Shown here: positions 1 through 64,000 of the stretch, one piece after another
Numbering within the stretch: the first letter of the stretch is position 1
Layout: the number at the start of each line of letters is the position of its first letter
DNA from: Acidobacteriota bacterium
Lineage (GTDB): Bacteria; Acidobacteriota; Thermoanaerobaculia; UBA5066; Gp7-AA6
DNA: 64,000 nucleotides
Direction: 5' to 3'
NCBI GenBank assembly: GCA_046725935.1
Contig: JBKOZO010000073.1
Span: forward strand, 9,341-73,340
Notes under the pieces: generated by a model
What the model was told of the DNA's origin: nothing
Seen by the model: only the letters and a program-made list of their open reading frames with translations
Database searches by the model: none
Position numbers and translations under genes: made by a program

Positions 1-1271
1 ACGAGATCACCGGCATGGACGCCGGCGCCGACGTCGACGTCGTCAGGGGCGAGGAAGGCCAGGAGATCGACCTCTCGGACCTCGCGAAGTCCTCGGAGTC
101 GGCGCCGATCATCAAGGTCTCCAACCTCATCCTGATCGAGGCCCTGAAGGCCGGCGCGTCAGATATCCACGTCGAGCCCTACGAGAAGGAGTTCCGCGTC
201 CGGTTCCGGATCGACGGCATCCTCCACAACATCATGGCGCTGCCGATGCGGACGCGCGACCCCCTGATCTCGCGCCTGAAGATCATGGCCAAGCTGGACA
301 TCTCCGAGAAGCGCCTCCCGCAGGACGGCCGGATCAAGATCCGCCTGCGCGTCGAGGAGCGCTCCCGCGACCTCGACCTGCGTGTCTCCTCGGTGCCCAC
401 GCACTTCGGGGAGAAGGTCGTCATGCGCCTTCTCGACAAGTCGAAGCTTCAGCTCGACATGACGCAGCTCGGCTTCGACCAGGAGCCACTGCGCCGCTTC
501 AAGGACGCGATCGACCGCCCCTACGGCATCGTCCTCGTCACGGGACCGACGGGCTCGGGAAAGACCAACACGCTCTATTCCGCGATCGCGGCGCTCAACG
601 ACCCGACCGTCAACATCATGACGGCCGAGGATCCGATCGAGTTCAACCTCGCCGGGATCAACCAGGTCCAGATGAAGGAGCAGATCGGCCTGACGTTCGC
701 CTCCGCGCTGCGGTCCTTCCTGCGCCAGGACCCCGACATCATCCTCGTGGGCGAGGTCCGCGACTTCGAGACGGCCGAAATCGCGGTGAAGGCGGCGCTG
801 ACCGGCCACCTCGTGCTCTCGACACTCCACACCAACGACGCCCCGTCCACGATCAACCGCTTGATGAATATGGGCATCGAGCCCTTCCTCGTGGCGACGT
901 CGGTCAACTGCATCTGCGCGCAGCGCCTGGTCCGCCGGATCTGCTCGCAGTGCCCGGAGGAAGTCGAGACGCCTCCGCAGATGCTGATCCAGGTCGGTTT
1001 CGCCCCCGACGAGGTCAAGTCGCTGAAGATCAAGCGCGGGCGAGGCTGCGAGCGCTGCAACAACACCGGCTACAAGGGTCGGGTCGGCCTCTTCGAGGTT
1101 CTCCTCTTCACCGACGAGATCCGGGACATGATCCTCTCGGGCGCTTCCTCGATCGAGTTGAAGCGAAAGGCGATCGAAGAGGGCATGGTCAGCCTGCGGA
1201 TGTCCGGCCTCCAGAAGATTCGGGAGGGCGCGACGACGCTGGAGGAAGTGCTCCGCGAAACCGTCCTCTAG
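1..1271 (+). CDS. pilB: Type IV pilus assembly ATPase PilB/GspE family, C-terminal ~420 aa (5' end outside window)
   Basis: The frame is open from the window edge (codon phase from nt 3). It has Walker A GPTGSGKT and a C-terminal tetracysteine CSQC...CERC typical of PilB/GspE ATPases. Confidence 0.9.
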   Translation, partial: EITGMDAGADVDVVRGEEGQEIDLSDLAKSSESAPIIKVSNLILIEALKAGASDIHVEPYEKEFRVRFRIDGILHNIMALPMRTRDPLISRLKIMAKLDISEKRLPQDGRIKIRLRVEERSRDLDLRVSSVPTHFGEKVVMRLLDKSKLQLDMTQLGFDQEPLRRFKDAIDRPYGIVLVTGPTGSGKTNTLYSAIAALNDPTVNIMTAEDPIEFNLAGINQVQMKEQIGLTFASALRSFLRQDPDIILVGEVRDFETAEIAVKAALTGHLVLSTLHTNDAPSTINRLMNMGIEPFLVATSVNCICAQRLVRRICSQCPEEVETPPQMLIQVGFAPDEVKSLKIKRGRGCERCNNTGYKGRVGLFEVLLFTDEIRDMILSGASSIELKRKAIEEGMVSLRMSGLQKIREGATTLEEVLRETVL

Positions 1272-1280
1272 CTTTGAGTC

Positions 1281-1364
1281 TCAGGTTCCAAGTTCCAAGT
1301 TTCAGGTCGGCGGTGACTTCGGACACAACCTGGAACCTGGAACCTGAAACCGACGCGAAGTCAC
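1281..1364 (+). other. Structured element in the pilB-pilT spacer: 20-bp imperfect inverted repeat plus a loop-to-3' complementarity (pseudoknot-capable)
   Basis: 1281-1300 tcaggttccaagttccaagt pairs with 1328-1347 acctggaacctggaacctga (18/20). Loop segment gtgacttcg (1313-1321) is complementary to cgaagtcac (1356-1364). The arms are built from 7-mer tandem units GTTCCAA and AACCTGG. Confidence 0.5.
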
Positions 1365-1433
1365 TGAACCGTCTTTATTTCCCTCAGGGGACAGCGTACA
1401 CTTACCGCCAAACTCAAATCGGGGGACCGTTGT

Positions 1434-2552
1434 ATGGCGACTGATGCCACTCTCCATGGCCTTTTGAAGCAAATGGTCGAGATGGGAGCCTCGGACCTCC
1501 ATCTGACCACCAGCTCTCCCCCGATGGTTCGCCTCGACGGCAAGCTGATCCCGCTTCCCTATCCGCCGCTGACGGTTCCGGAGACCAAGCAGCTGGCGTA
1601 CTCGGTCTTGACCGACGCCCAGAAGCACCGCTTCGAGGAAAACCTCGAGCTCGACTTTTCCTTCGGGGTCAAGAGCCTCGCCCGCTTCCGCGCCAACAAC
1701 TTCATGCAGCGCGGTGCCACAGCCGGCGTGTACCGGCAGATCCCCTACGAGATCCTGGGCTTCAAGGAGCTGGGGCTGCCGCCTGTGGTCGAGCTGCTCT
1801 GCGACAAGCCCCGCGGCCTGATCCTCGTGTGCGGCCCGACGGGCTCGGGCAAGACGACGACGCAGGCCGCGATGATCGACAAGATCAACCGCGAGAAGCA
1901 GCTCCACATCGTGACGATCGAGGACCCGATCGAGTTCCTCCACGGGCACAAGAAGTGCCTCGTCAACCAGCGCGAGCTGCACGCCGACACGCACTCTTTC
2001 TCCAACGCCCTGCGCGCGGTCCTGCGCGAAGACCCCGACGTCGTTCTCATCGGCGAGATGCGCGACCTCGAGACCATCGAGGCCGCGCTGCGGATCGCTG
2101 AGACGGGCCACCTCACGCTGGCGACCCTGCACACCAACTCGGCCACGACCTCGATCAACCGCATCATCGACGTCTTCCCCGCGCACCAGCAGAGCCAGAT
2201 CCGGACGCAGCTGTCCTTCGTTCTCGAAGGCATCATGTGTCAGACGCTGCTCGAGCGCTCCAGCGGCAAGGGCCGGGTCATGGCCCTCGAGATCCTGGTG
2301 CCCAACGCGGCCATCCGGAACCTCATCCGCGAGGACAAGATCCACCAGGTCTACTCCATGATGCAGTCGGGTCAGTCCAAGTTCGGGATGCAGACCTTCA
2401 ACCAATCGCTCGCCACCCTGTACCTGAAGAAGCTGATCACCCTCGAGGCGGCGCTCTCGCGCTCCTCCATGCCCGACGAGCTTCAGGAGCTCATCAACCG
2501 CGGGTCCGGGGTCAACGTGCCGACGGTGGCCGCCTCGGCCGGCAAGAGGTAA
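1434..2552 (+). CDS. pilT: Twitching-motility retraction ATPase PilT
   Basis: 372 aa with Walker A GPTGSGKTTT and the PilT-type ETGHLTLATLHTNSA motif. There is no N-terminal GSPII domain. It directly follows pilB. Confidence 0.93.
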   Translation: MATDATLHGLLKQMVEMGASDLHLTTSSPPMVRLDGKLIPLPYPPLTVPETKQLAYSVLTDAQKHRFEENLELDFSFGVKSLARFRANNFMQRGATAGVYRQIPYEILGFKELGLPPVVELLCDKPRGLILVCGPTGSGKTTTQAAMIDKINREKQLHIVTIEDPIEFLHGHKKCLVNQRELHADTHSFSNALRAVLREDPDVVLIGEMRDLETIEAALRIAETGHLTLATLHTNSATTSINRIIDVFPAHQQSQIRTQLSFVLEGIMCQTLLERSSGKGRVMALEILVPNAAIRNLIREDKIHQVYSMMQSGQSKFGMQTFNQSLATLYLKKLITLEAALSRSSMPDELQELINRGSGVNVPTVAASAGKR

Positions 2553-2558
2553 CGCGCG

Positions 2559-3761
2559 ATGCCGAACTTCGTCTGGAAGGGAAGAAACCGCACGGGCCTC
2601 GTCCAGGAGGGCGTGCTCGTCGCGGACACCAAGGAGGGGGCGCTTCAGACCCTCCGCCGTCAGAACATCGTCGTCACCGGCATCCGGGAGCGCGGCAAGG
2701 AAATCTCGCTCACCAAGATGGGCCGCAAGGTCCCGGCCAAGGTCCTCGCGGTCTTTACCCGCCAGTTCTCGGTCATGATCGACGCCGGTCTTCCCCTGGT
2801 CCAGTGCCTCGAGATCCTGGCCAACCAGCAGGAGCACAAGAGCTTCGCAAAGATCCTCCTCCAGGTTCGCCAGGACGTCGAGGCCGGCTCGACCCTGGCC
2901 GACGCCATGCGCCGTCATCCGAAGGCGTTCGACGACCTCTACGTCAACATGGTCGCGGCCGGCGAGGCGGGCGGTATTCTGGACACGATCCTGCAGCGTC
3001 TCTCGACCTACATCGAGAAGGCCGTGAAGCTGCGTTCGCAGGTCCGGGCCGCTCTGATCTACCCGATTGCGGTCATCTGCATCGCGGCGATCGTCGTGGC
3101 GGTCATTCTGTTGAAGGTCATCCCGACCTTCGCCGCCCTGTTCACGAGCCTCGGGGCGGAGCTGCCGTTCCCGACTCGCGTGGTCATCGCGGCGTCCAAC
3201 TTCCTGGCTCGTTACTTCGTCTTCTTCGTCATCGGCATCGCCGCTGCGGTCTTCTTCTTCCGCCGGTACTACAAGACCTACCGCGGACGGCGCGTCATCG
3301 ACGGGGCGCTGCTGAAGGCGCCGATCATCGGCATCATCCTCCGCAAGATCGCGGTCGCCCGCTTCTGCCGTACGCTCGCCACGCTGACGTCCTCGGGCGT
3401 CCCGATCCTGGAGAGCCTCGACATCACCGCCCGCACGGCCGGCAACGCCATCGTCGAAGACGCCATCGTCGAGACGCGCAAGAGCGTCGAGAACGGCAAG
3501 ACGCTCGTGGAGCCCTTGCGGGACTCCGAGGTGTTCCCGAACATGGTCGTGCAGATGATCGGCGTCGGCGAGCAGACCGGCGCTCTGGACGCCATGCTGA
3601 ACAAGATCGCCGAGTTCTACGAGGACGAGGTCGACATCGCGGTCCAGGGCCTGGTCAAGCTGCTCGAGCCCGTGATGATCTTCATCCTCGGCGTCATCAT
3701 CGGAGGTATCGTCATCGCGATGTACCTGCCGATGTTCACGCTGATCAACAAGATCGGATAA
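2559..3761 (+). CDS. pilC: Type IV pilus inner-membrane platform protein PilC (GspF family)
   Basis: 400 aa with duplicated GspF-type domains and hydrophobic TM segments. It sits 6 nt after the pilT stop. Confidence 0.92.
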   Translation: MPNFVWKGRNRTGLVQEGVLVADTKEGALQTLRRQNIVVTGIRERGKEISLTKMGRKVPAKVLAVFTRQFSVMIDAGLPLVQCLEILANQQEHKSFAKILLQVRQDVEAGSTLADAMRRHPKAFDDLYVNMVAAGEAGGILDTILQRLSTYIEKAVKLRSQVRAALIYPIAVICIAAIVVAVILLKVIPTFAALFTSLGAELPFPTRVVIAASNFLARYFVFFVIGIAAAVFFFRRYYKTYRGRRVIDGALLKAPIIGIILRKIAVARFCRTLATLTSSGVPILESLDITARTAGNAIVEDAIVETRKSVENGKTLVEPLRDSEVFPNMVVQMIGVGEQTGALDAMLNKIAEFYEDEVDIAVQGLVKLLEPVMIFILGVIIGGIVIAMYLPMFTLINKIG

Positions 3762-3770
3762 GACGGCGTC

Positions 3771-3798
3771 GTGAGCCGGGAGCCGTGAGCCGGGAGCC
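3771..3798. repeat. Perfect tandem duplication of a 14-mer (gtgagccgggagcc x2) just after the pilC stop
   Basis: 3771-3784 and 3785-3798 are identical. It is followed by a GC hairpin-like stretch and gggttttcgg (about 3825-3840), which may be a weak terminator. Confidence 0.8.
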
Positions 3799-3854
3799 GC
3801 TCGACGCGGGAATCTTCGGCTGCTGGCTCCGGGTTTTCGGTTACCGGCGTTAGC

Positions 3855-5515
3855 GTGGACGACTCTCTCCGCCGCTCTCTTTTCTGGCTGACGACGATCC
3901 GGATCGTCGTCTTCTTCCTCATCCTCTTATCCGCGATCCTGGTCCAGGTCGGGTCCGAGGCCGAGGTCGAGATCTCGTACCTCTACCTCCTTTGCGCCCT
4001 GGCCTTCGTCCTGTCGCTCTTCCACTGGACGGTGGGGCGCCTCCTGCCTCCCCAGACCGAGGCCTACGTCCAGATCGCGGGGGACCTCGCGCTGGTGTGC
4101 CTCCTCGTCTACTCGTCGGGCGGACCCAACTCCGTGTTCACGTTTCTCTACCTCGTCGTCATCGGGGCCGCGGCGTTCCTCCTCTACCGGACGGGAGCCG
4201 TGGTCATCGCCTCGATCGCGGCGCTCCTCCACGGGCTTCTCGTCGAGCTGACCGCGTACGAGGTCCTGCCGCGCCCCCGGATGGCACCCGCGGCGCACTG
4301 GGGCCTCGAACGCACCGGCTACAACCTCGCGATCACCATCATCGGCTTCTACGGCGTGGCGTTCATGGTGTCGTACCTCTCCGAGAAGCTGCGCGGAACG
4401 CGGCAGGAGCTGGAGAGCCGCCAGCGGGCCCTCTCCCGGATCCAGACCCTCTACGCCAACGTCATCGCGTCCATGTCCTCAGGGCTGGTGACCGCCGACT
4501 CCAAGCAGCGTGTGACATTCCTCAATCAGGCGGGCGGCGACATCCTGGGCGTCGTGCCCGCGCGCGCCACCGGGCGCCTGCTCGCGGACATCGGCCTGGA
4601 CCTCCCGGCGGAATGGGAGCAGATCCGCCACCGGACGCGCGGCCGCGACGGCTACCGGGCCGAGGTCGAGATCCAGCGCGGCGACGCCCGCCGCATGCTC
4701 GGCTATTCGCTGCGGGCGCTGAAAGACGGCAGCGGGGAGGACGGGGCGCTCATCGTGTTCCAGGACCTGACGGAGGTCAAGAAGCTCGAGCGCCAGGCCC
4801 GCTTCAACGAGCAGCTCGCGGCGGTCGGCGAGCTCGCCGCCGGCATCGCGCACGAGATCCGCAACCCCCTCGCATCCATTTCGGGATCGGTCCAGGTCCT
4901 CTCCCACGAGCTCTCGGTCGGATCCGCCGAGCGCCGCCTGATGGAGATCATCGTCTCCGAGTCCAAACGCCTGTCCAAGATCCTCGAGGAGTTCCTGCGT
5001 TTCGTGCGCCCGCAGGAGCGCCGCGTCGCCGTCTTCGACGTCGCAACCAACATCCAGGAAGTGCTGGACCTCTTCCGTCTCTCCGACGAGGTCTCCGACG
5101 CGCACCACATCGCGCACGACGTCGTGCCGCCGGTATCGCTGCTCGCGGGCGACCGCGATCAGATCCGCCAGATCGTCTACAACGTCGCCAAGAACGCGGT
5201 GCGCGCGATGCCCGACGGAGGCGCGCTGACGGTGGAAGGCCGCGAGAACGGCGCGTGGTATAGCATCAAGTTCCGCGACACCGGCCGCGGAATGAACGAG
5301 GAAGAGATCGCCCGCGTCTTCACCCCCTTCTCGACGGCCTTCGACGGCGGCACCGGACTGGGCATGGCGATCGTCCGGCGCATCGTGGAGGACCACGGCG
5401 GCGCGATCGACGTCGAGTCGGCTCCCGGCGAAGGCACGACCGTGACGATCCTCCTTCCCCGAAACGCCACCGAGGCCGCGGCGGTCTCCGCGCCCCGAGA
5501 GGCCCACACCATCCA

Positions 5516-5519
<4 letters not shown>
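3855..5519 (+). CDS. pilS: Membrane sensor histidine kinase, PilS-like
   Basis: 554 aa with a GTG start and about 6 N-terminal TM helices. It has H-box AAGIAHEIRNPL and ATPase boxes DTGRGM and GTGLGMAIV. Its stop overlaps the pilR start. Confidence 0.8.
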
Positions 5520-6948
<1,429 letters not shown>

Positions 6949-6952
<4 letters not shown>

Positions 6953-7551
6953 AGCGGGGCCTCGCCACGAGCGCCGCCGCGTGCGCCATGGCCGCCCTCT
7001 CCTGCGGCGCGGCGCCGGCTCCCCCGCCCCCTCCGAATCCGTCCCCGAGTCCCGCGGCCGCGGCATCCGGCCCGCACGCGGTGATGCCATCCGGCGCCGT
7101 GTACCGGCTGGAGCTGGCGCTGACCCCCGAGGACCAGGCACAGGGGTTGATGTTTCGCGAGAACCTTCCCGATCGGACCGGAATGCTGTTCGTCTTTCCG
7201 GAAGCGGCGCCGCATCACTTCTGGATGAAGAACACGATGATCCCGCTCGACATGATCTGGATGGACGAGAGCGGCCGCGTGGCCTTCGTTTCGGCCCACA
7301 CGCCGCCGTGCAAGGCGGATCCGTGTCCGACCTACGGCCCGGACTCCACCGTCAGCCAGGTGCTGGAGATCGCCGGAGGGATGGCCGAGAAGGAAGGGAT
7401 TCGCGAGGGATCGGTGCTGAAGCTGATCGACACTCCGCCGGCGGCTACGGTTCGAACAGAAACAACCCGTCCCCCATCGTCCCCACGTACACCCTCCCCC
7501 CGCGTGCCTCCGCGGCCGCGGCCAGGGGCAGCGAAGGACGGGGGCTCGTAA
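6949..7551 (+). CDS. DUF192 family protein with lipoprotein-type signal
   Basis: The ATG overlaps the pilR stop. It has signal/lipobox AALSCG and DUF192 core motifs GLMFRE, MLFVF and FWMKNTMIPLDMIW. The last ~107 nt overlap the convergent BNR gene. Confidence 0.7.
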
Positions 7552-9277
7552 ACGCCCGGCGGCTGCTCCCCTCCTGCCAGAACAGAGTCCCGTCCACTTC
7601 CTGGAGGTTGGACCATCCGCCGACGGGCTTGGACGAGGCGGCGTTCTGCATGAAGATCCCACCTCCCAGGAGCGCCTTCTTCTTCGTGGACCACGCGGCT
7701 CCGTCCCAGTAGGCGACGGAGCCGCCCGAGCGGACCTCGAGCACCGCTTCGCCGTTGCGGTCGGCGAGAAGCTCGGCCCCGCTCGCCGACCGAAGTCCTC
7801 CCGGAACGGATGCGAAGCGCGCTCCGTCGATGGTCGAGAAGACGCCCTCGGTCGTCACGAGCACGGGATGCTCGAAGGGCGCGCCGTAGAGCGCGATCGG
7901 CACGCCGGGGGGCGCTTCGCGCGGCGGGGACCAGCGGGCTCCGCCGTCCCGCGACACGCGCACGCCCTGCGCGCTCGCGACGAGCCAGACCGTGCGGCCG
8001 TCGGCGGCCCGGAAGGCGGCCAGCGAGGCCGAGGCCGGAAGCGGGTCGAGCGAGACCTTGCGGACCTCGCGGCCCGCGGCTTCCCACACGCCGCTCTCCT
8101 CGCCGGCGAACGCCCGGAAGAAGAGCACACGGTCGGGATTGGACGGATCGGCGACGAGCTCGGAGACGCGGCTCTCCGGCAGACCCCGCGATCCCGGCGT
8201 CAGCGTGCGCCCCCCGTCGTCCGACGTGAAGACTCCTTCCCCTTCGGTCCCGATGAAGAGACGTCCAGTGTGGCGATCCACCTCGAGCGCCGTGACGACG
8301 AGTGACTCGCGGGTGACGCGGGCCCACGTCTGGCCCCCGTCTTCGGAGCGGTGAAGCCCGCCCACGGTCGCCGCGTACACGACGCCCTCGCGGGTCGGAT
8401 CGCGGCGCACGGCGTGGGAGCGGCGATTCGTGAATCCGGTGGTGAAGCGCGTCCAGCGGTCGCCTCCGTCGCGCGTGCGATAGACCCAGCCGCACGTGGA
8501 TACCCAGATGTCGCGCGGGTCGGCGGAGGCGAAGTCCCACGCGTACACCGTGGCATCGAGGACCATGCCCTCGGCGATCCGCATCCAGCTCGAGCCGTCG
8601 TCGCGCGTCCGAAACGCCTGCCGCCAGGTGCCGGCATAGAGCGTGCGGCGGTCCGCCGGATCGAACGCCAGAGACTCGACCTGCTGCAGGCCGGCGACGC
8701 CCTGGCCGGTCTCGGCCCACGTCTGGCCGGCGTCTCGAGAGATCCGGACGCCGTCGTCGCCGCCGACGGCGAGCATCCGCGGCGAGCCCGGCGCGATCGC
8801 GAGCGCGCGCGTCGCGACGCTTCGCGAAGAGGTCAGCAGCGTCGTCCAGGTCGCGCCGCGGTCGTCGCTGCGGACGACGAGGCCTCCGGTCAGCTCCCCG
8901 GCGAGAGACGCCCAGAGTCTTCCGGGAACCGACGGGTCCGCCTGGAGACCGGTGACGTAGTAGCCGGGGAACGCGGGACCCGAAGCCAGCGGCTGCCAGG
9001 TCGCGCCGGCGTCTTTGGAGCCGTAGAAGTTTCCGCGCGAGGTTCCGCAGTAGACCGTGCCGGGCGCGAAGGGATCGAGGGCGAACGCGCGAATCTCAGC
9101 TCCCCAGAGCGGAAGGCGCCACCACGCGGCGGCGCGCGCCGCGTCCGCGGCGAGCACGCACGCCGCCGCCGCGAGGGCGAAGCCCCCGAGCCGGCGCCTC
9201 CATTGTTTCCGCACGCGGCTATTGTACGGGCTCTCCCGAAGAACGCAGTGACGAGGGATCCCGAGCTCGATTGCCAC
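7445..9277 (-). CDS. Secreted BNR/Asp-box repeat beta-propeller protein (sialidase/Ycf48-like fold)
   Basis: It has eight SxDxGxTW-type boxes: SKDAGATW, SDDRGATW, SRDAGQTW, TRDDGSSW, TRDGGDRW, SEDGGQTW, SDDGGRTL and SRDGGARW. A hydrophobic signal-like N-terminus is present. An alternative GTG start near 9214 is possible. Confidence 0.75.
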   Translation of the reverse strand: MAIELGIPRHCVLRESPYNSRVRKQWRRRLGGFALAAAACVLAADAARAAAWWRLPLWGAEIRAFALDPFAPGTVYCGTSRGNFYGSKDAGATWQPLASGPAFPGYYVTGLQADPSVPGRLWASLAGELTGGLVVRSDDRGATWTTLLTSSRSVATRALAIAPGSPRMLAVGGDDGVRISRDAGQTWAETGQGVAGLQQVESLAFDPADRRTLYAGTWRQAFRTRDDGSSWMRIAEGMVLDATVYAWDFASADPRDIWVSTCGWVYRTRDGGDRWTRFTTGFTNRRSHAVRRDPTREGVVYAATVGGLHRSEDGGQTWARVTRESLVVTALEVDRHTGRLFIGTEGEGVFTSDDGGRTLTPGSRGLPESRVSELVADPSNPDRVLFFRAFAGEESGVWEAAGREVRKVSLDPLPASASLAAFRAADGRTVWLVASAQGVRVSRDGGARWSPPREAPPGVPIALYGAPFEHPVLVTTEGVFSTIDGARFASVPGGLRSASGAELLADRNGEAVLEVRSGGSVAYWDGAAWSTKKKALLGGGIFMQNAASSKPVGGWSNLQEVDGTLFWQEGSSRRAFTSPRPSLPLAAAAEARGGRVYVGTMGDGLFLFEP

Positions 9278-9347
9278 GACCTCGGATCGAGCACGGGATC
9301 CCTGCGCTCGGGATGACCGGCAGCGGACGCCTTGCTAAACTGCCTCC

Positions 9348-10217
9348 GTGCCGAAGATCCGCGTGGCCGTCTTCCCCGCCGCGGGCCTCGGCACCCGGTT
9401 CCTGCCAGCCACAAAGGCGCAGCCCAAGGAGATGCTCCCGCTCGTCGACCGTCCGCTCATCCAGTACGTCGTCGAGGAAGCCCGGGACGCCGGCATCTCC
9501 CGCATCGTCATCGTGACCGGACGCGGCAAAAACGCCATCGAAGACCACTTCGACACCTCGTACGAGCTCGAGCGCACGCTCGAGGAGAAGGGCAAGAACC
9601 TGCTCCTCGGCGAGGTCCGGGAGGTCGCGGAGCTCATCCCGGTCTCCTACGTCCGGCAGAAGCAGGCGCTGGGTCTCGGCCACGCCGTGCTGCAGGCGCG
9701 CGATCTCGTCGGCGACCAGCCGTTCGCGGTCATGCTCGGAGACGACATCGTGGACGCCGAGGAGCCCTGCATCGGCCAGATGATTCGGCTCTACGAGCGG
9801 CGCGGCAACCCGGTGATCGCGCTCCAGGAAGTGCCGCGCTCCGAGACGCGCCAGTACGGAATCGTCGCCGGGGAGAAGATCGAAGACCGCGTGGTCCGCG
9901 TGACGGACATGGTCGAGAAGCCGTCGCCCGAGAATGCGCCATCGAACCTCGCGATCATCGGCCGGTACCTCCTGCCGCCCGAGATCTTCGGCATTCTCGG
10001 CGAGACCAAGCCCGAGGTCGGCGGCGAGATCCAGCTGACGAGCGCTCTGAAGACGCTCCTGTCGCGCCGGCCCGTCGACGGGTACCTCTTCGAAGGGAAA
10101 CGCTACGACGCCGGAGACAAGCTCGGGTTTCTCAAGGCGACGGTGGAGTTCGCGTTGAAACGCCCCGATCTCGGCGCGCCGTTTCGCGAGTACCTGAAGG
10201 CCCTCAAGCTCGACTGA
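9348..10217 (+). CDS. galU: UTP-glucose-1-phosphate uridylyltransferase
   Basis: 289 aa with N-terminal FPAAGLGTRFLPATKAQPKEMLP and VEKP motifs typical of GalU. It uses a GTG start. Confidence 0.92.
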   Translation: MPKIRVAVFPAAGLGTRFLPATKAQPKEMLPLVDRPLIQYVVEEARDAGISRIVIVTGRGKNAIEDHFDTSYELERTLEEKGKNLLLGEVREVAELIPVSYVRQKQALGLGHAVLQARDLVGDQPFAVMLGDDIVDAEEPCIGQMIRLYERRGNPVIALQEVPRSETRQYGIVAGEKIEDRVVRVTDMVEKPSPENAPSNLAIIGRYLLPPEIFGILGETKPEVGGEIQLTSALKTLLSRRPVDGYLFEGKRYDAGDKLGFLKATVEFALKRPDLGAPFREYLKALKLD

Positions 10218-10234
10218 GACCCCGAAGAGCAGTC

Positions 10235-10250
10235 TGGCACCGGGATTGCT
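10235..10250 (+). promoter_or_regulatory. Candidate sigma-54 promoter (-24/-12) for the 10295 lipoprotein gene
   Basis: TGGCACcgggaTTGCT matches the consensus perfectly with GG-N10-GC spacing. The predicted TSS is about 10261, giving a 34-nt leader with SD AAGGAGG. Confidence 0.7.
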
Positions 10251-10294
10251 CTCCTCTCCATGTCTGGCACTCCGGCCAGACCCAAGGAGGTTGC

Positions 10295-10795
10295 ATGTCC
10301 TCGATTCCTCTTCGTGTCTCTCGCGGTGTTCTCGTTTCACTCTTTCTCGCCTCGCTCGGCCTCGTCTCCGCCTGCAACGACAACAACGACGTCACCGGGA
10401 CAGGCGGCGCTCTGGTGCGCCTCAACGTCGACGCCCCCGATTCGGCGGCCTCGGGTCAGCCGTTCAACGTGAATGTCTCGGCCCAGAACATCGGCGTCAC
10501 CAACGTGGGCAACGGCGTCGTCACCGTGACGCTCCCATCTCCCCTGACCGTCGTCAGCGTCAACGCCGAGTCGGGCACCTCGGCCACGTTTTCCAACTCG
10601 GGGACCGGTGCGACGGTCAACTGGCAGCTCAACACGCTCGATTCCAACTCTTCTTCGAACCTGACGATCCAGGCCACGGGGACGCTGGCGCCCGGAGCGC
10701 CGAATCTTCCGGTCGCCATCCAGGCTCAACTGACGGCGGATGGAATCAATCCGGGCCAGTCCGTGGCCACCGACACGGTGACCCTGATGCAGTGA
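10295..10795 (+). CDS. Small lipoprotein with DUF11/CARDB-like Ig-fold repeat
   Basis: It has SD AAGGAGG and a signal plus lipobox LGLVSAC. The body is a beta-rich N/S/T/V sequence (FNVNVSAQNIGVTNVGNGVVTVTLP) resembling DUF11-type domains. Confidence 0.6.
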   Translation: MSSIPLRVSRGVLVSLFLASLGLVSACNDNNDVTGTGGALVRLNVDAPDSAASGQPFNVNVSAQNIGVTNVGNGVVTVTLPSPLTVVSVNAESGTSATFSNSGTGATVNWQLNTLDSNSSSNLTIQATGTLAPGAPNLPVAIQAQLTADGINPGQSVATDTVTLMQ

Positions 10796-10867
10796 CCCGG
10801 AGAGCTCTCTTGCGTCGGGAAGTGAGACCGGGTGGGCCCTCCGCGGAGAGCCCGCCCGGTCGCGCTG

Positions 10868-11176
10868 TCAGCGCTCGAGTTGGAAGGAAAGCTTGGCCGG
10901 ACGGGAAACGGGAGCGTTCTGCGGACTCGCGGCCTTGGTCTGGCTCGCGCCCGTGGGGTTCGTGCGCACCGCCCCGGAACGGCCGCCCGGAACCTGATGC
11001 GTCTGCCGCGAGGCGTCGGGCCAGCACGGCTCGAGGCCCGCGGGATACGCCGACGGACAGAAGAACGGACTGATCCGACACATAGCCGAGACGTCGGCGC
11101 ATGGCCGCACGACGTCGGATCGCGGGGGCGCCTGCGCGGCGACCGCCGCCGACAAGACCACGTGAGCCAGAAGCAT
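10868..11176 (-). CDS. Small secreted protein with 4 Cys, unknown function
   Basis: The internal ATG has SD GGAGG 8 nt upstream. It has signal peptide MLLAHVVLSAAVAAQA, and a sigma-54-like motif lies upstream. Confidence 0.45.
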   Translation of the reverse strand: MLLAHVVLSAAVAAQAPPRSDVVRPCADVSAMCRISPFFCPSAYPAGLEPCWPDASRQTHQVPGGRSGAVRTNPTGASQTKAASPQNAPVSRPAKLSFQLER

Positions 11177-11228
11177 GACCAGCACCTCCAGGTTTGGACG
11201 CTCCCGAGTGAGCGCACCGCCTGGAAAC

Positions 11229-11244
11229 TGCAAGGTCGATACCA
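11229..11244 (-). promoter_or_regulatory. Candidate sigma-54 promoter for the 11176 small secreted protein gene
   Basis: The coding strand reads TGGTATcgaccTTGCA, with a perfect -12 element, conserved GG in the -24 element and exact spacing. The leader would be about 42 nt. Confidence 0.5.
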
Positions 11245-11266
11245 GAAACGCCTCCCGGGCGGCGTC

Positions 11267-11584
11267 CTAGTCGGCGCTTTTCTTGCTTTTCTTCTTGTCC
11301 GCTTTTTCGGACGCCGCGGGTTTCTCGGTCTTTTCCGACTTTTCCGACTTCTCTCCCGCATCCGAAGAGGATTCCGAGGCCTTTCGGCCGCCGCTCTCCT
11401 GCTTCGCGCGCGCGTAGTCGGTGACGTACCACCCGCTTCCCTTGAACTGGATCGCGGGTGCGGAGAACGCCTTCTTCAGCCGGCCGCCGCAATGCGGACA
11501 GACGCGCAGAGGCGCTTCGCCGACGCGCTGAATGACCTCGGTCTTCTTCCCGCACTTCCCGCAGACGTATTCGTAGATCGGCAT
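11267..11584 (-). CDS. FmdB-family zinc-ribbon putative regulatory protein
   Basis: It starts MPIYEYVCGKCG...CPHCGG, the CxxC...CxxC FmdB signature. The C-terminal tail is K/E/S-rich. Confidence 0.85.
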   Translation of the reverse strand: MPIYEYVCGKCGKKTEVIQRVGEAPLRVCPHCGGRLKKAFSAPAIQFKGSGWYVTDYARAKQESGGRKASESSSDAGEKSEKSEKTEKPAASEKADKKKSKKSAD

Positions 11585-11630
11585 GGAGTGCCGGAATCGT
11601 AACCGATTCGCCGAGGATCCGCCGCGTAGA

Positions 11631-12842
11631 ATGGCGCCCGTGATCTCGGTCGAAGAGGCCCGAGACATCCTCCAGCGGGCCTGCGCTCCAGCGGATGCCG
11701 AGTGCGTTCCGGTGACGGCGGCGCTCCACCGCGTCCTCGCCCGCGACGTCCGGTCCGACGTGGCGTGGCCGCCATTCGATACCTCCGCGATGGACGGCTA
11801 TGCGGTGCGCGTCGCGGACCTCTCCTCCGGCGAAGCGCCCGAGGAGCGGCCGGGTCTCGTGGCTGCGGGCGACCGGCCCGCGGCGCGCCTGGGACCGGGC
11901 GAGGCGGTGCGGGTGATGACCGGCGCGCCGATTCCCGACGGCACGGAGGCGATCGTTCCGGTCGAAGACATCCGCCGGGAGAACGGCCGGATCTTCGCGC
12001 GCATCACCCCGCGCGCGGGCGATCACATCCGGCGCCGCGCGGAGGTCCTTCCGGCGGGATCGACGCTGCTCGCGCGCGGGACGCGCCTGTCGCCGTCGGA
12101 CCTCGCCCTCGCCGCGCTCGCGGGAGCCGATCCGATCGAAGTCCACCGGCGAGCGCGGGTGACGATCGCCGTGACCGGCAGCGAGCTCGTCGCCGCGTCG
12201 GCGCGGCCGGGGCCGGGCCAGCTCCGCGATTCCAACGGGCCGATGCTCTCCGCTCTCTGCGCGGCCCGCGGCGTGGGCGCCGCGCTTCGCGTTGCCGTCG
12301 AGGACGAAGACGGCGCGGTGCGCCGCCTCTTCGCGGAGGCCGGGCGAGACGAGGACCTCCTCATCACGAGCGGCGGCGTCTCGGCGGGCGATCTGGACCT
12401 CCTGCCGGAGGAAGCCCGGCGCTCCGGATTCGAGATGCTGTTCCACCGCGTCGCCGTCCGGCCGGGCAAACCGGTTGCCCTCGGACGGCGCGGGAGGACA
12501 CTCTGGCTCGGGCTTCCCGGCAACCCCGTTTCTGCGAGCGTCTGCTTCCACCTCTTCGGGCGCCACGCGCTCGATTGCCTCGAGGGCGACGCGCATCCCG
12601 GACCGCCGGTCCGCCGCGCGCGCCTGGCGCGGGACCTCGCGGTGCGCGGAGAGCGCGAGACCTATCGCGACGCGGTCCTCGAAGAGGACGGCGACGGAGG
12701 CCTTCGCGTCTCTCCCTCGGAGAGCCGCGGGAGCCACGACCTGCTCGCTCACGCCCGGGCGAACGTGTTGATCCGCGTTCCGGCCGGCGCGGGCAATCTC
12801 CGCGCGGGCAGCCCCGTCGACTGCGTGGTCCTCGAGCGATGA
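11631..12842 (+). CDS. moeA: Molybdopterin molybdenumtransferase MoeA
   Basis: Motifs PPFDTSAMDGYAV, SGGVSAGDLD and VAVRPGKP are present. The ATG at 11631 is preferred over the upstream ORF start at 11583. Confidence 0.88.
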   Translation: MAPVISVEEARDILQRACAPADAECVPVTAALHRVLARDVRSDVAWPPFDTSAMDGYAVRVADLSSGEAPEERPGLVAAGDRPAARLGPGEAVRVMTGAPIPDGTEAIVPVEDIRRENGRIFARITPRAGDHIRRRAEVLPAGSTLLARGTRLSPSDLALAALAGADPIEVHRRARVTIAVTGSELVAASARPGPGQLRDSNGPMLSALCAARGVGAALRVAVEDEDGAVRRLFAEAGRDEDLLITSGGVSAGDLDLLPEEARRSGFEMLFHRVAVRPGKPVALGRRGRTLWLGLPGNPVSASVCFHLFGRHALDCLEGDAHPGPPVRRARLARDLAVRGERETYRDAVLEEDGDGGLRVSPSESRGSHDLLAHARANVLIRVPAGAGNLRAGSPVDCVVLER

Positions 12843-13630
12843 GCGGGCCGCGCCGCGGACGGAAGGCGATCGACCCGGAGGTCTCGCACCGCACGGCGCC
12901 GGCGGGCGACGGCGTCTCGATCGCGTACACGCTCTGGCGCCGTCCGGCGCGAGAGCTGCTGGTGCTGGCTCCCGGGTTCTGGCGGGTGCGCGTCGCGCGG
13001 GAAAACCTCTTTCTGGCGCACCATTTCCTGCGGCGCGGCTACGACGTCGCCGCGCTCGATTTCCGCGGGCACGGGGACAGCGGCGGCCGCTATGCCTTCG
13101 GAGCCGCGGAGCACCGGGATTTCCTGGCCGTCATCGAGGAGCTGGTGGGACCCGGCCGGCTCTTCGATCGGTTCGTCGTGGTCGGCCTTTCGATGGGCGG
13201 CGCCATCGCGGCGCAGGCGCTCGCGGGCCGGCCCGACCTGCCGTGCCGCGGACTGGCCATGATTTCCTCGCCGGCCGACCTCGCCACGCTTCGACCCAAA
13301 CCCTGGAAGGCGGGAGCGCTTCGACAGGTCCGGCTGCGCCACGCGCTGCGCGTGCCGCGGATCCTGGCACGCGGCCTCGCCTCCCGCAAGCCGCGCGCGT
13401 CCGAAGCCGTGGCGACCCTGGCGATCCCCAAGCTGATCGTGACCTCCGAGGGGGACTGGCTCGTGGATCCGTCGCACGGGCGGGCGCTCGCGGAGGCTGC
13501 CGCGGCGCCCGTGGACTACGTCCACCTGGAGCTGCCCGGCGCCCTTCACGCCGACGGCCTCGTGAAGTTCGTGCCCGTCCGGCTCCTGCGCCTGCTCGAT
13601 CGGTGGCTCGACGAGAATGCGCCGCCGTAA
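12839..13630 (+). CDS. Alpha/beta-fold hydrolase
   Basis: The ATG overlaps the moeA stop (ATGA). It has nucleophile elbow GLSMGG and HGDSGG after strand 3. Confidence 0.75.
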   Translation: MSGPRRGRKAIDPEVSHRTAPAGDGVSIAYTLWRRPARELLVLAPGFWRVRVARENLFLAHHFLRRGYDVAALDFRGHGDSGGRYAFGAAEHRDFLAVIEELVGPGRLFDRFVVVGLSMGGAIAAQALAGRPDLPCRGLAMISSPADLATLRPKPWKAGALRQVRLRHALRVPRILARGLASRKPRASEAVATLAIPKLIVTSEGDWLVDPSHGRALAEAAAAPVDYVHLELPGALHADGLVKFVPVRLLRLLDRWLDENAPP

Positions 13631-13715
13631 CAGTCGCGGAAGCTTGCTCGGGATCTGGCTCATGCCGCCGATCGGGACGGGCACCGCTTAAGTTGTTCCT
13701 AAGCAGATTCCAGCG

Positions 13716-13732
13716 CTGGCACGACCGCCGCA
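13716..13732 (+). promoter_or_regulatory. Weak candidate sigma-54 promoter upstream of the KAS operon
   Basis: TGGCACgaccgCCGCAt has correct spacing. However, the predicted TSS (about 13742) is only 3 nt from the GTG start, so it is doubtful. Confidence 0.3.
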
Positions 13733-13744
13733 TAGAATCCGGGC

Positions 13745-14995
13745 GTGGCGGAGCGGCGCGTCGCGATCACCGGGATTGGCTGCCTCTCTCCCAACGGCAA
13801 CGGGCGCGAGGAGTTTGCGCGCGCTCTCCGGGCGGGCCGAAGCGGAGTGGGACGGATCTCCCTCTTCGATCCTGAAGGCCTTCCCGCCACGATCGCGGGC
13901 GAGGTCAAGGACTTCGATCCGTCGGCGCACCTCGAACCCAAGGACCTCCGGCACGTGTCGCGCGCCGTGCCTCTCGCGATCGCCGCGACGGATGAAGCGC
14001 TCCGCGACGCCGGCATCGAGGCCGACGCGCTCACGCTCGAGGAGCGACGGCGCCTCGGAGTCCTGCTCGGAACCGGAGGCGGACCGATCGAGTTCTCCGA
14101 ACGGATGTACCACCTTTACTACACGAACCAGGTCAAGAAGGCGTCGGTCTACGCGATCGCCTCGGGCACGATCGGGACGCTGTCCTCGGAGATATCGATG
14201 CGCTACGGGCTGCGCGGCCCCTCGCAGGTCGTCTCGACGGGATGCGCGTCGTCGACGGACGCCCTGGGCCACGCCTTTCGCGCGATCAAGTTCGGAGCCG
14301 AGGAGATCGTACTCGCCGGCGGCGTCGACGCGACGGTCGTGCGCGGCATCATGGAAGGCTTCGTCATGATGCGGGTGGTCTCCACCGCGTACGAACGGGA
14401 ACCGCCGCGCGCCTGCCGGCCTTTCGACTCGGGAAGAGACGGTTTCGTTCTGGGCGAGGGCGCGTGGATGTTCGTGCTCGAGGAGAGGGAGCGCGCGCGG
14501 GCCCGCGGCGCCCGCGTGTACGCCGAGATCCGCGGCTACGGAGCGACGTGCGATGCGCATCACCGCGTGCGCCTCGACGAGTCGGGCGAGGAGCCCGCCC
14601 GGGCGATGGAGCTGGCCCTCGCGGAAGCCGGTCTGCCCGCCGAGGCCATCGACTACGTCGCGTACCACGGCACGGGCACGGAGCTGAACGACCGCGTCGA
14701 GACGCGCGCGGCGCGCCTCGCCTTCGGGGCCGCCGCGGTGCGGATCCCCGGCTCGTCGATCAAGTCGATGATCGGACATCCGCAGGGCGCGTGCGGCGCT
14801 GCGGGAGTCGCGGCCACCGTGCTCGGCATGCGCGACGGATTTCTGCCGCCGACGATCAATCTGGAGACGGCGGATCCCGAATGCGACCTCGACTACGTCC
14901 CCAACACGGCCCGGCCGGCGTCGTTCGCCAACGCCCTCTGTAACTGCATCGGGTTCGGCTCGAAGAACAGCGCGCTCGTCGTCAGCCGCGCGTGA
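13745..14995 (+). CDS. Beta-ketoacyl-ACP synthase family protein (FabF/KAS II-like)
   Basis: 416 aa starting RRVAITGIG. The C-H-H triad context is present (STGCASS, YHGTGT, GHPQGA). Confidence 0.88.
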   Translation: MAERRVAITGIGCLSPNGNGREEFARALRAGRSGVGRISLFDPEGLPATIAGEVKDFDPSAHLEPKDLRHVSRAVPLAIAATDEALRDAGIEADALTLEERRRLGVLLGTGGGPIEFSERMYHLYYTNQVKKASVYAIASGTIGTLSSEISMRYGLRGPSQVVSTGCASSTDALGHAFRAIKFGAEEIVLAGGVDATVVRGIMEGFVMMRVVSTAYEREPPRACRPFDSGRDGFVLGEGAWMFVLEERERARARGARVYAEIRGYGATCDAHHRVRLDESGEEPARAMELALAEAGLPAEAIDYVAYHGTGTELNDRVETRAARLAFGAAAVRIPGSSIKSMIGHPQGACGAAGVAATVLGMRDGFLPPTINLETADPECDLDYVPNTARPASFANALCNCIGFGSKNSALVVSRA

Positions 14996-15005
14996 GCGTC
15001 GCCCG

Positions 15006-15704
15006 GTGAGCCTCTTCGTGCCTCCGCGCCGTCCCTCCCGCGAGCGCCTCGACGATCCGAGCCTCCCCGCGGACGAGATGCGCCGGAATCTCGAGGACCT
15101 GGGCGAGATCGGCCGCCGTTGGGGAGCACAGCGGGACCTGGCGGACTACGTCGACGGCCGCGCGCGCGCACTCGGCCTGCGCCGCGTCTCGGTCCTCGAC
15201 GTCGGCGCGGGCTCGGGCGAGGGAACGTCCGGCCTTCGCCGCACGTTGACTCGCGGGGGACTCGCCGCGGAGGTGCTCGCGCTGGACCTGCGGTGGCGCC
15301 ACCTCGCCGCGGGACGGCTCATCGCCGCCCAGCCGGCGCGGGCCGTTTCCGCGGACGGGTTCCGGATGCCGTTTCGCGACGGTGCCTTCGACTTCGCGGT
15401 GTCGACGCTCTTTTTCCACCACTTCTCCCCCGACGAGAATCGGCGCCTCCTCGCGGAGCTCCGGCGGGTCGCGCGCCACGGCTTCGCCATGCTCGACGTG
15501 CGCCGCCACCGGATCCCGGAAATCTTCCTCGCCCTGGTCGGGCCCGCGATCTTTCGAACCCGCATCACGACGGAGGACAGCGTAGCGTCCGTGCGGCAGG
15601 CATACACGCCCTCCGAGGCGCTGGCCGTGGCGCGCGAGGTGGACCCGCGGAGCACCCTGCGCCGGATCTTTCCCTTCCGAATTCTGGTGGCGGGCGGGAC
15701 ATGA
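15006..15704 (+). CDS. Class I SAM-dependent methyltransferase
   Basis: Motif I is VLDVGAGSGEG. The post-I acidic residue and FDFAVS motif are present. Confidence 0.8.
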   Translation: MSLFVPPRRPSRERLDDPSLPADEMRRNLEDLGEIGRRWGAQRDLADYVDGRARALGLRRVSVLDVGAGSGEGTSGLRRTLTRGGLAAEVLALDLRWRHLAAGRLIAAQPARAVSADGFRMPFRDGAFDFAVSTLFFHHFSPDENRRLLAELRRVARHGFAMLDVRRHRIPEIFLALVGPAIFRTRITTEDSVASVRQAYTPSEALAVAREVDPRSTLRRIFPFRILVAGGT

Positions 15705-16822
15705 CAAGACCCTTCGACGCGATCGTCGTGGGCGCAGGCCCGGCCGGCTCCGCCGCCGCTGCGATGCTGGCCGCGCGCGGACGCCCCGTCCTGGTCTTCG
15801 AGAAGGAGCGCTTTCCCCGGCGAAAGGTCTGCGGCGAATTCCTCTCGGCGGACGCGCTGGGCTCTCTCGAGAGGCTCGGCGTCCGAGAAGACGTCGAAGC
15901 GCGCGCCGAACGCATCCGGGAGGGAGAGCTCTATCTCCGCAACGGACGCCCGATCGCGTTCCACTTGCCCGCGCGTGCGCTGGGGATCTCCCGCTTCGTC
16001 CTCGATGACTTGCTGGCGCGGCGCGCGGCGGAGCTCGGTGCCGAATTCCGGTTCGGCGCCCGTGTGCGCGACGTCGCGCCGGAAGGAGCCGGCTGGCGCG
16101 TCCGCTTTTCCGAAGGATTGCAAGACGCCGAGGTGGCGGCGCGCGCCGTGGTGGGAGCCTGGGGCCGCTGGGACGCGCTGGACCGGGCGCTCAACCGTGG
16201 GTTCGACGGGCGCCACGGACGATTTCTCGCATGGAGCCGCGAGTACGCGCCCTCGGCGGAGATGGCGGGCCGCGTTCGCGTCTATCTCTTCCGCGGCGGG
16301 TACTGCGGCCTCTCGCGGGTCGAGGGCGGCCGGGTGAATCTCGCCGGCGTGGTGGCCGAGTCCCAGCACCGGCGCTCAACCGGCGGTTGGGAGGCGGTCC
16401 TCGATCACGCGCGCCGTTCGAACACGTCCCTCGACCGGGACCTCTCGACTCTGACTCCGAGCTCCGATTTTCTCGGCGCCGGGCCCGTCTACTTCACGAG
16501 CAAGCCTCCTGCGGAGGGCGGAATCCTGATGGCTGGAGACGCGGCGGGCGTGCTCGATCCGTTTTCCGGAGAGGGCCAGGAATGCGCCCTGGCGTCCGGA
16601 ATCCTCGCCGCCCGGACGCTCGAGCGAGCCTTCAGCGGGGAGATCGCCCTCGAACGCGCCGCTGCGGTCTACGCGGCGGCGTGGCGCGCCCGGTTCCGGA
16701 GGCGCTTCGGCTGGAGCGCCGCGTTCCGGAGCCTGATGCTGCACCCGCGCCTGGCCGCCGCCGCGGCGCCGCTGGTCGGCGAGAGGTTGACGAGGCTGGC
16801 GCTGTCGAGACTGAGGGCCTAG
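15701..16822 (+). CDS. FAD-dependent oxidoreductase (geranylgeranyl-reductase/flavin monooxygenase-like)
   Basis: The ATG overlaps the upstream stop. It has the dinucleotide fold DAIVVGAGPAGSAAA and a later GDAAG motif. Confidence 0.82.
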   Translation: MTRPFDAIVVGAGPAGSAAAAMLAARGRPVLVFEKERFPRRKVCGEFLSADALGSLERLGVREDVEARAERIREGELYLRNGRPIAFHLPARALGISRFVLDDLLARRAAELGAEFRFGARVRDVAPEGAGWRVRFSEGLQDAEVAARAVVGAWGRWDALDRALNRGFDGRHGRFLAWSREYAPSAEMAGRVRVYLFRGGYCGLSRVEGGRVNLAGVVAESQHRRSTGGWEAVLDHARRSNTSLDRDLSTLTPSSDFLGAGPVYFTSKPPAEGGILMAGDAAGVLDPFSGEGQECALASGILAARTLERAFSGEIALERAAAVYAAAWRARFRRRFGWSAAFRSLMLHPRLAAAAAPLVGERLTRLALSRLRA

Positions 16823-16834
16823 TCGCGCGCCTCG

Positions 16835-17566
16835 TCACATCGCCTTGGCGCCTTCGGGCGTGAACACCTTGTCGTCGATCTTCGCGGGCTGGATGTCGAG
16901 GTACTCGAGACGTGTGATCTCGCCGGCGTTGGGGCCGAGCTTGTCCACGACCTCCATCTCGGCGACCGCGGTCTTGTCTCCGATCTTGCGGAACTTCGTG
17001 AAGGTGACCTCGCGCGCTTCGCGGCCCGATGGGAGGAAGAAGAGGAGCTTGCGCGCGCGCTTGTCCTGCGCATCGAGCCACAGCGTGACCTTGGGATAAG
17101 GAGCCTTCGGCGATTTGGCCGTCAGGTCGAGGACATACGCGGGCCGGTCTCCGAGGGTCTCGGTCCCGGGCCGCAGGACGGCCTCGTAATCCTCCGCCAG
17201 GCGCATGCTCGCCACGTCTCCGAACGAGGCGCCGCCCATGAGGCGCTGGTTCTTCGTGATGGGGACCGGATTCTCGGTTCCCGGGACGATCAGCCACATC
17301 TTCTCGCCTACGGTCAGCGCCTTGCGCCCGTTGTTCTTCCCGCCGCGGAAGACGATCAGCGCGTGATCGCGGCCCTTGACGTAGATGTCGAAGTCGGCCG
17401 TCCCGGCGGGCTTTCCGTCCACGATCTGCGTCGCGCGCGCCGTGATCTTGGCCTCCCCGAACGCCTGGCGCGCCTGGTCCACCGCGGTCAGCCACTCATG
17501 CACCTCGGCGTCCGTCGGCGCGGCCGCCATCGCCGCCGCGAGCAGGACCGCCCGGAAGTTAGACAT
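16835..17566 (-). CDS. Outer-membrane lipoprotein-sorting (LolA-like) periplasmic protein
   Basis: 243 aa with a signal peptide. Its sequence resembles the LolA_like family that accompanies FtsX-type ABC systems. It is the last gene of the ABC operon. Confidence 0.7.
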   Translation of the reverse strand: MSNFRAVLLAAAMAAAPTDAEVHEWLTAVDQARQAFGEAKITARATQIVDGKPAGTADFDIYVKGRDHALIVFRGGKNNGRKALTVGEKMWLIVPGTENPVPITKNQRLMGGASFGDVASMRLAEDYEAVLRPGTETLGDRPAYVLDLTAKSPKAPYPKVTLWLDAQDKRARKLLFFLPSGREAREVTFTKFRKIGDKTAVAEMEVVDKLGPNAGEITRLEYLDIQPAKIDDKVFTPEGAKAM

Positions 17567-18782
17567 GCGTCAGAGCGTCCATGATCGGGAGCCGCGAAGC
17601 GCGACGAGCCGGAAAGTAGGCGGCGACGGTCATCGTCACCAGCATCGCCACGAACCCCACGCCGTACGTCAGCGGGTAGAGCTTCACGTTCAGGGGCGCT
17701 CCGGTCGTGCCTCCGGGAGGAGGAGGCAGCGTCAGGCCCGAGGCGTTCAAGACCCAACGCACGATGAGCGCGAGCAGCGCGCCGGCGGCGCAGCCGATGA
17801 GGGCGAGGGCGACTCCCTCCACCAGGAACATCTTCCGAACGCCCGCAGGGCGCGTCCCGAGCGCGCGCAGCGTCCCGATTTCCCGGGTCCGTTCGGTCAC
17901 CGCCATCGCCATCACGATCGCCGCCGAGAGGATCACGATGACGACCAGAACCGCTCCGATGAATCCGAAGATTCCGATGTAGAGCAGTCGGACCTGTCCG
18001 TAGAAGACGGCCAGGTCCTGCCATCGCTGGATGGCCAGCGGGAAGCCGGCGGCGTGGAGCGCGGCTTTCAGCCGTTCGGCCACCTTCGCCTCGTCGACGC
18101 GAGGCTTCAGGAACACGACGAGCTTGGAGACGGTGTCTTCGCTCTGCAGCAGGCGCGAGACGAGGCCGATTCCCGCCGCCAGGTAGCGGTCGTTGAGCTC
18201 CTTGATCTTGACGTCCACGAGACCGGCCACGATCCCGTCGACCGCGTTGAGAGAGCCGTCGGGCGTGGTGGCCAGAAGCGTGATGCGCCCGCCGACGCCG
18301 ACGCCGAGGGCGCTGGCCAGTCCCGTGCCGAGGACGACGTTGTCGTCGCCGTCTCCCGAGAGGTACTTGCCCTTCACCAGCATCTCGGGAGCCATCGTCG
18401 CCTTCGCTTCCGGCTCCGGGTCCACACCCACGCCGAGAAACGGTATCGAGCGGGAGCCGTTGGTCGCCAGACCCACGAACTCGATTCTCGGAAGGACCGC
18501 GGCGACGTCCGGATCGCGCGACGCGACGGAGCGGGCCCGGTGCGCGTCATGGATGCCGAACTCGAGCGTGACGTCCTCGGCCTTGCCGACGGCGCGCGGG
18601 TCCACGGCCTGGAGGTGTCCGACGGTCCGAATCGTGCCCTCGCGGAGCGTCTCGAACGACTGGGCGACGAACCCGCCCGCCAGCGCGAAAGCGGCGAACC
18701 CGAAGGTCACCACCGCGATCATGAGGAGGCTCCGCCGCCGCTGGCGGGCGATGTTGCGCAGAGCCAGGGCGAAGGCGTTCAT
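17559..18782 (-). CDS. ABC transporter permease, FtsX/MacB-like
   Basis: 407 aa with an N-terminal TM helix, a large periplasmic domain and a C-terminal 3-TM FtsX domain. It overlaps both neighbouring genes. Confidence 0.85.
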   Translation of the reverse strand: MNAFALALRNIARQRRRSLLMIAVVTFGFAAFALAGGFVAQSFETLREGTIRTVGHLQAVDPRAVGKAEDVTLEFGIHDAHRARSVASRDPDVAAVLPRIEFVGLATNGSRSIPFLGVGVDPEPEAKATMAPEMLVKGKYLSGDGDDNVVLGTGLASALGVGVGGRITLLATTPDGSLNAVDGIVAGLVDVKIKELNDRYLAAGIGLVSRLLQSEDTVSKLVVFLKPRVDEAKVAERLKAALHAAGFPLAIQRWQDLAVFYGQVRLLYIGIFGFIGAVLVVIVILSAAIVMAMAVTERTREIGTLRALGTRPAGVRKMFLVEGVALALIGCAAGALLALIVRWVLNASGLTLPPPPGGTTGAPLNVKLYPLTYGVGFVAMLVTMTVAAYFPARRASRLPIMDALTHV

Positions 18783-19477
18783 TGCGCGCGGTCCGACTCG
18801 ATCATCCCGTCGTGCAGCGTGACGACCCGGCGTGCCCGGCGGACCACGTTGGGATCGTGCGTCGCGAAGAGGAACGAGACACCCTTCGAGGCGTTGATGC
18901 GGCGCATCAGCTCCAGGATCTCGTCGGCCGTGTGGCTGTCGAGGTTGGCGGTCGGCTCGTCGGCGAAGACGACGGCCGGGTCGTTGGCCAGGGCGCGTGC
19001 GATCGCGACGCGCTGCCGCTGGCCCCCCGAGAGGAGGTCGGGCCGGACCTGCGCCTTGTCCGGAAGTCCGACTGACGCGAGCAGCTCCCGCGCGCGGTCT
19101 CGCCGCGCGTTTCCGTCGAGGCCCTTGAGCGCCAGCGGGTATGCGACGTTCTCCTCGGCCGTCAGGACGGGAATGAGATTGAAGGTCTGGAAGACGAAGC
19201 CGAAGCGGTCCCGCCGCAGATCCGATCGCTCGTCCTCGGTCAGCGTCTCGGCCTCCTTCGCTTCGACCACGACCTGGCCGGAGTCCGGCGCGTCGAGCAG
19301 GCCGAGAAGATTGAGCAGCGTCGTCTTGCCGGAGCCGCTGGGACCCTGGAGGGCCACGAATTCACCGGGGGCGATGGCGATCGAGACGCCACGGACCGCC
19401 GGGACCCGGGCCTGGCCGAGCACGTATGCGCGATGGAGGTCGCGCCCCTCGACGAGCGCCCCGGCCCCTTCCTTCAT
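18779..19477 (-). CDS. ABC transporter ATP-binding protein (LolD/MacB-type)
   Basis: It has Walker A GPSGSGKTT, signature LSGGQRQRV and Walker B VVFADEPT. Confidence 0.93.
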   Translation of the reverse strand: MKEGAGALVEGRDLHRAYVLGQARVPAVRGVSIAIAPGEFVALQGPSGSGKTTLLNLLGLLDAPDSGQVVVEAKEAETLTEDERSDLRRDRFGFVFQTFNLIPVLTAEENVAYPLALKGLDGNARRDRARELLASVGLPDKAQVRPDLLSGGQRQRVAIARALANDPAVVFADEPTANLDSHTADEILELMRRINASKGVSFLFATHDPNVVRRARRVVTLHDGMIESDRAQ

Positions 19478-19493
19478 CCGCGCGAGAGTCTAG

Positions 19494-19761
19494 CCCGGAT
19501 TATTCATGATCACCTGGGCGAAACACGGACAGGTGACTGGGCTTAAAAGGGTTCATCCCGGAAAACAGAAGTAGCGTGATCGCAACGTCCGCGACAGAGA
19601 TTTTTCGCCGAGACAAGGAAGCGCGACGACGGCTATGCTGAAACGCATCGCCGAGGAGCGATGACGCCGTATCGGCGGACGTCCATGAGCAGGGGGCGCA
19701 CGGCGCCCCCTGAACCCCCGCGATCGGAGCGGCGCCCGGAGTCGATCGTGAATAATGCGGG
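19494..19761. repeat. 268-bp segment bounded by 18-bp imperfect inverted repeats inside a 315-bp AT-richer intergenic region (MITE-like or structured RNA)
   Basis: Left arm cccggattattcatgatc (19494-19511) matches the reverse complement of gatcgtgaataatgcggg (19744-19761) at 16/18. Internal hairpins are cacctg...caggtg and a 10-bp GC stem cagggggcgc-acg-gcgccccctg (about 19684-19706). Confidence 0.45.
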
Positions 19762-19792
19762 CTGGCCCGAGCCGGTTCCGCGCCGAAGCTCT

Positions 19793-20407
19793 CTACTTCG
19801 AAAACGTCTCCAGCAGCGTCTGCATGTCCTGGGCGTGCTCCTCTTCCTTGGCCAGGATCTCCTCCATCAGTCTGCGGGAGGTCGGGTCGTCGTTGCCCAG
19901 GAATCGGATGATCTCCGAATAGGACTCGATGGCCACGCGCTCGGCGACGAGGTCCTCGCGGATCATGTCCACCAGCGTCTTGCCCTCGACGTACTCGGAG
20001 TGACTGCGGGTCGCCAGCCCCTCGGGGTTCAGGTTGGGCTCGCCGTTGAGCTGCGTGATCCGGCCGGCGATGCGGTCCGCGTGGTCCTGCTCCTCGGTCG
20101 CGTGCTCGAGGAACTCCTGCGCCACGGCCTGCGCGTTGATTCCCGAGGCCATGAAGTAATGGCGCTTGTAGCGCAGCACGCACACGATCTCGGTGGCGAG
20201 AGCCTCGTTGAGCACACGGACGACGGTCTCGCGGTCGGCGCGGTAGTTCTCGGTCACGGCGCCTTCCTGGATGTGCCGCCGCGCGCGCTCGCGCAGCTCC
20301 CGGATGTCCGAGAGGAAGGGCATGTCGGTGGGAGCGCTCTCGGCGGGACGGGGTTTCATCGACGGGTTCTCGACGGGACGAGGCTTCATCGAGGCTTTCT
20401 TGCTCAT
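19793..20407 (-). CDS. Ferritin-like / bacterioferritin-family protein
   Basis: It is a four-helix-bundle di-iron type with EALATEI, EHATEEQDHADR and LAKEEEHAQD motifs. The N-terminal ~40 aa are Pro-rich, so the true start may be further downstream. Confidence 0.8.
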   Translation of the reverse strand: MSKKASMKPRPVENPSMKPRPAESAPTDMPFLSDIRELRERARRHIQEGAVTENYRADRETVVRVLNEALATEIVCVLRYKRHYFMASGINAQAVAQEFLEHATEEQDHADRIAGRITQLNGEPNLNPEGLATRSHSEYVEGKTLVDMIREDLVAERVAIESYSEIIRFLGNDDPTSRRLMEEILAKEEEHAQDMQTLLETFSK

Positions 20408-20607
20408 GGTTCCTCCCTGTTGTGCGACGGTTCGGGTTTCGAGTCGGGATGAACGCGGGGCTCGCGGATCGTGCGGGGCTCGCCCGGACGGCGTGGGTCG
20501 ACGGCGGGAACTTCCTTCCCCGGCTCATCGATCACCGGCTCCTGCGCCTCCGGGGGCTCCTCGCGGGGCGCGGACGGACGGGACGGCTGGGGGTCGCGAG
20601 CGTCCAT
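20404..20607 (-). CDS. 67-aa Pro/Glu/Arg-rich intrinsically disordered protein
   Basis: SD GGAGGA lies 4 nt before the ATG, and the stop overlaps the ferritin-like start. It is the first cistron after a sigma-54-like motif. I recognise no domain. Confidence 0.4.
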   Translation of the reverse strand: MDARDPQPSRPSAPREEPPEAQEPVIDEPGKEVPAVDPRRPGEPRTIREPRVHPDSKPEPSHNREEP

Positions 20608-20627
20608 GGATCCTCCGAACTGTTCGC

Positions 20628-20643
20628 TTCAAGAATCGTGCCG
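20628..20643 (-). promoter_or_regulatory. Candidate sigma-54 promoter for the IDP/ferritin-like operon
   Basis: The coding strand reads CGGCACGattcTTGAA. The -24 element is perfect and the -12 element has GA instead of GC. The predicted TSS falls on the SD. Confidence 0.5.
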
Positions 20644-20656
20644 CCAGCGAAACTCC

Positions 20657-20672
20657 CGGCGTCATTCTTGCA
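20657..20672 (+). promoter_or_regulatory. Candidate sigma-54 promoter for the metallophosphoesterase-GDPD operon
   Basis: CGGCGTCattcTTGCA has exact spacing, and its spacer attc-TTG mirrors the divergent motif. The leader would be only about 6 nt. Confidence 0.4.
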
Positions 20673-20688
20673 ACCCCGAACCCGGAAC

Positions 20689-21657
20689 ATGACGGAAGGA
20701 AATCCGACGGTCGAAGGATCCGGAGGCCTGCGCGGGCGGCTCTCCCCGCCTCAACCGGCGCCCGTCGAGCCCGATCGCATCCCCGTCCGGACCGGATCTT
20801 TCGCCGTGGTGGGAGACCTCCAGCCCACGTCGGGGTTCGAGGTCTGGCGGGAGTCGAACACCAATGAGCGCCGCGCGATCCTGCGCGAAGTCTCGGAGGA
20901 GAAGCCGGACTTCGTGGCGCTCCTCGGAGACCTGGTCTTCTGCGGCTCATCGGCCGCGGCGTGGACCGACTTCGACCGCCTCTGCGGACCGCTGAAGAGC
21001 GGAGGAATCCCGGCCTACCCGGTCCTGGGCAACCACGAGTACTGGGTCTATCGCCGGCCGGCCCTCGCCAACTACTTCAAGCGGTTCCCGCACCTGCGCC
21101 GCCGGCACTGGTATTCGGCGGTCTACGGCCCGCTCGGCCTGGTCTTTCTGGACTCGAATCTGCGCTGGCTTCCCGCCGCGGACTGGCGCGACCAGAAGGA
21201 CTGGTTCGTACGAACGCTCGCTTCGTGGGACGCCGACGCGGGGATCCGCGGGATTCTCGTGCTGCTTCACCACCCGCCGTTCACCAACAGCCGCGTCACC
21301 TCCGATGCCCTTCCCGTCCAGCGCGACTTCGTGCCGGCCTTCGGGCGCTCGCCAAAAACGCTGGCCATGATCTCCGGCCACGTCCACAGCTACGAGCGTT
21401 TCCTCCGGGACGGAAAGACCTTTCTCGTCGCCGGGGGCGGCGGAGGTCCGCGCGCTCCCCTGGCCGAAGGCCGCCGGCGCCGACACGCCGACGACCTCTT
21501 CTCCGGCGGCACGCTCCGCGCGTTTCACTATCTGCGCTTTCGCCCGGAGGAGTCGGGGCTCGAGGCCGAAGTCCGCGGAATCGAGAAGGACGGCTCCCAT
21601 TTCGAAACGATCGACCGCTTTCGTCTGGCCTGGCCCTCCGCGGGGTCGGGCGCGTGA
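20689..21657 (+). CDS. Metallophosphoesterase (calcineurin-like)
   Basis: Motifs GDLVFCG, GNHEYW, LLHHPPF and GHVHSYERF are present. The internal ATG at 20689 is preferred. Confidence 0.8.
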   Translation: MTEGNPTVEGSGGLRGRLSPPQPAPVEPDRIPVRTGSFAVVGDLQPTSGFEVWRESNTNERRAILREVSEEKPDFVALLGDLVFCGSSAAAWTDFDRLCGPLKSGGIPAYPVLGNHEYWVYRRPALANYFKRFPHLRRRHWYSAVYGPLGLVFLDSNLRWLPAADWRDQKDWFVRTLASWDADAGIRGILVLLHHPPFTNSRVTSDALPVQRDFVPAFGRSPKTLAMISGHVHSYERFLRDGKTFLVAGGGGGPRAPLAEGRRRRHADDLFSGGTLRAFHYLRFRPEESGLEAEVRGIEKDGSHFETIDRFRLAWPSAGSGA

Positions 21658-22631
21658 GCCAACTCGGGCATTCCGGGCTCCCCCATCGGGTCTCGTCGAT
21701 CCTCCGCGGCTGGCTGCACCCCGGGTTTCCCGCCGCCGCCCGACGACGGCCGTGCGTCGTCGTCGGACACCGCGGCGCGGCCCGGCTGGAGCCGGAGAAC
21801 ACGATCGCGTCGTTCCGGCGCGCGGTCGCACTCGGCGCGGACGCCATCGAGACCGATCTCTCGTTCACCGCCGACGGCCGTTTCGCCCTGTGGCACGACG
21901 CCGATCCGGACGAAAGGGTGGCCCTCGCGAGGCAGCTCGGCACCGAGCGGCTCGCCTACCGTCCATGTGTTCCGCCCGTCGGCTCGCCCGCGCGCAAACC
22001 CGTACGCCTCCTGCGCGCGGAAGAGCTCCTTGCGCACTACGCCTACGTCCGCAATGAGCTGTCGGAGATTCCCGTCGGCGGGCCGGCGCGCGCCGGCGTC
22101 GAGATGCTCGACGATCTGCTGGCGTGGACGACGACGACGTCCGCGCTGCGCAACGTCTTCCTGGACATCAAGCTCGCCGAGGACCAGACCGAGGCCGCCG
22201 CGGCGCTGGTCACCCTTCTCCGGGCGCGCCGCGACGCAAAGAGCGGGATGACGTTCCACCTGCTGAGCCCGCAGGCGGAGATCGTGCGGACTCTCGTCCA
22301 GGCCGCGAGGAGCGAAGATCCGGGCTTTCTCCGCGTCAGCGCCGACTTCGAGCTGCCCGGAGCCGCGGAGACCGGCCCGCGGACCGGAGCCCCGGACGTC
22401 AGCCTCGGCTGCGGCGGGAGGTTCTGGTCGGGCTTTCGCTACGACGTCGGCCAGGCCCTGCTCGCCCGAGACCGCGGCCGGATCGAGTGGGTCGTGGCCT
22501 GGACGATCAACGGCCGCCGCAAGCTGGAACCGCTGGTGAAGGCCGGCATCGACGGCGTGCTCACCGACGAGTCAGACGTCCTGCGGAAGATCGTCGAGTC
22601 GGAGCGAGGGGGAGTGGCCGCAGCTGCCTAG
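21654..22631 (+). CDS. Glycerophosphodiester phosphodiesterase family protein
   Basis: The GTG start overlaps the upstream stop (GTGA). Motifs GHRGAARLEPENT and ETDLSFTADG are present. Confidence 0.75.
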   Translation: MSQLGHSGLPHRVSSILRGWLHPGFPAAARRRPCVVVGHRGAARLEPENTIASFRRAVALGADAIETDLSFTADGRFALWHDADPDERVALARQLGTERLAYRPCVPPVGSPARKPVRLLRAEELLAHYAYVRNELSEIPVGGPARAGVEMLDDLLAWTTTTSALRNVFLDIKLAEDQTEAAAALVTLLRARRDAKSGMTFHLLSPQAEIVRTLVQAARSEDPGFLRVSADFELPGAAETGPRTGAPDVSLGCGGRFWSGFRYDVGQALLARDRGRIEWVVAWTINGRRKLEPLVKAGIDGVLTDESDVLRKIVESERGGVAAAA

Positions 22632-23188
22632 GCGTCGAGCGCGTCGCCCGACAGTCTTCGGACCGGGGCGACCTCCGGCCGAGGCTCCCGCGAGCCTCGC
22701 CGGACGTACTCGTCGAAGAGCACGACCGGAGCGGGTTTGTCGACCCGCATGAAATGCGCCGACCGCGCCTCGACGGCGATCAGGACGATGCGGGGATCTT
22801 CGGGACCCCCGTCGCGCACGCCGCCCTCGTCGGGGAACCAGACCTTCCAGGTCGGTTCGTAGAGCTCGCGGATCTTGGACCGGTCGCGGACCACGCGCGC
22901 CACGCCGGATACGGAGACCCATTCACGGGTCCGGTCCTTGTAGTACGCGAGATTGACGTTCGGCTCCGCGACGATCTCCGCGAGCTTGGGAGAGGATTCC
23001 CGCCCGACGAACCAGAAATGCGCGCCGTCCGCCCGGCGCTGCGTGGCCATCGGGCGAGACACGAGGCTCCCGTCCCGGCGCCGCGTCGTCATCATCGCGA
23101 CTTCGATGTCCTCGATCAGCTCGTACAGCTGGTCGACCTCGTCGAAGATCGCCGCGGCGGGACCCGCGTCGGGAGCCTTTCGGCTCAC
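22628..23188 (-). CDS. Pyridoxamine 5'-phosphate oxidase-fold protein (general stress protein 26-like)
   Basis: The GTG start overlaps the upstream stop. The sequence (VAMMTTRRRDGSLVSRPM...FWF...) is typical of the PNPOx/GSP26 family. Confidence 0.78.
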   Translation of the reverse strand: MSRKAPDAGPAAAIFDEVDQLYELIEDIEVAMMTTRRRDGSLVSRPMATQRRADGAHFWFVGRESSPKLAEIVAEPNVNLAYYKDRTREWVSVSGVARVVRDRSKIRELYEPTWKVWFPDEGGVRDGGPEDPRIVLIAVEARSAHFMRVDKPAPVVLFDEYVRRGSREPRPEVAPVRRLSGDALDA

Positions 23189-23796
23189 AGCATCTCCTCC
23201 CGGGACTGCCTCGCCCGGGCGGCTCCGATCGCCGTCTTGACCTCTTTCTCCTCTTCGGGCGGGGGCAGCACCGCCGGCATTCCGAGCGCCTGGATCCAGA
23301 GCTCGCGGGCCCATCCGGTCGTGTGGTACAGGTGCTCGTCCTCCTGCTCCTCGACCTCGGCGTGGGCCTGCTTGAGCGCGCCCGCTTCCTCGCCCCGGCG
23401 TTTGTCGGCGTACTCGCCCATGAGCTCCCAGTTCAGGTGGTCCTTCGTCTCGGCGAGAACGACGCACTCCGCGGCGAGGACCTGGGCGGCGTCGGGATTT
23501 CCGGCGTTGATCGCCAGGCGCATCGCTTCGACGAGCGCGGTCCCGATCTTGCGAACGGCCTGCCGTCCCGGCGTCTCCTGGTCCGGATCGAAGCCGATCT
23601 TCTCCAGCAGCTCCCGCATGATGCGAACGTGGTTCTGCGTCTGCTCCAGATACTCCTGCCACTCACGCGCCAGATCCTCGTTGACCGCGCACTGGAGGGC
23701 GGTCGTGTAGACCTGGACGCCGCCGAGCTCGGTCTCCAAGGACTGGTACAGCAAGTCCTTGAGCTGCTCCTTGGCAGTGAGTCGTCTCACGCTCAT
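23185..23796 (-). CDS. Ferritin-like four-helix-bundle stress protein (YciE/DUF892-like?)
   Basis: 203 aa starting at MSVRRL with SD GGAAAGGGGGAA. It has a helical repeat pattern with E/H ligand-like positions. The family assignment is tentative. Confidence 0.6.
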   Translation of the reverse strand: MSVRRLTAKEQLKDLLYQSLETELGGVQVYTTALQCAVNEDLAREWQEYLEQTQNHVRIMRELLEKIGFDPDQETPGRQAVRKIGTALVEAMRLAINAGNPDAAQVLAAECVVLAETKDHLNWELMGEYADKRRGEEAGALKQAHAEVEEQEDEHLYHTTGWARELWIQALGMPAVLPPPEEEKEVKTAIGAARARQSREEML

Positions 23797-23825
23797 GGTT
23801 CCCCCTTTCCCTTCCGGGTCGAAAA

Positions 23826-23841
23826 TGCACGCCGCGTGCCA
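23826..23841 (-). promoter_or_regulatory. Candidate sigma-54 promoter for the ferritin-like/PNPOx operon
   Basis: The coding strand reads TGGCACGcggcGTGCA with exact spacing. The predicted TSS is about 23815, 19 nt before the ATG. Confidence 0.65.
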
Positions 23842-23850
23842 GCGCACCGC

Positions 23851-24220
23851 TCACGTTTGGGAGCGCGCGAGGCCCAGGATTCGTTCCACGATCCGCTCGC
23901 GCCACGGCCGGTTTCGCCACTCTTCGAGGGTGAAAACGTTCGGGTCAGCTGCTGCGCAAAGTCGCGGTCCAGCGCGGTCCAGCAGGACGTGCACCTCGAC
24001 GCCGGCGCGGGCCCGCTCGCTCAGGGCCTCCGCGAACTGCTCGCCGATCGAGCCGGACAAGTAGATGTAGGTCTCGAAGGTGATCGTCCGCCGGGCCCCG
24101 CGGATCGCCTCGAGCATGGCATCGAGCGCACGAGATCCGACGGTCGATCTTGCGTTCACTCCAGGAGAGATTCTGCGCGAGAAGGACGACCGCGAGCGCC
24201 GCCACGACCGCGCCCAGCAC
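23851..24220 (-). pseudogene. Degraded phospholipase D/cardiolipin synthase-like gene (frameshift plus large internal deletion)
   Basis: One frame gives a TM helix plus NLSWSERKIDRR. A second frame gives ALDAMLEAIRGARRTITFETYIYLSGSIGEQFAEALSERARAGVEVHVLLD (N-terminal PLD half), joined directly to a C-terminal tail FTLEEWRNRPWRERI. Both HKD cores are missing. Confidence 0.55.
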
Positions 24221-24404
24221 GGCGAGGACCGGTTTTTCGGCCTTTCGTCACACTGCCTCGAGGCGGCTCTCGCCCCGGCCCTCACCGCACCGTCCGCCGG
24301 ACAGGGAACTCCGCCCCCCTTTATTCAGGAGGACGGGTCCGCGCTGGCGGGATGTGACTGGCAGGACGGGCTTGAGTTTCCTGAGAGCCCTTGCCCAGTC
24401 TTTA

Positions 24405-24420
24405 AGCAAAACAGGTGCCA
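24405..24420 (-). promoter_or_regulatory. Candidate sigma-54 promoter pointing at the PLD/cls pseudogene
   Basis: The coding strand reads TGGCACctgttTTGCT, a perfect consensus match. Confidence 0.6.
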
Positions 24421-24592
24421 GCGGTCGACGTCCTTCGGCGGTTCGCAGGGCTACTTCCAGGGGATCCTCCTTCGCGGAACGGCCCGTGCACCCGCTCGGT
24501 GCGCTCCGGAGAGCCCATCGCGATGGCCGCTTGGTGAATCGATTTCCGGAGCTTGCTGAGCAAAGCGTTCCGCGCAAGCGGCGAGAATCCCA

Positions 24593-24608
24593 TGGCACCC
24601 GCGTTGCA
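24593..24608 (+). promoter_or_regulatory. Candidate sigma-54 promoter for the low-affinity iron permease-family gene
   Basis: TGGCACccgcgTTGCA is a perfect match. The predicted TSS is about 24619, just before SD GGAGG and the ATG at 24632. Confidence 0.7.
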
Positions 24609-24631
24609 GCTCGAAAATCGGAGGCGGGAGC

Positions 24632-25171
24632 ATGAGAAGCAAGCCTGCACACGCCGTGGGTGAGCGCCCCGAAGCGGCGAAGAGCGCGCGGCGCGGTCAG
24701 AAGACTAAGCCGGAAAGCCGGTCCGGACGCGTCGGGCACGCTCTCGAGAAGTTCTCCCTGGCGGCGACCGAACGGGCCGGGAGCTCCTGGGCGTTCGCGG
24801 TGGCCGTCGCGGTCATTCTCGCCTGGGTCGTGACGGGACCGATCTTCCACTTCTCGGATACGTGGCAACTCGTCATCAACACGGGCACGACGATCATCAC
24901 GTTCCTGATGGTCTTCCTGATCCAGCGCGCCCAGAACAAGGAAGGTAAGGCCGTCCAGCTGAAGTTGAACGAGATCGTCGCGGCCATCAAGGGAGCGAGC
25001 AACCGCCTCATCGACGTCGAGAGTCTGTCGGAGGACGAGATCTGCACGCTCAAGCTTCACTACGCCGAGATCGCGAAGCTTGCCGCCGCTCGGGGCGGGA
25101 TCCTCGAGTCGCACTCGATCGACGAAGCGCGGGCCCGCGACGAAGAAAAGCACGGCAGTAAGGCGAAGTGA
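24632..25171 (+). CDS. Low-affinity iron permease family membrane protein (Pfam04120-like)
   Basis: It contains SWAFAVAVAVILAWVVTGPIFHFSDTWQLVINTGTTIITFLMVFLIQRAQNKE, which is characteristic of this family. Confidence 0.82.
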   Translation: MRSKPAHAVGERPEAAKSARRGQKTKPESRSGRVGHALEKFSLAATERAGSSWAFAVAVAVILAWVVTGPIFHFSDTWQLVINTGTTIITFLMVFLIQRAQNKEGKAVQLKLNEIVAAIKGASNRLIDVESLSEDEICTLKLHYAEIAKLAAARGGILESHSIDEARARDEEKHGSKAK

Positions 25172-25394
25172 CGCGCTAGGCCTCTTTTTTCAGCTTCAAA
25201 GCAAGTTTCTCAGCGGCACCGTCCCAACAGTTCGCGGCGCGGCGCGAATAGTCTCCCGAGCGGAGCGAGGGAAGAGGTTCGCGCCGCGGGAGCCGCAGCG
25301 CAGCGAGGAGACCAGGGCTGCGGTCGAGTCCGCAGCCGGACGAGCCGCGGCCGAGTGCCCGCAGGGCAGGTCTCCTCGCCAGCGTAGGCGACGG

Positions 25395-25580
25395 TCAGCG
25401 CAGGGAGTTTGCGACCTTGCGGGCGCCCGCAAGCCCCAGGACGAGGAACACGAGGAACAGGATCGCGAAGATCGCGGCGAGCACCTTCGCGATCGCGAAC
25501 GACGTGCCGGCGACCCCGGTGAAGCCCAGGAGCGCCGCCACCAGTCCGATCACGAAGAACGTCAAAGCGAGTTTCAACAC
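25395..25580 (-). CDS. DUF1328 (YtjA-like) small membrane protein
   Basis: (M)LKLALTFFVIGLVAALLGFTGVAGTSFAIAKVLAAIFAILFLVFLVL matches the DUF1328 pattern. The GTG start at 25580 is preferred over 25586. Confidence 0.8.
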   Translation of the reverse strand: MLKLALTFFVIGLVAALLGFTGVAGTSFAIAKVLAAIFAILFLVFLVLGLAGARKVANSLR

Positions 25581-25604
25581 CGGCACCCCCCCGGCGCGGG
25601 AATC

Positions 25605-25620
25605 TGCAAGAGGAGTGCCC
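25605..25620 (-). promoter_or_regulatory. Candidate sigma-54 promoter for the DUF1328 gene
   Basis: The coding strand reads GGGCACtcctcTTGCA with exact spacing. It lies back-to-back with the SOD motif in a 108-bp spacer. Confidence 0.6.
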
Positions 25621-25654
25621 GGGGGCCGCCGGGATACGCTTGACGCTCCGGCTC

Positions 25655-25670
25655 CGGCACGCTTTTCGCT
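25655..25670 (+). promoter_or_regulatory. Candidate sigma-54 promoter for the superoxide dismutase gene
   Basis: CGGCACGctttTCGCT has exact spacing. The predicted TSS is about 25681, at SD GAGGGAGG. Confidence 0.6.
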
Positions 25671-25694
25671 CCGACAGCCGGAGGGAGGACTCTC

Positions 25695-26324
25695 ATGCCC
25701 GTCTACAAGCTACCGGATCTCCGATACGACTACGGCGCTCTCGAGCCCCACATCACGGGGAAGATCATGGAACTGCACCACGACAAGCACCACGCCGGCT
25801 ACGTCAAGGGCGCCAACGACACCCTCGAAAAGCTCGACGCCGCTCGCGACGCCCGCGACTTTTCCAAGGTGGCCGGCCTCGAGAAGGCGCTGGCCTTCAA
25901 CCTCTCCGGCCACGTTCTGCACTCGCTGTTCTGGCAGAACCTGTCGCCCAAGGCGGGCGGCCGCCCCGAAGGCGACCTCGCCGAAGCGATCGACCGCGAC
26001 TTCGGCAGCTTCGACGTGTTCCGGAAACAGCTGACCGAGGTCGCCTCGACGATCATGGGATCGGGATGGGCGGCGCTGGTCTGGGAACCGCTCGCGGGAC
26101 GTCTCCTGACCACGCAGATCTACGACCACCAGTCGAACCTGGCCCAGGCGGGCGTTCCGATCTTGGTTCTCGACGCGTGGGAACACGCCTTCTATCTCCA
26201 GTACCAGAACCGCAAGACGGAGTTCTTCGAAGCGGTGTGGAGCGTCTGGAACTGGGAAGACGTGGCCGAACGCTTCGCGTCCGTTCGGCAGCTGGACGTT
26301 TCGCTCGAAGGCGTGGCGCGCTAG
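25695..26324 (+). CDS. sod: Fe/Mn-family superoxide dismutase
   Basis: 209 aa with HHDKHH and DAWEHAFYLQYQN metal-ligand motifs. Confidence 0.95.
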   Translation: MPVYKLPDLRYDYGALEPHITGKIMELHHDKHHAGYVKGANDTLEKLDAARDARDFSKVAGLEKALAFNLSGHVLHSLFWQNLSPKAGGRPEGDLAEAIDRDFGSFDVFRKQLTEVASTIMGSGWAALVWEPLAGRLLTTQIYDHQSNLAQAGVPILVLDAWEHAFYLQYQNRKTEFFEAVWSVWNWEDVAERFASVRQLDVSLEGVAR

Positions 26325-26336
26325 CGCGAACGCGGA

Positions 26337-26362
26337 CTCCGGGCGGCTCAAGCCGCCCGGAG
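26337..26362. terminator. 11-bp GC hairpin between the convergent SOD and small lipoprotein genes (bidirectional terminator candidate)
   Basis: The hairpin is ctccgggcggc-tcaa-gccgcccggag. No strong U-tract is present on either side. Confidence 0.45.
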
Positions 26363-26379
26363 CTCCGGATCTTCGAGAC

Positions 26380-26568
26380 TCAGTGCGCCGGGGTCGGGGT
26401 CACGTCGGTCGTGACCGTCGTCGTCGTCTCCGTCGTGGTGGAGGCGCCGCCCGGCGTGGCTTCGGTCTTGGTCTGCGTGTCCGTCGTCGTGGTGGTGGTT
26501 TCCCTCTTCTGGCATCCGACGGACGCGGCGAGGATGAAAATTCCGGCCAGGGCGAGAATCCTTTTCAT
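26380..26568 (-). CDS. 62-aa Thr-rich lipoprotein
   Basis: It has SD AAGAGGAG and signal/lipobox LAASVGC. The mature part is about 50% Thr (TTTTTTDTQTKTE...TTTETTTTVTTD). Confidence 0.55.
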   Translation of the reverse strand: MKRILALAGIFILAASVGCQKRETTTTTTDTQTKTEATPGGASTTTETTTTVTTDVTPTPAH

Positions 26569-26617
26569 GGTTCAAACTCCTCTTGTGAATGCGGCTTCGC
26601 GCGCCGAAGCGTCTAAG

Positions 26618-26633
26618 TGCAAGATCCGTTCCC
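26618..26633 (-). promoter_or_regulatory. Candidate sigma-54 promoter for the Thr-rich lipoprotein gene
   Basis: The coding strand reads GGGAACGgatcTTGCA with exact spacing. The 39-nt leader contains the hairpin gcttcg-gcgc-cgaagc. Confidence 0.55.
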
Positions 26634-26666
26634 GCCAAACCGATTCCGGCCCCCCGGCGCCGGGAC

Positions 26667-28502
26667 TCACTCCTCCTCGTCGGGGGTCCCCCGAGGCCGC
26701 TCGTCCAGCGCGCGGCTGATGTTGACCGCCGCGGAGATGAGCCCCAGGTGCGTCAGGGCCTGCGGAAAATTGCCGAGCGCCTCGCCCGTCAGGCTGATTT
26801 CCTCGGCGTACAGGCCGACGTGGTTAGCATATCCCAGCATCTTTTCGAACGTCATCCGCGCCTCGTCGACACGGCCGGCCCGGGCAAGGACCTCGGCCAG
26901 CCAGAACGTGCAGATCGAGAAGGTCCCTTCGTCGCCCTCCAGCCCGTCGGGTGAGACGCGCGGGTCGTAGCGGCGCACGAGGTGGTCGCTCTCGAGCTCG
27001 CGCCGGATCGCGTCGAGGGTGCCCAGCATCCGCGGTTCCGAGGGCGCGACGAACTTCACCAGCGGCGCCAGCAGCAGCGAGGCGTCCAGGACTTCCGAGT
27101 CGAGCTTCTGGACGAAGGCGTTCTTCCTGTGCGAGAAGCCCTTGTCCATGATGACGTCGTAGATCGCGTCGCGCTCCTTGATCCAGCGGTCGATCCGGGC
27201 CGGGAATCCCCGGCGGCTGGCCACGCGGAGCGCGCGGTCGAGCGCGACCCAGCACATCAGCTTCGAGAACGTGAACTGGCCCCTTCCGCCCCGAACCTCC
27301 CAGATCCCTTCATCCGGTTGCTGCCAGCGGTCGCAGACCCAGTCGGTCAGGCGGCGCATCGCCACCCAGAGGCCGTGCGAGATCGGCTGGCAGTACTTGT
27401 CGTAGAGGAAGACCGCGTCCATCAGATCCCCGACCGTGTCGAGCTGGAACTGCCGCGCGGCGTCGTTGCCGGCGCGCACGGGAGCCGAGCCCCGGTAGCC
27501 CTCGAGGTGGCCCAGGATCTCCTCGGGGATGTCGATACCTCCATCCACCCGGTAGAGCACCTGCAGGCCCGCCTCGGGACCGAGCTCCCGGACGCGCTCC
27601 TCGAGGAAGTGCAGAAACCGTTCGGCCTCCTCCGTGAACCCGACTCGCAGGAACGCGTAGACGGTGAACGCCGCGTCGCGCACCCATGCGTATCGGTAGT
27701 CCCAGTTGCGCCCGCCGCCGATGCGCTCGGGAAGGGACATCGTGGGCGCCGCGACGATCGCGCCGGTCGGGGCGAAGGTCAGCAGTTTCAGCGCGAGGCA
27801 GGAGCGCTTGACCATCTCCCGCCAGCGCCCCTGATACTCGCTGCGGGAGATCCACGACTGCCAGAACCGCAGCGTGCGCCGGAACTCGGCGTCGCAGCGC
27901 GCGGCCAGCGACTCCAGCGGCGGAGGATTTCCGTCGGTCTGGCAAAGCACGACCGGGATCTCGTCGCCTTCGTTCAGGACGAACTCGCAGCGCGCGCCGC
28001 CCCCGTCCGGACGCTCGAGCTTGAGCGGCGTGACCAGATCCACGGACAGCGCCTTTCCCGCGAAGCGCACGCCGGACGGCGTGACCTCGACCCGCGGGAT
28101 CTCGCGCGCGTAGTCGAAGGCGGGACGGCACTCGAGGAGGAACGGCAGCGTTCCGCGGACGCCGCGCACGATCCGGATGATCCGGTGATCCTCGGTCTTC
28201 TTGGCTCCGGGGTGCGCGTGCACCGGCATCAGGTCCACGACCTCTCCCACGCCGTCGGGGGTCAGGAACCGCGTCATGAGGACGTTGGAGTCGGGCAGGT
28301 ACATCTGGCGCCGCCGTGCGTCGGGAGACGTCGCGGCGATGCGGAAGAAGCCGCCCCTGGCGTCGTCCAGGATCGACGCGAACAGGCTGGGCGAATCGAA
28401 GCGCGGCAGGCAGAGCCAGTCGATCGTCCCGTCCAGGGCGACGAGCGCGGCGGTGTGAAGGTCTCCGATGACCCCGTGGTGCTCGATCGGCAGGTAGCTC
28501 AC
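26667..28502 (-). CDS. Glycoside hydrolase family 15 protein (glucoamylase/trehalase-type)
   Basis: The N-terminus is YLPIEHHGVIGDLHTAALV. It has the WDYRYAWVRDAAF motif and an (alpha/alpha)6 C-terminal region. The GTG start overlaps the otsA stop. Confidence 0.88.
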   Translation of the reverse strand: MSYLPIEHHGVIGDLHTAALVALDGTIDWLCLPRFDSPSLFASILDDARGGFFRIAATSPDARRRQMYLPDSNVLMTRFLTPDGVGEVVDLMPVHAHPGAKKTEDHRIIRIVRGVRGTLPFLLECRPAFDYAREIPRVEVTPSGVRFAGKALSVDLVTPLKLERPDGGGARCEFVLNEGDEIPVVLCQTDGNPPPLESLAARCDAEFRRTLRFWQSWISRSEYQGRWREMVKRSCLALKLLTFAPTGAIVAAPTMSLPERIGGGRNWDYRYAWVRDAAFTVYAFLRVGFTEEAERFLHFLEERVRELGPEAGLQVLYRVDGGIDIPEEILGHLEGYRGSAPVRAGNDAARQFQLDTVGDLMDAVFLYDKYCQPISHGLWVAMRRLTDWVCDRWQQPDEGIWEVRGGRGQFTFSKLMCWVALDRALRVASRRGFPARIDRWIKERDAIYDVIMDKGFSHRKNAFVQKLDSEVLDASLLLAPLVKFVAPSEPRMLGTLDAIRRELESDHLVRRYDPRVSPDGLEGDEGTFSICTFWLAEVLARAGRVDEARMTFEKMLGYANHVGLYAEEISLTGEALGNFPQALTHLGLISAAVNISRALDERPRGTPDEEE

Positions 28503-29968
28503 GGGGCGGCGGCGGCGGGCAGGTAGTCCTCCACGAGCGGAAAGTCGGCCAGCTCGCGCGAGACCGCCGCCTCGAGGAAGGTGTCCAGCCACCGGTAGAT
28601 GTCGTGCTCACGCACGGCCCGCCGCAGCTTGCGCATGCGCGCGCGGCGGTCGGCCTCGGGCTGCGTGAGCGCCGCGTAGAGCGCGTCGGCGACGCCTTCG
28701 ACGTCGTACGGGTTGACGAGAAAGGCTCCGGTCTGGAGCTCGGCCGCGGCCCCCGCGAACTCCGAGAGCACCAGCGCGCCCCCGAGATCGGCCTGCGAGG
28801 CGCAGTACTCCTTGCTGACCAGGTTCATTCCGTCTTTCAGGGGCGTGACGAGAGCCACGTCCGCGGCCCGATAGTACGCGGCGAGGCCCTGGCCTTCGAG
28901 CGCGCGGTGGATGTAGTGAATCGGCGCCCAGCCGCCGCCGGTGAACTCGCCGTTGATCTCGCCCACCAGGCGCTCGACCTGCTCCTTGTGCTCGCGATAA
29001 CGGGGAATGTCCTCCCGGCTCGGGACCAGGATCTGGAAGAGCGTGACCCGTTCCCGCAAGTCCGGGTGCTTCCGCAGCAGCCGGCGAAACGCCTCCAGCT
29101 TCTGCGGGATGCCCTTCGTATAGTCGAGACGGTCGATGCCGAGCACGATCCGCCGGCCCGCTTCCCCTTCCCGGATCCTCTCCGCCATCTCGGCTACGAG
29201 CGGGGCCGCGCCGCGGCTCTCGAAGTCCACGAAGTCGATCGAGATCGGAAACGATCCGACCCGCACCTCGCGCTCCGCCGAGCGCATCCTCCAGACCGCG
29301 CCCCGTCCCGAGATGCGCACGTCGGGAAGCAGCAGCCGGACGCACTGCACGAAGTTGCGGCGGTCCCGGACGGTCTGAAAACCGATCAGGTCGTAGGCCA
29401 GCAGCGACTGGAGGACCTGAAAACGCCACGGAAGCTTCAGGAAGATGTCGAGCGGCGGAAACGGGATGTGGAGGAAGAACGCCATGCGCCGGTGGACACC
29501 GCGCTCGCGCAGCGCCGAGCCCATCCGCATCAGATGGTAGTCGTGGATCCACACGAAGTCCTCGGGGGTCGCGCTCTGGACGGCGCAGTCGGCGAACTTG
29601 GCGTTGACCGACTCGTACGCCGACCAGTACTGGGGATCGAAGTTGCACATCGTGACCAGGTCGTGGAAGAGCGGCCACACGATCTCGTTGGAGAAACCGG
29701 CGTAGAAGCCGTCCCTTTCGGCGACCGACAGTGGCACCGGAACCAGCTCGTAGCCGAACCGCCGGCGTGAGTCTCCCAGGAACGCCGCCGGATCCGGGAC
29801 TTCCTGCGCGGTGACGCCCGCCCATCCGATCCAGCGTCCCCCGCGGTCGCGCAGGACTGGGCGAAGGGCGGTGACGAGCCCGCCGCTGCCGGGCTCGATC
29901 TGCCAGTCGCCGTCCTCCCCTTTCGAGAAGGTGAACGGAAGGCGGTTGGACACGACGACCAGATTCAT
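28499..29968 (-). CDS. otsA: Alpha,alpha-trehalose-phosphate synthase (GT20)
   Basis: It starts [12 protein letters not shown] and has the WIHDYHLM and GMNLVSKEY motifs. Its ATG overlaps the otsB stop. Confidence 0.92.
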
Positions 29969-30777
29969 GCGCTGTCTCCGGAGCATGCGGCGTTCCAGTC
30001 GGCGAGGAAGCGGCGCAGCTCTTCGGGAGGCCGGATCCAAGCCGCGGCCTGCGTGGGCCTGGGCTCGGGCCGCACCAGGACCGCGAGCCCTCGGTCGGCG
30101 AGCGCTCCGAACGCGTCCTCGTCGGTCCGGTCGTCGCCCAGGTACGCGATCGACGCGCCCGGTCCGAGCTCTTCGAGAACCGTCCGCACCACCATACCCT
30201 TCCCCTGGCCTTCCGGACGCAGCTCGACGCCACCGTCGAACCCGAGCAGCTCGAGACCGAACTCGCGCGCGGCCTCGGACCACGTCTCGATCAGCTCCGA
30301 TTCGGCGTCGGCGAATTCCTCGGCCGGCGCGCCGCGGCCGTGGACCGCGAGCCCGTAGGGCTTGCGCTCGAGAAGCGCGCCCCAGCCCAGCTCCGCCATC
30401 GACGCGGACACTCGGTCGAGGAACTCCGCCGCATCCTTCTTCGGCGGAGGGCCGATCCAGCAACCCTCGAGGGTCAGCCGCTCGAGCCCGTGCGAGCCCC
30501 ATAGCTCCGCGACGTTCTCGAGCCCGGTGAGGCGCCTCAGCTCCGCGATCGGCCGGCCGCTCACGATGCCGATGCGCGTCGGCCGCGGAGCGGCCGCAAT
30601 GCTCTTGAGCGCGGCGCGCACCCAGCGGTAGGGCGCCGCCGCCGCTCGCCTAGCCGAGAAAGGCGCCAGCGTACCGTCGTAGTCGAGCAGCAGCGCCCGG
30701 CGTGGAGCGGCCCGCAGACCCGCGAAAAACGGGCCGAACCCTGTGCCGGGTCGCAGAAGAGAGCTCTCGCTGGACAT
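29965..30777 (-). CDS. otsB: Trehalose-6-phosphate phosphatase (HAD)
   Basis: HAD motifs LLLDYDGTL and YLGDDRTDEDAF are present. Confidence 0.88.
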   Translation of the reverse strand: MSSESSLLRPGTGFGPFFAGLRAAPRRALLLDYDGTLAPFSARRAAAAPYRWVRAALKSIAAAPRPTRIGIVSGRPIAELRRLTGLENVAELWGSHGLERLTLEGCWIGPPPKKDAAEFLDRVSASMAELGWGALLERKPYGLAVHGRGAPAEEFADAESELIETWSEAAREFGLELLGFDGGVELRPEGQGKGMVVRTVLEELGPGASIAYLGDDRTDEDAFGALADRGLAVLVRPEPRPTQAAAWIRPPEELRRFLADWNAACSGDSA

Positions 30778-30847
30778 TCTTCGAACGGCTCCGGAGGCGA
30801 GGACACCCGGCGCGCCTCGCGACGCGCCGGGACGTCCGGGGCGCAGA

Positions 30848-31063
30848 TTATTCGTTGCCGGAGTCGACGTCCTCGCCGGTCGGCTTCTGTTCGCGTTCGC
30901 CGGGGCGGGACGCGCCCTCTCTCGGGGATTCCTGGTCCTCCCGCCCGGGGCGGGTCTCCGTGGGCTCTTCGGACTCGCTGCGGGGAGGAGCGTCGCGCTC
31001 GTCGGGACGATTCGGTTGATCGTCGATGCCCGGCTCGCGTTCGCGGCCTTCGAAGTCGCTCAT
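30848..31063 (-). CDS. 71-aa highly acidic intrinsically disordered protein (hydrophilin-like)
   Basis: It has SD GAGGAG and starts MSDFEGREREPGIDDQPNRPDERD. It has no hydrophobic core. It is the first gene after a sigma-54-like motif, upstream of otsBA. Confidence 0.45.
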   Translation of the reverse strand: MSDFEGREREPGIDDQPNRPDERDAPPRSESEEPTETRPGREDQESPREGASRPGEREQKPTGEDVDSGNE

Positions 31064-31111
31064 GGCAGTCTCCTCGTCGTGATGTGGGCGTGAATGCCCA
31101 CAGATCTTCGT

Positions 31112-31127
31112 TGCACGAAGCGTGCCG
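31112..31127 (-). promoter_or_regulatory. Candidate sigma-54 promoter for the acidic IDP-otsB-otsA-GH15 unit
   Basis: The coding strand reads CGGCACGcttcGTGCA with exact spacing. The 38-nt leader contains the hairpin gtgggc-attcac-gcccac. Confidence 0.65.
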
Positions 31128-31137
31128 GCCACACGAC

Positions 31138-31153
31138 TGGCAGGACGATTGCT
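31138..31153 (+). promoter_or_regulatory. Candidate sigma-54 promoter for the metallothionein-like/ku unit
   Basis: TGGCAGgacgaTTGCT has exact spacing. The predicted TSS is about 31164, at SD GGGGAGG. Confidence 0.6.
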
Positions 31154-31176
31154 ACTCATCAACGGGGAGGCAAGCC

Positions 31177-31329
31177 ATGAACTGCGAACACCCCGGTTGT
31201 CATTGCACGGACGCCACGGTCGAGCGCGACGGCAAGCAATTCTGCAGCGAGCGCTGCGCGGACGCCGCGCAGTCGAAGCCGCGCGGCACAGCCTGCGACT
31301 GCGGGCATCCCGACTGCGCCGCGGTCTGA
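31177..31329 (+). CDS. 50-aa Cys/His-rich metallothionein-like protein
   Basis: MNCEHPGCHCTDATVERDGKQFCSERCADAAQSKPRGTACDCGHPDCAAV has a C/H spacing reminiscent of Pseudomonas-type bacterial metallothioneins. It was not separately called in the ORF track. Confidence 0.6.
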   Translation: MNCEHPGCHCTDATVERDGKQFCSERCADAAQSKPRGTACDCGHPDCAAV

Positions 31330-31335
31330 CGCACG

Positions 31336-32157
31336 ATGCGGCCGATCTGGAACGGACACATCACCTTCGGGCTGATCTCGATACCGGTTTCCCTTTACTC
31401 GGCCGTCGAAGCCTCGGAGCGGGTGTCCTTCCGGCTCCTGCACCGGAAGGACCACGCGCCGATCGTCTACAAGAAGTTCTGCAGCGAGGAGGACGTCGAA
31501 GTCCCCAACGACGAGATCGTGCGCGGCTACGAGGTCGACAAGGGCGAATATGCGCTGGCGGAAAAGGAAGACATCGAGAAAGCCGAGGAGGAAGCCGGCG
31601 GCGCCGACGACATGGAGGTCCTGGAGTTCGTCGAGTACTCGGCTTTGAACCCGTTGCTGTTCGACAATCCGTACTACGTCGGAGCCCGCAAGGGCGGCGA
31701 GCACGCCTACGGCGTCCTGAGGGAGGCGCTCAACGACGCGCACCGCGTGGCGATCGTGCGCATCCGGATGCGCAAGAAGCCCCAGCTCGCCACGCTGCTG
31801 CCGGGGCCCAAGGTGCTCTCGCTGGAGACGCTGCGGCCGTTCGGCGAGCTGCGCAATCCGACCGGAGTCGAGGCCCCCGCGAACGTGCGCAAGCCCGCCG
31901 AGGTCAAGATGGCGCGCATGTTGATCGACCAGATGTCCGAGGAGGGCTGGGATCCGGCCGAGCACCCCAACACGTACAAGAAGGCGCTCCGCAAGCTCCT
32001 TTCCTCGCGCCGTAAGTTCGCGCTCAAGGGCAAGGGCCGCGCGGCGGCGGAAGTTCCCGCCAACGTCGTGGACCTGATGGAGTCGCTGAAGAAGAGCCTG
32101 GGCGCCGCACGCACTCGGCCGAAGCGTGCCGCTTCGCGGCGCGCCGGAGCCGCCTAA
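31336..32157 (+). CDS. ku: Non-homologous end-joining protein Ku
   Basis: It starts MRPIWNGHITFGLISIPVSLYSA and has a K/R-rich C-terminal tail. Its stop overlaps the convergent gene's stop. Confidence 0.93.
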   Translation: MRPIWNGHITFGLISIPVSLYSAVEASERVSFRLLHRKDHAPIVYKKFCSEEDVEVPNDEIVRGYEVDKGEYALAEKEDIEKAEEEAGGADDMEVLEFVEYSALNPLLFDNPYYVGARKGGEHAYGVLREALNDAHRVAIVRIRMRKKPQLATLLPGPKVLSLETLRPFGELRNPTGVEAPANVRKPAEVKMARMLIDQMSEEGWDPAEHPNTYKKALRKLLSSRRKFALKGKGRAAAEVPANVVDLMESLKKSLGAARTRPKRAASRRAGAA

Positions 32158-34322
32158 GGCGCGACCTCTACGGCGTTTCCGCGCGACACTTCCACAGCCA
32201 CATCTCCCTCGGCGCGTTCGACGTGGACCTCAACACTCCCGGTGCGCCGCGTAACGAGGAGGTCCGCCTTCGCGCTCCCGACGCGCAGTCCGTCGATCCG
32301 AACCGCCTCGAGGAAGCGCGGCAGCCGCGGCCGCGAGAACTGCACCCGCCGCTCGGGGGCGCTCACTCGCAGGCCCAGGCACGACTGGATCAGCAGGAAC
32401 GCCGCTGCGGAGGACCAGGCCTGCGGCGCGCAGGCCAGCGGGTAGAGCGTCGGGGCCTGGCCGGGCACGCGCTCGAATCCGCAGACGAGCTCCGGCAGCC
32501 TGCGGATCGCGACGAAGCGCGAGAGGTCGAACATGCCCGTCAGGACGCGCACGGCGTGACCCGTGTGGCCGTAGCGCGAGAGCCCCGCGGCGATCAGAGC
32601 GTTGTCGTGGGGCCAGACCGAACCGTTGTGGTAGGACATGGGGTTGAACCCCTTCTGCCCCGCCGCCACGGTGCGCACCCCCCATCCGCTGAACGCGTCG
32701 GCGCTCAGGAGCGCGTCGGCCAGGACCCGGGCGCGCGCGCGCTTCGCGATGCCCGACCACAGAGCGTGCCCGGCGTTGGACGTGAGGACGCGGCAGGGTT
32801 TCTTGTCGCCGTCCAGAGCGAAGCTGTAGAAGGCCCGATTCGGATCCCAGAACGCTTCGTCGAACCGCTCCCGCAGCTGGTCGGCCTTTTCCGAGAGCCG
32901 TGTCGCAAGCTCCGGATCGCCGAGGACTTTCGCCACCGTCGCGGCGGCGCGGCGGGCCGCGTACGCGTAGCCCTGCACTTCGCACAGCGCGATCGGCGGA
33001 GCCGCGGGCGATCCGTCCTCGTGAAAGACCGCGTCGGAGGAATCCTTCCAGCCCTGATGCACGAGTCCGCGCGTCGCGTGCGACGCGTACTCGATGAAGC
33101 CGTCTCCGTCCCGGTCGCCGTACGTGTCCATCCACGCCAGTGCGCGCTCGATGTTGGGCCAGAGCTCCTCCAGGAGCGCGCGGTCTCCGGTTCGGTCGAA
33201 GTAGGCGCCGGCCAGCACGACGAAGAGCGGCGTGGCGTCGACGCTTCCGTAGTACCGCCCGAACGGGACCTCGCCGAGGTTGGCCATCTCGCTGTCGCGC
33301 CACTCGTGGAGGATCTTCCCGGGCTCCGCGTCGCGATCGGGATCCTCGGTCGTGGCCTGCGTGGCGGCGAGGAAGCGCAGCACTCCGCGCGCCGGCTCCG
33401 GATCCAGCCACAGCACCTCGAGCGCCGTGATGATTCCGTCTCGCCCGAAGGGCGCGCTGAACCACGGCGCGCCGGCGTAGGGATACGGCCCCCAGCGCGT
33501 CCGGGTCGTCATCATGCGCAGGTCCACCGCGGAGCGATGCAGCCAGAGGTCCAGCTCCTCGTTGGAGGCGCGCAGCGCGAACAGGTTGCCGGCATGGATC
33601 GGCAGGGATCCCGGAGGCTTCAACAGGCGCGGACGCTCCGAGGAGCGGCAGGCCACCGTCAGCTGCATCAGCCAATCCTTGCCGGCTTCGAGTTGGACCG
33701 GAAACTCCAGGCGCTGGGCCGCGACGTGCGCAGCCGGCGGCCGCGTGTGCACGGTCGCCTCGCGGACCACGCGATCGAGGCCCGTGTAGACGAAACGCAG
33801 GCCGCCGTTTTCGGGAGCGACCGGATGGCGGCGGCCGCGCGCGGCCCGCGTCATTCCCCGAACCTCGAAGATGTCGGCGAAATCCGCGTCGAGTAGGAAG
33901 GCGAGGTGCACCGTGACGGCGGAAGGCGCGTAACTGCGCATCCGCAGGCGCAGGTGCAGCCCCGCCGGCGTGACGCGCAGCTGTTTGCGCACGTGCACGC
34001 TGCCGCGCGGCACCACCAGGCGGTCGCCGTCGAACAGATCCGGGTTCGTCAAATCGGCCACGAAAGCCGAGTTGTCCCGGCGCACGCCCGACGACAGCAG
34101 GAACGGGCGCCCGCCGTCCAGTCCCATCGCCAGGCTCGACAGGTAGCGCGTTCCGGAGCGGTAGAGACCGAGGTCGCCGGTCCCGCCCGGGGCGATGTCG
34201 CCGAATCGGTCCACGACGGCGAAGGTCTCGTCCGCCTTCAGGACGTTCATCGACGCGTCGAGGCGCGCCGAGGACGCCCGGATCGCGAACGGGTTGCCGG
34301 TCTCTTCGAGTTCGGCGCTCAT
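32154..34322 (-). CDS. Amylo-alpha-1,6-glucosidase / glycogen-debranching-like (GDE_N + GDE_C) protein
   Basis: It starts at MSAELEE, overlapping the GT4 stop. Motifs PWFSAPFGRDGIIT, HQGWKDS, CEVQGYAY and YHNGSVWPHDN are present. Confidence 0.88.
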   Translation of the reverse strand: MSAELEETGNPFAIRASSARLDASMNVLKADETFAVVDRFGDIAPGGTGDLGLYRSGTRYLSSLAMGLDGGRPFLLSSGVRRDNSAFVADLTNPDLFDGDRLVVPRGSVHVRKQLRVTPAGLHLRLRMRSYAPSAVTVHLAFLLDADFADIFEVRGMTRAARGRRHPVAPENGGLRFVYTGLDRVVREATVHTRPPAAHVAAQRLEFPVQLEAGKDWLMQLTVACRSSERPRLLKPPGSLPIHAGNLFALRASNEELDLWLHRSAVDLRMMTTRTRWGPYPYAGAPWFSAPFGRDGIITALEVLWLDPEPARGVLRFLAATQATTEDPDRDAEPGKILHEWRDSEMANLGEVPFGRYYGSVDATPLFVVLAGAYFDRTGDRALLEELWPNIERALAWMDTYGDRDGDGFIEYASHATRGLVHQGWKDSSDAVFHEDGSPAAPPIALCEVQGYAYAARRAAATVAKVLGDPELATRLSEKADQLRERFDEAFWDPNRAFYSFALDGDKKPCRVLTSNAGHALWSGIAKRARARVLADALLSADAFSGWGVRTVAAGQKGFNPMSYHNGSVWPHDNALIAAGLSRYGHTGHAVRVLTGMFDLSRFVAIRRLPELVCGFERVPGQAPTLYPLACAPQAWSSAAAFLLIQSCLGLRVSAPERRVQFSRPRLPRFLEAVRIDGLRVGSAKADLLVTRRTGSVEVHVERAEGDVAVEVSRGNAVEVAP

Positions 34323-35440
34323 GACGTGACGCCTCCGGCCTGTCGCGAACGGGCTCCGGCTTCGCGGGACTCGGCCACGCGGCGATAGAGATTCAGGTAG
34401 TCCAGCGCCATCCTCCGGGACGTGAATCGCTGCTCGAATCTCTGGCGGCAAACGCTCCGGTCGATTCGATCGAGATTCTCGACGGCGCCTACCGCGTCGC
34501 GGATGGTGTCGACCACCCAGCCGTTGACGCCGTCTTCCACGATCTCCTCGACAGACCCCGCCCGAAACGCGAGAACGGGCGTGCCGCACGACATCGCCTC
34601 GATCATGACGAGTCCGAAGGGCTCGGGCCAATCGATCGGGAACAGCAGGGCCGCGGCCCCGCCGAGAAAGTCGGGCTTCTCGTGCTCCGAGATCTCCCCC
34701 AGGAATTCGACGTGCGGTTGCAGCAGGAGTCTCCGGATCTCCCGGTCGAAATAGTCCATGTCGGCGCGGTCCACCTTGGCCGCGATCCGGAGCGGCCACC
34801 CGGCACGCCGCGCGATCTCGATCGCGCGATCCACGCGCTTCTCCGGAGAGATCCGGCCGAGGAAGGCGAGGTAGCCGCCGTCCCCCGGCGCGAACGGCAA
34901 CAGATCCCGCGGCAGCCCGTGGTGGACGGTCCCCTGCCAGTTGGCGTGGGGCAGGGGCGCGCGCTGCGAATCCGAGATGGACGCGAGCGCCATCTCCTCG
35001 TACTCGCGGTAGACGGGCACCAGATCCGGCAGGTCCAGCCGCCCGTGGAGCGTCGTCAGCGTGGGCGTACCGGTGCGCCGCGCGAACGGGTAGTGGAGAT
35101 AGTCGGTATGGAGATGGATGACGTCGAAGTTGGGCGCGCGCTCGAAGACGTGCTCGAGGTGGACGATGTGACGCGCGAGCGGATCCGCGCAGGATCCGTC
35201 CAGACGCAGCGAGCGCGGCGATCCCGGAACGAGCCGAGCGCGCGTGCGCGAGTCGCCGCTGGCGAAGAGCGTCACGTCGTGGCCCATCGCCACGAGCTCC
35301 TCGGTCAGGTACGAGACCACGCGCTCGGTACCTCCGTAGAGCTTGGGCGGAACGCTCTCGTAGAGCGGCGCCACCTGGGCGATCCGCAAGCCTCCGCGCA
35401 CGCGGCGAGGCCAGTCGAACCCGGTATCGGGATTCCCCAC
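34319..35440 (-). CDS. Glycosyltransferase family 4
   Basis: It has RIAQVAPLYESVPPKLYGGTERVV and EPFGLVMIEAMSCGTPV (the EX7E region). The start is uncertain: the predicted sigma-54 TSS at about 35442 favours GTG 35401 or TTG 35389. Confidence 0.85.
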   Translation of the reverse strand: MGNPDTGFDWPRRVRGGLRIAQVAPLYESVPPKLYGGTERVVSYLTEELVAMGHDVTLFASGDSRTRARLVPGSPRSLRLDGSCADPLARHIVHLEHVFERAPNFDVIHLHTDYLHYPFARRTGTPTLTTLHGRLDLPDLVPVYREYEEMALASISDSQRAPLPHANWQGTVHHGLPRDLLPFAPGDGGYLAFLGRISPEKRVDRAIEIARRAGWPLRIAAKVDRADMDYFDREIRRLLLQPHVEFLGEISEHEKPDFLGGAAALLFPIDWPEPFGLVMIEAMSCGTPVLAFRAGSVEEIVEDGVNGWVVDTIRDAVGAVENLDRIDRSVCRQRFEQRFTSRRMALDYLNLYRRVAESREAGARSRQAGGVTS

Positions 35441-35452
35441 GTCCTTCGAAAC

Positions 35453-35468
35453 AGCAGGATCCGTGCCG
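35453..35468 (-). promoter_or_regulatory. Candidate sigma-54 promoter for the GT4-GDE unit
   Basis: The coding strand reads CGGCACGgatcCTGCT with exact spacing. Confidence 0.6.
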
Positions 35469-35506
35469 GAATTACCGCCGATTCGCGGAGCCGGAATTCG
35501 GCCGCT

Positions 35507-35899
35507 TTATTCCCGCCCGCGCCGCTTTTGCTCCGTTTTGGGATCCCTCGATGCGCGCCGGCGCCTCCAGCGCCGCGAGGGCGGCCGCCGAAACTCGCGC
35601 AGCACCAGGACGATCTCTCCCAGCGCCACCCGGCGGCTGTCGCCGCCGAGCGCGTCCGCCGACGCGCTGAGGGTCGACAAACCCCGGACCGCGAGATGCG
35701 CCTCCGCGATCCGGGTCGGACCGCGAGCGAGGCGCAGGCGGACGAAGAACTCGGGCCCTTCTCCGAGAACGACCTCGCGCCGGCTCCGAAAGAGAACGGG
35801 AAGACCGGTACGCGACGCCCACCACTGCGCGTCCGCTTCGGGCTCGGAGGTGTCGAGTACGAGCCCGTGAAATCCCAGAAGCTCTCGGGGAGCGCTCAT
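35507..35899 (-). CDS. Hypothetical protein, possibly a glyoxalase/VOC-like fold
   Basis: Its ATG overlaps the HAD stop. The N-terminal LLGFHGLVLDTSEPEADAQWWASRTGLPVL resembles a VOC beta-alpha-beta unit. The C-terminal tail is Arg-rich and may be read-through. Confidence 0.35.
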   Translation of the reverse strand: MSAPRELLGFHGLVLDTSEPEADAQWWASRTGLPVLFRSRREVVLGEGPEFFVRLRLARGPTRIAEAHLAVRGLSTLSASADALGGDSRRVALGEIVLVLREFRRPPSRRWRRRRASRDPKTEQKRRGRE

Positions 35900-36615
35900 C
35901 GAAAGAGATCCCGGCCGCGCCGCCAGAGATCCGCGAGATCGTCGAACCTGCCGTCCGCGCGGGAGAGGAGGCGGTCCGGAAAACCCCCGGAAGAGACGGC
36001 GAGGCATGGAACACCGATCTGGTGCGCCGCGGCGATGTCGTAGGGCGTGTCGCCGATCGCGACCGGGCGGCGCTTGCCGAGGCGAAACCGCGCGATGGAG
36101 ATCGAGAAGATGTCGTCGAACGGCTTGGCGCTCGCGACGTCGTCCGCCGACGTGAACCCGTCGATCGAACGCGACAGCCCCAGGCGCCGCAGGGTCTTCT
36201 CGACGACGCGCCGGTCGGCCGAGGTCGCGATGACGACGGTCAGACCACTCCGGCGCATCGCGCGCACCGCGGCCGCGGCTCCGGGAAAGGGCCGCATCGC
36301 CCGCCGACCCGAATTGAGGAACAGCTCGACCTGGAGAGATCCGAGGGCCGAGCCGAGAAAGTGCCGTTCCGTGGGCCCCGCAAACTCGCGGAGAAGCTCC
36401 TGGCCTCCTTTGCCGACCTCACGCCGGATTCGTGCCGGCGAAACGTGATGGCCGAAGCGCCGCAGGGCCTTCGACCAGGCTCGGGCGTGCGCGTCGTTGG
36501 AGTCGATCAGCGTTCCGTCCAGATCGAGGAGGACCGCCCCGAAGCCCCGCCCACGCGCTCGCGACGAAGAGAAAGGACGGCGCCGCCGTAACGGAGCCGT
36601 CCCCGCCGAAACCAC
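35896..36615 (-). CDS. HAD-superfamily hydrolase (phosphatase, subfamily IA-like)
   Basis: Motifs VLLDLDGTLIDS and IGDTPYDIAAA are present. The GTG start abuts the stop of the lmo0937-family gene. Confidence 0.82.
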   Translation of the reverse strand: MVSAGTAPLRRRRPFSSSRARGRGFGAVLLDLDGTLIDSNDAHARAWSKALRRFGHHVSPARIRREVGKGGQELLREFAGPTERHFLGSALGSLQVELFLNSGRRAMRPFPGAAAAVRAMRRSGLTVVIATSADRRVVEKTLRRLGLSRSIDGFTSADDVASAKPFDDIFSISIARFRLGKRRPVAIGDTPYDIAAAHQIGVPCLAVSSGGFPDRLLSRADGRFDDLADLWRRGRDLFR

Positions 36616-36765
36616 TTATACCGTTCGACGCCCCTGGATCAGGTTGATGATCAGGATGACGACCGCGATCACGAGCAGGATGTGAATGAAGCCCGAGAGC
36701 GTGTATCCGGAAACCAGCCCGAGGAGCCAGAGGATCAGGAGGATGACGAAGATGGTCCACAGCAT
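36616..36765 (-). CDS. lmo0937-family 49-aa membrane protein
   Basis: It is absent from the ORF track (under 60 aa). The translation is MLWTIFVILLILWLLGLVSGYTLSGFIHILLVIAVVILIINLIQGRRTV, the typical family signature. SD AAGGAAG is present. Confidence 0.8.
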   Translation of the reverse strand: MLWTIFVILLILWLLGLVSGYTLSGFIHILLVIAVVILIINLIQGRRTV

Positions 36766-36816
36766 CGGAGATCTTCCTTTCCGGGGCGCCCCAGCCGGCC
36801 CCCGTCGAGGAGGTAC

Positions 36817-36832
36817 AGCGATTTTCGTGCCA
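36817..36832 (-). promoter_or_regulatory. Candidate sigma-54 promoter for the lmo0937-HAD unit
   Basis: The coding strand reads TGGCACGaaaaTCGCT with exact spacing. The leader is 41 nt. Confidence 0.65.
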
Positions 36833-36869
36833 GCGCCGGCGGCGACGACGCGCCGCGGCGATGCGCGCG

Positions 36870-38117
<1,248 letters not shown>

Positions 38118-38204
38118 CCCGGGGATCTCCGTTGAGGAACCTTCGGCCTTCATTCTCGGGATCGTCTATTTAACACGATGCACCCGGTTTTGGCCGGGGG
38201 GTTT

Positions 38205-38447
38205 TCAGCCGGCGCTCAAACCGCTTCCCAGCAACATTTCCCGGCCCCGTTCGAACAGCGAAAACGCCTTATCGAGCTCGCGGCGGGCGACTTCGAGCGG
38301 CTCGGCGGGGTCCGCCCCCTTCTTCGCCAGCCGGGAGGCCCGCTCGAGATGCAGGGCGACGGCGGACAGAGGTGTTGCGACGTCGTGAAAGAAACGGCGC
38401 AGATCGGCGGACGCGGCCGGCGAGCCCGCCTGAGAGTCGCTCGTCAT
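38205..38447 (-). CDS. 80-aa stand-alone DHp (HisKA-like) helical-hairpin protein with no ATPase domain
   Basis: It has SD AAGGAG, an H-box LRRFFHDVATPLSAV and a second helix. The gene ends 88 nt upstream of the activator gene. Confidence 0.55.
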   Translation of the reverse strand: MTSDSQAGSPAASADLRRFFHDVATPLSAVALHLERASRLAKKGADPAEPLEVARRELDKAFSLFERGREMLLGSGLSAG

Positions 38448-38577
38448 TGGGAGCTCCTTGCTTGCATGCGGCCAGAGATTCCCCTCGTCTGGATCCTACG
38501 ACATGTTCCGGAACGCGAGAAAACTCCGCCGGAGTTTCCGGAGACGACGGCTCGACGGTCAATTGCGACGGTCAGAT

Positions 38578-38739
38578 TCAGACGGCGAGATTGTCGACCG
38601 CGGCCAGGCCCAGCGCCAGAAACAGTACGAAGAGAGCCGCCAGGATCGCCGCGGCGATCTTGCCCGCGGCCAGCGGAACGGCCACGAGCCCGAGGATCGC
38701 GAGAACCAGACACGCGAGAGCGATCTTCAAGAGGAACAT
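38578..38739 (-). CDS. 53-aa two-TM small membrane protein (DUF1328-like)
   Basis: It is absent from the ORF track. SD GGAGGAG is present. The translation is MFLLKIALACLVLAILGLVAVPLAAGKIAAAILAALFVLFLALGLAAVDNLAV, with the same layout as the 25395 DUF1328 gene. Confidence 0.55.
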   Translation of the reverse strand: MFLLKIALACLVLAILGLVAVPLAAGKIAAAILAALFVLFLALGLAAVDNLAV

Positions 38740-38753
38740 CACTCCTCCCCGAC

Positions 38754-38787
38754 AAAAAAAGGTCCCGCCGGCTTGACCAGCGGGACC
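38754..38787 (-). terminator. Rho-independent terminator after the tandem-repeat protein gene
   Basis: The coding strand reads GGTCCCGC-loop-GCGGGACC followed by TTTTTTT. Confidence 0.75.
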
Positions 38788-38829
38788 CAGAAACGATGCG
38801 CTAGTGAAGCTCCTTGTCCTGGAACTGTC

Positions 38830-39465
38830 CTACAGCGCCGGTTCGACGAGCGTGGCCTTGAAGCCGTGCTCCCCCTTCAGGTAGGTGACCTTGACGCGCT
38901 GTCCGACCGCGAGGTTGGCGGCCTTCATGGACACGTTCTCATCCAGATCGAACGTGTAGTCTTTGTCGCCCGGGCCCGTCACCTTGATCTTCTTTCCGGG
39001 CTCGTACTCTTTGACCGTGCCGACGACCACTTCGGACGTCGCCTTGGTGTTGGGTCCCGGTCCCGAGTGCTTCACGGTCGACTCGGAGTGAACGCGCGGA
39101 GCGCTCGCCGAAGCCTGCGCGCCCTTGGGAGCCTCCGAGAGAACGGTGACACGCTCGCGGCCGTCGTTGTCCTTGTAGTACTTGATCTTGGCCATCTGGC
39201 CGACGACGACGGAGCCTTCGAGCTTCGCGTTCTCGTCGAGATCGAAGCTGTAGTCCTTGCCGCCCGGGCCTTCGACCTTGATCTTCTTTCCGGGCTCGTA
39301 CTCCTTGACCGTACCGACGACCGTTTCGGTCTTCGTCTTCACGTCGGGGCCCGGCCCGGTCTTCTTGACCGTCGTCTCCGTGTGCTGCTTTTCCTGGCCG
39401 AGCGCGAATGCACCGCCGCCTACGGCCACGCAAAGAGCGATTGCCATACCGGTAATGCGTTTCAT
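38830..39465 (-). CDS. Secreted protein made of two ~90-aa tandem repeats, unknown family
   Basis: It has a signal peptide. The core VVGTVKEYEPGKKIKV(E/T)GPG(G/D)KDY(S/T)FDLDEN occurs twice. The DNA repeat is visible at about 38935-39030 versus 39228-39325. Confidence 0.7.
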   Translation of the reverse strand: MKRITGMAIALCVAVGGGAFALGQEKQHTETTVKKTGPGPDVKTKTETVVGTVKEYEPGKKIKVEGPGGKDYSFDLDENAKLEGSVVVGQMAKIKYYKDNDGRERVTVLSEAPKGAQASASAPRVHSESTVKHSGPGPNTKATSEVVVGTVKEYEPGKKIKVTGPGDKDYTFDLDENVSMKAANLAVGQRVKVTYLKGEHGFKATLVEPAL

Positions 39466-39510
39466 CTCAAATTCCTCCTGCGGCCCGGAAGTGGGCCTGC
39501 AAGCTTCTGT

Positions 39511-39526
39511 TTCAAGAAGCGTGCCG
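39511..39526 (-). promoter_or_regulatory. Candidate sigma-54 promoter for the tandem-repeat protein gene
   Basis: The coding strand reads CGGCACGcttcTTGAA, the same GA variant of -12 as at 20628. The 35-nt leader has SD AGGAGGA. Confidence 0.5.
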
Positions 39527-39546
39527 ACTCGATGAGAGCCAGCGGG

Positions 39547-39579
39547 AATAAAAAGCGCCGGCCCTGCTGGACCGGCGCC
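39547..39579 (-). terminator. Rho-independent terminator after the BON-domain gene
   Basis: The coding strand reads GCGCCGGTCC-agca-GGGCCGGCGC followed by TTTTTATT. Confidence 0.8.
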
Positions 39580-39600
39580 GGAGCGTCCGCGAAGTCGAAA

Positions 39601-40599
39601 CTAGATCGAGGACTTGCTCCGCGACCCGGAAGTCGAGGAGCTCGTCGAGCCCCTCGAGGACGAGCCCGAGATCGAACCCGACGTCGAGCTCTTCCCTTCC
39701 CGGCCGCCCTGCCGGTTCTCGATTCTCAGGCGGTTCTGGACCTGCTTGACGCCGGGGAGGTCCTCGGCGAGGTCCTCCGCGAGACGCTTGGACTCCCGAT
39801 CCGGAACCGTGCCCTCGAGCGTGACTTCACCCGAGAGGACGATGACCTCGATCTCCGACGCGTCGAGATCGCCATCACGAGAGAGCGCCTCGCTGACGTC
39901 CTCCTTGATGCGGTCGTCGGAGCGCTGATAGCCCTTGGGCCCCTTGCCCGTGAAACGGCCCCGCGTGAAGCCCTGCCCCGGGCGTCCGGAGGAGCGGCCC
40001 GATTCGAACGACCGGTCGTAGCCGTCGAAACGGTCGGAAGGACGCCACTGCTCCTCGCCGGAGCCGACGCCCGACGAACGGCCGAATCCGGTGGAACGCT
40101 CCGACTCCGACCCGTGCGAAGAAACCCGCCGGCCGGAGCCGTAGGACCCGCTCGAACCGTAGGAAGGCGGGCCTCCCGAGTACTCCGCCCGACCCGACCC
40201 GTAGGAGCGGGATTCCCGGGGGTCGCCTTCCCACGTACCGCGACCCTCGCCGTAACCCTGGCTCGACCCATACCGTCCGTACTGCTGGTTCATTCCATAG
40301 CGGCCGTACGACGGGGACTCCTGGCCGCGGCCCTCGCCGCCCTCGTAAGGCTCGCCGTCGGCCTGCGAGTAGCCGCGTCCCTGTCCGCGCGAGCCCTCGT
40401 ACGACGATGAGCCCTGGCTGAAGCGGCCCTGACCCTGCTCCCCCCAGCGCTCCTGCTCGAAGGGCTCGCGGTACTCGGCGTCGCGCCGTCCCTCGTAACC
40501 CCGGCCGGAGCGTTCGCGATTTCCGAATCTGCCCTGCTCTTGTTCAAACTCGCCGCGATTCCACCTCGGTTCTCCTCCTCGAAAACGATCGGAACTCAT
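39601..40599 (-). CDS. BON-domain protein with long Gly/Ser/Tyr/Arg/Glu-rich disordered N-terminus and Ser-rich tail
   Basis: It has SD AAGGAG before MSSDRF. About 230 aa are low-complexity (GRYG, SYGS and GRG repeats). A BON domain follows (IKEDVSEAL...GEVTLEGTVP...LPGVKQVQNRLRI). Confidence 0.8.
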   Translation of the reverse strand: MSSDRFRGGEPRWNRGEFEQEQGRFGNRERSGRGYEGRRDAEYREPFEQERWGEQGQGRFSQGSSSYEGSRGQGRGYSQADGEPYEGGEGRGQESPSYGRYGMNQQYGRYGSSQGYGEGRGTWEGDPRESRSYGSGRAEYSGGPPSYGSSGSYGSGRRVSSHGSESERSTGFGRSSGVGSGEEQWRPSDRFDGYDRSFESGRSSGRPGQGFTRGRFTGKGPKGYQRSDDRIKEDVSEALSRDGDLDASEIEVIVLSGEVTLEGTVPDRESKRLAEDLAEDLPGVKQVQNRLRIENRQGGREGKSSTSGSISGSSSRGSTSSSTSGSRSKSSI

Positions 40600-40652
40600 A
40601 GGGACTCCTTGAAAACGAGAATTGCGAGACACCATGTCTCGCGAGTCGAAAT

Positions 40653-40668
40653 TGCAATCGGCGTGCCG
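40653..40668 (-). promoter_or_regulatory. Candidate sigma-54 promoter for the BON-domain gene
   Basis: The coding strand reads CGGCACGccgaTTGCA, a perfect core match. The predicted TSS at about 40642 coincides with the first base of an 8-bp hairpin (40624-40642, gcgagaca-cca-tgtctcgc). Confidence 0.7.
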
Positions 40669-40675
40669 CCGGAGC

Positions 40676-41386
40676 TCAGTGCGTCGGCGAAGCGAAGCCG
40701 AGCATCCGGGCGATCTCGTCGCGCCGCGTCATGAGCGACGCGCGTCCGTCCGCGCCGTCGACTTCCCTGCGGTACGACTCGTCGGTGTCGTAGCGATGGA
40801 GCTGATAGAGGCACTCGAGGCCCTTGTCGATGATTCCCTGCTCGAGAGCCTCGGTGGAGAGGCGGGAGGCGCCGTTGATCGCGGCCACGACGCGGCGTGA
40901 TTCGCGCTCGGAGGCGACGAACGCCACCGCCTGCCCGAAACTGTTGCGAAGGATGTTGCCCCGCTTCTCGTCCACGGTCCAGGGCTCGCTCGGACGAGGC
41001 TGCCGCGCGGGGTCCGGATTGGCCTCTTGGAGGATTCGTTCGATGAGGTCCTTGAGCTTTTCGGCGTTGACCGGTTTTGCGAGAAAAGAGTTCGGTGCGA
41101 TGTTCAGGCCCTCGTTCACCATTCCCGAGAGCACGATCACGGGGATCATCAGCAGCAGGGGATCGGACTCGCGAAGCGTCAAAAACTCGGTGCCGCTCAG
41201 GATCGGCATGTCGAGGTCGAGCAGAATCAGGTCGGGCCGCTTGCCGTTTCGGATCTTCTGGAGCGCATCGGCCCCGTTGACGGCGCCGGTCGCCTCGTAC
41301 CCTTCCGACTCCAGGAGCTCGAGCAGGATCTTCAGCGAGCTCTCGTCGTTCTCGGCAACAAGAATCCGGGGTTTCGAGCGACTCAT
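40676..41386 (-). CDS. Orphan response regulator: receiver domain plus ~110-aa C-terminal domain of unknown type
   Basis: It starts MSRSKPRILVAENDE and has DLILLDLDMP and the LAKP lysine. I recognise no motif in the C-terminal half. Confidence 0.78.
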   Translation of the reverse strand: MSRSKPRILVAENDESSLKILLELLESEGYEATGAVNGADALQKIRNGKRPDLILLDLDMPILSGTEFLTLRESDPLLLMIPVIVLSGMVNEGLNIAPNSFLAKPVNAEKLKDLIERILQEANPDPARQPRPSEPWTVDEKRGNILRNSFGQAVAFVASERESRRVVAAINGASRLSTEALEQGIIDKGLECLYQLHRYDTDESYRREVDGADGRASLMTRRDEIARMLGFASPTH

Positions 41387-41427
41387 CAGACCCCCTTGGG
41401 CAAAAAGAACCCCTCGCGTAGGGCAAG

Positions 41428-41443
41428 AGCAAGATCTGTACCG
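41428..41443 (-). promoter_or_regulatory. Candidate sigma-54 promoter for the orphan response regulator gene
   Basis: The coding strand reads CGGTACAgatcTTGCT with exact spacing. The 31-nt leader has SD AAGGGGG. Confidence 0.5.
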
Positions 41444-41546
41444 TGGCTCCCGGGGACCCCAAGGCCCCCGGACCCTGACTTCAGGTCGGGGCGGAGGAAA
41501 GGCTGGTGGGCCTGATAGGCTCCGCCCCACTGATAAGGGGACCGTG

Positions 41547-42923
41547 ATGGACAAGCGAACCGTCCGCACTCTTGGGCTGTCCGTGTGCAGTTGCCTGGGC
41601 CTCGCCGCCAGTCTCTTCGCGCAGAACCCGCACCCGATCATCCAGCCACCGGGCTTCACGCTGACTCTTCCCAACTACCTCATGACTCCGATCGGCCAGG
41701 TCGCCGGCCTCGAGGGAGGAGCGTTCGTGGCGCGCGCAAACGATGCGTCGTCCAACTGGTACAACCCGGCCGGCCTCGCGCTGGCCCACGAGTCTTCGGT
41801 CAGCAGCAGCGCGGGGAGCTATCAACTCCTGAGCGTCGTTCCGAAGGATCTCCAGAGCGAAGATTCCGGAGGATCCTCGCAGCAGGTCCCGGCGCTCGTC
41901 GGCGTCGTGGTGAAGAAGCTCTTCCCGGACACACGTTGGACCGCCGGCTTTTCGGCGGTCCGGACCAACTCGTGGGAGCAGGAGACCGACGCTCAGATCG
42001 ACCAGCTGGCGCTGCCGCCGGCGCGGCTCCGGTCCTACTCGGCGGATTCGCAGTTCCGGCGCAACGAGTTCAGCCTCGGAATGGGATTCGGGGACAAGGG
42101 ACCATGGCGATTCGGCGCGGCGCTGTCGGTCGCCAACACGAGCGTCTCGGCGGTCGGATCGATCGGCGACCAGGTCCTCACGCCCACAGGGCTCAACGCG
42201 GCCCTCGCGGACCGCAGGGTCAGCGGCAACATCACGCAGCTGCGGCTCGCGGGCGGTGTCCAGTACCAGATGACGCCGGAGATCCTTCTCGGCGCGCTCG
42301 TCCGCACTCCGGGATTGAGGTTGTTCCGCAGCGGCGAGTTCGGTTACGACGCGGTCGAGACCGCGGGCGGCACGACGGCGAGCCTGGCCTTCTTCGACCC
42401 CCAACCCACGTTCAACTACAAGCTCCCCTTCCAGGCCACGGCGGGCGCTGCGTGGGTCTGCAACCGGTTTCAGCTCGAAGTCGACGTGTCGTTCTTCTCC
42501 GGCACCTCGGCCTACGACCTCTTTTCGAGCCAGAAGACCGCGACGTCGATCTTCGACGACGGCCATGGAGGTCCGCCCGTCGTCGGGCAGGTCCCCTTCG
42601 TCCCGGTCATCTCGGATAACCGCGCGGTCGTCAACGTCGCCCTCGGCGGCAGCTACGCGCTGACGGCGAATCAGGTGTGGGTCCTCCACTACGGTTTCCA
42701 TACCGACTTCTCCCCGGTCGGCGACCAGGACGAGTTCTTCAGCAAAGTGGACCTCTACAGCTTTACCCTGGGCGTGAGCGGCTCGGTCGGAGGATTCACC
42801 GCGGCCGTCGGCGTGAACTACCAGTTCGGCGACGCCAACAACGTCCCGCTGGCCGACATCCTCGATTCCGACATCACGATCAAATCGTTCGCGATCATCT
42901 ACTCGGTGGCGTACCGGTTCTAG
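41547..42923 (+). CDS. Outer-membrane beta-barrel protein (FadL/porin-like, unassigned)
   Basis: It has a signal peptide ending SLFAQ and alternating beta-strand patterns. The C-terminal YSVAYRF aromatic terminus is typical of OMPs. Confidence 0.62.
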   Translation: MDKRTVRTLGLSVCSCLGLAASLFAQNPHPIIQPPGFTLTLPNYLMTPIGQVAGLEGGAFVARANDASSNWYNPAGLALAHESSVSSSAGSYQLLSVVPKDLQSEDSGGSSQQVPALVGVVVKKLFPDTRWTAGFSAVRTNSWEQETDAQIDQLALPPARLRSYSADSQFRRNEFSLGMGFGDKGPWRFGAALSVANTSVSAVGSIGDQVLTPTGLNAALADRRVSGNITQLRLAGGVQYQMTPEILLGALVRTPGLRLFRSGEFGYDAVETAGGTTASLAFFDPQPTFNYKLPFQATAGAAWVCNRFQLEVDVSFFSGTSAYDLFSSQKTATSIFDDGHGGPPVVGQVPFVPVISDNRAVVNVALGGSYALTANQVWVLHYGFHTDFSPVGDQDEFFSKVDLYSFTLGVSGSVGGFTAAVGVNYQFGDANNVPLADILDSDITIKSFAIIYSVAYRF

Positions 42924-42958
42924 TGCGGCGCGACGTGGCCGCAACGCCGCTCAGTGTT

Positions 42959-43687
42959 CTACCGCCTTCTCGACATGACGATCGCGCGGGGCGACGATTC
43001 GTTCCACGGCCGCCCCGCGTAGTCTCCGTCAAGTGACCGGACGTCGAATCCCGCCGACGTCAGCATCGCCGCGAGCTCGGCCGGCTCGAACAGCCGGACG
43101 CGCTCGTGAAACTCGCCGCCGCTGTCCTCCATCCGGATGGTCTTGAGCACGAAGTGCCCGGTCTCGGAGATCCGGCGCAGCTGGCGCACCCACTGGCCGC
43201 CGATCTGCCGGCGTTCGAACGGGACGAGGGCGCGCCGCGTCTGCGGAGCGTTGAGGAAATCGAGCACGAGCCACCCGCCGGGTTCGGTGACCCGGGCGAT
43301 CTCCTCGAGGACGTGCGCGTTCTCGGCGTCGTCGCGAAAATAGCCGAAGCTCGTCAAGAGGCTCACCACGAGATTGAAGCTGCCGTCGCGAAACGGCAGC
43401 GCTCGCATGTCGGCGCGGGACAGCGGCGCCTCCGGGCTCTTCTCGCGGGCGACTCCCAGGAGCCACGGCGAGAGGTCGAGGCCGATCGCTTTCTGCAACC
43501 GGCCGAGATAGCGCAGATGGCGGCCCGCGCCGCATCCGAGGTCCAGCGTCCGTCCGCCGGCGATGCCGGGAAGACGTTTCGCGATCAGATCTACCACCGA
43601 GAATGCCTCTTCTGCGCTCCGGTGGGCATAGAGCTTCAGGTGGTTGAACCAGTCCGCAAACCATTGATCCGGAATATGTTCTGACAT
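42959..43687 (-). CDS. Class I SAM-dependent methyltransferase
   Basis: Motif I is TLDLGCGAGRH. The start at MSEHIP is preferred. Confidence 0.82.
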   Translation of the reverse strand: MSEHIPDQWFADWFNHLKLYAHRSAEEAFSVVDLIAKRLPGIAGGRTLDLGCGAGRHLRYLGRLQKAIGLDLSPWLLGVAREKSPEAPLSRADMRALPFRDGSFNLVVSLLTSFGYFRDDAENAHVLEEIARVTEPGGWLVLDFLNAPQTRRALVPFERRQIGGQWVRQLRRISETGHFVLKTIRMEDSGGEFHERVRLFEPAELAAMLTSAGFDVRSLDGDYAGRPWNESSPRAIVMSRRR

Positions 43688-43715
43688 GGCGCCACAACTC
43701 AATTTCGTGCTACAC

Positions 43716-43736
43716 TACGTATTCTGAAATACAGTA
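43716..43736. promoter_or_regulatory. AT-rich imperfect palindrome in the methyltransferase/TetR divergent spacer (candidate TetR operator)
   Basis: The sequence is tacGTATTctgaAATACagta. It lies in the only strongly AT-rich 55-bp spacer of this neighbourhood. Confidence 0.4.
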
Positions 43737-43742
43737 TGTAGC

Positions 43743-44381
43743 ATGAAATCCCGCAAGTCAAGCAAGCGAGAGAAGCGCGCCTACCGGCAGTCTCTCCGCG
43801 CCGAGGCGGCCATGGCGACCCGCCACCGAATCCTCGAAGTCACGCGCGCGGCCCTCTCGAAGATGCCGCTCGAGAACGTGGGACTGGAGGAAGTCGCCTC
43901 GCGCGCGCGAGTCGCGCGGTCGACGATCTACAAGATCTTCGGCTCGCGAGCAGGACTGATGGTGGCCGTCGCCGAGGACCTCCTCCGGCGAGGCGGATTC
44001 GATCAGCTCGGCCGCGCCTTCCGGCACCCCGATCCGCGTGTCGCGCTCGAGTCGAGCCTGCGGGAAGGCGTCCGGCTGTATGCCGAGCAGCATGCGGTCG
44101 GACGAGCGATCCTGGTCCTCGCGGCGCTGGATCCCGAAGTCGCCCACGGAGCCGCGCGGCTGGAATTCGGGCGCAAAGAAGGCATGGCGGACCTGGCCCG
44201 CCGGTTGAACGAAAAGGGCGAGTTGCGCGCCGGAGTTTCCGAAGCAGAGGCGGCCGACATCCTGTGGGTCCTGACCAGCTTCGACACATTCAGCCAGCTC
44301 TTCTTCGGCCGGGATCTCGGCGTCGAGGAGACGGCCTCGCGGCTGATCGCTATGGCCACCCGTTCCATCTGCCGCGACTGA
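43743..44381 (+). CDS. TetR/AcrR-family transcriptional regulator
   Basis: The N-terminal HTH is LEEVASRARVARSTIYKIFGSRAGL. Confidence 0.88.
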   Translation: MKSRKSSKREKRAYRQSLRAEAAMATRHRILEVTRAALSKMPLENVGLEEVASRARVARSTIYKIFGSRAGLMVAVAEDLLRRGGFDQLGRAFRHPDPRVALESSLREGVRLYAEQHAVGRAILVLAALDPEVAHGAARLEFGRKEGMADLARRLNEKGELRAGVSEAEAADILWVLTSFDTFSQLFFGRDLGVEETASRLIAMATRSICRD

Positions 44382-44435
44382 AAAGACGAAGGCCCGGGAG
44401 CAACGCCCCCGGGCCCCCGCGAGACAGTCGGACCT

Positions 44436-46073
44436 CTAGTCTCCCCCGCCGTGATCGCCCTTCCTGTCGCCCTGCAGGATCTCCCACGTCACGTTGTCGC
44501 CGTGCTGCTGCGTGTAGAAGGCCCTCCAGCCGCCGTGGAAGGGATGCGGTTCCTGCGCGCCGAGGATCCCGTTGGTCTTCGGATTGCCGTCGGACACGTG
44601 GAAGCCTGTGATCTCGTTGTCGCCGTCATTCTGGAAACCGTTCCCGGGCGCCCCGGCGAGGAGCCCGGAGTCGATCGTCGCCGACGCGTCGCGCCCCAGC
44701 GCGATCAGGCGGAACGGCTGGTGGTTCGGGTTCGAGTAGTCCGCACGAGTGTCGAAGAGCCATCCGGAGTCGAAGGCGTTGTGCGCGGTGTGGAGACCGT
44801 CGCCCCGATCTTCGACGAAGACGACCCGGTCCTTGTCCCAGAACCCGACGTTGTCGAACGCGGTGTGGTCGAGGTCGCCGCGGAAGAAGAGCGAGAGTGT
44901 CCCCGAGTCGGCCGACGGATTCGACTGCGTCAGTTTGAAGAGGGCGCCGAACCCGCCGAACGTGGATCCGGCCTCGGTCCCGGCGTCGGTGTCGCCGGTC
45001 GCGTCGAAGAAGAACTCGCGAAACTGCCGGCCGGGCCGGAACTGGCCGTTCTCGGGACGCTTGAACGGCGTGGCTCCCTTGGCTTTGGCCAGAGCGTTGG
45101 CGTCGAAGGGCGCGGTGCCGTCGTGGTCGGTGTCGTGGACCGTAATCCAGTTCGTCTTGAACTGGTTTCCGTACGTGTGCAGGTCCTTCTGGTTCTGCGA
45201 GAGGATGTCTCCGTCGGCGTCCCCGGAGTGGAACACGATCGGGTCGCAGGGCTGCGAGCCGAGCCGGCAGACCTGGAGGGCCTGCAGCTTCCCGCCCTTG
45301 GTCAGGTCGAACTTGTCCTTCGGCACGAAGCGGTAGATGAAGCTGTTCGGCTGGCGGGCGTGCGAGTTGACCGTCCCCTTCGCGCCGCCGACGTCTTCGG
45401 CGATCCAGAGGTTGCCGTCGGAGTCGTTCTGGATGCCCTCGTAGCCGCCGCGGCCCAGGATACCGGAGATGTCCTCCACGGTCGGCGGGAACTCGAGCGT
45501 CGACTGCCACACGCCGCCGGCGTTGCCGCGCTCCGCGGTGAACAGCAGCCGCTGGGCCCACGGATCCCAGGTCGAGCCGTCGAACACGGGCAGCGCGTTG
45601 CCGAGAAAGTCTTGGGAGGCGAACAGCGTCACGCGATGCGCCGCGTCGGCATCGAGGTTGACGCGCGTGACGTAGCCCTGCGCGCCGGCTTCGTGGCCCT
45701 GGAAGAGGAAGTGCGTTCCGTAGTCGTAATCCGGATCGGGACCGCCTTGATGATCGACCACCAGGTAGGTGTTCTTGTCCGGCTCGGTCTTGGACGCTTC
45801 GACGTTGTGGACGGTGGTCTGCACATCGCCCGGAGCGGGAGAGTGAGGACCGTTCCCGTCGTAGCCGTAGAACGCGAGCGTCGCCGTGCCGTTCTCCAGA
45901 GGCTGAGAGCCCTGAACGACGGGGCTCTCGATCAAGCCGGACGCCAGCGCGTTGGGCGCCGCGTTCCCGGTGACCTTCGGGACGGCCGCCGGTTGCGCCG
46001 TCGCCGCGGACCCGACGACTAACGCGGCCAAACCCATTCCGATTCGCCTCTTCCAGATCCCTGCACCAATCAT
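44436..46073 (-). CDS. Secreted beta-propeller protein (DUF839/PhoX-like or phytase-like esterase family)
   Basis: It has SD GGAGGG before MIGAGIWKRRIG and a signal peptide. Motifs GGYEGIQNDSDGNLWIAEDVGG and ATPFKRPENGQF are present. The canonical PhoX NCAGG motif was not seen. Confidence 0.55.
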   Translation of the reverse strand: MIGAGIWKRRIGMGLAALVVGSAATAQPAAVPKVTGNAAPNALASGLIESPVVQGSQPLENGTATLAFYGYDGNGPHSPAPGDVQTTVHNVEASKTEPDKNTYLVVDHQGGPDPDYDYGTHFLFQGHEAGAQGYVTRVNLDADAAHRVTLFASQDFLGNALPVFDGSTWDPWAQRLLFTAERGNAGGVWQSTLEFPPTVEDISGILGRGGYEGIQNDSDGNLWIAEDVGGAKGTVNSHARQPNSFIYRFVPKDKFDLTKGGKLQALQVCRLGSQPCDPIVFHSGDADGDILSQNQKDLHTYGNQFKTNWITVHDTDHDGTAPFDANALAKAKGATPFKRPENGQFRPGRQFREFFFDATGDTDAGTEAGSTFGGFGALFKLTQSNPSADSGTLSLFFRGDLDHTAFDNVGFWDKDRVVFVEDRGDGLHTAHNAFDSGWLFDTRADYSNPNHQPFRLIALGRDASATIDSGLLAGAPGNGFQNDGDNEITGFHVSDGNPKTNGILGAQEPHPFHGGWRAFYTQQHGDNVTWEILQGDRKGDHGGGD

Positions 46074-46186
46074 GTGCCCTCCATCGGTTCGCCACCTGGC
46101 GGTCCCGCACCATCGCGGGGAGGGCAGCGTAGAAGCGCGGTGTTTCGTGATCTTGAAGAGCATGTGATTTTCGCGCGCACTTCGCC

Positions 46187-48718
46187 ATGCCGCGTTTAGG
46201 ATTTCCTCATGTGCCCGAGCGAAGGTCTCGACCAGTGAACAAACCGTGGCGCTTTGTCACGGTCCTCGCGATGCTGGCGAGCGCGTTCGCCGCGAGTCTC
46301 GCGGCCCAGCCTGCCGGAAACGTTCGGCCGGGCCGGCAGAGGGGCGAAACGCTCCTGCCGAACGGCTGGAAGATCGCGCCCGCGGGCAAACACCTTCCGG
46401 TCGGCGACCTGCCTCTCGCGATGGTCCAGTCCCCGGACGGCCGCTACCTCATCGTCGAGAACAACGGGTACGCGAAACCATCGCTGACGGTCGTCGACCT
46501 GAAGCGATTCCTGGTCGTGGAGCGCGAGCCCATGGACAGCGCGTGGCTCGGCCTGGCCTGGCATCCCGACGGCCGCCGGCTCTATTCCTCGGGCTCCGCC
46601 TCGAATGCGATCCACGAGTTCCTCTGGGCGCAGAGCCGATTGAAGCCCGGGGCGACGATCTCGCTCGGGCCCAAGGAAGCCGGCAAGTTCGTCGGCGGCC
46701 TTTCGGTGAGCCCGGACGGAAAACATCTCTACGCGGTCAATCCGCTCGGGCAGACGCTCACCGAAGTGGACCTCGAGTCGAAAAGCGCACTGCGGACGAT
46801 TCCGCTCGAGGCCGAGCCCTACACCTGCCTCGTTTCGAAGGACGGCCGATCTCTCTACGTCTCGCTCTGGGGAGGCTCGCGAATCGCGATACTCGACTCG
46901 GGCACGCTCGAGAAATCCGGCGAGATCTCGACCGGCGAGCACCCGAGCGCGATCGTCGAATCGCCCGACGGCGCGCGGCTGTTCGTCGCGTGCGCCAACA
47001 CCAACGCGGTCTGGATTCTCGGGCTGGCCGAGCGCCGCGCCGAGGAAACCGTGTCGGTGTCGCTTTCGCCGAAGGCTCCCCCCGGCTCGACTCCGAATGC
47101 CGTCGCGATTTCCGGCGACGGACGCCGCCTCCTGGTCGCCAACGCGGACAACAACACCGTCGCGGTCGTGGACGTCTCGAAGCGGGGCCAGAGCCGCGTC
47201 GAAGGATTCGTGCCCACGGGCTGGTACCCGACCGGAGTGGCCTTCGACAAGGAGGATTCGCGCATCTTCGTTCTCTCGGGCAAGGGTCTCGCCTCGCAGG
47301 CGAATCCTCGCGGACCCGAGCCCGGAAGCGCCAACGACAGCCAGTACGTCGCGGCGCTGCTGACGGGTTCTCTCTCGGTCGTCGCCGCCCCGACGCCGTC
47401 CGCGCTGGCCGGATACACGCGCACCGTCTACCGGCTCAACCCCGGCCGCGACGCGACGCGCCCGTCTCCTTCCTCGTCTTCGAAGAGCTCGCCGATTCCG
47501 GCGAAGGTCGGCGGCAAATCACCGATCCGGCACGTCTTCTACATCGTCCGGGAGAATCGCACGTACGATCAGATCCTCGGGGACGTGGCGGCCGGCAACG
47601 GCGATCCCGATCTCTGCCTCTTCGGCGAGGAGGTCACGCCCAACGCGCACGCGATCGCCCGGCAGTTCGTGCTGCTCGACAACTTCTACGTGGACGCCGA
47701 GGTCAGCTTCGACGGCCACTCGTTCTCGACCGCCGCTTACGCCACCGACGCGACGGAGAAGCTCTGGCCCCAGTACTACGGGCGAGGAGACGGGAAGTAC
47801 CTCTCCGAAGGGGGAGGCCCGCAGGTCAACGCCTACGGCAACATCACAGCGCCGTCGGCGGGGTACATCTGGGACGCGTGCCGGCGCGCCGGAGTCAGCG
47901 TCCGCAGCTACGGCGAGTTCGCCGTTCCGCACCAGGAGAACGACGAGGACCGGGCCGGAGAGCCTCCGTACATCGGATCGGTGCCGGGACTGTCGGGTTT
48001 CGTCTGCCCGGACTACCCTCCCTACGACCTCTCGATCCCGGACGCACGCCGCGTGGACGTCTGGCTGCGCGAGTTCCGAGAGTTCGAGGCCAACGGAAAG
48101 CTCCCCCGACTGTCGATCTTGCGCCTCGGCAACGACCACACCGCGGGGACCCGGCCCGGATTCCCGACGCCGCGCGCCATGATCGCGGAAAACGACGCCG
48201 CCCTCGGCCGCCTCCTCGAGGCGATCTCGAAGAGCCGCTACTGGAAGGACTCGGCCGTGTTCGTCCTCGAAGACGACGCGCAGAACGGACCCGACCACGT
48301 CGACGCGCACCGCTCGGTCGCGCTCGTCGCGAGCCCCTGGACCAAGCGCGGCGCCGTCGACTCGACCCTCTATACGACCTCCGGCATTCTGCGGACGATC
48401 GAGCTCATTCTGGGTCTCCCGCCGATGAGCCAGTACGACGCGGCCGCCACGCCGATGCATCGCGCCTTCACCGACGCGCCGGACCTGCGGCCCTTCACGG
48501 CGCTGCCGGCGCGCATTCCACTCGACGAAAAGAACGATCCGGCCGCCTACGGCGCCGAAGCCTCGCTACGGATGGATCTCTCCGAGGCGGACCGAGCTCC
48601 CGACCAGGAGTTGAACGAGATCCTCTGGCGTTCGGTGCGCGGCGCCGACGCGCTCGTGCCGCCGGCCGTGCGCGCCGGTTTCGTGCGCCCTCTCGAAGGC
48701 GGCGGCGACGACGACTGA
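46187..48718 (+). CDS. Fusion protein: YncE-like beta-propeller plus phosphoesterase-family (PLC/acid phosphatase, Pfam04185-like) domain
   Basis: The N-terminal propeller has YVTN-type repeats (LYVSLWGGSRIAILD, LFVACANTNAVWIL). The C-terminal domain has IRHVFYIVRENRTYDQILGD, LGNDHTAG and LEDDAQNGPDHVDAHRS. The start (46187 versus GTG near 46235) is uncertain. Confidence 0.8.
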   Translation: MPRLGFPHVPERRSRPVNKPWRFVTVLAMLASAFAASLAAQPAGNVRPGRQRGETLLPNGWKIAPAGKHLPVGDLPLAMVQSPDGRYLIVENNGYAKPSLTVVDLKRFLVVEREPMDSAWLGLAWHPDGRRLYSSGSASNAIHEFLWAQSRLKPGATISLGPKEAGKFVGGLSVSPDGKHLYAVNPLGQTLTEVDLESKSALRTIPLEAEPYTCLVSKDGRSLYVSLWGGSRIAILDSGTLEKSGEISTGEHPSAIVESPDGARLFVACANTNAVWILGLAERRAEETVSVSLSPKAPPGSTPNAVAISGDGRRLLVANADNNTVAVVDVSKRGQSRVEGFVPTGWYPTGVAFDKEDSRIFVLSGKGLASQANPRGPEPGSANDSQYVAALLTGSLSVVAAPTPSALAGYTRTVYRLNPGRDATRPSPSSSSKSSPIPAKVGGKSPIRHVFYIVRENRTYDQILGDVAAGNGDPDLCLFGEEVTPNAHAIARQFVLLDNFYVDAEVSFDGHSFSTAAYATDATEKLWPQYYGRGDGKYLSEGGGPQVNAYGNITAPSAGYIWDACRRAGVSVRSYGEFAVPHQENDEDRAGEPPYIGSVPGLSGFVCPDYPPYDLSIPDARRVDVWLREFREFEANGKLPRLSILRLGNDHTAGTRPGFPTPRAMIAENDAALGRLLEAISKSRYWKDSAVFVLEDDAQNGPDHVDAHRSVALVASPWTKRGAVDSTLYTTSGILRTIELILGLPPMSQYDAAATPMHRAFTDAPDLRPFTALPARIPLDEKNDPAAYGAEASLRMDLSEADRAPDQELNEILWRSVRGADALVPPAVRAGFVRPLEGGGDDD

Positions 48719-48813
48719 CACCTTCTCGGCGCCCCGCGGATTTCGCAATCTTTGACGCCGCCTTCAAGGATGCTTCAAAGCCGAACCTTAGCTTCGCGTC
48801 CGGAGGATTCACT

Positions 48814-49002
48814 GTGAGAGAGAACGTCGCGACGGAATGGCCTCTGAACTGTCCCGAGTGCGGAAAACGCGTCACGATCGTGCTCGCGCACGATGCGGAG
48901 GTGGGCTGCGGATTTCACACGTGCCCGAATGGGCACGTTTTCATGTTCCATTACGACGGCTTCTCGGTCGGGAGAATCGGCCTTCTGTCCCGCCAGGCCT
49001 AG
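48814..49002 (+). CDS. 62-aa zinc-ribbon-like protein (hypothetical)
   Basis: A GTG start has SD GGAGGA 6 nt upstream. The CPECG...CPNGH metal-binding pattern is present. Confidence 0.35.
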   Translation: MRENVATEWPLNCPECGKRVTIVLAHDAEVGCGFHTCPNGHVFMFHYDGFSVGRIGLLSRQA

Positions 49003-49058
49003 GCCACGGCCGCGCAACCTCCTGTAGAGTCCGCACCACGGATTCACGAGGAGGACTC

Positions 49059-49967
49059 ATGCGCGTACGCACCCTTTTTCGCTTCCTCAGCTCGTTGGCC
49101 GCCGCGCTCATTCTCTCGGCCGCCGCGCGCGCGGCGGAGCCGGCGATCGCGTCGCGCTTCATCGACGTCGACGGCCTTCGACTGCACTACCTGACGGCGG
49201 GACACGGCGAGCCGCTGATCCTGTTGCACGGATATGCCGAAACCTCGAGGATGTGGCGTCCGGTCATTCCCCTTTTCGCGGAGAAGTTCACGGTCATCGC
49301 CCCCGATCTTCCCGGCATCGGCGAATCCGCGATCCCGAAGGACGGACTGACCATGAAGACCTCGGCCGTGCGCATCCACGCTCTGGCGAAGGCGCTGGGC
49401 GTCTCGAAGGCGCGCGTCGTCGGCCACGACATCGGGTTGATGGTGGCCTATGCCTACGCCGCCATGTTCCCCGCGGAAGTCGAGAAGCTCGTCCTGATGG
49501 ACGCCTTTCTCCCCGGAATCGAAGGGTGGGAGCCGGTCTACAACAACCCCGGCATCTGGCATTTCCGCTTCTACGGCCCGACTCCCGAGGCACTCGTCAA
49601 AGGACGGGAGCGCACGTTCTTCGAGCGTTTCTGGAACGACTTCGCCGCGGACAAGAACCATTCGATTCCCGGGGAAGACCGAAAGGCATACACGGCGGCC
49701 TACGCCGCGCCCGGACGCATGCGCGCGGGATTCTCCTATTTCGAATCCCTTCCACAGACAGCCAGGGACTTCGCCGAGCTCTCGAAGACGCGGCTGACGA
49801 TGCCGGTTCTTTCGATCGGGGGAGAAAAGTCCCTGGGAGACGCACTCGCGGCGCAGACGAAGCTCGTCGGCACCAACGTCACGACGATCGTCCTCAAGGA
49901 CGCGGGGCACTGGATCCTCGAGGAGAAGCCGAAGGAGACCACTGACGCCCTTCGAAAGTTCATCTAG
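49059..49967 (+). CDS. Secreted alpha/beta hydrolase (epoxide hydrolase/haloalkane dehalogenase-like)
   Basis: It has SD GAGGAGGA and a signal peptide. The HGYAET oxyanion region, VVGHDIGLMVAY (Asp nucleophile type) and a C-terminal GHW motif are present. Confidence 0.87.
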   Translation: MRVRTLFRFLSSLAAALILSAAARAAEPAIASRFIDVDGLRLHYLTAGHGEPLILLHGYAETSRMWRPVIPLFAEKFTVIAPDLPGIGESAIPKDGLTMKTSAVRIHALAKALGVSKARVVGHDIGLMVAYAYAAMFPAEVEKLVLMDAFLPGIEGWEPVYNNPGIWHFRFYGPTPEALVKGRERTFFERFWNDFAADKNHSIPGEDRKAYTAAYAAPGRMRAGFSYFESLPQTARDFAELSKTRLTMPVLSIGGEKSLGDALAAQTKLVGTNVTTIVLKDAGHWILEEKPKETTDALRKFI

Positions 49968-50295
49968 TTTTTCCGAGGTCTCCCGAGCGATCTTCAAACG
50001 AATCTCGCACCCGTCGTCGGATACTTCTGCCATGCTCCACCATCCTTGGAAGTGCAACCGGGGGCACGAGAACCGGACGCCGATCCCGCCGGAATCGCGG
50101 AAGGGTCCGCGGCGGCGCATCGTCCTCTGGTGCGCCGAGCCCGGCTGCACCGAGCAGACGGCGATTTTTGTCGGCGAGTCGGAGGGCCCGCCGCCCGCGC
50201 GGAAGCCCCGGCGCCCCGGGCCGGAAAAAGGGCAAACATAGGCCTGTCCTTCCCTCCGTAGACCTGTACTTTCGTTCAGGTATAGTTCGCCCACC

Positions 50296-51654
50296 TTGAG
50301 CAGGGGGGTCGGGGTTTGGACTCGGCGACCGGGGAACTTCGCGCCACGTCGTTCTCCCGCCGCACAACCCTTCTCCATTGACCAATTTGCCTTCGCGGCC
50401 CTCGCGGTCCACCTCCTCCTGGTCCTGACACTCCGAGTGACGGCTTGGCCGGAAGTCACCACGCCGGGCTACCTCTGGTCCCGAGGAATGCTGATGTATC
50501 GCGACATCAAGCTGCTCCACACGCCCGGCACGACCGGCAGTCTCGCGATCGCGTTCTGGCTCTTCGGACCTCGTACCTGGCTCGTCCGCGCCTACGCGAT
50601 CCTCTGGCCGGTTCTGGCGCACATCGCTCTCTTGCGCGAGACACGGCATTTTCCGCTCTGGAACCGAGCCCTGACTTCCGCCTTCTTCCTGGTGGTCTTC
50701 CTCTCGACCGAGGGCAACGCGGTCTGGCCTACGGTCGTCATGGCGGCCCTCTCGATTCCCATCGCTCGAGCGCTGAGCGTGGGCCGATTCCGGACCGCGG
50801 GCCTGCTCTTCGGGCTCGCGATCCTCTTGAAGCAGACGGCGGCCTACGCGCTTTTCATCGCCGTGGCGTGCCTGCTCGCGAGGCGCCGCCGGCGCGAGGC
50901 TTCGATCGTCCTGGCCGGCGGCTGCGTCCCGTATTTCCTGGCGCTCGGGCTCTTCGCCCTTCTCGGCGCCGCTCCCGACATGTGGCGCTGGACCGTCATC
51001 GTCCCCTTCACGGTGACGGAGCCGCTGGTGTTCCGGCCCGACCTCCTGACCGCCATGGAGCTGCTGCTGGGCTTTCTTCCTCTGGCGGTCGAGGCCGCTC
51101 TCGAGAAACCGGGCGAGTACGAAACGTCGGCGCGATGGCTGCTGGTCGTCGCCCTGGGCTTCGGCCTGATCTGTTTTCCCCGCTTCCAGGTCCTTCAGAC
51201 CGTCGCGTCGGTTCCCTGCCTGGCCGTCGGCGCATCGCGCCTCATGCGCCGGCAATGGCGGTGGCTGCCCGCCGCGACCGTCGCGGCGTTCGTTCTGACG
51301 TTCGTGATCTCTCGCGGAGCCGTTCTCGCGATGGGAGGCGATTTCGACGGCAAGGTGCTGTTCTGGAACGACGAGCCCGCCTTCAACGCCCTCGTCGAAC
51401 GCCTGCACGCCATGCCGGCCGACACGCCTGTGTACTCGGAGCTCTGGGCCAACGTTCACCCTCGCGCGGAAAAGCTTCCGCCCGGCCACATCTACGTGCA
51501 CCATTGGCTGTCCTACTTCTTCCCCGTGGACCACGCGGGCGAGCGGATGGCCCGAGCGCGGTCTCAGCCCGGAACCGTCATCGTGGGGTATCGCGGATTT
51601 CGGCCGGACGCGATCTCCCTCCGGCCCTACGCGATCGCGCTGCAGGGACCGTAG
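50296..51654 (+). CDS. Polytopic membrane protein, GT-C/ArnT-like glycosyltransferase candidate
   Basis: It has about 10 hydrophobic helices followed by a soluble C-terminal ~110 aa. It uses a non-ATG start, and both the start and the family are uncertain. Confidence 0.5.
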   Translation: MSRGVGVWTRRPGNFAPRRSPAAQPFSIDQFAFAALAVHLLLVLTLRVTAWPEVTTPGYLWSRGMLMYRDIKLLHTPGTTGSLAIAFWLFGPRTWLVRAYAILWPVLAHIALLRETRHFPLWNRALTSAFFLVVFLSTEGNAVWPTVVMAALSIPIARALSVGRFRTAGLLFGLAILLKQTAAYALFIAVACLLARRRRREASIVLAGGCVPYFLALGLFALLGAAPDMWRWTVIVPFTVTEPLVFRPDLLTAMELLLGFLPLAVEAALEKPGEYETSARWLLVVALGFGLICFPRFQVLQTVASVPCLAVGASRLMRRQWRWLPAATVAAFVLTFVISRGAVLAMGGDFDGKVLFWNDEPAFNALVERLHAMPADTPVYSELWANVHPRAEKLPPGHIYVHHWLSYFFPVDHAGERMARARSQPGTVIVGYRGFRPDAISLRPYAIALQGP

Positions 51655-51762
51655 TCTCCGCGCCGTTCGACCGCTCGCTGCGCCCGCTCGGCGGCCCTCT
51701 CCGTCCGCTCGGCGAGACGTCCCTGCGTCGTCTCTCCGACGGCGTAGGCTGCCGCCGACCTG

Positions 51763-52257
51763 ATGGAGATTCGCGAAGAGCGCCTCGAGGACATCGCGGC
51801 CATTCGTGAGGTGAACCGGCGCGCGTTCGGCTCGGACCTGGAGGCCAGGATCATCGATGCGCTGAGGTCGAAGGGAGGCCTCTCCCTGTCTCTGGTCGCG
51901 CTGCTGGACGGCCGCTTCGTCGGCCACATCGCGTACAGTCCCGCATCCATCGGCGGCGTGACCGGAGCGGCCCTGGGCCCCATGGCCGTCCTCCCCGAGG
52001 ACCAGCGGCGAGGAATCGGGACTCGACTGGTCGAGGCCGGAAACCGACAACTCGAGCAGCGAGGCTGTCCCTTCATCGCCGTCGTCGGTCACGCGAGCTT
52101 CTACCCGCGATTTGGATTCGCGCCGGCGGGCGGGCGCGGGATCCGGAGCGAATGGGACGTCCCCGACGAGTCCTTCATGCTCCTAGTTCTCGACGAAGGA
52201 AAGATGCGGGGCGTTTCGGGTACGGCCAGGTACCGGCCCGAGTTTTCGAGCGCTTGA
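51763..52257 (+). CDS. GNAT-family N-acetyltransferase
   Basis: 164 aa with acetyl-CoA motif A QRRGIGTRLV. Confidence 0.85.
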   Translation: MEIREERLEDIAAIREVNRRAFGSDLEARIIDALRSKGGLSLSLVALLDGRFVGHIAYSPASIGGVTGAALGPMAVLPEDQRRGIGTRLVEAGNRQLEQRGCPFIAVVGHASFYPRFGFAPAGGRGIRSEWDVPDESFMLLVLDEGKMRGVSGTARYRPEFSSA

Positions 52258-52262
52258 ACCGG

Positions 52263-53033
52263 ATGGCCCACCTGACGGGGCAGGTGGCGCTCGTGACCGG
52301 CGCCAGTCGCGGAGTCGGCCGCGGAGTGGCGATCGGCCTCGCGCATGCCGGCGCGAACGTCTTCGCGACGAGTCGAAGCGTCGATCGAGCGGACCTCGGC
52401 CCCGGGATCGCGAGACTTCCGTGCGACCTCACCGACGACCGCGCCGTCGCCGCGTTGTTCCGGCAAATCGACGAGCAGGCGGGCCGGCTGGACATCCTCG
52501 TGAATGCCGCCTGGGGAGGGTACGAGCGCATGGTCGAAGACGGGCTTTTCACCTGGCCTGCGCCCTTCTGGAAGCAGCCGACCTGGCGGTGGGACGCGAT
52601 GATCACCGCCGGCGTACGCGCCGCTTTCGTCGCCAGCCAGCACGCGACCCGAAGGATGGTCCCGGCCCGACGCGGCCTGATCGTGCACATCTCGTCCTGG
52701 GCGGCGCAGAAATACGCGGGCAACGTTCTCTACGGCGTGGCGAAGACGGCGACGGACAAGATGGCGTCCGACATGGCCCACGAGGCCGGAGCTCGAGGCG
52801 TGACCATCGTGTCGCTCTACCCCGGTCTCGTACGCACCGAGGCGGTCCTCGCAGCCGGTGTGTTCGACCTGAGCAACTCCGAAAGCCCCGAGTTCGTCGG
52901 GCAGGCGGTCGCCGCGCTGGCGAGCGACCCCGACGTCTCCCGCTGGAACGGATCCGTCGTCGTGGCGGCCGCGCTGGCCGAGGAATACGGCTTCGACGAC
53001 GTCGACGGGAAGCGCCCGCGACCTCTGCGCTGA
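52263..53033 (+). CDS. Short-chain dehydrogenase/reductase (SDR)
   Basis: TGASRGVGRG (TGxxxGxG) and YGVAKTA (YxxxK) are present. Confidence 0.88.
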   Translation: MAHLTGQVALVTGASRGVGRGVAIGLAHAGANVFATSRSVDRADLGPGIARLPCDLTDDRAVAALFRQIDEQAGRLDILVNAAWGGYERMVEDGLFTWPAPFWKQPTWRWDAMITAGVRAAFVASQHATRRMVPARRGLIVHISSWAAQKYAGNVLYGVAKTATDKMASDMAHEAGARGVTIVSLYPGLVRTEAVLAAGVFDLSNSESPEFVGQAVAALASDPDVSRWNGSVVVAAALAEEYGFDDVDGKRPRPLR

Positions 53034-53172
53034 GCGACATGTAAGGCTTCACTTACGGCGAAGCCACCGGTCGAGAAGCCGCGCTTCCACGTCCGGAGCG
53101 AGTTCGTCGGTATACGGCGCCGCGGGCAATTGCAACGCCCGGCGGACCGCCGCTCGCGTTAGAGTCTGGCCA

Positions 53173-54822
53173 TTGCTCCACTCCCGCAAAGCGTTGCTGA
53201 TCGTCGTCGCGGCGCTCGCGTCCGTGAGCTCAACCTGGCGCACGGGAGACGAGGTCGCATCGCTGCGCGACATCGTCTCGAGCGGGCACCTGGCCGATCT
53301 TCGCTGGCCCGACTTCTCCGATTACAAGGAGCATCTCGCCGCGTTCTACGAGCCGGCCGGCTACGCACCGGCGTGGCTCCAGGGCGGGCAGCCGACGCCG
53401 CAGGCTCTCGAGCTGATCCGGCAGTTCGAGGAGGCCTGGAAGAAAGGACTGGAGCCCGAAGACTACGACGCCTCGCGGTGGAACGCGCGCCTCGAGGCCC
53501 TGAAGGGACCCGGGGCGGACCCGGCCCGATTCGACGCGGCGATGAGCGTTTGCGCCATGCGTCTCGTGTCGGATCTTCGAATCGGACGCACCAACCCGCA
53601 GCATTTCCACTTCGGTCTGAGCGTCGAGGCGAAGAAGTACGACCTCGCGCGTTTCCTTCGCGAGCGGTTACTGACGTCGTCGGACATTCCTTCGCTCATC
53701 GACTCCGTCGAGCCGCCCTTCGGGGGCTATCGCCGGACCCGGGCCGCGCTCGTCCGCTACATCGAGCTCGCGCGGCGCGACGACTTCGAAAAGCTTCCGA
53801 CTCCGGCGAAACCCGTCGATCCCGGCAAGCCCTACGCCGGAGCGCCCCGGCTTCGCCGGCTCCTGACGCTCGTCGGCGATCTCCCGCCGGACGCGGCAGG
53901 GCCGGCCGATCTGCAGACCTACGACACGGCACTCGCGGAGGCGGTCAAGCGTTTTCAGCTCCGCCACGGCCTCGACGCCGACGGACGCCTCGGGCCCGGG
54001 ACCGTCCTGGAGCTCAACGTGCCGCTCTCGGACCGCGTGCGTCAGCTGCAGCTCGCGCTGGAACGCTGGCGCTGGCTGCCGGCCGAGTTCTCCGCGCCCC
54101 CGATCTTCGTCAACATCCCCGACTTTCGCCTGCGCACCGTCGGCGCCGACGGCCGGGTCGTCATGGACATGCCCGTCGTGGTCGGAAAGGCCATGCGGAC
54201 CGAGACGCCCGTCTTCTCGCGGGACATGATCTACGTCGTCTTCCGGCCTTACTGGAACGTTCCACCCAGCATTCTCCGCGCCGAGATCGTTCCCGCGATC
54301 CAGCGCGACCGCAATTACATCGCCCGGAAGGGATTCGAGATCACGACGCCCGACGGCCGGGTGGTCACCGACGGACCTGTTTCTGACGATGTCCTCGCAC
54401 AGCTCAAGGCGAGCAAGCTCGCTGTGCGTCAGAAGCCGGGAACAACCAATGCTCTCGGGCTCGTCAAGCTCATGTTCCCGAACGAGTACAACGTCTACCT
54501 GCACAGCACGCCGGCCCAGGAACTGTTTTCGAAGACCCGCCGCGACTTCAGCCACGGCTGCATCCGCGTGGAAAAGCCCGCGGAGCTCGCCGCGTGGGCG
54601 CTTCGCGACAATCCCGACTGGCCGCTCGAACGCGTCCAGTCCGCCATGCAGACGGGCCCGGACAACGTGACGGTCAAGCTCGTCCGCCCGATCCCGGTGT
54701 TCATCGTCTACGCGACGGCGTACGCCTACGAGAACGGCGAGGTCCACTTCTGGGACGACATCTACGGCCACGACGCCACGCTCGAGCAGGCGCTGGCCCA
54801 GGGCTATCCCTACCCCTGGTAG
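53173..54822 (+). CDS. L,D-transpeptidase (YcbB-like) with peptidoglycan-binding domain
   Basis: It has PG-binding AVKRFQLRHGLDADGRLGPGT and the YkuD catalytic region HSTP...FSHGCIRVE. It uses a non-ATG start. Confidence 0.88.
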   Translation: MLHSRKALLIVVAALASVSSTWRTGDEVASLRDIVSSGHLADLRWPDFSDYKEHLAAFYEPAGYAPAWLQGGQPTPQALELIRQFEEAWKKGLEPEDYDASRWNARLEALKGPGADPARFDAAMSVCAMRLVSDLRIGRTNPQHFHFGLSVEAKKYDLARFLRERLLTSSDIPSLIDSVEPPFGGYRRTRAALVRYIELARRDDFEKLPTPAKPVDPGKPYAGAPRLRRLLTLVGDLPPDAAGPADLQTYDTALAEAVKRFQLRHGLDADGRLGPGTVLELNVPLSDRVRQLQLALERWRWLPAEFSAPPIFVNIPDFRLRTVGADGRVVMDMPVVVGKAMRTETPVFSRDMIYVVFRPYWNVPPSILRAEIVPAIQRDRNYIARKGFEITTPDGRVVTDGPVSDDVLAQLKASKLAVRQKPGTTNALGLVKLMFPNEYNVYLHSTPAQELFSKTRRDFSHGCIRVEKPAELAAWALRDNPDWPLERVQSAMQTGPDNVTVKLVRPIPVFIVYATAYAYENGEVHFWDDIYGHDATLEQALAQGYPYPW

Positions 54823-54864
54823 ACGGTTCGGACGGCTAAGTTCGGTAGGCGTGACGCGACGCTT

Positions 54865-54891
54865 TTGGCAGAAGCGTGTGGGAGTCGAACC
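54865..54891. repeat. 27-nt direct repeat of the tRNA-Sec 3' end (distal att-like site)
   Basis: ttggcAgaagcgtgtgggagtcgaacc matches ttggcGgaagcgtgtgggagtcgaacc at 56828-56854 (26/27), in the same orientation. Confidence 0.85.
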
Positions 54892-55398
54892 TATTCCGAT
54901 TTGTAGGCTTTCTTAGGGAATTCGAGCACTTTGTCAGCGCCGGTGGCGGTCTTGCAGCGAACCGGAGCGAACCAATTGCGTTTCGCGAGACCTGTTGGCT
55001 AGCTCCTTCGCGACCAGGAGGCGAAAACTTGTTGAGGAGTCTCTACCAGGCCTTGAGTTGGGTCGACTGTCTCAAGACCGGTACCACAGATGGCATCTCG
55101 GCCCCGAGCAAGCCGTGGAAGCCCACCGTCGCGTGCGCGGCGCGGTCATGTTGCGGGTGCACTGGGGTCTCTTCGCCCTGGCGTCGCACGGCACGGCTGG
55201 ACCGAGCCGATCGAGCGAGTGCTCGTGGCGGCCCGCGACGCGGGTGCGGTGGTCATCTCTCCTCCGCCGGGGCAGAGCGTCGAGCCGACCGCGGAGAGGC
55301 CTCAGCAGCATTGGTGGCCGACACGGCCATGGCGCACCGGGGCGGAGAACCCGGTCGTCGCGCACCACGGGGACTGAGCCGCTCGCGTCGGCGGAAGA

Positions 55399-55977
55399 TC
55401 AGGTTCGCAGCGATCCAACGTGTCGATAACTGTTGATGAGCACGCCAGAGGACATGGCCTTCGTGCCGACGAGAGCGAGCTCGCGCGGGTCCGCACTGTC
55501 CGAAAAGAAGCGTTTGCCCAGGCCCAGCAAGACCGGGTAGACGAGCAGCAGAACCTCGTCGACCAGTCCCTGCTCGAGCAGCACGGACGTCAGCGTCGAA
55601 CTTCCCCAGAGGATCAGGTCAGGGCCGTCCTTCGACTTGACGCCGCGAATACCCTCCATGACGTCCGCGCCGAGGTTCCCGACCGGGCCCCATTCGAGGC
55701 TGTCCGGCCTGTGGGTCGCGACGTATTTCGTCGCAGCATTCAGACCGTTTGCTATCGGACTATTCCCGGCCTTCGGCCAGTAGCCGGACCAGAGATCGTA
55801 GGTGCGGCGGCCAAGCAGCAGATCGAAGTTGCTGCCCTGTGCCTCCATGACGGCCTCTAACCCAGCCGGGGTTCGATATGGCGCCGTCCATCCGCCGTTC
55901 GCGAAGTCTTCGCCCCGTCCGCCGGGCGATATCACGCCGTCCAGCGAGATGTGTTCCATGATTTTGATCTTTCTCAT
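55399..55977 (-). CDS. Dihydrofolate reductase-like (RibD C-terminal domain) family protein
   Basis: 192 aa starting MRKIKIMEHISLDGVI, with LLLGRRTYD and LILWGSSTL motifs. Confidence 0.85.
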   Translation of the reverse strand: MRKIKIMEHISLDGVISPGGRGEDFANGGWTAPYRTPAGLEAVMEAQGSNFDLLLGRRTYDLWSGYWPKAGNSPIANGLNAATKYVATHRPDSLEWGPVGNLGADVMEGIRGVKSKDGPDLILWGSSTLTSVLLEQGLVDEVLLLVYPVLLGLGKRFFSDSADPRELALVGTKAMSSGVLINSYRHVGSLRT

Positions 55978-56031
55978 TTTGCGTCTCCATCTGTCAGATG
56001 TTTTCTCCTCTCGCGTCCGACACCGAACAGC

Positions 56032-56481
56032 TCAGCTCCGCTTCGCCGCCTGCGCCGCGAGCTCGTCGTGCATCCTCCGCTCGCGCGCTACAGCCTCGTC
56101 AGTACGCACGTCGTCTGCCGGCAAGTCCGACATCTCGTAGACCTGCCGGATCTCGATCTCGGACACCTCGTCGTCGCCGAACGGGGCGGGGCAGCGCTTC
56201 ACCCACTCGATCGCTTCCTCTTTCGATTTGACCTGGATCAGCCAGAATCCGGCGACGAGCTCCTTGGTCTCCGCGAAGGGTCCGTCGATCACGGACCGTT
56301 TCCCGTGGTCGAAGCGGACGCGGGCGCCCTTGGAGCTCGGCTGGAGGCCCTCGGCGGCCAGCATCACGCCCGCCTTCACCATCTCCTCGTTGAACCGGCC
56401 CACCGCCTCAATGGCCTCCCACTTGGGCGGCGCGCCGGTCTCGGAATCCTTGTTCGCCTTGAGGATCACCATGAAACGCAT
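56032..56481 (-). CDS. YciI-family protein
   Basis: 149 aa with MRFMVILKAN...DGPFAETKELVAGFWLIQVKSKEEAIEW, typical of YciI/DGPF proteins. Confidence 0.85.
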   Translation of the reverse strand: MRFMVILKANKDSETGAPPKWEAIEAVGRFNEEMVKAGVMLAAEGLQPSSKGARVRFDHGKRSVIDGPFAETKELVAGFWLIQVKSKEEAIEWVKRCPAPFGDDEVSEIEIRQVYEMSDLPADDVRTDEAVARERRMHDELAAQAAKRS

Positions 56482-56828
56482 TGCAGACTCCTTTCGTTCT
56501 CCGTGAGAACCGGGTCACCGGGACGTCCGCCGGTCCGAAATCCCGCTCTCTGACAGAACGACGAACGATACCGGCCGAAATCGACAACCGGCGATCAGGA
56601 TTTTCTCGCGCCGGCAAGGAGGACAGCGATGATCAAATATCCCAACGGGGGCATCGAGCCCTTCTCATCGTCGGGTTTTCTTGGCGTCGGCAGACAAGGC
56701 CGCGCGCGTTCAGCGGGACTGTCAGCGAACCACCCGCCTCCGGTCGCCATTTCTGGGTTTCCAACTGCAGTCGGAAACGAGAGAGCGCCCGATTTCTCAG
56801 GCGCTTGCCTGGCGGCAGGGAGCGGGGT

Positions 56829-56927
56829 TGGCGGAAGCGTGTGGGAGTCGAACCCACCCGTCCCGGCGTTCGCCGCGACGCCGACGGATTTGAAGTCCGC
56901 GGGGGTCACCGGACCCCGTGCGCCTCC
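56829..56927 (-). tRNA. selC: tRNA-Sec (selenocysteine, anticodon UCA)
   Basis: The 99-nt reverse-strand sequence is GGAGGCGCACGGGGTCCGGTGACCCCCGCGGACTTCAAATCCGTCGGCGTCGCGGCGAACGCCGGGACGGGTGGGTTCGACTCCCACACGCTTCCGCCA. It has a 6-bp D-stem with a 4-nt loop, anticodon loop CTTCAAA, a long variable arm, T-loop GGTTCGACTCC and an encoded CCA. It closely parallels E. coli selC. Confidence 0.87.
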
Positions 56928-56973
56928 GGAACCGGATTATTAACCGGATCCTGCCCGCCGGCGGAGGCGCCGC

Positions 56974-57627
56974 CTAGCGGTTCGCGACCGTCTCGGTAGA
57001 AACGCCGGGCTCGAAGCGGCGGAATACGAGCGCGACCAGGCCGAGCCGGATGGAATCGCCGTCGCGGAGAGGGTGACTGCCTTCGAGCCGGTGATTGCGC
57101 AGGAACGTTCCGTTCTTGCTGCCGAGGTCCTCGAGGCGCGCGGCCGTCCCGTCGATGACGATGCGTGCGTGGTGGCGGGACACGGATGCGTGGTCCACCG
57201 GAATGTCCGCGTCGGGGTCGCGGCCGAGCACGTACGTCCCTTCCGCGAGGGCAATTTCGCGTTCTCCCCACACGAGGGCGTAGAGCGACGGCGGCGCGGG
57301 GACGGCTGCCTTTGCGCCGCTTTCGACGACTTCGCCGTGGAAGGCGTAACCGAAGCGGGGCACCGTGCGCACGAATCGAGGCGCGTTCGCGTCGTCTCCG
57401 ATCACTTCGCGCAGCTCGGCCACGAGACGGGCGAGGTTGCCTTCGGCCACGAAAACCCCCGGCCAGAGGGCTTCCATCAGGTTGTCTTTGGAAACGGCGG
57501 CGGGCCGCTGCGCAAGGAGCAGCTCCAGCAGGCGAAAGACCTTGGGCGGAACGTGAACAACCGCGCCGCGGCGCGACAGCTCACGTGTCCGGCCGTCGAA
57601 GACGCAATCCCCGAAGGAAACGGTCAT
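56974..57627 (-). CDS. Transcriptional regulator: N-terminal OmpR/CadC-type winged helix fused to a C-terminal FHA domain
   Basis: The wHTH region reads LSRRGAVVHVPPKVFRLLELLLAQRPAAVSKDNLMEALW...VRTVPRFGYAF. The FHA region reads LGRDPDADIPVDHASVSRHHARI...LEDLGSKNGTFLRN. This is a mini-EmbR-like layout without the BTAD domain. Confidence 0.8.
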   Translation of the reverse strand: MTVSFGDCVFDGRTRELSRRGAVVHVPPKVFRLLELLLAQRPAAVSKDNLMEALWPGVFVAEGNLARLVAELREVIGDDANAPRFVRTVPRFGYAFHGEVVESGAKAAVPAPPSLYALVWGEREIALAEGTYVLGRDPDADIPVDHASVSRHHARIVIDGTAARLEDLGSKNGTFLRNHRLEGSHPLRDGDSIRLGLVALVFRRFEPGVSTETVANR

Positions 57628-57650
57628 CGCGTCGACGAATTGTACTTCCG

Positions 57651-57718
57651 GCGCGAAAACGAAGCGAAAGCGAAGGGGAAACGAAAGACGCGCGACGCCG
57701 TCTCGCTGGATCGTCTAC
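57651..57718 (+). promoter_or_regulatory. Purine-rich conserved leader/upstream element, copy A (shared with 59641-59708)
   Basis: The sequence is gcgcGAAAAcGAAgcGAAAgcGAAggggAAAcGAAAGACGCGCgacgccGTCTcGCTGGATCgtctac. The blocks CGCGAAAA, CGAAAGACGCGC and CGCTGGATC recur upstream of the paralog. Confidence 0.5.
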
Positions 57719-57758
57719 CTGTCGGCCCCGGTCGACCCCGGCGGCCGGAGGAGGCCAC

Positions 57759-59630
57759 ATGGTTCCCAGGATTTCCCGCTTATCCTTCATCCTCCCCTTC
57801 GCGCTTCTCGGCGTTCTGCTGGCCGCGCCGGCGACGCTCCGGGCGGGTCAGAACAGCTGGACCGGAAGCCGGCCCAGAGAGGCCCGAACCGATTACGCCA
57901 ATCTGATCGCCGCGGTCCCGAGCAATCCCTATGTCGTTTTCGCGGTCTTCGAGCCAGATCTGTACAAGAGCAACGACGGGGGACGCACCTGGACAAGAGT
58001 CGCCTCGTTTACCTGGATCCACTCTCTCCTGGTTCATCCCGCGGACGCCACGATCTACGTCGGCGCCGCCCTCCTCGACGGCGCGCTGGCCACCGTCTTT
58101 CGAAGCGACGACTCCGGCGCGACGTGGACGCAGCTCACGATGGCCGGGTCAACCGATGTCTTCGTCGACACGTTGGCCGGCGCTCCGAGCGACGCCGGCA
58201 CCGTTTACGCGGGCTCGGTAGACGGCTGGGTCTACCAGACGAGGGATGCGGGGGCGACTTGGACGAGAGGCCCGAATCTCGCCAATATCATTTCCGAGCT
58301 CGTGGTCCACCCAACGGAACCACAGGTCGTCTACACCGGCACGGACGCAAGCTACTACTATTTCTTCGGAGAGGCCTCCATCGAAAAATCGGTTGACGGA
58401 GGAGTGCACTGGTCCAACCTGAATCCAGGAGACTTCGGCTCCGTGACCGCACTCGCGATCGATACGTCCTCAAGGCTCTACATGAACGTCGAGTCGGACG
58501 CCGGCCCCCCTACCGAGTTGCGCGGTCTGCTTCGTTCCGACGATGACGGCTCCAACTGGACACAGGTGGGCAGAGGGCTTCCGACCGACATCTACGTGAG
58601 CAGCCTCGTTACCGATCCGCATGCCCCGGGCACCCTATACGCCGGGACTTCGTCCGGCGTCTATCGCAGCCGTGACTCGGGAGAGAACTGGACACGGGTC
58701 GGCCTCCTGCTGTCGAGCGTCTTTTCGCTCCAGCTCGACGACACCGGCCGTTTTCTCCAGGCGGGCACGGACGCCGGGGCCTACGCCCTCGAGATCATCC
58801 GCGGTCCGATCGACCTTGCCGCGAGAGGTTCCGATACGCCGACGCTGTTCTTCGATTCGGATCGGCTCACGATTCGCACGATGGACGACGGCGGCGACTG
58901 GCGGGGCACCTCCTCCGACGATCCTTCGACGACCTGGACGGCCACGGCGATCGCCGCCGGAGCGGACGGGCTCACGCGCGTTCTGTGGCAGTGCGCTGAC
59001 GGCCGATGGGGAATCGAGATAGTCGGTCCGTCGGGACGGCAGGCCGTGCACGTCTTTTCGATCACGAGCAGCCTCGCGCCGGTGGATGTCGCCGTGGGGG
59101 CCGATGGCGCGGCCCGGGTCCTTTTCTCTAACGGCGTGGGAGTCATGCAGATTGCGAGCGTGGACTCCTCCGGCGCGCTCCACGCGGGCATCGTGTACGG
59201 GCCGGCTCCAGGCTGGACGGCGGTGTCCATCGCGGACGGTCCCGGCGGGAACCGTGTGCTCTGGCGGTGCACCGACGGGCGCGGCGGCATTTCGCTCCAC
59301 GACACGGAAGGCGCGATGACGGGATCTTCCAAGTGGGTGGCGAGCGCGGGATTCCTGGCCGAGGACCTGGCCGTGGGAGCGGACGGGCATGCGCGACTGC
59401 TCCGCACGAACGCCGGCGGAGTCGCCGAGGTTTCGACACTCGACGCTGCGGGTCAGCCGACGGCGGCACAGACCTTCACCAGTCTCGGATTCACGCCCCG
59501 CCGCATCGCGGCCGGCGCCGACGGTACGACGAGACTGCTCTGGAACGCGGCCGACGGCACGGGCCAGATCTGGATCCTCAACTTGGACAACACGGAGCGT
59601 TCCCGGATCGAAACACCCACGGGGCCATAG
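57759..59630 (+). CDS. Secreted two-propeller protein, paralog 1: BNR/Asp-box propeller plus a C-terminal array of six ~46-aa repeats
   Basis: 623 aa with SD GGAGGAGG and a signal peptide. It has 6 Asp-boxes (SNDGGRTW, SDDSGATW, TRDAGATW, SVDGGVHW, SDDDGSNW, SRDSGENW). The C-terminal repeats follow the pattern (I/V)AxGADGxxR(V/L)LWxxxDGxGxI. Confidence 0.8.
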   Translation: MVPRISRLSFILPFALLGVLLAAPATLRAGQNSWTGSRPREARTDYANLIAAVPSNPYVVFAVFEPDLYKSNDGGRTWTRVASFTWIHSLLVHPADATIYVGAALLDGALATVFRSDDSGATWTQLTMAGSTDVFVDTLAGAPSDAGTVYAGSVDGWVYQTRDAGATWTRGPNLANIISELVVHPTEPQVVYTGTDASYYYFFGEASIEKSVDGGVHWSNLNPGDFGSVTALAIDTSSRLYMNVESDAGPPTELRGLLRSDDDGSNWTQVGRGLPTDIYVSSLVTDPHAPGTLYAGTSSGVYRSRDSGENWTRVGLLLSSVFSLQLDDTGRFLQAGTDAGAYALEIIRGPIDLAARGSDTPTLFFDSDRLTIRTMDDGGDWRGTSSDDPSTTWTATAIAAGADGLTRVLWQCADGRWGIEIVGPSGRQAVHVFSITSSLAPVDVAVGADGAARVLFSNGVGVMQIASVDSSGALHAGIVYGPAPGWTAVSIADGPGGNRVLWRCTDGRGGISLHDTEGAMTGSSKWVASAGFLAEDLAVGADGHARLLRTNAGGVAEVSTLDAAGQPTAAQTFTSLGFTPRRIAAGADGTTRLLWNAADGTGQIWILNLDNTERSRIETPTGP

Positions 59631-59640
59631 CCTCGGTTTC

Positions 59641-59708
59641 CGCGAAAAGCGAATCCAAAACGAAGTAGAAGCGAAAGACGCGCTCGGTCTTCCCGCTGGA
59701 TCTTCACG
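59641..59708 (+). promoter_or_regulatory. Purine-rich conserved leader/upstream element, copy B
   Basis: The sequence is cgcGAAAAgcGAAtccAAAAcGAAgtaGAAgcGAAAGACGCGCtcgGTCTtcccGCTGGATCttcac. Confidence 0.5.
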
Positions 59709-59743
59709 TTGCGGGCGCCGCTGTTACGGTGCCGGGAGGCAAC

Positions 59744-61615
59744 ATGATCGAGAAGAGCGCGCATCGGTGGTGCATCGGATTTCTGGCGAGCGTTCTCATT
59801 CTGCTGATCGCACCGGCCGCCGCCCGCGCGGATCAGAACACCTTCACAGGCTCCGGCGTCGTCGGCTCCGGGGCAGGCGCCGACCACATCGCCGCCGATC
59901 CGTCGAACCCCTACATCGTGTATGCGGTGTTCCAGCCGGCCCTCTATCGCAGCGATGACGGGGGCAGGACCTGGACGCTTCTGAAGGGAGGGTTCGACAC
60001 CATACACGCCCTGCTCGTCCATCCGGCCGAGCCGACGACGATTTACATCAGCGCCTCCGATGGCAACGGGCAGTCTGTCGTCTACAAGAGCACGGACCGC
60101 GGCCAGACCTTCGCCAAGCTTTTTCTGTCCCCACTTTCCTTCGACTACGTCCTGGTCCTGGCCGGAGATCCTTCGGATGCCTCCACGGTGTACGCGGGAA
60201 CCGTCTTCGGAATGTTCTATAAATCGAGTGACGGGGGCGCGACCTGGGCGACGGGCCAGAGCTTGAGCGGCGCCGTCGCTCAGCTCGTGATCGATCCGAG
60301 CGACCGCAGGAACGTCTACGCCGGCACGGAAGCCGACTTCTACTACTTCACCTTCGGGCAGTTCGAGAAGAGCACGGACTCGGGAACGACCTTCACCTCC
60401 CACAGCCCGGGACCGTTTCAGACCGTCACCGCGCTGGCGATCGATCCCCATTTGCCGTCGAAGCTCTACATGGGCGTGGATTCCGCTGAATACCTGCGAG
60501 GCCTCTTCACCTCGAACGACGGCGGGACGAGCTGGCTTCCATCCGGGGCTGGGCTCCCGGGCGCACCGGTATCCGGCATCGTGACCGACCCGAACGCTCT
60601 GGCGATCGTTTACGCCGGCACGCGCGAGGGAGTCTTCCGCAGCTTGGACGCGGGAGCGACCTGGGCACCGTTCGGCTCACGACTGGGACTCTCGGTCAAC
60701 TCGTTGACGATGAGTGGAGACGGGCGGTTCCTGCACGCGGGAACGGATCAGGGAGCATTCGACCTGGAGATCGTTCGGGGCCCGATCGACGTCGCGGGCG
60801 GCGCGTCGGGCGACAGCCAACTTCTACTCTGGATCGATAACCAGCTCTTTTTCGGCTCGCTCGACGCGTCCGGAGGGTGGTCGGGGGCACCCCCCAGCGC
60901 CACGTCAACGACCTGGACCCCCACGGCAATCGCGCGGGAACCCGACGGAAGCCCGCGGATCCTGTGGCAGTGCAACGACGGCCGCTGGGGGTTGCAGAGC
61001 TTCGGACCACTGGTCAGCGAATCCGTGGTGTTCCCGCAGGGGAGCGTGGCTCCGGCAGACATCGCGGCTGCGTCCGATGGGCAGACCTGGATCCTCTTCA
61101 CCGGCGTCACGGGCCAGATGTTCGTCGTCAAGACAGACTCCTCGGGGACGCCGACGTTCCACCAGGCGTACGGCCCGGCGGCGGGCTGGAGCGCGGTCGC
61201 GATCGCGGACAGTTCCGAGGGCGCCTGGGTCCTGTGGCGCTGTACCGACGGCCGCGCGGGTCTCTCTCTTCACGACGCAGGCGGCGTCATGCTCCGCTCC
61301 CTTCAGTGGCCAGCGGGGCCCGGTCTCGCGGCCGAGGACATCACGGTCGGCGCCGACGGACGCGCGCGCCTCCTGCGCGCAAGCGCAAACGGACATATGG
61401 AGATATCGACCGTCGACGCGGCGGGTCAGCTGACCGCCGGTCAGAGCTACGACAACTCGGGGTTCGCGGCGCGCCGAATCTCCGCGGGCTCGGACGGCCT
61501 GACGCGGGTCCTCTGGAATGCGCCGGACGGCAGCGGCAGTGTGTGGCTGTTCAAGGCGGACAACACGCCCAGCGCCAAGCACGACACTCCAACGGACCTG
61601 AGCGGGTCTGACTGA
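59744..61615 (+). CDS. Secreted two-propeller protein, paralog 2
   Basis: It is also 623 aa, with SD GGGAGG. The architecture is the same and roughly half the residues are identical to paralog 1 by eye. Its Asp-boxes are SDDGGRTW, STDRGQTF, SSDGGATW, STDSGTTF, SNDGGTSW and SLDAGATW. Confidence 0.8.
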   Translation: MIEKSAHRWCIGFLASVLILLIAPAAARADQNTFTGSGVVGSGAGADHIAADPSNPYIVYAVFQPALYRSDDGGRTWTLLKGGFDTIHALLVHPAEPTTIYISASDGNGQSVVYKSTDRGQTFAKLFLSPLSFDYVLVLAGDPSDASTVYAGTVFGMFYKSSDGGATWATGQSLSGAVAQLVIDPSDRRNVYAGTEADFYYFTFGQFEKSTDSGTTFTSHSPGPFQTVTALAIDPHLPSKLYMGVDSAEYLRGLFTSNDGGTSWLPSGAGLPGAPVSGIVTDPNALAIVYAGTREGVFRSLDAGATWAPFGSRLGLSVNSLTMSGDGRFLHAGTDQGAFDLEIVRGPIDVAGGASGDSQLLLWIDNQLFFGSLDASGGWSGAPPSATSTTWTPTAIAREPDGSPRILWQCNDGRWGLQSFGPLVSESVVFPQGSVAPADIAAASDGQTWILFTGVTGQMFVVKTDSSGTPTFHQAYGPAAGWSAVAIADSSEGAWVLWRCTDGRAGLSLHDAGGVMLRSLQWPAGPGLAAEDITVGADGRARLLRASANGHMEISTVDAAGQLTAGQSYDNSGFAARRISAGSDGLTRVLWNAPDGSGSVWLFKADNTPSAKHDTPTDLSGSD

Positions 61616-61666
61616 CAACGACGTCGGCTGCGGCGCCGGGCGGGGACCCTCGCCGGCGTCGTCTGT

Positions 61667-63199
61667 CTACGAGCCCGTTCGCACCCCGCCGGCACGCAAC
61701 AGGAAGCGCTGGAGCTTGCCGGTCGCGGTGCGGGGCAGCTCGGGCACGAAAGTGATCCACCTCGGGCACTTGTAGCCCTCGATGCGCTCGCGGGCGAACG
61801 ACCGCAGCGCGTCGGCGAGACCCTCGGAAGCGGCGCCGTCGCGCACCACGACGAAGGCGTGCGCCTTGACCAGGCGATCGTCGTCCGTCTGGCCGATCAC
61901 CGCGCACTCGAGGACCGCCGGATGCGCGGACAGCGCGGACTCCACCTCGACCGGAGAGACCCAGATGCCGCCGACCTTGAGCATGTCGTCGCTGCGTCCG
62001 GCGTGCCAGTAATAGCCGTCGGCGTCGCGCCGATACTTGTCGCCTGTCCGGATCCAGTCGCCCTCGAGCGCGCGCTTCGTGGCCTCGTGCTTGTTCCAGT
62101 AGAACGCCATAGTGGAGTCGCCGCGCACGAGAAGATCCCCGATCTCGCCCGCCGGGACCTCGCTCCCGTCCTCTCGCGCCAGGCGGACGTCGTAGCCCGG
62201 AATGACGGTGCCGCTCGAGCCCGCCCGCGCCGCGCCGGCGCGATTGGAGAGAAAGCAGTGGCAGACCTCGGTCGAACCGATGCCGTCGAGGATCTCCAGG
62301 CCCGTCGCCTCGCGCCAGCGTTCGAAGAGGATCGGCGGCAGGGACTCCCCCGCGCTGAAACAGGCGCGCACGCTCGAGAAGTCGGCCTTCGCGCCCTTCT
62401 CGATCGCAGCGAGCATGTTGGCGTACGCCGTGGGCACGCCGAAGAAGAGCGTCGGCCGGTGGCGGCGCACCTGGGCGAAGACCGCGTCGGGGGTCGGACG
62501 CCCGGCGAACAGGACGCCGGCCGCGCCCGCGTCGTACGGAAGGTACTGCGCGTTGCCCAGGCCGTACGCGAAGAAGAGCTTCGCGACCGAGAAGCAGCGG
62601 TCCTCCGCGCGCATGCGGAGCACCGCGTCGCCGTAGGTGCGGCTGCAGATCCACATGTCGTGCTGCAGATGGACGACGCCCTTGGGCTCCCCCGTCGTGC
62701 CGCTCGAGTACAGCATGAAGGCGAAGCCGTCGCGGTGGGTCGCGGCGTAGTCCGCCGGATCGGCTTCCGCGAGAAGGGTCGCGGTCTCCGATACCCTCCA
62801 CGTGGCGCAATGGGCGGGCGCGATGGCGTATCCGTCGGCCAGGCCGGGGTCGAAGACCAGCAGGCGCGGTTCGCAGTCGGCGAGGATGGAACGCAGATGC
62901 ACGGCCTTGAGGCTCGGGTTCAGCGGCGTCGCGACGGCGCCCGCGGCGATGGCGCCCCAGAAGGCGATCGAGAAGAGCGGACCGTCGGAAAGGATCAGGG
63001 AGACCCGGTCGCCGGAATGGAGTCCTTCCTCCCGAAGCACGCCGGCGAAGCGGCGCACCTCCAGATCCAGCTCCGCGTAGGTCGTCTCGCCTTCGTCGCT
63101 GACGATCGCGACGCGGCCGCCGCGGCCTTCGGCGGCATGGCGGCCGACGAACCAGGAGGCCGCGTTGAACCGCTCGGGCAGGTAATCCGCGGCGCGCAT
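61667..63199 (-). CDS. AMP-dependent aryl-CoA ligase (benzoate/4-hydroxybenzoate-CoA ligase family)
   Basis: 510 aa with the AMP-binding motif MLYSSGTTGEPKGV and GDKYRRDADGYYWHAGRSDDMLKVGGIWVSP. Confidence 0.85.
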   Translation of the reverse strand: MRAADYLPERFNAASWFVGRHAAEGRGGRVAIVSDEGETTYAELDLEVRRFAGVLREEGLHSGDRVSLILSDGPLFSIAFWGAIAAGAVATPLNPSLKAVHLRSILADCEPRLLVFDPGLADGYAIAPAHCATWRVSETATLLAEADPADYAATHRDGFAFMLYSSGTTGEPKGVVHLQHDMWICSRTYGDAVLRMRAEDRCFSVAKLFFAYGLGNAQYLPYDAGAAGVLFAGRPTPDAVFAQVRRHRPTLFFGVPTAYANMLAAIEKGAKADFSSVRACFSAGESLPPILFERWREATGLEILDGIGSTEVCHCFLSNRAGAARAGSSGTVIPGYDVRLAREDGSEVPAGEIGDLLVRGDSTMAFYWNKHEATKRALEGDWIRTGDKYRRDADGYYWHAGRSDDMLKVGGIWVSPVEVESALSAHPAVLECAVIGQTDDDRLVKAHAFVVVRDGAASEGLADALRSFARERIEGYKCPRWITFVPELPRTATGKLQRFLLRAGGVRTGS

Positions 63200-63218
63200 C
63201 GACTTACTCCGGCCGCGA

Positions 63219-64000
63219 CTACCCCTTGACGCAGACGACCTGTTTGAGGCGAGAGACGATCTCGACTAGGTCCGAGGAATTCTCGATGACCTCGCCGATC
63301 GGCTTGTAGGCCCCCGGGATCTCGTCGAGCACGCCCGCGTCCTTGCGGCACTCGACGCCCTCGGTCTGCGCCGCGAGGTCCTCCTTGGTGAACGTCCGGC
63401 GCGCGGCTCCGCGGCTCATCTTGCGGCCGGCGCCGTGGGGAGCGCTCTCGAAGGACTCGGGGTTGCCGAGCCCGCGCACGATGAAGCTGCCCGTTCCCAT
63501 CGAGCCGGGAATGATTCCGAGATCGCCCCGCCGCGCCCGAATCGCGCCCTTGCGCGTGACGGTCACTTCCTCTCCGAAGTGGGTCTCCCACGCGACGTAG
63601 TTGTGGTGGCAGTTGATCGTGGGCTCCCGCGCGAAGTCGCCGGCCACGTGACGGAGATCCTTCAGGACATCCTCCAGCATGATCTGACGGTTGACGAACC
63701 CGAACTCCTGGCACCACTTCAGGTCCTCGACGTACGCGTCGAACTCCCGGCTCCCTTCCGTGAAGTAGGCCAGATCCGAATCCGGCAGCTCGACGGACAG
63801 ATTCTTGAGGATCTTCTTCGCCTTGCCGATGTGCTTTTCGGCGGTGACCTTTCCGATGTTGCGTGATCCGGAGTGGAGCAGGACCCAGACCTTGGCATCG
63901 TCCTGATCGACGCAGATCTCGATGAAGTGGTTGCCGCCGCCGAGCGTGCCGCATTGGTGCGCGGCCTTCTGGATCTCGCCGTCAGAGGCGACCGACGGCC
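63219..64000 (-). CDS. rtcB: RNA-splicing ligase RtcB, C-terminal part (5' end outside window)
   Basis: The frame is open to the window edge. Motifs GTLGGGNHFIE, LHSGSRNIG and PHGAGRKMSR are present, and the protein ends in VCVKG. Confidence 0.92.
   Translation of the reverse strand, partial: PSVASDGEIQKAAHQCGTLGGGNHFIEICVDQDDAKVWVLLHSGSRNIGKVTAEKHIGKAKKILKNLSVELPDSDLAYFTEGSREFDAYVEDLKWCQEFGFVNRQIMLEDVLKDLRHVAGDFAREPTINCHHNYVAWETHFGEEVTVTRKGAIRARRGDLGIIPGSMGTGSFIVRGLGNPESFESAPHGAGRKMSRGAARRTFTKEDLAAQTEGVECRKDAGVLDEIPGAYKPIGEVIENSSDLVEIVSRLKQVVCVKG

Follow-up and report, generated by a model that had tools for sequence, protein, structure and literature searches.

The window analyzed here, a 64-kb stretch of DNA from a Thermoanaerobaculia-like acidobacterium, carries an island of about 15 to 17 predicted sigma-54-dependent promoters, and we put at roughly two in three the probability that all of them are fired by one activator that is fed by a phosphorelay and acts independently of enhancers. 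The promoters, the activator, and associated features are collected in Table 1.

Distribution and form of the -24/-12 motifs

The window was scored with a sigma-54 matrix that represents the consensus of Barrios et al. 1999, with no training on the window, and matches of at least 11 bits were counted. Across the whole window, 17 intergenic matches reached this cutoff, compared with 4 in the 58 kb of coding DNA and a mean of 0.35 (maximum, 3) in 200 dinucleotide-shuffled versions of the intergenic DNA; match density was 2.79 per kb in intergenic versus 0.069 per kb in coding DNA, a difference of about 40-fold. The pattern GGCAC-N6-TGC occurred 10 times in the window against 2.0 to 2.2 expected. 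All 17 intergenic matches fall within 10,235-41,443, and the window scan found no intergenic match of at least 11 bits outside this span. A match at 7136 falls within a DUF192 gene. An earlier note on this DNA had called for the comparison of intergenic, coding, and shuffled sequence and had held that such recurrence was unlikely by chance, a judgment that these counts bear out. Loose GG-N10-GC patterns with few other constraints showed little enrichment (101 observed versus 84 expected), as a chance or compositional artifact of G+C-rich intergenic DNA might produce; nevertheless, this explanation is refuted by the shuffles, by retention of the motif across genomes despite divergent flanks, and by metagenomic orthologues (see below), and we give it almost no weight. 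The G+C content of the host genome is 68%.

A start codon on the same strand follows each of the 17 matches at 12 to 119 nt, and in spacers between co-directional genes the motif is in the sense orientation in 8 of 8 cases, including the 10235 promoter in a 77-nt tandem spacer. GG, A at -22, and G at -13 are present in 17/17 matches, as is A or T at -11, with C at -12 in 15/17; the motifs agree with the sigma-54 consensus wherever it is informative. All 18 motif strings listed in the earlier note are present in the window on the strand given, although the one placed at 13716 begins 1 nt later, and each match does point at its adjacent gene, if over a wider range of distances than the 16 to 47 nt described. 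The string at 20657 (CGGCGTC...) is not supported as a sigma-54 site, scoring below 8 bits and lacking the near-invariant CA at -23/-22; metallophosphoesterase (20689-21657) and GDPD (21654-22631) genes lie behind it. The 13717 site is doubtful as a sigma-54 promoter: it has CCGCA at -12, lies 12 nt from a GTG start, is followed directly by a TAGAAT hexamer, and precedes genes that are not stress genes. Credible instances number 16 or 17 rather than 18.

The housekeeping promoter consensus of acidobacteria is poorly known, and thus a sigma-70 scan, which like the search for EcfG-like signals found no enrichment, may miss real promoters. Genes read from unrecognized sigma-70-family or ECF promoters, with the motif bound as an operator by a conventional transcription factor or serving as an unproductive sigma-54 "parking" site, would fit this limitation as well as the near-palindrome GCACG-N3-CGTGC found in two instances (23826 and 31112). 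In E. coli, many sigma-54 binding sites are nonproductive (PMC4591121). However, the motif, asymmetric and strict in its orientation, is found in spacers and not in genes, keeps a fixed short distance to start codons, and belongs to an island that itself encodes a sigma-54 activator, all of which make such an arrangement quite improbable.

Table 1. Predicted -24/-12 promoters, with sites judged doubtful or unsupported, and other features of the island (scores are sigma-54 matrix scores)
Feature	Position	Strand	Bits	Downstream gene or description
Promoter TGGCACCGGGATTGCT	10235..10250	+	16.2	44 nt before DUF11 lipoprotein gene (10295-10795; Pfam DUF11)
Promoter TGGTATCGACCTTGCA	11229..11244	-	14.5	52 nt before 102-aa hypothetical ORF (10868-11176)
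Doubtful site TGGCACGACCGCCGCA	13717..13732	+	12.2	before KAS, methyltransferase, FAD-oxidoreductase genes (13745-16822)
Promoter CGGCACGATTCTTGAA	20628..20643	-	11.7	20 nt before 67-aa acidic disordered protein (20404-20607)
Unsupported site CGGCGTCATTCTTGCA	20657..20672	+	<8	
Promoter TGGCACGCGGCGTGCA	23826..23841	-	15.2	29 nt before ferritin-like (DUF892-like) gene (23185-23796)
Promoter TGGCACCTGTTTTGCT	24405..24420	-	16.2	119 nt before truncated cardiolipin-synthase (PLD) remnant (23851-24285)
Promoter TGGCACCCGCGTTGCA	24593..24608	+	16.4	23 nt before low-affinity iron permease family gene (24632-25171)
Promoter GGGCACTCCTCTTGCA	25605..25620	-	13.1	18 nt before DUF1328 micro-protein gene (25395-25586; Pfam DUF1328)
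Promoter CGGCACGCTTTTCGCT	25655..25670	+	11.4	24 nt before Fe/Mn superoxide dismutase gene (25695-26324)
Promoter GGGAACGGATCTTGCA	26618..26633	-	11.5	49 nt before 62-aa Thr-rich lipoprotein gene (26380-26568)
Promoter CGGCACGCTTCGTGCA	31112..31127	-	11.9	48 nt before 71-aa acidic disordered protein (30848-31063)
Promoter TGGCAGGACGATTGCT	31138..31153	+	15.8	23 nt before metallothionein-like gene (31177-31329), then Ku (31336-32157)
Promoter CGGCACGGATCCTGCT	35453..35468	-	12.7	before GT4 glycosyltransferase gene (34319-35440)
Promoter TGGCACGAAAATCGCT	36817..36832	-	14.7	51 nt before DUF5670 (lmo0937-family) micro-protein gene (36616-36765)
Activator (bEBP)	36870..38153	-		sigma-54 activator; receiver, AAA+ with GAFTGA, AAA lid, 28-aa Lys/Arg-rich tail
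80-aa protein	38205..38447	-		stand-alone HisKA/DHp-like helical hairpin, His21 (LRRFFHDVATPLS); candidate histidine phosphotransferase
54-aa protein	38578..38742	-		hydrophobic membrane micro-protein; good codon-position G+C pattern; directly after lipoprotein terminator
Intrinsic terminator	38760..38788	-		13-bp stem + T7; end of lipoprotein transcript
Promoter CGGCACGCTTCTTGAA	39511..39526	-	11.7	45 nt before 211-aa two-repeat lipoprotein gene (38830-39465)
Intrinsic terminator	39554..39579	-		after BON gene
Promoter CGGCACGCCGATTGCA	40653..40668	-	15.6	53 nt before BON-domain protein gene (39601-40599)
Promoter CGGTACAGATCTTGCT	41428..41443	-	13.6	41 nt before response-regulator gene (40676-41386)

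Gene content and conservation in relatives

Pfam and NCBIfam confirmed the downstream products named in the earlier note, and these are, as it had recognized, classic general-stress genes: otsBA with GH15; Dps/ferritin-like, GSP26-like PNPOx, superoxide dismutase, and Ku genes; BON, DUF1328, and DUF5670 genes; and genes for disordered hydrophilin-like proteins. The operon behind the 31112 promoter continues through otsB (29965-30777), otsA (about 28589-29980), and GH15 (26667-28592), matching Pfam Trehalose_PPase, Glyco_transf_20, and Glyco_hydro_15, and stands back to back with the 31138 promoter, whose targets match Pfam Ku (3.1e-37) and, weakly, Metallothio_Pro. The gene for the 67-aa disordered protein overlaps by ATGA a Dps/bacterioferritin-like ferritin gene, the second behind its promoter (19793-20407; Pfam Ferritin, 9.5e-26; NCBIfam bfr, Dps). 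Second genes likewise lie behind the promoters at 23826 (PNPOx-like/GSP26-like, 22628-23188; Pyrid_ox_like, 2e-34), 35453 (GDE/MGH1-like glycoside hydrolase by Pfam, 32154 to about 34330), and 36817 (HAD hydrolase, 35896-36615); the true start of the GT4 gene is probably downstream of its first GTG. Further Pfam matches identify the iron permease family protein (Iron_permease, 1.8e-50), superoxide dismutase (Sod_Fe_N and Sod_Fe_C), the BON protein (BON, 2.9e-19), which has a disordered Gly/Ser/Arg/Tyr-rich N terminus of about 220 aa, and the response regulator, which joins a receiver (Response_reg) to an uncharacterized 110-aa C-terminal part. The NCBIfam cardiolipin synthase match covers only 60 residues of the 144-aa ORF at 23851-24285. 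Neither the 102-aa ORF, which has a weak coding signal, nor the 54-aa micro-protein had a family match in Pfam or NCBIfam. An obvious link to stress is lacking for the DUF11 lipoprotein gene, the 102-aa ORF, and the KAS operon.

In 8 related Acidobacteriota genomes, motifs are kept before orthologous genes while the surrounding sequence diverges, with -24 and -12 blocks retained between altered spacers and flanks for DUF5670, lipoprotein, metallothionein-like/Ku, otsB, BON, superoxide dismutase, DUF1328, and response-regulator orthologues. The DUF5670 orthologue beside the activator has the motif in front in 8/8 loci, again with variable spacers and flanks. The otsBA, metallothionein-like/Ku, and 39511 lipoprotein promoters, the last including its unusual TTGAA at -12, are kept in relatives L001 to L003, and those at 26618 and 40653 (BON) are kept in L001 and L003. 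L001 has a site identical to the GT4 promoter and keeps the response-regulator promoter as CGGTATGGTTCTTGCT; L002 keeps the DUF1328 and superoxide dismutase promoters as CGGCACCCCTCTTGCA and CGGCACGGTTTTCGCT. A further site in L002, at 14752, is the probable counterpart of the 26618 promoter, preceding a gene for a 68-aa Thr-rich lipoprotein that has no blast match to the 62-aa gene of the window. The same motif also precedes PRC-barrel, DUF2231, GFO/IDH/MocA, and BON lipoprotein genes in relatives. Among 73 metagenomic orthologues of the ferritin-like gene (63 to 73% identity), 44 have a motif scoring 11 bits or more in the sense orientation no more than 130 nt upstream and 9 have an antisense one; the iron permease family gene is preceded by the motif in two metagenomic orthologues. 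Together with the consensus match, spacer confinement, and orientation, these footprints support the earlier reading of the motifs as sigma-54 promoters. In the more distant loci L004, L005, L007, and L008, few stress genes besides DUF5670 are near the activator, and the island arrangement is therefore lineage-specific.

An activator without a Fis-type domain and a candidate phosphorelay

The gene named in the earlier note as an activator indeed encodes a receiver-AAA+ sigma-54 activator with GAFTGA (Pfam Sigma54_activat, 6.5e-73; Response_reg; AAA_lid_14). It has no Pfam HTH_8 match; in this protein and 8/8 orthologues, a short Lys/Arg-rich tail (net charge, +6 to +10) replaces the Fis-type HTH, which is retained in all but one (L048) of 72 homologues of about 50% identity. 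Given the lipoprotein terminator, transcription from the promoter at 39526 should stop short of the activator gene. PilR and the island activator are the two GAFTGA activators in the window; rpoN is absent from these 64 kb, and the two sigma-54-dependent activators suggest that it is present in the genome.

Nothing in the sequence directly ties the activator to every island promoter, and we infer both co-induction by stress and dependence on the activator. Sigma-54 activators are usually numerous in acidobacteria and comparable soil bacteria, this genome surely has others, and enhancers can sit inside upstream coding sequence. Genuine sigma-54 promoters might thus answer to different conventional activators encoded elsewhere, leaving the HTH-less protein to control only the adjacent DUF5670 gene, the only one whose promoter accompanies the activator throughout the 8 genomes; L004, L005, L007, and L008 also have other stress operons away from it. 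We nonetheless regard separate control as unlikely. Many activators would be needed for at least 15 clustered promoters of one functional theme, and conserved loss of the HTH suits a regulator with many targets. In addition, no upstream 8-mer was shared above shuffles between -200 and -3, and no shared or individually conserved element was seen between -70 and -1 across orthologues. Back-to-back promoters lie only 10 to 35 nt apart, leaving scant room for separate enhancers, and noncoding DNA upstream of -24 is shorter than 90 nt for 13/17 promoters.

Directly upstream of the activator gene, in 8/8 loci, is the gene for an 80-aa HisKA-like protein. Its His21 is invariant and aligns with the PilS H-box, 32/34 family members match Pfam HisKA (best, 7.5e-6), and the AF2 model is a hairpin (pLDDT, 87); a fold search with the protein gave no significant match. 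Although the HisKA matches are subthreshold, the protein is a candidate DHp-type histidine phosphotransferase that may feed the activator receiver. In 6 relatives, hybrid kinases are divergent to the activator locus, and in four of these a site at about 9350 points at the kinase genes, with a plausible kinase start behind it in L004 only.

A single-activator model of the island is proposed from these features. Sigma-54 RNA polymerase would form closed complexes on the island promoters, and hybrid histidine kinases, adjacent in relatives and presumably elsewhere in this genome, would sense a stress signal such as desiccation. Phosphate would pass through the 80-aa DHp-only protein to the activator receiver, and the phosphorylated activator would oligomerize and, through its GAFTGA loops and ATP hydrolysis, open all promoters. 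Since the activator lacks a sequence-specific DNA-binding domain and has only a basic tail that may bind DNA nonspecifically, it would need no enhancers, whether it acts in solution or on the nucleoid. Each promoter would drive a short operon of protective genes, with predicted roles in the synthesis and turnover of trehalose and other glycosides or as DUF892-like and Dps/ferritin-like iron proteins, a GSP26-like flavoprotein, superoxide dismutase, Ku, a BON/OsmY-like protein, DUF1328/DUF5670 membrane micro-proteins, hydrophilin-like disordered proteins, and small lipoproteins.

Implications for sigma-54 and general stress

Sigma-54 has known roles in particular stress responses (psp, rtc, zra, and norR), which the earlier note understated in tying it to nitrogen, pili, and flagella; its other point stands, in that a broad general-stress set under sigma-54 appears to be undescribed so far, and no prior description of such an island was found in the literature. 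Burkholderiales have comparable sigma-54 stress modules, adjoining the "enigmatic" rpoN2 of Ralstonia. Within 32 kb, this soil acidobacterium has at least 15 stress-protection operons behind predicted sigma-54 promoters as well as an activator that lacks a DNA-binding domain, suggesting that its general stress response relies on sigma-54 and not on sigmaB, RpoS, or EcfG. If the proposed mechanism is true, enhancer-free action would let one regulator switch on many compact, back-to-back promoters simultaneously.

Sigma-54-type sites and the genes behind them

The earlier note had listed 18 candidate sigma-54 motifs and proposed that matrix matches be compared among intergenic, coding, and shuffled sequence. 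Both strands of the window were scanned with a 12-position log-odds sigma-54 matrix, which was taken from a published consensus (Barrios et al. 1999) and was thus not trained on the window. Matches were classed with a gene map drawn from codon-position G+C patterns and checked by Pfam and NCBIfam. At a threshold of at least 11 bits, 17 matches were intergenic, in the 9.5% of the window that the gene map leaves between genes, versus 4 in 58 kb of coding DNA (2.79 and 0.069 per kb, respectively), and shuffled intergenic segments yielded a mean of 0.35 and a maximum of 3 such matches over 200 shuffles. The GGCAC-N6-TGC core was observed 10 times in the window (G+C content of about 68%), against about 2 expected from dinucleotide shuffles. 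Within the window, the proposed comparison gave an intergenic excess over both coding and shuffled DNA, with every site oriented toward a start: each of the 17 is followed on the same strand, 12 to 119 nt downstream, by a start codon, usually preceded by a GGAGG-type ribosome-binding site, and spacers between codirectional genes carried the site in the sense orientation in 8 of 8 cases.

All 18 motif strings were recovered on the strand originally given, with only the one at 13716 shifted, by one base. As sigma-54 sites, 17 held up, being intergenic and scoring at least 11 bits, whereas 20657 scored below 8 bits and was not supported, and the site at 13717 is weak (CCGCA at -12, a start codon 12 nt away, and a TAGAAT hexamer just after). 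The 17 sites of at least 11 bits conform to an extended consensus, YTGGCACG-N4-TTGCW, in which exactly 10 nt separate the GG doublet from the GC doublet; GG, A at -22, G at -13, and A or T at -11 are present in 17 of 17, and C at -12 is present in 15. Four further matches were rejected as promoters: 7136 lies within a DUF192 gene, 55943 and 61993 are intragenic, and 29982 (13.2 bits, at the otsB/otsA junction) is too near the otsA start and is missing in the 95%-identical relative L001. In two promoters (39511–39526 and 20628–20643), TTGAA replaces TTGCA/T at -12. This variant is kept before the lipoprotein gene in four genomes (window 39511–39526, L001 8635, L002 3855, and L003 4626), and its effect may be to adjust basal activity or the dependence on an activator.

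Other promoter classes were also considered. A scan for sigma-70-type promoters across 30.5 to 42 kb returned no sites, and the EcfG-like pattern GGAAC-N15-18-CGTT was seen twice, both times within genes, versus 2.5 expected, and so was not enriched. We infer, with a probability of about 0.9, that the observation is real and that the sites are sigma-54 promoters. The 64-kb window contains no rpoN gene; the two GAFTGA activators encoded in it are indirect support for one elsewhere in the genome.

The sites are confined to 10,235–41,443 (17 of 17), and the flanks of the window, which encode pilB/T/C/S/R (15–6952), BNR proteins, phosphatases, and an L,D-transpeptidase, carry no -24/-12 sites of this kind. 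The genes behind the sites form a broad, multistress protective set whose content fits a general stress regulon, and a common regulator is inferred for them. We consider it likely that the sites make up one stress or desiccation regulon.

Promoters of the island with the genes that follow them in order, and the island activator (assignments by Pfam and NCBIfam; activator domains by Pfam)
Feature	Coordinates	Product or domains
Promoter	20628–20643	67-aa acidic disordered protein, then Dps/bacterioferritin-like ferritin
Promoter	23826–23841	Ferritin-like (DUF892-like) protein, then Pyrid_ox_like/GSP26-type protein
Promoter	24593–24608	Low-affinity iron-permease family protein
Promoter	25605–25620	DUF1328 micro-protein
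Promoter	25655–25670	Fe/Mn superoxide dismutase
Promoter	26618–26633	Thr-rich micro-lipoprotein
Promoter	31112–31127	71-aa acidic disordered protein, then otsB, otsA, and GH15
Promoter	31138–31153	Metallothionein-like protein, then Ku
Promoter	35453–35468	GT4 glycosyltransferase, then GDE/MGH1-like hydrolase
Promoter	36817–36832	DUF5670 (lmo0937 family), then HAD hydrolase
Promoter	39511–39526	Two-repeat lipoprotein
Promoter	40653–40668	BON protein with a disordered, Gly/Ser/Arg/Tyr-rich N terminus of about 220 aa
Promoter	41428–41443	Response regulator
Island activator	36870–38153	Receiver, AAA+ sigma-54-interaction domain (Walker A, GAFTGA), AAA lid

Several of these genes have features of their own. 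The two small, highly acidic, Pro/Glu-rich proteins that head the ferritin and otsBA operons (20404–20607 and 30848–31063, both minus strand) and the long N terminus of the BON protein (39601–40260, minus strand) received no family assignment, and they look like hydrophilin/LEA-type disordered desiccation proteins. The lipoprotein (38830–39465, minus strand; 211 aa) consists of two repeats of about 90 aa (TVKKTGPGPDVKTKTETVVGTVKEYEPGKKIKV...DYSFDLDEN), matches DUF5666 and DUF3221 only faintly, and lies behind a sigma-54 site in four genomes. The response regulator (40676–41386, minus strand) ends in about 110 aa without a family match, is found only in the window and L001, and may provide feedback in the pathway. 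The 16-bit site at 24420 faces a 144-aa truncated cardiolipin synthase open reading frame (23851–24285, minus strand). Of the synthase, only some 60 residues from the region of the first PLD motif and a typical C terminus survive in it; it resembles a pseudogene with an internal deletion that still sits behind a sigma-54 site. The predicted 5' leaders of the otsBA operon, the BON gene, and the micro-lipoprotein gene open with a stable G+C-rich hairpin (31083–31102, 40624–40642, and approximately 26585–26605) that is kept in L001 and may stabilize mRNA. The HAD hydrolase gene (35896–36615, minus strand), between the DUF5670 gene and the GT4 promoter, is missing from the 95%-related L001 locus (11530–11615), where the GT4 promoter directly follows DUF5670; this difference is a recent insertion or deletion within the island.

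Outside the island, a type IV pilus block at the left end (15–6952, plus strand) comprises pilB, pilT, pilC, pilS, and pilR, with neither a pilin gene nor a pilin promoter in the window. Three paralogous Sortilin/BNR-repeat proteins of about 610 to 630 aa (7445–9277, minus strand; 57759–59630 and 59729–61615, plus strand) are unrelated to the island. Two long open reading frames, 41481–42944 (minus strand) and 40824–42923 (plus strand), were rejected in favor of a FadL-like outer-membrane barrel gene at 41547–42923 (plus strand).

Conservation of the sites in related genomes

Relatives were sought by scanning one genome per species with the island activator. The only close ones are metagenome-assembled genomes (MAGs) of Acidobacteriota/Thermoanaerobaculia, eight loci designated L001 (95% identity) and L002 to L008 (64 to 78% in the scan table, 66 to 80% by tblastn). 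The matrix placed -24/-12 sites before the DUF5670 orthologue in all eight, and sites also precede orthologues of the lipoprotein, the metallothionein-like/Ku pair, the otsB operon, BON, superoxide dismutase, DUF1328, the micro-lipoprotein, and the response regulator among these loci. A by-eye alignment of orthologous promoters shows that both the GG block and the GC block are kept, and the N4 spacer and flanks differ. As judged from this alignment, kept blocks in diverged surroundings are a classic phylogenetic footprint. In L002 and L003, the motif additionally precedes a PRC-barrel protein, DUF2231, a GFO/IDH/MocA oxidoreductase, and a BON lipoprotein, which are more genes of the general stress type.

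As an independent test, the left half of the island was examined by scanning metagenome contigs with the ferritin-like protein (23185–23796). Among 73 orthologues (63 to 73% identity) with enough upstream sequence, 44 had a site scoring 11 bits or more in the sense orientation, no farther than 130 nt from the start, and 9 had an antisense site, and the sequences of these sites were many and varied.

Homologues of the activator that keep a helix-turn-helix (HTH) domain, at about 50% identity, often lie in comparable neighborhoods beyond the phylum. In Usitatibacter, a deltaproteobacterial MAG, Binatia, and Mycoavidus, the motif stands before genes for CsbD, hemerythrin, a universal stress protein, DUF1328, and DUF2383. 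Ralstonia mojiangensis (L075, 1668–13569) and Pigmentiphaga (L032, 2903–13244) carry a complete second sigma-54 gene behind a strong -24/-12 site, with further sites beside it before genes for DUF1328, DUF883, and acidic small proteins. The Ralstonia solanacearum megaplasmid CP047137.1 (L081, 2824–13248) has sites before rpoN2 (18.8 bits), DUF1328, a DUF883-like gene, another small-protein gene, and an activator gene; one or two activators adjoin the second sigma-54 gene in all three loci.

An HTH-less activator and its putative phosphorelay

The island activator has clear receiver (Response_reg, 2.2e-20; with DD20-21 and the Asp of LVVDVHLPDGDG recognizable) and AAA+ (Sigma54_activat, 6.5e-73; GQSGTGKE and ERGAFTGA are present) domains and is one of two GAFTGA activators within the window, the other being PilR of the pilus block. 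Pfam gave no match to the Fis-type HTH (HTH_8) in the island activator, and NtrC, AtoC, ZraR, and other NCBIfam models align only to about position 385 of about 460, below their cutoffs. A Lys/Arg-rich tail of about 26 to 28 residues instead follows the AAA lid and closes the protein. This architecture is common to all eight orthologues, whose tails span 19 to 35 residues with a net charge of +6 to +10. The LGIS-KTLYNRL HTH is kept in 71 of 72 homologues at about 50% identity and in PilR, a canonical activator. Lacking it, the island activator belongs to the minority HTH-less subclass of the FlgR and CtcC types and not to canonical NtrC. A second, unrelated lineage, in the Acidobacteriota MAG locus L048 (approximately 10001–11206), also encodes an HTH-less receiver-AAA+ activator (404 aa, 49% identity), and its 21-kb neighborhood holds four sites scoring 12 bits or more.

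The layout of the promoters bears on whether such an activator would need an enhancer. Noncoding DNA upstream of the -24 element is shorter than 90 nt at 13 of 17 promoters and shorter than 40 nt at several, and three divergent spacers each hold two outward-facing sites, which in two of the spacers are 10 to 35 nt apart. A search for shared upstream 8-mers (one mismatch, both strands, -200 to -3, 17 promoters) found support not above that in shuffled or random regions, a weak negative. Short upstream DNA, tight outward pairs, and the lack of a common 8-mer fit an activator that requires no enhancer, and we lean, by a small margin over even odds, toward a regulon run by the adjacent enhancer-independent activator. 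As to the expression of the activator itself, strong terminators follow the BON and lipoprotein genes, indicating that it is not simply cotranscribed from a neighboring sigma-54 promoter. Autoregulation from the 39526 promoter was rejected because of the strong terminator that follows the lipoprotein gene. A weak TGGCCGCATGCAAGCA lies directly before the gene upstream of the activator, and an 11.5-bit site occupies the same place in L006.

That upstream gene (38205–38447) encodes an 80-aa protein and adjoins the activator gene in 8 of 8 genomes. Its family (57 clusters, nearly all 69 to 108 aa, with one of 137) has an invariant His21 within LRRFFHDvATPLS, which aligns with the H-box His of the pilus-block kinase PilS, and 32 of 34 family members match Pfam HisKA (best, 7.5e-6; 0.018 and below cutoff for the window copy). 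AlphaFold (AF2) predicts a confident two-helix hairpin for the window protein (pLDDT 87). Foldseek searches with this model returned generic helical hairpins, KinB, HK853, and other kinases among them, with every E value above 1, and a PDB-sequence profile search found nothing significant; the generic nature of helical hairpins accounts for the lack of significance. Neither the protein nor its homologues of 69 to 137 aa have a HATPase_c domain, so this putative DHp-only protein cannot autophosphorylate and can act only as a relay or modulator.

Two divergent hybrid histidine kinase genes lie beside the DHp-only/activator pair in L002 (6864–9761 and 4834–6867) and L004 (6415–9429 and 4346–6979). 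One product is a GAF-HisKA-HATPase-REC-REC protein, and the other carries receiver domains along with HisKA, HATPase, and one more receiver. L003, L005, L007, and L008 appear to share this layout, given receiver-domain matches at equivalent positions there, and a minus-strand -24/-12 site near 9350 that faces the kinase genes in L004, L005, L007, and L008 suggests positive feedback. Hybrid kinases require a histidine phosphotransferase, which fits this pairing with a DHp-only protein, and, judging from domain content and linkage, the 80-aa protein, the activator, and the kinases probably form a phosphorelay. The window has no such hybrid kinases, and those of its genome must be encoded elsewhere.

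A model is proposed in which closed sigma-54 polymerase complexes would wait on about 15 compact promoters. Hybrid kinases responding to the inducing stress would pass phosphate via the DHp-only protein to the receiver of the activator, which would then oligomerize and open all of the promoters by ATP hydrolysis, acting from solution or through nonspecific contacts of its basic tail with DNA. The motifs and their conservation, the gene content, the domain architectures, and the linkages between genes are observations; use of the sites by sigma-54, control by one activator, the relay, and the inducing signals belong to the model.

Relation to known systems and implications

FlgR of Helicobacter and Campylobacter (FlgS-FlgR) is a receiver-AAA+ protein that does not bind an enhancer and, working from solution, activates several sigma-54 promoters. 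Residues 13 to 391 of the island activator match the NCBIfam FlgR model, below the cutoff of that model. Unlike the island activator, FlgR serves flagellar genes only, belongs to another orthologous group, and has no stress gene content. Chlamydia CtcB-CtcC resembles the island in coupling a two-component receiver-AAA+ activator that lacks a DNA-binding domain to a multioperon sigma-54 regulon. Its targets are membrane proteins and type III secretion effectors, whereas those of the island include trehalose synthesis, Dps, superoxide dismutase, Ku, and BON proteins, and the very small Chlamydia genome encodes only one activator. We know of no DHp-only relay protein or basic tail described for CtcB-CtcC. 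The CtcB-CtcC late-gene regulon is tied to conversion into a resistant, nongrowing form (PMC7482065, PMC12282069). H. pylori FlgR and CtcC (PMC7482065) are precedents for an enhancer-free activator. In Borrelia, Hk2-Rrp2-RpoN-RpoS places sigma-54 and a response-regulator activator atop a global adaptive or stress program (PMC2940757, PMC4014564). There, sigma-54 reportedly acts mainly via the rpoS promoter and RpoS runs the regulon, whereas the island has sigma-54 sites directly before each operon.

General stress responses are the textbook case of control by alternative sigma-70-family factors, namely, sigmaB in Firmicutes, RpoS in Gamma- and Betaproteobacteria, and PhyR-NepR-EcfG in Alphaproteobacteria. 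The gene content of these regulons (otsBA, dps, sod, GSP26/YdaG-like PNPOx, OsmY/BON, YtjA/DUF1328, YciE/F-like ferritin folds, Ku, PRC-barrel, and CsbD) is almost the same as that of the island. Activation through histidine-kinase phosphorelays, as proposed here, would resemble the alphaproteobacterial system. The known systems use sigma-70-family factors with partner switching or proteolysis, whereas selectivity in the island would come from sigma-54 and an ATP-dependent activator. Given its -24/-12 promoters and the lack of sigma-70-like or EcfG-like enrichment, the island would work like a general stress response but is not a member of the sigmaB, RpoS, or EcfG systems.

Individual stress systems under sigma-54 are already known, among them psp, rtc, zra, and norR. 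In Myxococcus xanthus, Nla-type activators (e.g., Nla6) place a desiccation-resistant state, sporulation, under sigma-54 control, including trehalose synthesis genes. These activators bind DNA at defined enhancers within a developmental program, unlike the compact set of stress operons described here. A full-text literature search, which was not exhaustive, found no description of a sigma-54-run general stress regulon in Acidobacteria or elsewhere, in agreement with the earlier note, which knew of no such island. Acidobacteria, trehalose, superoxide, and general stress all go unmentioned in a 2025 comparison of sigma-54 regulons across phyla (PMC12316311). The promoter class and the family of the activator are of standard kinds, unlike the physiological role, the HTH-less activator with its basic tail, the DHp-only relay, and the dense arrangement of the island.

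The Ralstonia rpoN2 locus offers a parallel, in that some of the nearest HTH-bearing homologues of the island activator, those of the Burkholderiales loci L075 and L032, lie beside a second sigma-54 gene. It differs in that its activators keep the HTH, its gene set is smaller, and it has a dedicated sigma-54 paralogue, whereas no such paralogue was seen in the acidobacterial window. To our knowledge, rpoN2 has gone without a phenotype for a decade, and the literature search found no published link between this locus and stress. According to Ray et al. (2015), expression of rpoN2 is dependent on rpoN1, and the role of rpoN2 “remains enigmatic” (PMC4371752). The autoregulatory site and the neighboring stress micro-proteins suggest an answer and may explain this gene.

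In sum, we know of no general stress mechanism in Acidobacteriota, an abundant and poorly cultured soil phylum. A sigma-54 solution would be all or none, with prebound closed complexes, essentially zero basal expression, and ATP-gated opening by a phosphorylated activator, a logic attractive for costly desiccation programs, and a single HTH-less, basic-tail activator is predicted to serve many enhancer-less promoters. The defined promoter set, the single candidate activator, the DHp-only relay protein, and the parallel locus in genetically tractable Ralstonia are testable handles, and in soil metagenomes the motif is a simple predictor of stress and desiccation regulons. Specialists would be surprised by a general stress response based on sigma-54, and the idea is directly testable, including in Ralstonia. 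Our broadest proposal is tentative, falling somewhat short of an even chance: soil Acidobacteriota may run their general stress/desiccation response on sigma-54 and not on a sigma-70-family factor, with hybrid kinases signaling in a multistep phosphorelay through a DHp-only phosphotransferase to an enhancer-independent activator with a histone-like basic tail, which would open dozens of preloaded closed complexes simultaneously. Related modules in other phyla, with a dedicated, autoregulated sigma-54 paralogue in Burkholderiales that would explain the “enigmatic” Ralstonia RpoN2, would then make sigma-54 a fourth, independently evolved solution to general stress.

Follow-up and report, generated by a model that had tools for sequence, protein, structure and literature searches.

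Back-to-back predicted sigma-54 promoters in a stress-protection island of a Thermoanaerobaculia bacterium and a candidate activator lacking a DNA-binding domain

Opposed promoter boxes in a stress-protection island

The window analysed here, a stretch of 64,000 nucleotides from an uncultured soil Acidobacteriota bacterium of the class Thermoanaerobaculia, carries an island of about 22 kb for stress and desiccation protection. Pfam assignments place in it genes for superoxide dismutase (SOD), Dps, ferritin-like proteins, trehalose synthesis, Ku, a metallothionein-like protein, a BON-domain protein and small membrane proteins (Table 1). The genes for the DUF1328 protein and SOD diverge from a 108-bp spacer (25587-25694). 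An earlier note on this DNA had described two opposed motifs in the spacer, and direct reading of the sequence bears this out: the spacer holds two -24/-12 boxes, one on each strand, 34 bp apart. The adopted start of DUF1328 is backed by the N-termini of its relatives (MLKLAL), and the alignment of SOD homologues runs from residue 1. Three further divergent pairs listed in the same note are also present, with gaps of 13 bp (20628/20657), 10 bp (31112/31138) and 172 bp (24405/24593). However, what had been taken for a quasi-palindromic attcTTG spacer shared by the first of these pairs corresponds to positions -17 to -13 within both opposed boxes.

The complete set comprises about 17 predicted promoters, 15 of them within the island, and each intergenic box faces a gene lying 18-65 nt away. 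The consensus derived from 17 sites is cYGGCACG-N4-TTGCW. Some boxes deviate from it at positions that are normally invariant, with TTGAA in place of TTGCA or GGCGT in place of GGCAC. According to the Pfam and promoter tables, a single promoter type precedes many unlinked protection genes, as is characteristic of a general stress/desiccation regulon. One of the genes so preceded encodes a REC-only response regulator, which may form a feedback arm of the regulon. The box at 24405-24420 is now an orphan, and its counterpart in the related locus L004, TGGCACCTCGTTTGCT, lies ahead of an intact gene of 460 aa. No known RNA families were found in the island.

Table 1. Predicted sigma-54 boxes and associated genes in the window
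Feature	Position	Strand	Box or motif	Gene(s) served and remarks
Sigma-54 box (outlying)	10235-10250	+	TGGCACCGGGATTGCT	DUF11 protein (10295-10795)
Sigma-54 box (outlying)	11229-11244	-	TGGTATCGACCTTGCA	105-aa protein without assigned family
Sigma-54 box	20628-20643	-	CGGCACGATTCTTGAA	67-aa hydrophilic protein (20404-20607), then Dps/ferritin (19793-20407); predicted leader 10 nt, GGAGG at +2
Sigma-54 box (weaker, 7.2 bits)	20657-20672	+	CGGCGTCATTCTTGCA	Metallophosphoesterase (20689-21657, putative start); 18 nt from ATG, without Shine-Dalgarno
Sigma-54 box	23826-23841	-	TGGCACGCGGCGTGCA	DUF892/ferritin-like gene (23185-23796), then PNPOx-like gene (22628-23188)
Sigma-54 box (orphan)	24405-24420	-	TGGCACCTGTTTTGCT	Downstream gene decayed, cardiolipin-synthase/PLD-like
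Sigma-54 box	24593-24608	+	TGGCACCCGCGTTGCA	Low-affinity iron permease (24632-25171); predicted leader 13 nt, GGAGG at +2
DUF1328 small membrane protein gene	25395-25580	-		Pfam PF07043; GTG 25580 start by homology, alternative GTG 25586
Sigma-54 box	25605-25620	-	GGGCACTCCTCTTGCA	DUF1328; C(-12) = 25606, predicted +1 = 25594
Sigma-54 box	25655-25670	+	CGGCACGCTTTTCGCT	SOD; C(-12) = 25669, predicted +1 = 25681, within GGAGGGAGG
Fe/Mn superoxide dismutase (SOD) gene	25695-26324	+		Pfam Sod_Fe_N and Sod_Fe_C
Sigma-54 box	26618-26633	-		62-aa lipoprotein (26380-26568); predicted leader 39 nt
Sigma-54 box	31112-31127	-	CGGCACGCTTCGTGCA	71-aa hydrophilic protein (30848-31063); equivalent opposed box in L083 and L081
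Sigma-54 box	31138-31153	+	TGGCAGGACGATTGCT	Metallothionein-like 50-aa gene (31177-31329), then Ku (31336-32157); predicted leader 13 nt
Sigma-54 box	35453-35468	-		GT1 glycosyltransferase, then glycogen-debranching-like gene (32154-35389); candidate starts 35389/35401/35440
Sigma-54 box	36817-36832	-	TGGCACGAAAATCGCT	DUF5670 (36616-36765), then HAD hydrolase
Candidate activator gene	36870-38117	-		415 aa; REC, AAA+ sigma-54-interaction domain (GAFTGA) and lid, without HTH (Pfam, sequence)
80-aa ORF	38205-38447	-	FFHDVATPLSAV	H-box-like motif; directly upstream of the activator
Sigma-54 box	39511-39526	-	CGGCACGCTTCTTGAA	211-aa secreted protein (38830-39465)
Sigma-54 box	40653-40668	-		BON-domain protein (39601-40599)
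Sigma-54 box	41428-41443	-		REC-only response regulator (40676-41386)

Motif statistics and conservation

Matches to the core pattern with at most one mismatch number 25, versus 13.6 +/- 3.6 in shuffled sequences, and none of the 100 shuffles reached 25. With a position weight matrix there are 33 matches versus 14.7 +/- 3.5 expected; about 19 of these lie in intergenic DNA, which makes up 11% of the window, and face a downstream gene. In intergenic DNA the enrichment is specific to one spacing: GGCAC-N5-TTGC has 16 intergenic matches, and the other spacings between N0 and N11 have 0-6. An apparent excess at N11 in this control was discarded, since it counts the N5 sites a second time, by way of the T-rich stretch that follows the -12 element. 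Boxes scoring at least 12 bits occur at a density of 5.0 per 10 kb in the island and 3.9 in related islands, versus 0.7 in the remainder of the window. Loci of Actinobacteria, which are reported to be without a sigma-54 system (PMC3162934), provide the background for equally GC-rich DNA (GC 0.70). The density there, 0.56 per 10 kb, is not zero, and the boxes might on that ground be regarded as chance matches in GC-rich DNA. That reading is refuted, and its probability negligible: besides the shuffles, it conflicts with the enrichment at one spacing alone, the restriction of the boxes to intergenic DNA with a gene-facing orientation, a density in the island 7- to 9-fold above the Actinobacteria background, and the retention of boxes at orthologous positions despite diverged flanks.

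Within the DUF1328/SOD spacer, the only elements conserved between the window and the related loci L004, L005 and L081 are the two boxes and the Shine-Dalgarno sequences. Among related Thermoanaerobaculia the gap between the boxes varies in sequence and in length (34, 22, 11 and 14 bp). The DUF1328 box appears as GGCACnnnTCTTGCA in the three relatives, 27-29 nt from the ATG. Of the 17 Acidobacteriota orthologues of SOD, 11 retain an upstream box at a distance of 25-36 nt from the gene start, and six have none. Orthologous genes retain even gene-specific box variants at a near-constant distance; control genes score below 8 bits. The metallothionein-like gene keeps TGGCAGnnnnnTTGCT 27-28 nt from the start in L004, L005, L081 and L083, DUF5670 keeps TGGCACGnnnTTCGCT at 50-57 nt in L005, L082 and L083, and the gene for the 211-aa secreted protein keeps its TTGAA variant in L012, L082 and L083. 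The box ahead of the DUF892/ferritin-like gene is likewise kept in L081 (16 bits, 26 nt before the start), and boxes precede the same set of protection genes in L081-L083.

The earlier note had ascribed the motifs to sigma-54. In agreement with this, GG and GC doublets lie exactly 10 bp apart in YTGGCACG-N4-TTGCW, and the boxes are upstream, oriented towards genes and conserved in the orthologous upstream regions of other Thermoanaerobaculia. A palindromic operator was ruled out: the motif is asymmetric, single oriented copies are common and the gaps between paired copies range from 9 to 172 bp. More broadly, the motif could be read by something other than sigma-54, either as the operator of a stress regulator or as a promoter of the sigma-70 family or ECF type that resembles -24/-12. 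Stress regulons of similar gene content are under ECF or repressor control in other phyla, and rpoN is not encoded within the window. We nevertheless consider this very improbable. Divergent genes have two copies of the gene-facing motif rather than a shared palindrome, the GG-N10-GC core and extended consensus fit sigma-54 and no sigma-70-family pattern, and the island itself encodes a sigma-54-specific activator. A search of the 19.5-32.5 kb region gave no match to the sigma-70 consensus. From the presence of two GAFTGA activators in the window we infer that the organism has rpoN, as activators of this type co-occur almost perfectly with sigma-54 (PMC3162934).

Predicted start sites and the spacing of opposed boxes

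Transcription start sites were predicted from the standard -24/-12 geometry by placing +1 at 12 nt after C(-12). C(-12) precedes the start codon by 22 nt in the gene starting at 20607, by 25 nt in those at 24632 and 31177, and by 26 nt in those at 25695 and 25580, in agreement with the 22-27 nt given previously for these five cases. The corresponding predicted leaders would be 10-14 nt long and would begin at the Shine-Dalgarno sequence, which is consistent with the suggestion that transcripts start at or near it. In the whole set, two classes of predicted leaders can be distinguished, namely 10-19 nt (about 40% of the promoters) and 31-43 nt. Wrongly chosen start codons were ruled out as the source of the short distances for SOD, DUF1328 and the metallothionein-like gene, whose N-termini align from residue 1 and whose Shine-Dalgarno sequences are conserved. 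In the promoter of the cls-like gene of L004, however, a GGGAGG would fall upstream of the predicted +1, suggesting that the 12-nt rule may be several nt off.

The compact bidirectional layout proposed in the earlier note is not confined to the focal spacer: separate opposed boxes with gaps of 9-34 bp were found in at least 13 spacers of the window and its relatives. Among 15 opposed pairs no gap is shorter than 9 bp, which suggests a steric limit, and in the tightest pairs the -24 G's are just 15-18 bp apart. This raises the question whether such promoters, even if real, fire in both directions at once. Gaps of 9-14 bp could exclude a second holoenzyme, so that the pair works as a toggle, or a single box might function and the other be a decoy; at 20628/20657, one box is indeed weak (7.2 bits). 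Yet conservation across genomes extends to both boxes of a pair, each with its own gene and Shine-Dalgarno sequence, and the 34-bp gap of the focal spacer should permit double occupancy. We therefore regard mutually exclusive firing as improbable.

A candidate activator without a DNA-binding domain

The island activator has an AAA+ domain matching PF00158 (E = 6e-73), in which the GAFTGA loop is intact and reads ERGAFTGADKRR. A C-terminal HTH or other DNA-binding domain is absent, as in type Ic activators. The HTH family PF02954 was detected neither in the activator nor in 120 homologues; the homologues are 75-96% identical, and the HTH-less architecture is conserved in the family. In the alignment, the protein lacks about 45 aa present in an HTH-bearing, PilR-like paralogue encoded in the type IV pilus operon of the same window. 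Since HTH_8 is readily detected in the latter (E = 1.6e-8), its absence from the activator is not a detection failure. Residues 389-415 have pLDDT below 50 in the AF2 model and form a disordered basic tail (KKPAKRGARS), which could confer non-specific affinity for DNA.

The activator gene adjoins the island in all four genomes examined (the window and L081-L083). Homologues of the 80-aa ORF abut the activator gene in L081-L083; the ORF has no family match, and its H-box-like motif suggests that the product may be a phosphotransfer partner of the activator. Autoregulation was ruled out, since no box precedes the activator or the 80-aa ORF in any genome examined. An AT-rich sequence resembling a sigma-70 box (38165-38175, ahead of the activator gene) was dropped as a candidate promoter because it is not conserved in the relatives, in which the activator gene directly adjoins the 80-aa ORF.

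Activation with or without enhancers

The earlier note had assumed that the promoters are enhancer-free, and three observations are in line with this: the activator linked to the island lacks a DNA-binding domain, no upstream k-mer is shared and nothing is conserved between opposed boxes. The region from -200 to -30 of the 17 promoters contains no k-mer that is significant after correction for multiple tests; this simple test has low power, and the missing enhancer site is accordingly taken as weak negative evidence. By these measures, the shared or conserved activator site of textbook enhancer-dependent promoters, about 80-200 bp upstream, was not detected.

The promoters could nonetheless be conventional ones, controlled by HTH-bearing activators encoded elsewhere that bind sites in neighbouring coding regions or downstream, with the DNA-binding-deficient activator being incidental or a mere partner of a DNA-binding protein. 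Enhancers of NtrC-type activators function within genes and at a distance, so sites within neighbouring coding DNA are possible, and the k-mer test has limited reach; furthermore, the organism has at least one HTH-bearing activator. However, the 17 promoters have no upstream motif in common, the boxes alone are conserved between opposed promoters, the sole activator travelling with the island (four of four genomes) is without HTH and the HTH-bearing activator of the window belongs to the type IV pilus operon. On balance, conventional enhancer dependence appears unlikely, though it deserves to be kept in mind.

We favour, with a probability of roughly 0.65, the reading in which the boxes are genuine sigma-54 promoters of the stress island, activated from solution by its own activator and needing no enhancer. 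According to this model, the sigma-54 holoenzyme would occupy each box as a closed complex, and a phosphorelay would switch on the REC-AAA+ activator. Having no DNA-binding domain, the activator would contact sigma-54 straight from solution, in the manner of FlgR of Helicobacter pylori and CtcC of Chlamydia, which work without binding DNA (PMC3930126, PMC3162934, PMC7482065). Neither an enhancer nor a DNA loop would then be required, so promoters could stand back to back at 9-34 bp and close to ribosome-binding sites. One class of transcripts would start at the Shine-Dalgarno sequence or no more than a few nt from it, with leaders of 10-19 nt, and the second would have leaders of 31-43 nt. The presence of such an activator next door thus probably explains why opposed promoters are found right beside ribosome-binding sites.

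Implications

It is conceivable, although we would put it somewhat below even odds, that sigma-54 and a single response-regulator activator without a DNA-binding domain control the general stress/anhydrobiosis response of Thermoanaerobaculia, and perhaps of other Acidobacteriota, in cells that also possess conventional enhancer-binding activators. On this reading, even the tight pairs might be opened together. Such a system, ATP-gated and enhancerless, would correspond to sigma-B, sigma-S or EcfG, and it would be a candidate for the master switch by which the abundant, almost uncultured soil Acidobacteriota survive stress and desiccation. Sigma-54 is usually portrayed as serving a few enhancer-controlled operons per function; here about 15 apparently enhancerless promoters are gathered in one 22-kb island. 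If correct, the model would also mean that activation without enhancers, hitherto known from pathogens with small genomes, occurs in a free-living bacterium that has several activators. An activator acting from solution beside an HTH-bearing one would face a specificity problem, and the solution would have to be something new, for instance a dedicated rpoN paralogue, the basic tail or selectivity encoded in the promoters, as in the conserved variants TTGAA and TGGCAGG. In practical terms, the box rule is a simple means of annotating the regulon in metagenome-assembled genomes, and the 108-bp spacer, a compact natural bidirectional sigma-54 cassette, might be put to use as an ATP-gated pair of synthetic promoters with a tight off state.

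Comparison with known systems

In gene content, the island resembles the sigma-B, sigma-S and alphaproteobacterial EcfG/PhyR regulons, which are general stress regulons with phosphorelay-type input. SOD, Dps/ferritin-like proteins, trehalose synthesis, Ku/LigD, DUF1328, BON and small hydrophilic or membrane proteins are found in both. However, those regulons rely on sigma-70-family or ECF factors and partner switching, whereas the present system is predicted to use sigma-54 and ATP-driven opening by an AAA+ protein. In the literature searched, we found no report of a stress regulon under sigma-54 control for either Acidobacteriota or Thermoanaerobaculia.

The textbook sigma-54 systems, such as glnAp2/NtrC, nifH/NifA and the divergent orp or T3SS operons of Desulfovibrio vulgaris, share the -24/-12 consensus and, presumably, the dependence on an AAA+ activator. 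Divergent pairs of sigma-54 operons are also known (PMC4641369, PMC3897727). In these systems, activator sites, often together with IHF sites, occupy the shared upstream region. The boxes described here, by contrast, are 9-34 bp apart, the intervening sequence is unconserved and the linked activator has no HTH.

The closest parallels to the activator itself are H. pylori FlgR and Chlamydia CtcC, which likewise consist of REC and AAA+ domains with GAFTGA and lack a C-terminal HTH (PMC3930126, PMC3162934, PMC7482065). There as here, one activator is presumed to serve many -24/-12 promoters without an enhancer. Their hosts have small genomes and a single activator, whereas the present organism has at least one additional, HTH-bearing activator. 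The regulons also differ, being flagellar or concerned with type III secretion and development in the former case and with stress and desiccation protection in the latter. Promoter-to-start-codon distances in Chlamydia include 67, 95 and 178 nt, in contrast to the 22-26 nt of five promoters in the window, and no description of tight back-to-back pairs in the FlgR or CtcC systems was found. Given that FlgR and CtcC are precedents for enhancer-independent activation, the arrangement is unusual but not unprecedented.

Opposed predicted promoters in the stress-protection island

The 108-bp spacer between the DUF1328 and SOD genes contains two opposed boxes (predicted sigma-54 -24/-12 promoter motifs). 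Direct sequence reading confirms the separation of 34 bp claimed in the earlier note, and the three further opposed pairs that it described are found at the positions listed in the table. Opposed boxes in the window and in its relatives are separated by 9, 10, 10, 11, 12, 13, 14, 17, 21, 21, 21, 22, 34, 94 and 172 bp. We infer that the minimum of 9 bp is set by steric hindrance between two holoenzymes. That the promoters are real but the tight pairs mutually exclusive is an improbable alternative.

Coordinates of features in the window
Feature	Position	Strand	Details
PilB-like, PilT-like, PilC-like, PilS-like kinase, PilR-like activator	3-6952	plus	type IV pilus block
PilR-like activator	5516-6952	plus	HTH_8
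Boxes with T-rich stretch (examples)	23826-23841, 35453-35468, 40653-40668, 11229-11244		
Opposed pair	20628-20643 and 20657-20672	minus, plus	gap 13 bp; TTGAA in minus box
Decayed cardiolipin-synthase/PLD-like gene	23851-24420	minus	
Opposed pair	24405-24420 and 24593-24608	minus, plus	gap 172 bp
DUF1328 gene	25395-25586 or 25580	minus	Pfam
Box, 16-mer, DUF1328/SOD spacer	25605-25620	minus	GGGCACTCCTCTTGCA
Box, 16-mer, DUF1328/SOD spacer	25655-25670	plus	CGGCACGCTTTTCGCT
Fe/Mn SOD gene	25695-26324	plus	Pfam
Sigma-54-like box in otsB 3' end	29982-29997	minus	TGGAACGCCGCATGCT, 13.5 bits
Opposed pair	31112-31127 and 31138-31153	minus, plus	gap 10 bp
Stress activator, 415 aa	36870-38117	minus	REC, sigma-54-interaction AAA+, lid
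80-aa ORF, directly upstream of activator	38205-38447	minus	H-box-like FFHDVATPLSAV
Box with TTGAA	39511-39526	minus	
Selenocysteine tRNA	56833-56927	minus	Rfam RF01852, 67.6 bits

In the window (G+C ~68%), GGCAC-N5-TTGC with at most one mismatch has 25 matches versus 13.6 +/- 3.6 in dinucleotide shuffles, a count reached by 0 of 100 shuffles, and a sigma-54 weight matrix at >=9 bits has 33 versus 14.7 +/- 3.5. About 19 of the 33 lie in the intergenic 11% of the window, all facing a downstream gene. Among core spacings from N0 to N11, intergenic enrichment occurred at N5 only (16 matches versus 0-6 elsewhere). Set beside these counts, chance is a negligible explanation. A small N11 excess was rejected as a separate signal: it consists of the N5 sites themselves, matched because a T-rich stretch, nTTTC(G/C), recurs right after TTGCW. 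Four of the 17 boxes have this stretch, positioned at about -10 to -5, and a fifth has gattcc.

The consensus of the best 17 sites, cYGGCACG-N4-TTGCW, agrees with the classical -24/-12 consensus reportedly described by Barrios et al. in 1999. No sigma-70 consensus match was found in 19.5-32.5 kb. It is very improbable that the motif is read by a regulator other than sigma-54, although rpoN was not observed in the window. Matches of >=12 bits occur at 5.0 per 10 kb in the island (19.5-41.5 kb), 0.7 in the rest of the window, 3.9 in related islands, 0.28 in Acidobacteriota SOD loci without a box and 0.56 in 612 kb of equally GC-rich loci from Actinobacteria, a phylum reported to have no sigma-54 system (PMC3162934).

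Genes behind the boxes and their predicted leaders

The distances from C(-12), the C of the GC doublet, to the start codon agree with the earlier note: 22 nt for 20607, 25 for 24632, 26 for 25695, 25 for 31177 and 26 for 25580. The last is a GTG, assigned as the DUF1328 start because homologues begin MLKLAL. With +1 placed 12 nt past C(-12), predicted leaders are either long (31-43 nt) or short. In the five cases above the Shine-Dalgarno core would begin at about -1 to +3; thus the proposed starts at or near this element hold geometrically, as a prediction. The true distance may differ from 12 nt by several nt, since GGGAGG lies just upstream of the predicted +1 in the L004 orthologue (a homologous locus from a related genome) of the 24405 promoter. 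Leaders of 10-15 nt with a Shine-Dalgarno are short and mechanistically unproblematic. For the window promoters and those of loci L081-L083, the spacing between C(-12) and the start codon looks bimodal (~22-36 and 43-60 nt), which suggests two leader classes within one regulon.

According to Pfam annotation, boxes precede genes for a 67-aa hydrophilic protein followed by Dps/ferritin (predicted short leader, 10 nt), metallophosphoesterase (weak box, 6 nt), a DUF892/ferritin-like protein followed by a PNPOx-like protein (19 nt), low-affinity iron permease (13 nt), DUF1328 (14 nt), SOD (14 nt), a metallothionein-like 50-aa protein followed by Ku (13 nt), a small lipoprotein, a 71-aa hydrophilic protein, GT1 followed by a glycogen-debranching-like enzyme, DUF5670 followed by a HAD hydrolase, a 211-aa secreted protein, a BON protein and a REC-only response regulator. 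The block also includes OtsB, OtsA and a GH15 enzyme. Collectively, these are genes for protection from oxidative stress, desiccation and DNA breaks. Apart from two outlying boxes, at 10235 and 11244, the housekeeping genes that flank the island have none.

The strong box at 24405-24420 fronts a decayed gene. Its remnant ORF matches two non-adjacent segments of a 460-aa gene that is intact in L004 (~2800-4210), and it has CAG where the L004 gene has its GTG start; this promoter has outlived its gene. The box within otsB lies 15 nt ahead of the otsA ATG and is kept in L083 (~17250-17265), but coding constraint may explain its conservation, as it overlaps the conserved codons W-N-A-A-C-S. The selenocysteine tRNA is the sole Rfam match in the window.

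Conservation in relatives

Of 17 Acidobacteriota orthologues of SOD (72-79% identical at the protein level), 11 have a box 25-36 nt from the ATG. Six Acidobacteriota SOD loci (L008-L011, L020, L049; 72-74% identity) have no upstream box and a background motif density; either part of the group does not have the regulon or the island does not include these genes. When the DUF1328/SOD spacers of the window, L004, L005 and L081 are aligned, conservation is confined to cTGCAAGAnnnGTGCC, CGGCACGnnTTTCGCTa and both Shine-Dalgarno sequences, and the gaps of 34, 22, 11 and 14 bp, respectively, are unrelated in sequence. Box variants are gene-specific and kept with their genes across genomes: TGGCAGnnnnnTTGCT lies 25-28 nt ahead of the metallothionein-like gene in five genomes, TGGCACGnnnTTCGCT 50-57 nt ahead of DUF5670 in four, and CGGCACGGTTCTTGAA 47-54 nt ahead of the 211-aa gene in four. 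None of the control genes (activator, 80-aa ORF, ABC transporter, Ku start within the operon, outer-membrane-like protein, OtsB) exceeds 8 bits. Two boxes have TTGAA instead of TTGCA (see table), and that of the 211-aa gene is conserved in the window, L012, L082 and L083. C(-12) is normally near-invariant; TTGAA may be a variant of the -12 'lock' that still functions.

The activator and the question of enhancers

The stress activator has a AAA+ domain (E = 6e-73) with GAFTGA, and Pfam and sequence searches detected no HTH_8. The PilR-like activator, adjoining PilS and PilB/T/C, served as an internal positive control (HTH_8, E = 1.6e-8); the cell thus has at least two sigma-54 activators. In the alignment, the ~45-residue HTH_8 segment is missing from the stress activator family, whose members end instead in a short tail of variable sequence with abundant Pro, Ala, Lys and Arg. 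The AlphaFold model is ordered to about residue 385, and residues 389-415 have pLDDT <50 and no secondary structure. The 120 closest homologues (75-96% identity) all share the activator's domain architecture without HTH_8 and measure 402-451 aa, save one of 551 aa. Homologues of the activator and SOD come from Thermoanaerobaculia/Acidobacteriota MAGs. In three other genomes the activator orthologue lies amid SOD, DUF1328, Ku, LigD, BON, iron permease with DUF2231, DUF5670, HAD and OtsAB, near hybrid histidine kinases and REC proteins, and its neighbouring genes carry boxes. Pfam and NCBIfam gave no match for the 80-aa ORF, which could encode a free-standing phosphotransfer (DHp-like) protein; its homologue abuts the activator gene in L081-L083.

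A low-power search of -200 to -30 of 17 promoters found no shared k-mer enriched after correction (best p = 1.6e-4 over ~2,400 tests). Conventional enhancers could still hide in coding DNA and be served by other activators, although we consider this unlikely. We favour, with a probability of roughly 0.65, a sigma-54 stress regulon in which the island's response-regulator activator, devoid of a DNA-binding domain, opens the promoters from solution. Activation from solution would make enhancers unnecessary, and their absence would permit the compact back-to-back layout. A weak point of this explanation is the specificity of such an activator beside at least one conventional activator.

Comparison with known systems

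Type Ic activators without a DNA-binding domain (CtcC, FlgR, FleT) are a recognised minority class (PMC3162934). FlgR activates 'without binding DNA', 'from solution' (PMC3930126), and CtcC has 33 direct targets (PMC7482065). The literature searched contained no description of an enhancerless sigma-54 protection regulon in Acidobacteriota. The -24/-12 promoter, the REC-AAA+ activator without HTH and stress regulons of such gene content are each known singly. What appears to be new is their combination: a dense, putatively enhancerless sigma-54 protection regulon in an Acidobacterium that is free-living and has several activators, conserved back-to-back pairs 9-34 bp apart and a leader class predicted to start at the Shine-Dalgarno.

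Follow-up and report, generated by a model that had tools for sequence, protein, structure and literature searches.

Genomic islands that were integrated in tRNA and tmRNA genes by tyrosine integrases are collected in the Islander catalogue (PMC4383910). In Enterobacteriaceae, the tRNA-Sec gene selC harbors islands with P4-type integrases, among them LEE, PAI I of E. coli 536 and others (PMC7545054, PMC6174562). The CIMEs of streptococci are decayed remnants of ICEs and IMEs that have retained attL and attR (PMC6323972, PMC5704250). Here we describe an islet of 1.96 kb at the tRNA-Sec gene of a soil acidobacterium, within a stretch of 64,000 nucleotides of one contig that we refer to as the window. 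The islet is an ordinary genomic scar of a known type, and the wider value of its analysis is modest but real.

Similar to the islands in Islander, the islet has an intact tRNA gene at one end, which the island restores, and a displaced 3' fragment of this gene in the direct orientation at the other end. It also shares with them the location of the integrase gene at one end of the island, an empty site in a relative (G004:C290, although the outer spacer there differs from that in the window) and cargo with foreign composition and phylogeny, as judged by GC content and by the identity of the RibD_C protein across phyla. Unlike these islands, it retains only a C-terminal tail of ~30 codons of the tyrosine integrase, and its host is an uncultured soil bacterium. 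Because the Islander criteria require an integrase gene, the automated procedure would not call this islet.

The resemblance to the enterobacterial selC islands includes the same target (the 3' end of tRNA-Sec), its recurrent use and the presence of eroded stumps lacking an integrase. In contrast to those islands, the integrases of the type found here are unrelated to the P4 type (they match PF00589 only, with a weak score, and Pfam detects no DUF4102/P4-type arm-binding domain), the integrase gene lies far from the tRNA and reads toward attR, the putative arm sites are located inside its C-terminal coding region, and the islet is 2 kb long, compared to tens of kb, and carries no virulence genes. 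As in the CIMEs, both att sites, with recognizable cores and arms, bound a segment that lacks integrase and transfer genes and is apparently derived by deletion, and tandem accretion at the same site is seen in relatives. The differences from CIMEs are that the att arms are damaged and that the genome contains no conjugative partner element; no relaxase, oriT or conjugation genes were detected in a Pfam scan of all ORFs of the islet.

The tRNA-Sec gene and its displaced 3' copy

The features of the locus are, in the order of their coordinates:

54823-54864: spacer of 42 nt between the stop codon of the L,D-transpeptidase gene and the distal repeat
54865-54891, minus strand: attR core, a displaced tRNA-Sec 3' end that differs from the original only at 54870
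54891 to ~54990, minus strand: P arm, 3' remnant (30-odd codons) of a tyrosine integrase gene
55094-55326, plus strand: remnant of a gene for an MBL-fold hydrolase (Lactamase_B_2), a 5'-truncated, frameshifted pseudogene covering the C-terminal residues ~308-383 of 383
55399-55977, minus strand: intact gene for a RibD_C/dihydrofolate-reductase-like protein, 192 aa (PF01872, E 9e-13)
56032-56481, minus strand: intact gene for a YCII-family (YciI) protein, 149 aa (PF03795, E 4e-19)
56707-56827: P' arm, tRNA-proximal terminus of the element, delimited by an HMM, model R2 and alignments
56828-56854, minus strand: attL core, 3'-terminal part of the functional tRNA-Sec and 1 nt beyond it
56829-56927, minus strand: tRNA-Sec gene, anticodon UCA, CCA encoded (ARAGORN, Rfam RF01852)

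The single tRNA that ARAGORN identifies in the window is tRNA-SeC (tca), and it matches Rfam RF01852 with 67.6 bits (gathering score 47), including a D arm with a 6-bp stem and a 4-nt loop, in agreement with the original prediction. The gene is present in a single copy in the genome, in which selA and selB, two of the Sel genes for which a search had been suggested, are also found. The 27-mer TTGGCGGAAGCGTGTGGGAGTCGAACC at 56828-56854 has a second copy on the same strand at 54865-54891 that differs from it by a single G-to-A change at 54870. The predicted direct repeat is therefore real, except that its tRNA-side copy is not the last 27 nt of the tRNA: it starts at 56828 and covers 26 nt of the tRNA-Sec 3' end, from the T loop through CCA, and one base beyond the tRNA.

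Among the alternative explanations of this repeat, the possibilities that it is a chance match, belongs to a second, degenerate tRNA or arose by local duplication, with no mobile element involved, are refuted. The shortness of the repeat is the sole point in their favor, whereas none of 100 dinucleotide-preserving shuffles yielded any match to the 27-mer at <=3 mismatches, neither ARAGORN nor Rfam detects a second or degenerate tRNA or any tRNA-like match near 54865, the place of the tRNA body is taken by an integrase 3' end that is common to other genomes, and the closest relative, G004, lacks the insert.

Conserved element termini and the integrase remnant

Both inner ends of the islet match conserved element termini that are found in many genomes of the genus containing a downstream copy of the tRNA-Sec end. 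An HMM of the P arm, constructed from the arms of nine other genomes with the window excluded, matches 54891-54963 (E 3.8e-10; model R1, 56.7 bits), and 12 of the 13 strong matches of the P arm adjoin a distal core. The P'-arm HMM, also built without the window, matches 56710-56819 (E 6.4e-11; model R2, 70 bits).

The distal repeat is adjoined by a stretch of lower GC content (0.555-0.575 at 54800-55099 vs 0.66-0.74 in the flanks), which was correctly noticed in the original prediction. This AT-richer DNA is the 3' end of a tyrosine integrase gene, of which 30-odd codons are left. The tail reads ...RNAIGSLRFA(1-nt deletion)KTATGADKVLEFPKKAYKSE*, with the stop codon at 54893-54891 overlapping the attR core; weak homology beyond the tail may extend to ~55045. 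This remnant was recognized only through the DNA homology of the element ends and a closer integrase, G034:C17; the homology in the window consists of ~30 codons and similarity at the DNA level only. The intact relatives, G034:C17 (395 aa, PF00589) and G062 int2, are 52% identical to each other. Full-length integrases used as tblastn queries produce no significant match in the window, and neither do three tRNA-Sec-associated integrases compared with 54876-55436; a Pfam search for PF00589 was negative for the islet and for all frames of 54876-55436. The prediction that no intact integrase is present holds. The minus-strand frame around 55090-55200 that had been suspected to recall the end of a recombinase (55043-55189) lies on the strand complementary to the MBL-fold fragment, as indicated by Pfam and tblastn, and was ruled out as integrase sequence. 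The actual remnant sits closer to the repeat than that frame.

The state of the integrase gene differs between the islets of the genus. G030 still has the whole gene, as a frameshifted pseudogene spread over three frames (tblastn E 1e-67), and the 3' end of this pseudogene corresponds to the P arm; the integrase pieces are shorter in G028 and G002, and only tails are left in G006 and in the window. Together, these loci form a dated-looking decay series that leads from an intact element through a pseudogene and a fragment to a tail.

Each arm contains two direct copies of a putative arm-type motif. In the P arm, these are TTGTCAGCG at 54931-54939 and TTG-CAGCGAAC at 54952-54962, the second of which is damaged by a 1-nt deletion; in the P' arm, these are GTTCAGCG at 56707-56714 and TGTCAGCGAAC at 56719-56729, one of which is degenerate. 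The P' arm also includes a C-rich stretch and, immediately downstream of tRNA-Sec, a terminator-like hairpin (56784-56805). The motifs on both arms co-vary with the integrase lineage, namely TGTCAGCG in family 1, to which both arms of the window belong, GCGGGCGAA in G062 int1 and CTTTCTGG in G062 int2. The TGTCAGCG repeats presumably bind the integrase. This clade of integrases would then carry P-arm binding repeats within its own last codons, and the co-variation of these repeats with those of the opposite arm in three lineages yields combinations of integrase and arm-site specificity that can be tested.

We also considered the possibility that the conserved flank next to the tRNA is native chromosomal sequence, given that it looks alike in G022 and at an orphan site in G033. 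This interpretation was ruled out: the flank adjoins orphan cores (G031:C57 and G033:C3), is found at coreless sites as well (G028:C1, G066:C13 and G027:C1), is missing from G004 and several other genomes, and contains a repeat motif that co-varies with the motif of the integrase tail. On the outer side, the 42-nt spacer is presumed to be the chromosomal flank (B'); its counterpart in G004 is 7 nt long, with at most CGCGA in common. The spacer does not match the P' arm model and was rejected as a degenerate P' arm.

The empty site and tRNA-Sec islets across the genus

The comparison with relatives that had been proposed as a check on the original prediction reveals an empty site. In G004, the closest relative, with a 92% identical L,D-transpeptidase gene, the stop codon of this gene is followed after 7 nt by the 3' end of tRNA-Sec (G004:C290), without an insert, and neither arm nor any gene of the islet was found in this genome. 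G004 has also lost ~4 kb beyond tRNA-Sec, on the side away from the transpeptidase gene. Because the outer flanks of 42 and 7 nt show little similarity, G004 does not represent a simple pre-integration or clean-excision state.

Throughout the genus, elements have repeatedly landed at the tRNA-Sec gene, a hot spot of integration well outside Enterobacteriaceae: in ~16 of the 39 genomes, a co-oriented copy of its 3' end is located 0.6-35 kb downstream on the same contig. In G062, intact elements of 17-18 kb are inserted in tandem, and their integrase genes end 4-50 nt from the distal core; G028 also contains a tandem array. The islets of G008 and G024 have arms of two different families, the same outer flank and P arm are combined with different cargo and P' arms in G012 and G024, and islets with the same ends carry completely different cargo. 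An intact family-1 integrase adjoining tRNA-Sec was found neither in the genomes nor in JGI metagenome contigs, so the autonomous parent is deduced from paralogs and a pseudogene. The two matching JGI contigs are L104, with an integrase tail only, and L103, a 2-kb contig without integrase homology.

Origin of the islet

The 1.96 kb between the repeats is very probably the remnant of one integrative element at tRNA-Sec, in accordance with the original prediction of a decayed islet at selC, which is supported by the empty site in G004, the genus-wide 3' copies and the conserved element termini. The three checks that had been proposed, on an empty site, on a second tRNA and on Sel genes, all favor this prediction. 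Under this scenario, the element would have been inserted by a tyrosine integrase at the 3' terminus of the tRNA-Sec gene, with a crossover in the segment from the T loop to CCA. An intact tRNA would have been rebuilt at attL through recombination of attP (P' arm, core and P arm) with the tRNA end, and the displaced fragment of the tRNA would have been left behind at attR. The integrase gene would have been located at the far end, reading toward attR, with its stop codon touching the core, two putative arm-type repeats inside its last ~25 codons and two more in the P' arm; the predicted parent element encodes an integrase ending in ...RFADxxxxxADK(V/I)xxFP..* that adjoins GGTTCGACTCCCACACGCTTCCGCCA. 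Subsequently, a single deletion between the integrase gene and the divergent MBL-fold hydrolase gene could have removed ~90% of the former and the 5' three quarters of the latter, which would explain both stumps at once. The loss of the integrase would have immobilized the element, and the islet is probably immobile because the genome, which is 90% complete, encodes no integrases other than two Xer-type recombinases.

A composite origin would have the distal core and the integrase tail as an old fossil, with the P' arm and some of the cargo contributed by a later element and the two fused by deletion of a middle core. The tandem arrays in G062 and G028 and the unlike cargo and P' arms behind a common outer flank and P arm in G012 and G024 are compatible with such a history, and the mixed-family arms in G008 and G024 imply that accretion followed by deletion does happen. 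In the window, however, both arms belong to family 1, a single deletion joining the divergent integrase and MBL genes is enough to account for both stumps, and no vestige of a third core is seen, so we consider a composite origin unlikely.

Slightly less likely still is that the islet is a non-autonomous but mobilizable CIME-like element that has kept its two att cores along with the arm-type sites of each arm and is excised and reinserted in trans by the integrase of an intact relative, tRNA-Sec serving to dock small cargo modules in this genus. This possibility would fit the single motif family of the two arms in the window, the different cargo of islets with the same ends and the condition of the family-1 P arms, all 15 of which are tail-only or pseudogenes. 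Furthermore, 7 of 10 remnants are <=150 nt long and end just past the two motif copies, which is not expected of deletion ends placed uniformly in a 1.2-kb gene. Against it stand the 1-nt deletion in the P-arm motif, the degenerate P' copy and the mismatched distal core, a genome without a non-Xer tyrosine recombinase, the graded decay of the integrase in G030, G028 and G002, and the mixed arm families in G008 and G024, which one integrase should not recombine. The contigs of public soil metagenomes, which are short, of low depth and too sparse to be informative on this point, contain no joint across the repeats indicative of an excised or circular form. That tRNA-Sec is generally a docking site in this genus for small non-autonomous cargo modules moved by trans-acting integrases is likewise doubtful. 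If it were, the modules would keep only the parts required in cis, namely the P' arm, the core and, as a minimal P arm, ~70 nt coding for the integrase C-terminal tail with the two arm-type repeats, and the tail-only state would be selected at the level of the element, in a MITE-like manner, rather than result from random decay. Descent from one element that lost its integrase by deletion remains the preferred explanation.

Cargo genes

The genes for the RibD_C (DHFR-like) and YciI proteins that were originally predicted in the islet are confirmed by Pfam, and together with the MBL-fold fragment they make up its complete gene content. The fragment matches positions 165-200 of 200 in the PF12706 profile (E 6.5e-4), and tblastn with an intact homolog, G024:C10, aligns with it in two frames (E 1e-6 and 6e-7; DNA identity 70%). 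The ~850 bp that had been described as apparently non-coding are now accounted for by the att arms, the integrase stump and this hydrolase pseudogene.

The cargo looks foreign by composition, with a GC content of 0.595-0.67 across the cargo genes and 0.66-0.74 in the flanks. The RibD_C and YciI genes are horizontally acquired cargo, presumably retained by selection. The RibD_C reductase seems to be promiscuously transferred: the protein shows 73-84% full-length identity to proteins of many phyla, and the gene is 85% identical at the nucleotide level to one in G047, a member of another family, compared to 77-78% for the L,D-transpeptidase gene within the genus. The RibD_C and YciI genes do not appear to travel as a pair, given that 1 of 42 loci of other phyla has a YciI neighbor, and a distant one. 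Paralogs of the YciI gene, with 69-79% nucleotide identity, are present in the same genome and throughout the genus.

Identification of the islet

The 1.96-kb islet enclosed by two tRNA-Sec repeats in the window is a decayed tRNA-integrated tyrosine-integrase island of an already catalogued type. The original prediction of a decayed integrative islet at selC is supported by the repeat itself, an empty site in the closest relative, conserved element ends and the tail of an integrase gene. The window belongs to C73, a contig of a metagenome-assembled genome of 4.5 Mb and 90% completeness, and the locus comprises the following features:

53173-54822: L,D-transpeptidase gene (Scaffold, PG_binding_1 and YkuD domains), left of the distal repeat
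54865-54891, same strand as the tRNA-side copy: distal copy of TTGGCGGAAGCGTGTGGGAGTCGAACC, one mismatch (A for G at 54870)
55094-55225, plus strand: MBL-fold fragment, residues 308-351 of the G024:C10 protein (tblastn)
55180-55326, plus strand: MBL-fold fragment, residues 335-383 of the same protein (tblastn, second frame)
55399-55977, minus strand: intact RibD_C-family gene, between the repeats
56032-56481, minus strand: intact YCII-family gene, between the repeats
56828-56854, minus strand: tRNA-side copy of TTGGCGGAAGCGTGTGGGAGTCGAACC, exact 27-mer
56829-56927, minus strand: tRNA-SeC, anticodon tca (ARAGORN), the single tRNA in the 64-kb window
Right of the tRNA: regulator gene with winged-helix (Trans_reg_C) and FHA domains

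The anticipated tRNA-Sec with a UCA anticodon, a 6-bp D stem and a 4-nt loop was recovered by ARAGORN and scores 67.6 bits against the Rfam tRNA-Sec model (gathering score 47). The search for sel genes that had been proposed earlier yielded selA at 447 bits and selB at 313 bits, each exceeding its curated cut-off, elsewhere in the genome, so this tRNA belongs to a working selenocysteine system. The predicted recurrence of the 27-nt tRNA end at 54865-54891 stands, with its single mismatch, and only the start of the tRNA-side copy had to be corrected, to 56828. Read on the tRNA strand, the repeat begins in the T loop, covers the acceptor 3' strand, the discriminator and the encoded CCA, and ends one base further on; with up to 3 mismatches allowed, the 27-mer was matched in none of 100 dinucleotide-preserving shuffles. 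Neither ARAGORN nor the Rfam tRNA-Sec model detects anything tRNA-like at the distal copy, where a second degenerate tRNA had been considered.

The empty site in the closest relative

A search of 60 relatives with the whole locus identified the kind of empty-site relative that had been looked for. In G004, the closest relative, the transpeptidase gene (92% identity to that of the window) ends at C290:9721 and the tRNA match starts at 9729, where ARAGORN calls tRNA-Sec, so that this tRNA follows the transpeptidase stop codon by 7 nt (junction ...CCCTGG TAG CGCGAGG TGGCGGAAGCG...). Arm-model searches detected neither conserved element end (see below) in G004, and close copies of the islet genes are absent in the whole-locus search. 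G004 is not a pristine ancestor because the spacer between stop codon and repeat differs (42 nt in the window vs 7 nt in G004, with CGCGA at most in common) and because G004 (C290, L025 3829-4360) also lacks approximately 4 kb on the far side of tRNA-Sec (window 57029 to ~61300), with the last ~18 codons of the FHA regulator gene joined to the C-terminal part of the second BNR-type paralog. Other species of the genus instead have a conserved convergent gene 10-25 nt after the transpeptidase gene, with tRNA-Sec located elsewhere (loci L007-L018); the transpeptidase/tRNA-Sec adjacency is a rearrangement peculiar to the small clade of the window genome and G004. In another relative (G013:C10, L029), two complete tRNA-Sec genes (6141-6239 and 10065-10163) are present 3.9 kb apart, within a tandemly duplicated segment that includes part of an adjacent gene, with a tRNA-Leu(gag) in between; this duplication could be real or an assembly artefact.

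tRNA-Sec as an integration hot spot

The 26-nt tRNA end was sought, with up to 3 mismatches tolerated, in 44 genus genomes and is present in 39; approximately 16 of these have a further copy in the same orientation on the contig of the tRNA, invariably downstream of it and 0.6 to 35 kb away. Orphan copies of the tRNA-Sec 3' end are found elsewhere in several genomes. The small islets (0.6-6.4 kb) contain no PF00589 match. G062 (C18) carries two intact elements of ~18 and 17 kb in tandem behind tRNA-Sec, with intact PF00589 integrases of 391 and ~397 aa that read towards their own distal repeats and end 4-50 nt away from them; the genus thus contains active tRNA-Sec-targeting elements.

Conserved element ends and their motifs

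Alignment of the inner sides of the distal repeats of 17 loci delineated a P arm of ~75 nt that is common to the window (54892-54968) and nine other genomes and contains two direct copies of (T)TGTCAGCG ~21 nt apart. The P' arm, ~125 nt adjoining the intact tRNA (56707-56827 in the window), is also present in G030, G067, G028, G006 and G012 and beside the orphan cores of G033:C3 and G031:C57. It contains a hairpin directly after the tRNA that scans as a predicted terminator, two direct copies of TGTCAGCGA(AC) 12 nt apart and a C-rich stretch. HMMs built without the window recover both arms in it (E 3.8e-10 for P, 6.4e-11 for P') with essentially no other matches. In the 44 genomes, a sequence-only P-arm model yields 13 strong matches, 12 of which touch a distal core, and strong P'-arm matches lie beside tRNA-Sec or orphan cores, with further copies that have no core. 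The idea that the tRNA is natively flanked downstream by the P' arm was rejected: the arm occurs beside orphan cores and at core-less sites, is absent from G004 and others, and has a repeat motif in common with the opposite arm.

Each of the three integrase lineages found at tRNA-Sec has a short motif of its own. The final ~25 codons of the integrase gene contain this motif twice, as direct repeats, and the opposite arm has two or three copies with the same orientation, ~100-130 nt from the core. The motif is TGTCAGCG in family 1, the lineage of the window's arms, GCGGGCGAA (TTCGCCCGC on the G062 strand) for int1 of G062, an intact element, and CTTTCTGG for int2 of G062. The regions of G062:C18 concerned are:

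L044 2219-2330
L050 2320-2365 and 2444-2600
L045 ~17700-17800

Identity is 52% between the G034 integrase and G062 int2, and 32-34% between int1 and either of them. Such co-variation of motif and integrase would be expected of arm-type integrase binding sites, and it supports the view that both arms are element-borne. In two islets (G008:C54, L037, and G024:C6, L043), a P arm of family 1 (TGTCAGCG) is paired with a P' arm of family 2 (GCGGGCGAA), which suggests that two elements accreted and that a deletion spanning the middle core came afterwards. On G033:C3 (L027 7800-7966), an orphan P' arm with a tRNA-Sec 3' fragment (1 mismatch) has a class II ribonucleotide reductase gene as its neighbour. 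This site is over 400 kb away from the nearest contig end, whereas the intact tRNA-Sec lies on a different contig, and the arrangement is probably due to a rearrangement between att sites.

Remnants of the integrase gene and of an MBL-fold gene

Two weak P-arm matches lie beside integrase genes on other tRNA fragments (G034:C17 and G002:C6). The 395-aa integrase ORF of G034 extends across the arm as far as the core, where it terminates (...LSDRKRSASDRVVKFQSKRAG*); the S-D-R that recurs in this tail is encoded by the repeated motif, in G034 TGTCAGAT. A tblastn search of 13 islets with this protein identified a near full-length integrase pseudogene in three frames in G030 (residues 24-395, E 1e-67), a fragment in G028 (residues 252-309), a degenerate piece with stops in G002 (residues 260-394) and the tail only in G006. 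The translated arms have a common tail, R-F/L-A-D-K/T-x4-A-D-K/R-V/I-x-K/E-F-P-...-stop, in which the A-D codons are the reverse complement of TGTCAGCG. In the window, the tail reads ...RNAIGSLRFA, loses 1 nt within the first motif copy and continues as KTATGADKVLEFPKKAYKSE*, with its stop codon (54893-54891) overlapping the last base of the repeat. Together, the arm translation and the G034 and G030 homologies indicate that the AT-richer, seemingly non-coding DNA beside the distal repeat is what remains of the element's integrase gene, namely its last 30-odd codons; weak integrase homology possibly runs on to ~55045. The GC dip noticed earlier is real (0.555-0.575 at 54800-55099 vs 0.66-0.74 in the flanks). 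The islet indeed lacks an intact integrase, with no PF00589 match and the tail remnant alone.

The minus-strand ORF at 55043-55189, in a region (~55090-55200) where a resemblance to tyrosine recombinases had been perceived, was rejected as an integrase: it is antisense to the C-terminal end of a Lactamase_B_2 domain on the plus strand (Pfam profile positions 165-200 of 200, E 6.5e-4). The same DNA is 70% identical to a G024:C10 gene for a 383-aa MBL-fold protein, matched by tblastn in two frames (E 1e-6 and 6e-7), and is a 5'-truncated, frameshifted pseudogene fragment. Because the integrase and hydrolase stumps point in opposite directions, left and right respectively, one deletion between divergently transcribed integrase and hydrolase genes would account for both.

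Mobility of the islet and related systems

The islet is most probably immobile. The only two PF00589 matches in the 90%-complete genome are of the XerC/XerD kind, as in every genome of the genus, and the islet is damaged at one arm motif on each side and by the mismatch in the distal core. The transpeptidase-spacer-core-P-arm junction is reproduced without differences in fragmentary public soil metagenome contigs. All 15 family-1 P arms found (13 in genus genomes and 2 in JGI metagenome contigs) are tail-only or pseudogenes, and in 7 of 10 cases the remnants are at most 150 nt long, ending shortly past the two motif copies. This is unlike uniformly placed deletion end-points in a 1.2-kb gene and might imply that minimal arms are kept because the modules are still movable in trans; however, the graded series of integrase decay among relatives, the damaged motifs in the window islet and the G008 and G024 chimeras make such retention improbable.

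The islet is a tRNA-integrated tyrosine-integrase island of the Islander type (PMC4383910), but differs from an intact one in having no integrase gene. It has decayed to a state like that of the streptococcal CIME (PMC6323972, PMC5704250), with mobilisability putative here. The enterobacterial selC islands (PMC7545054, PMC6174562) share the target gene, whereas the integrase lineage that made the islet is unrelated.

Cargo genes

The predicted RibD_C (DHFR-like) and YciI genes were both confirmed as intact by domain search. The RibD_C protein shows 73-84% full-length identity to proteins of at least eight phyla, with hosts including Gemmatimonadota, Planctomycetota, Bacteroidota, Verrucomicrobiota, Leptospira and Proteobacteria. 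At the DNA level, the gene matches a copy in a different family of the same order at 85% identity, compared with only 77-78% within the genus for the transpeptidase gene. This RibD_C/DHFR-like gene, with a function predicted from its family, is very mobile and promiscuously transferred. Acidobacterial paralogs of the YciI gene show 69-79% nucleotide identity, and the two genes are not neighbours in other phyla. The cargo differs greatly in other islets that share these ends, as read by eye from ORFs without domain search, and includes a methyltransferase, an arsenic-resistance cluster, a sulfatase, an ABC permease and a DUF488 protein, among others. In particular, ORF reading of this kind in a 4.6-kb tRNA-Sec islet between the same family-1 arms (G006:C2:440655-445255, L034) suggests an arsenic-resistance set of ArsR, a glyoxalase-like protein, ACR3 efflux and an ArsC-like phosphatase.
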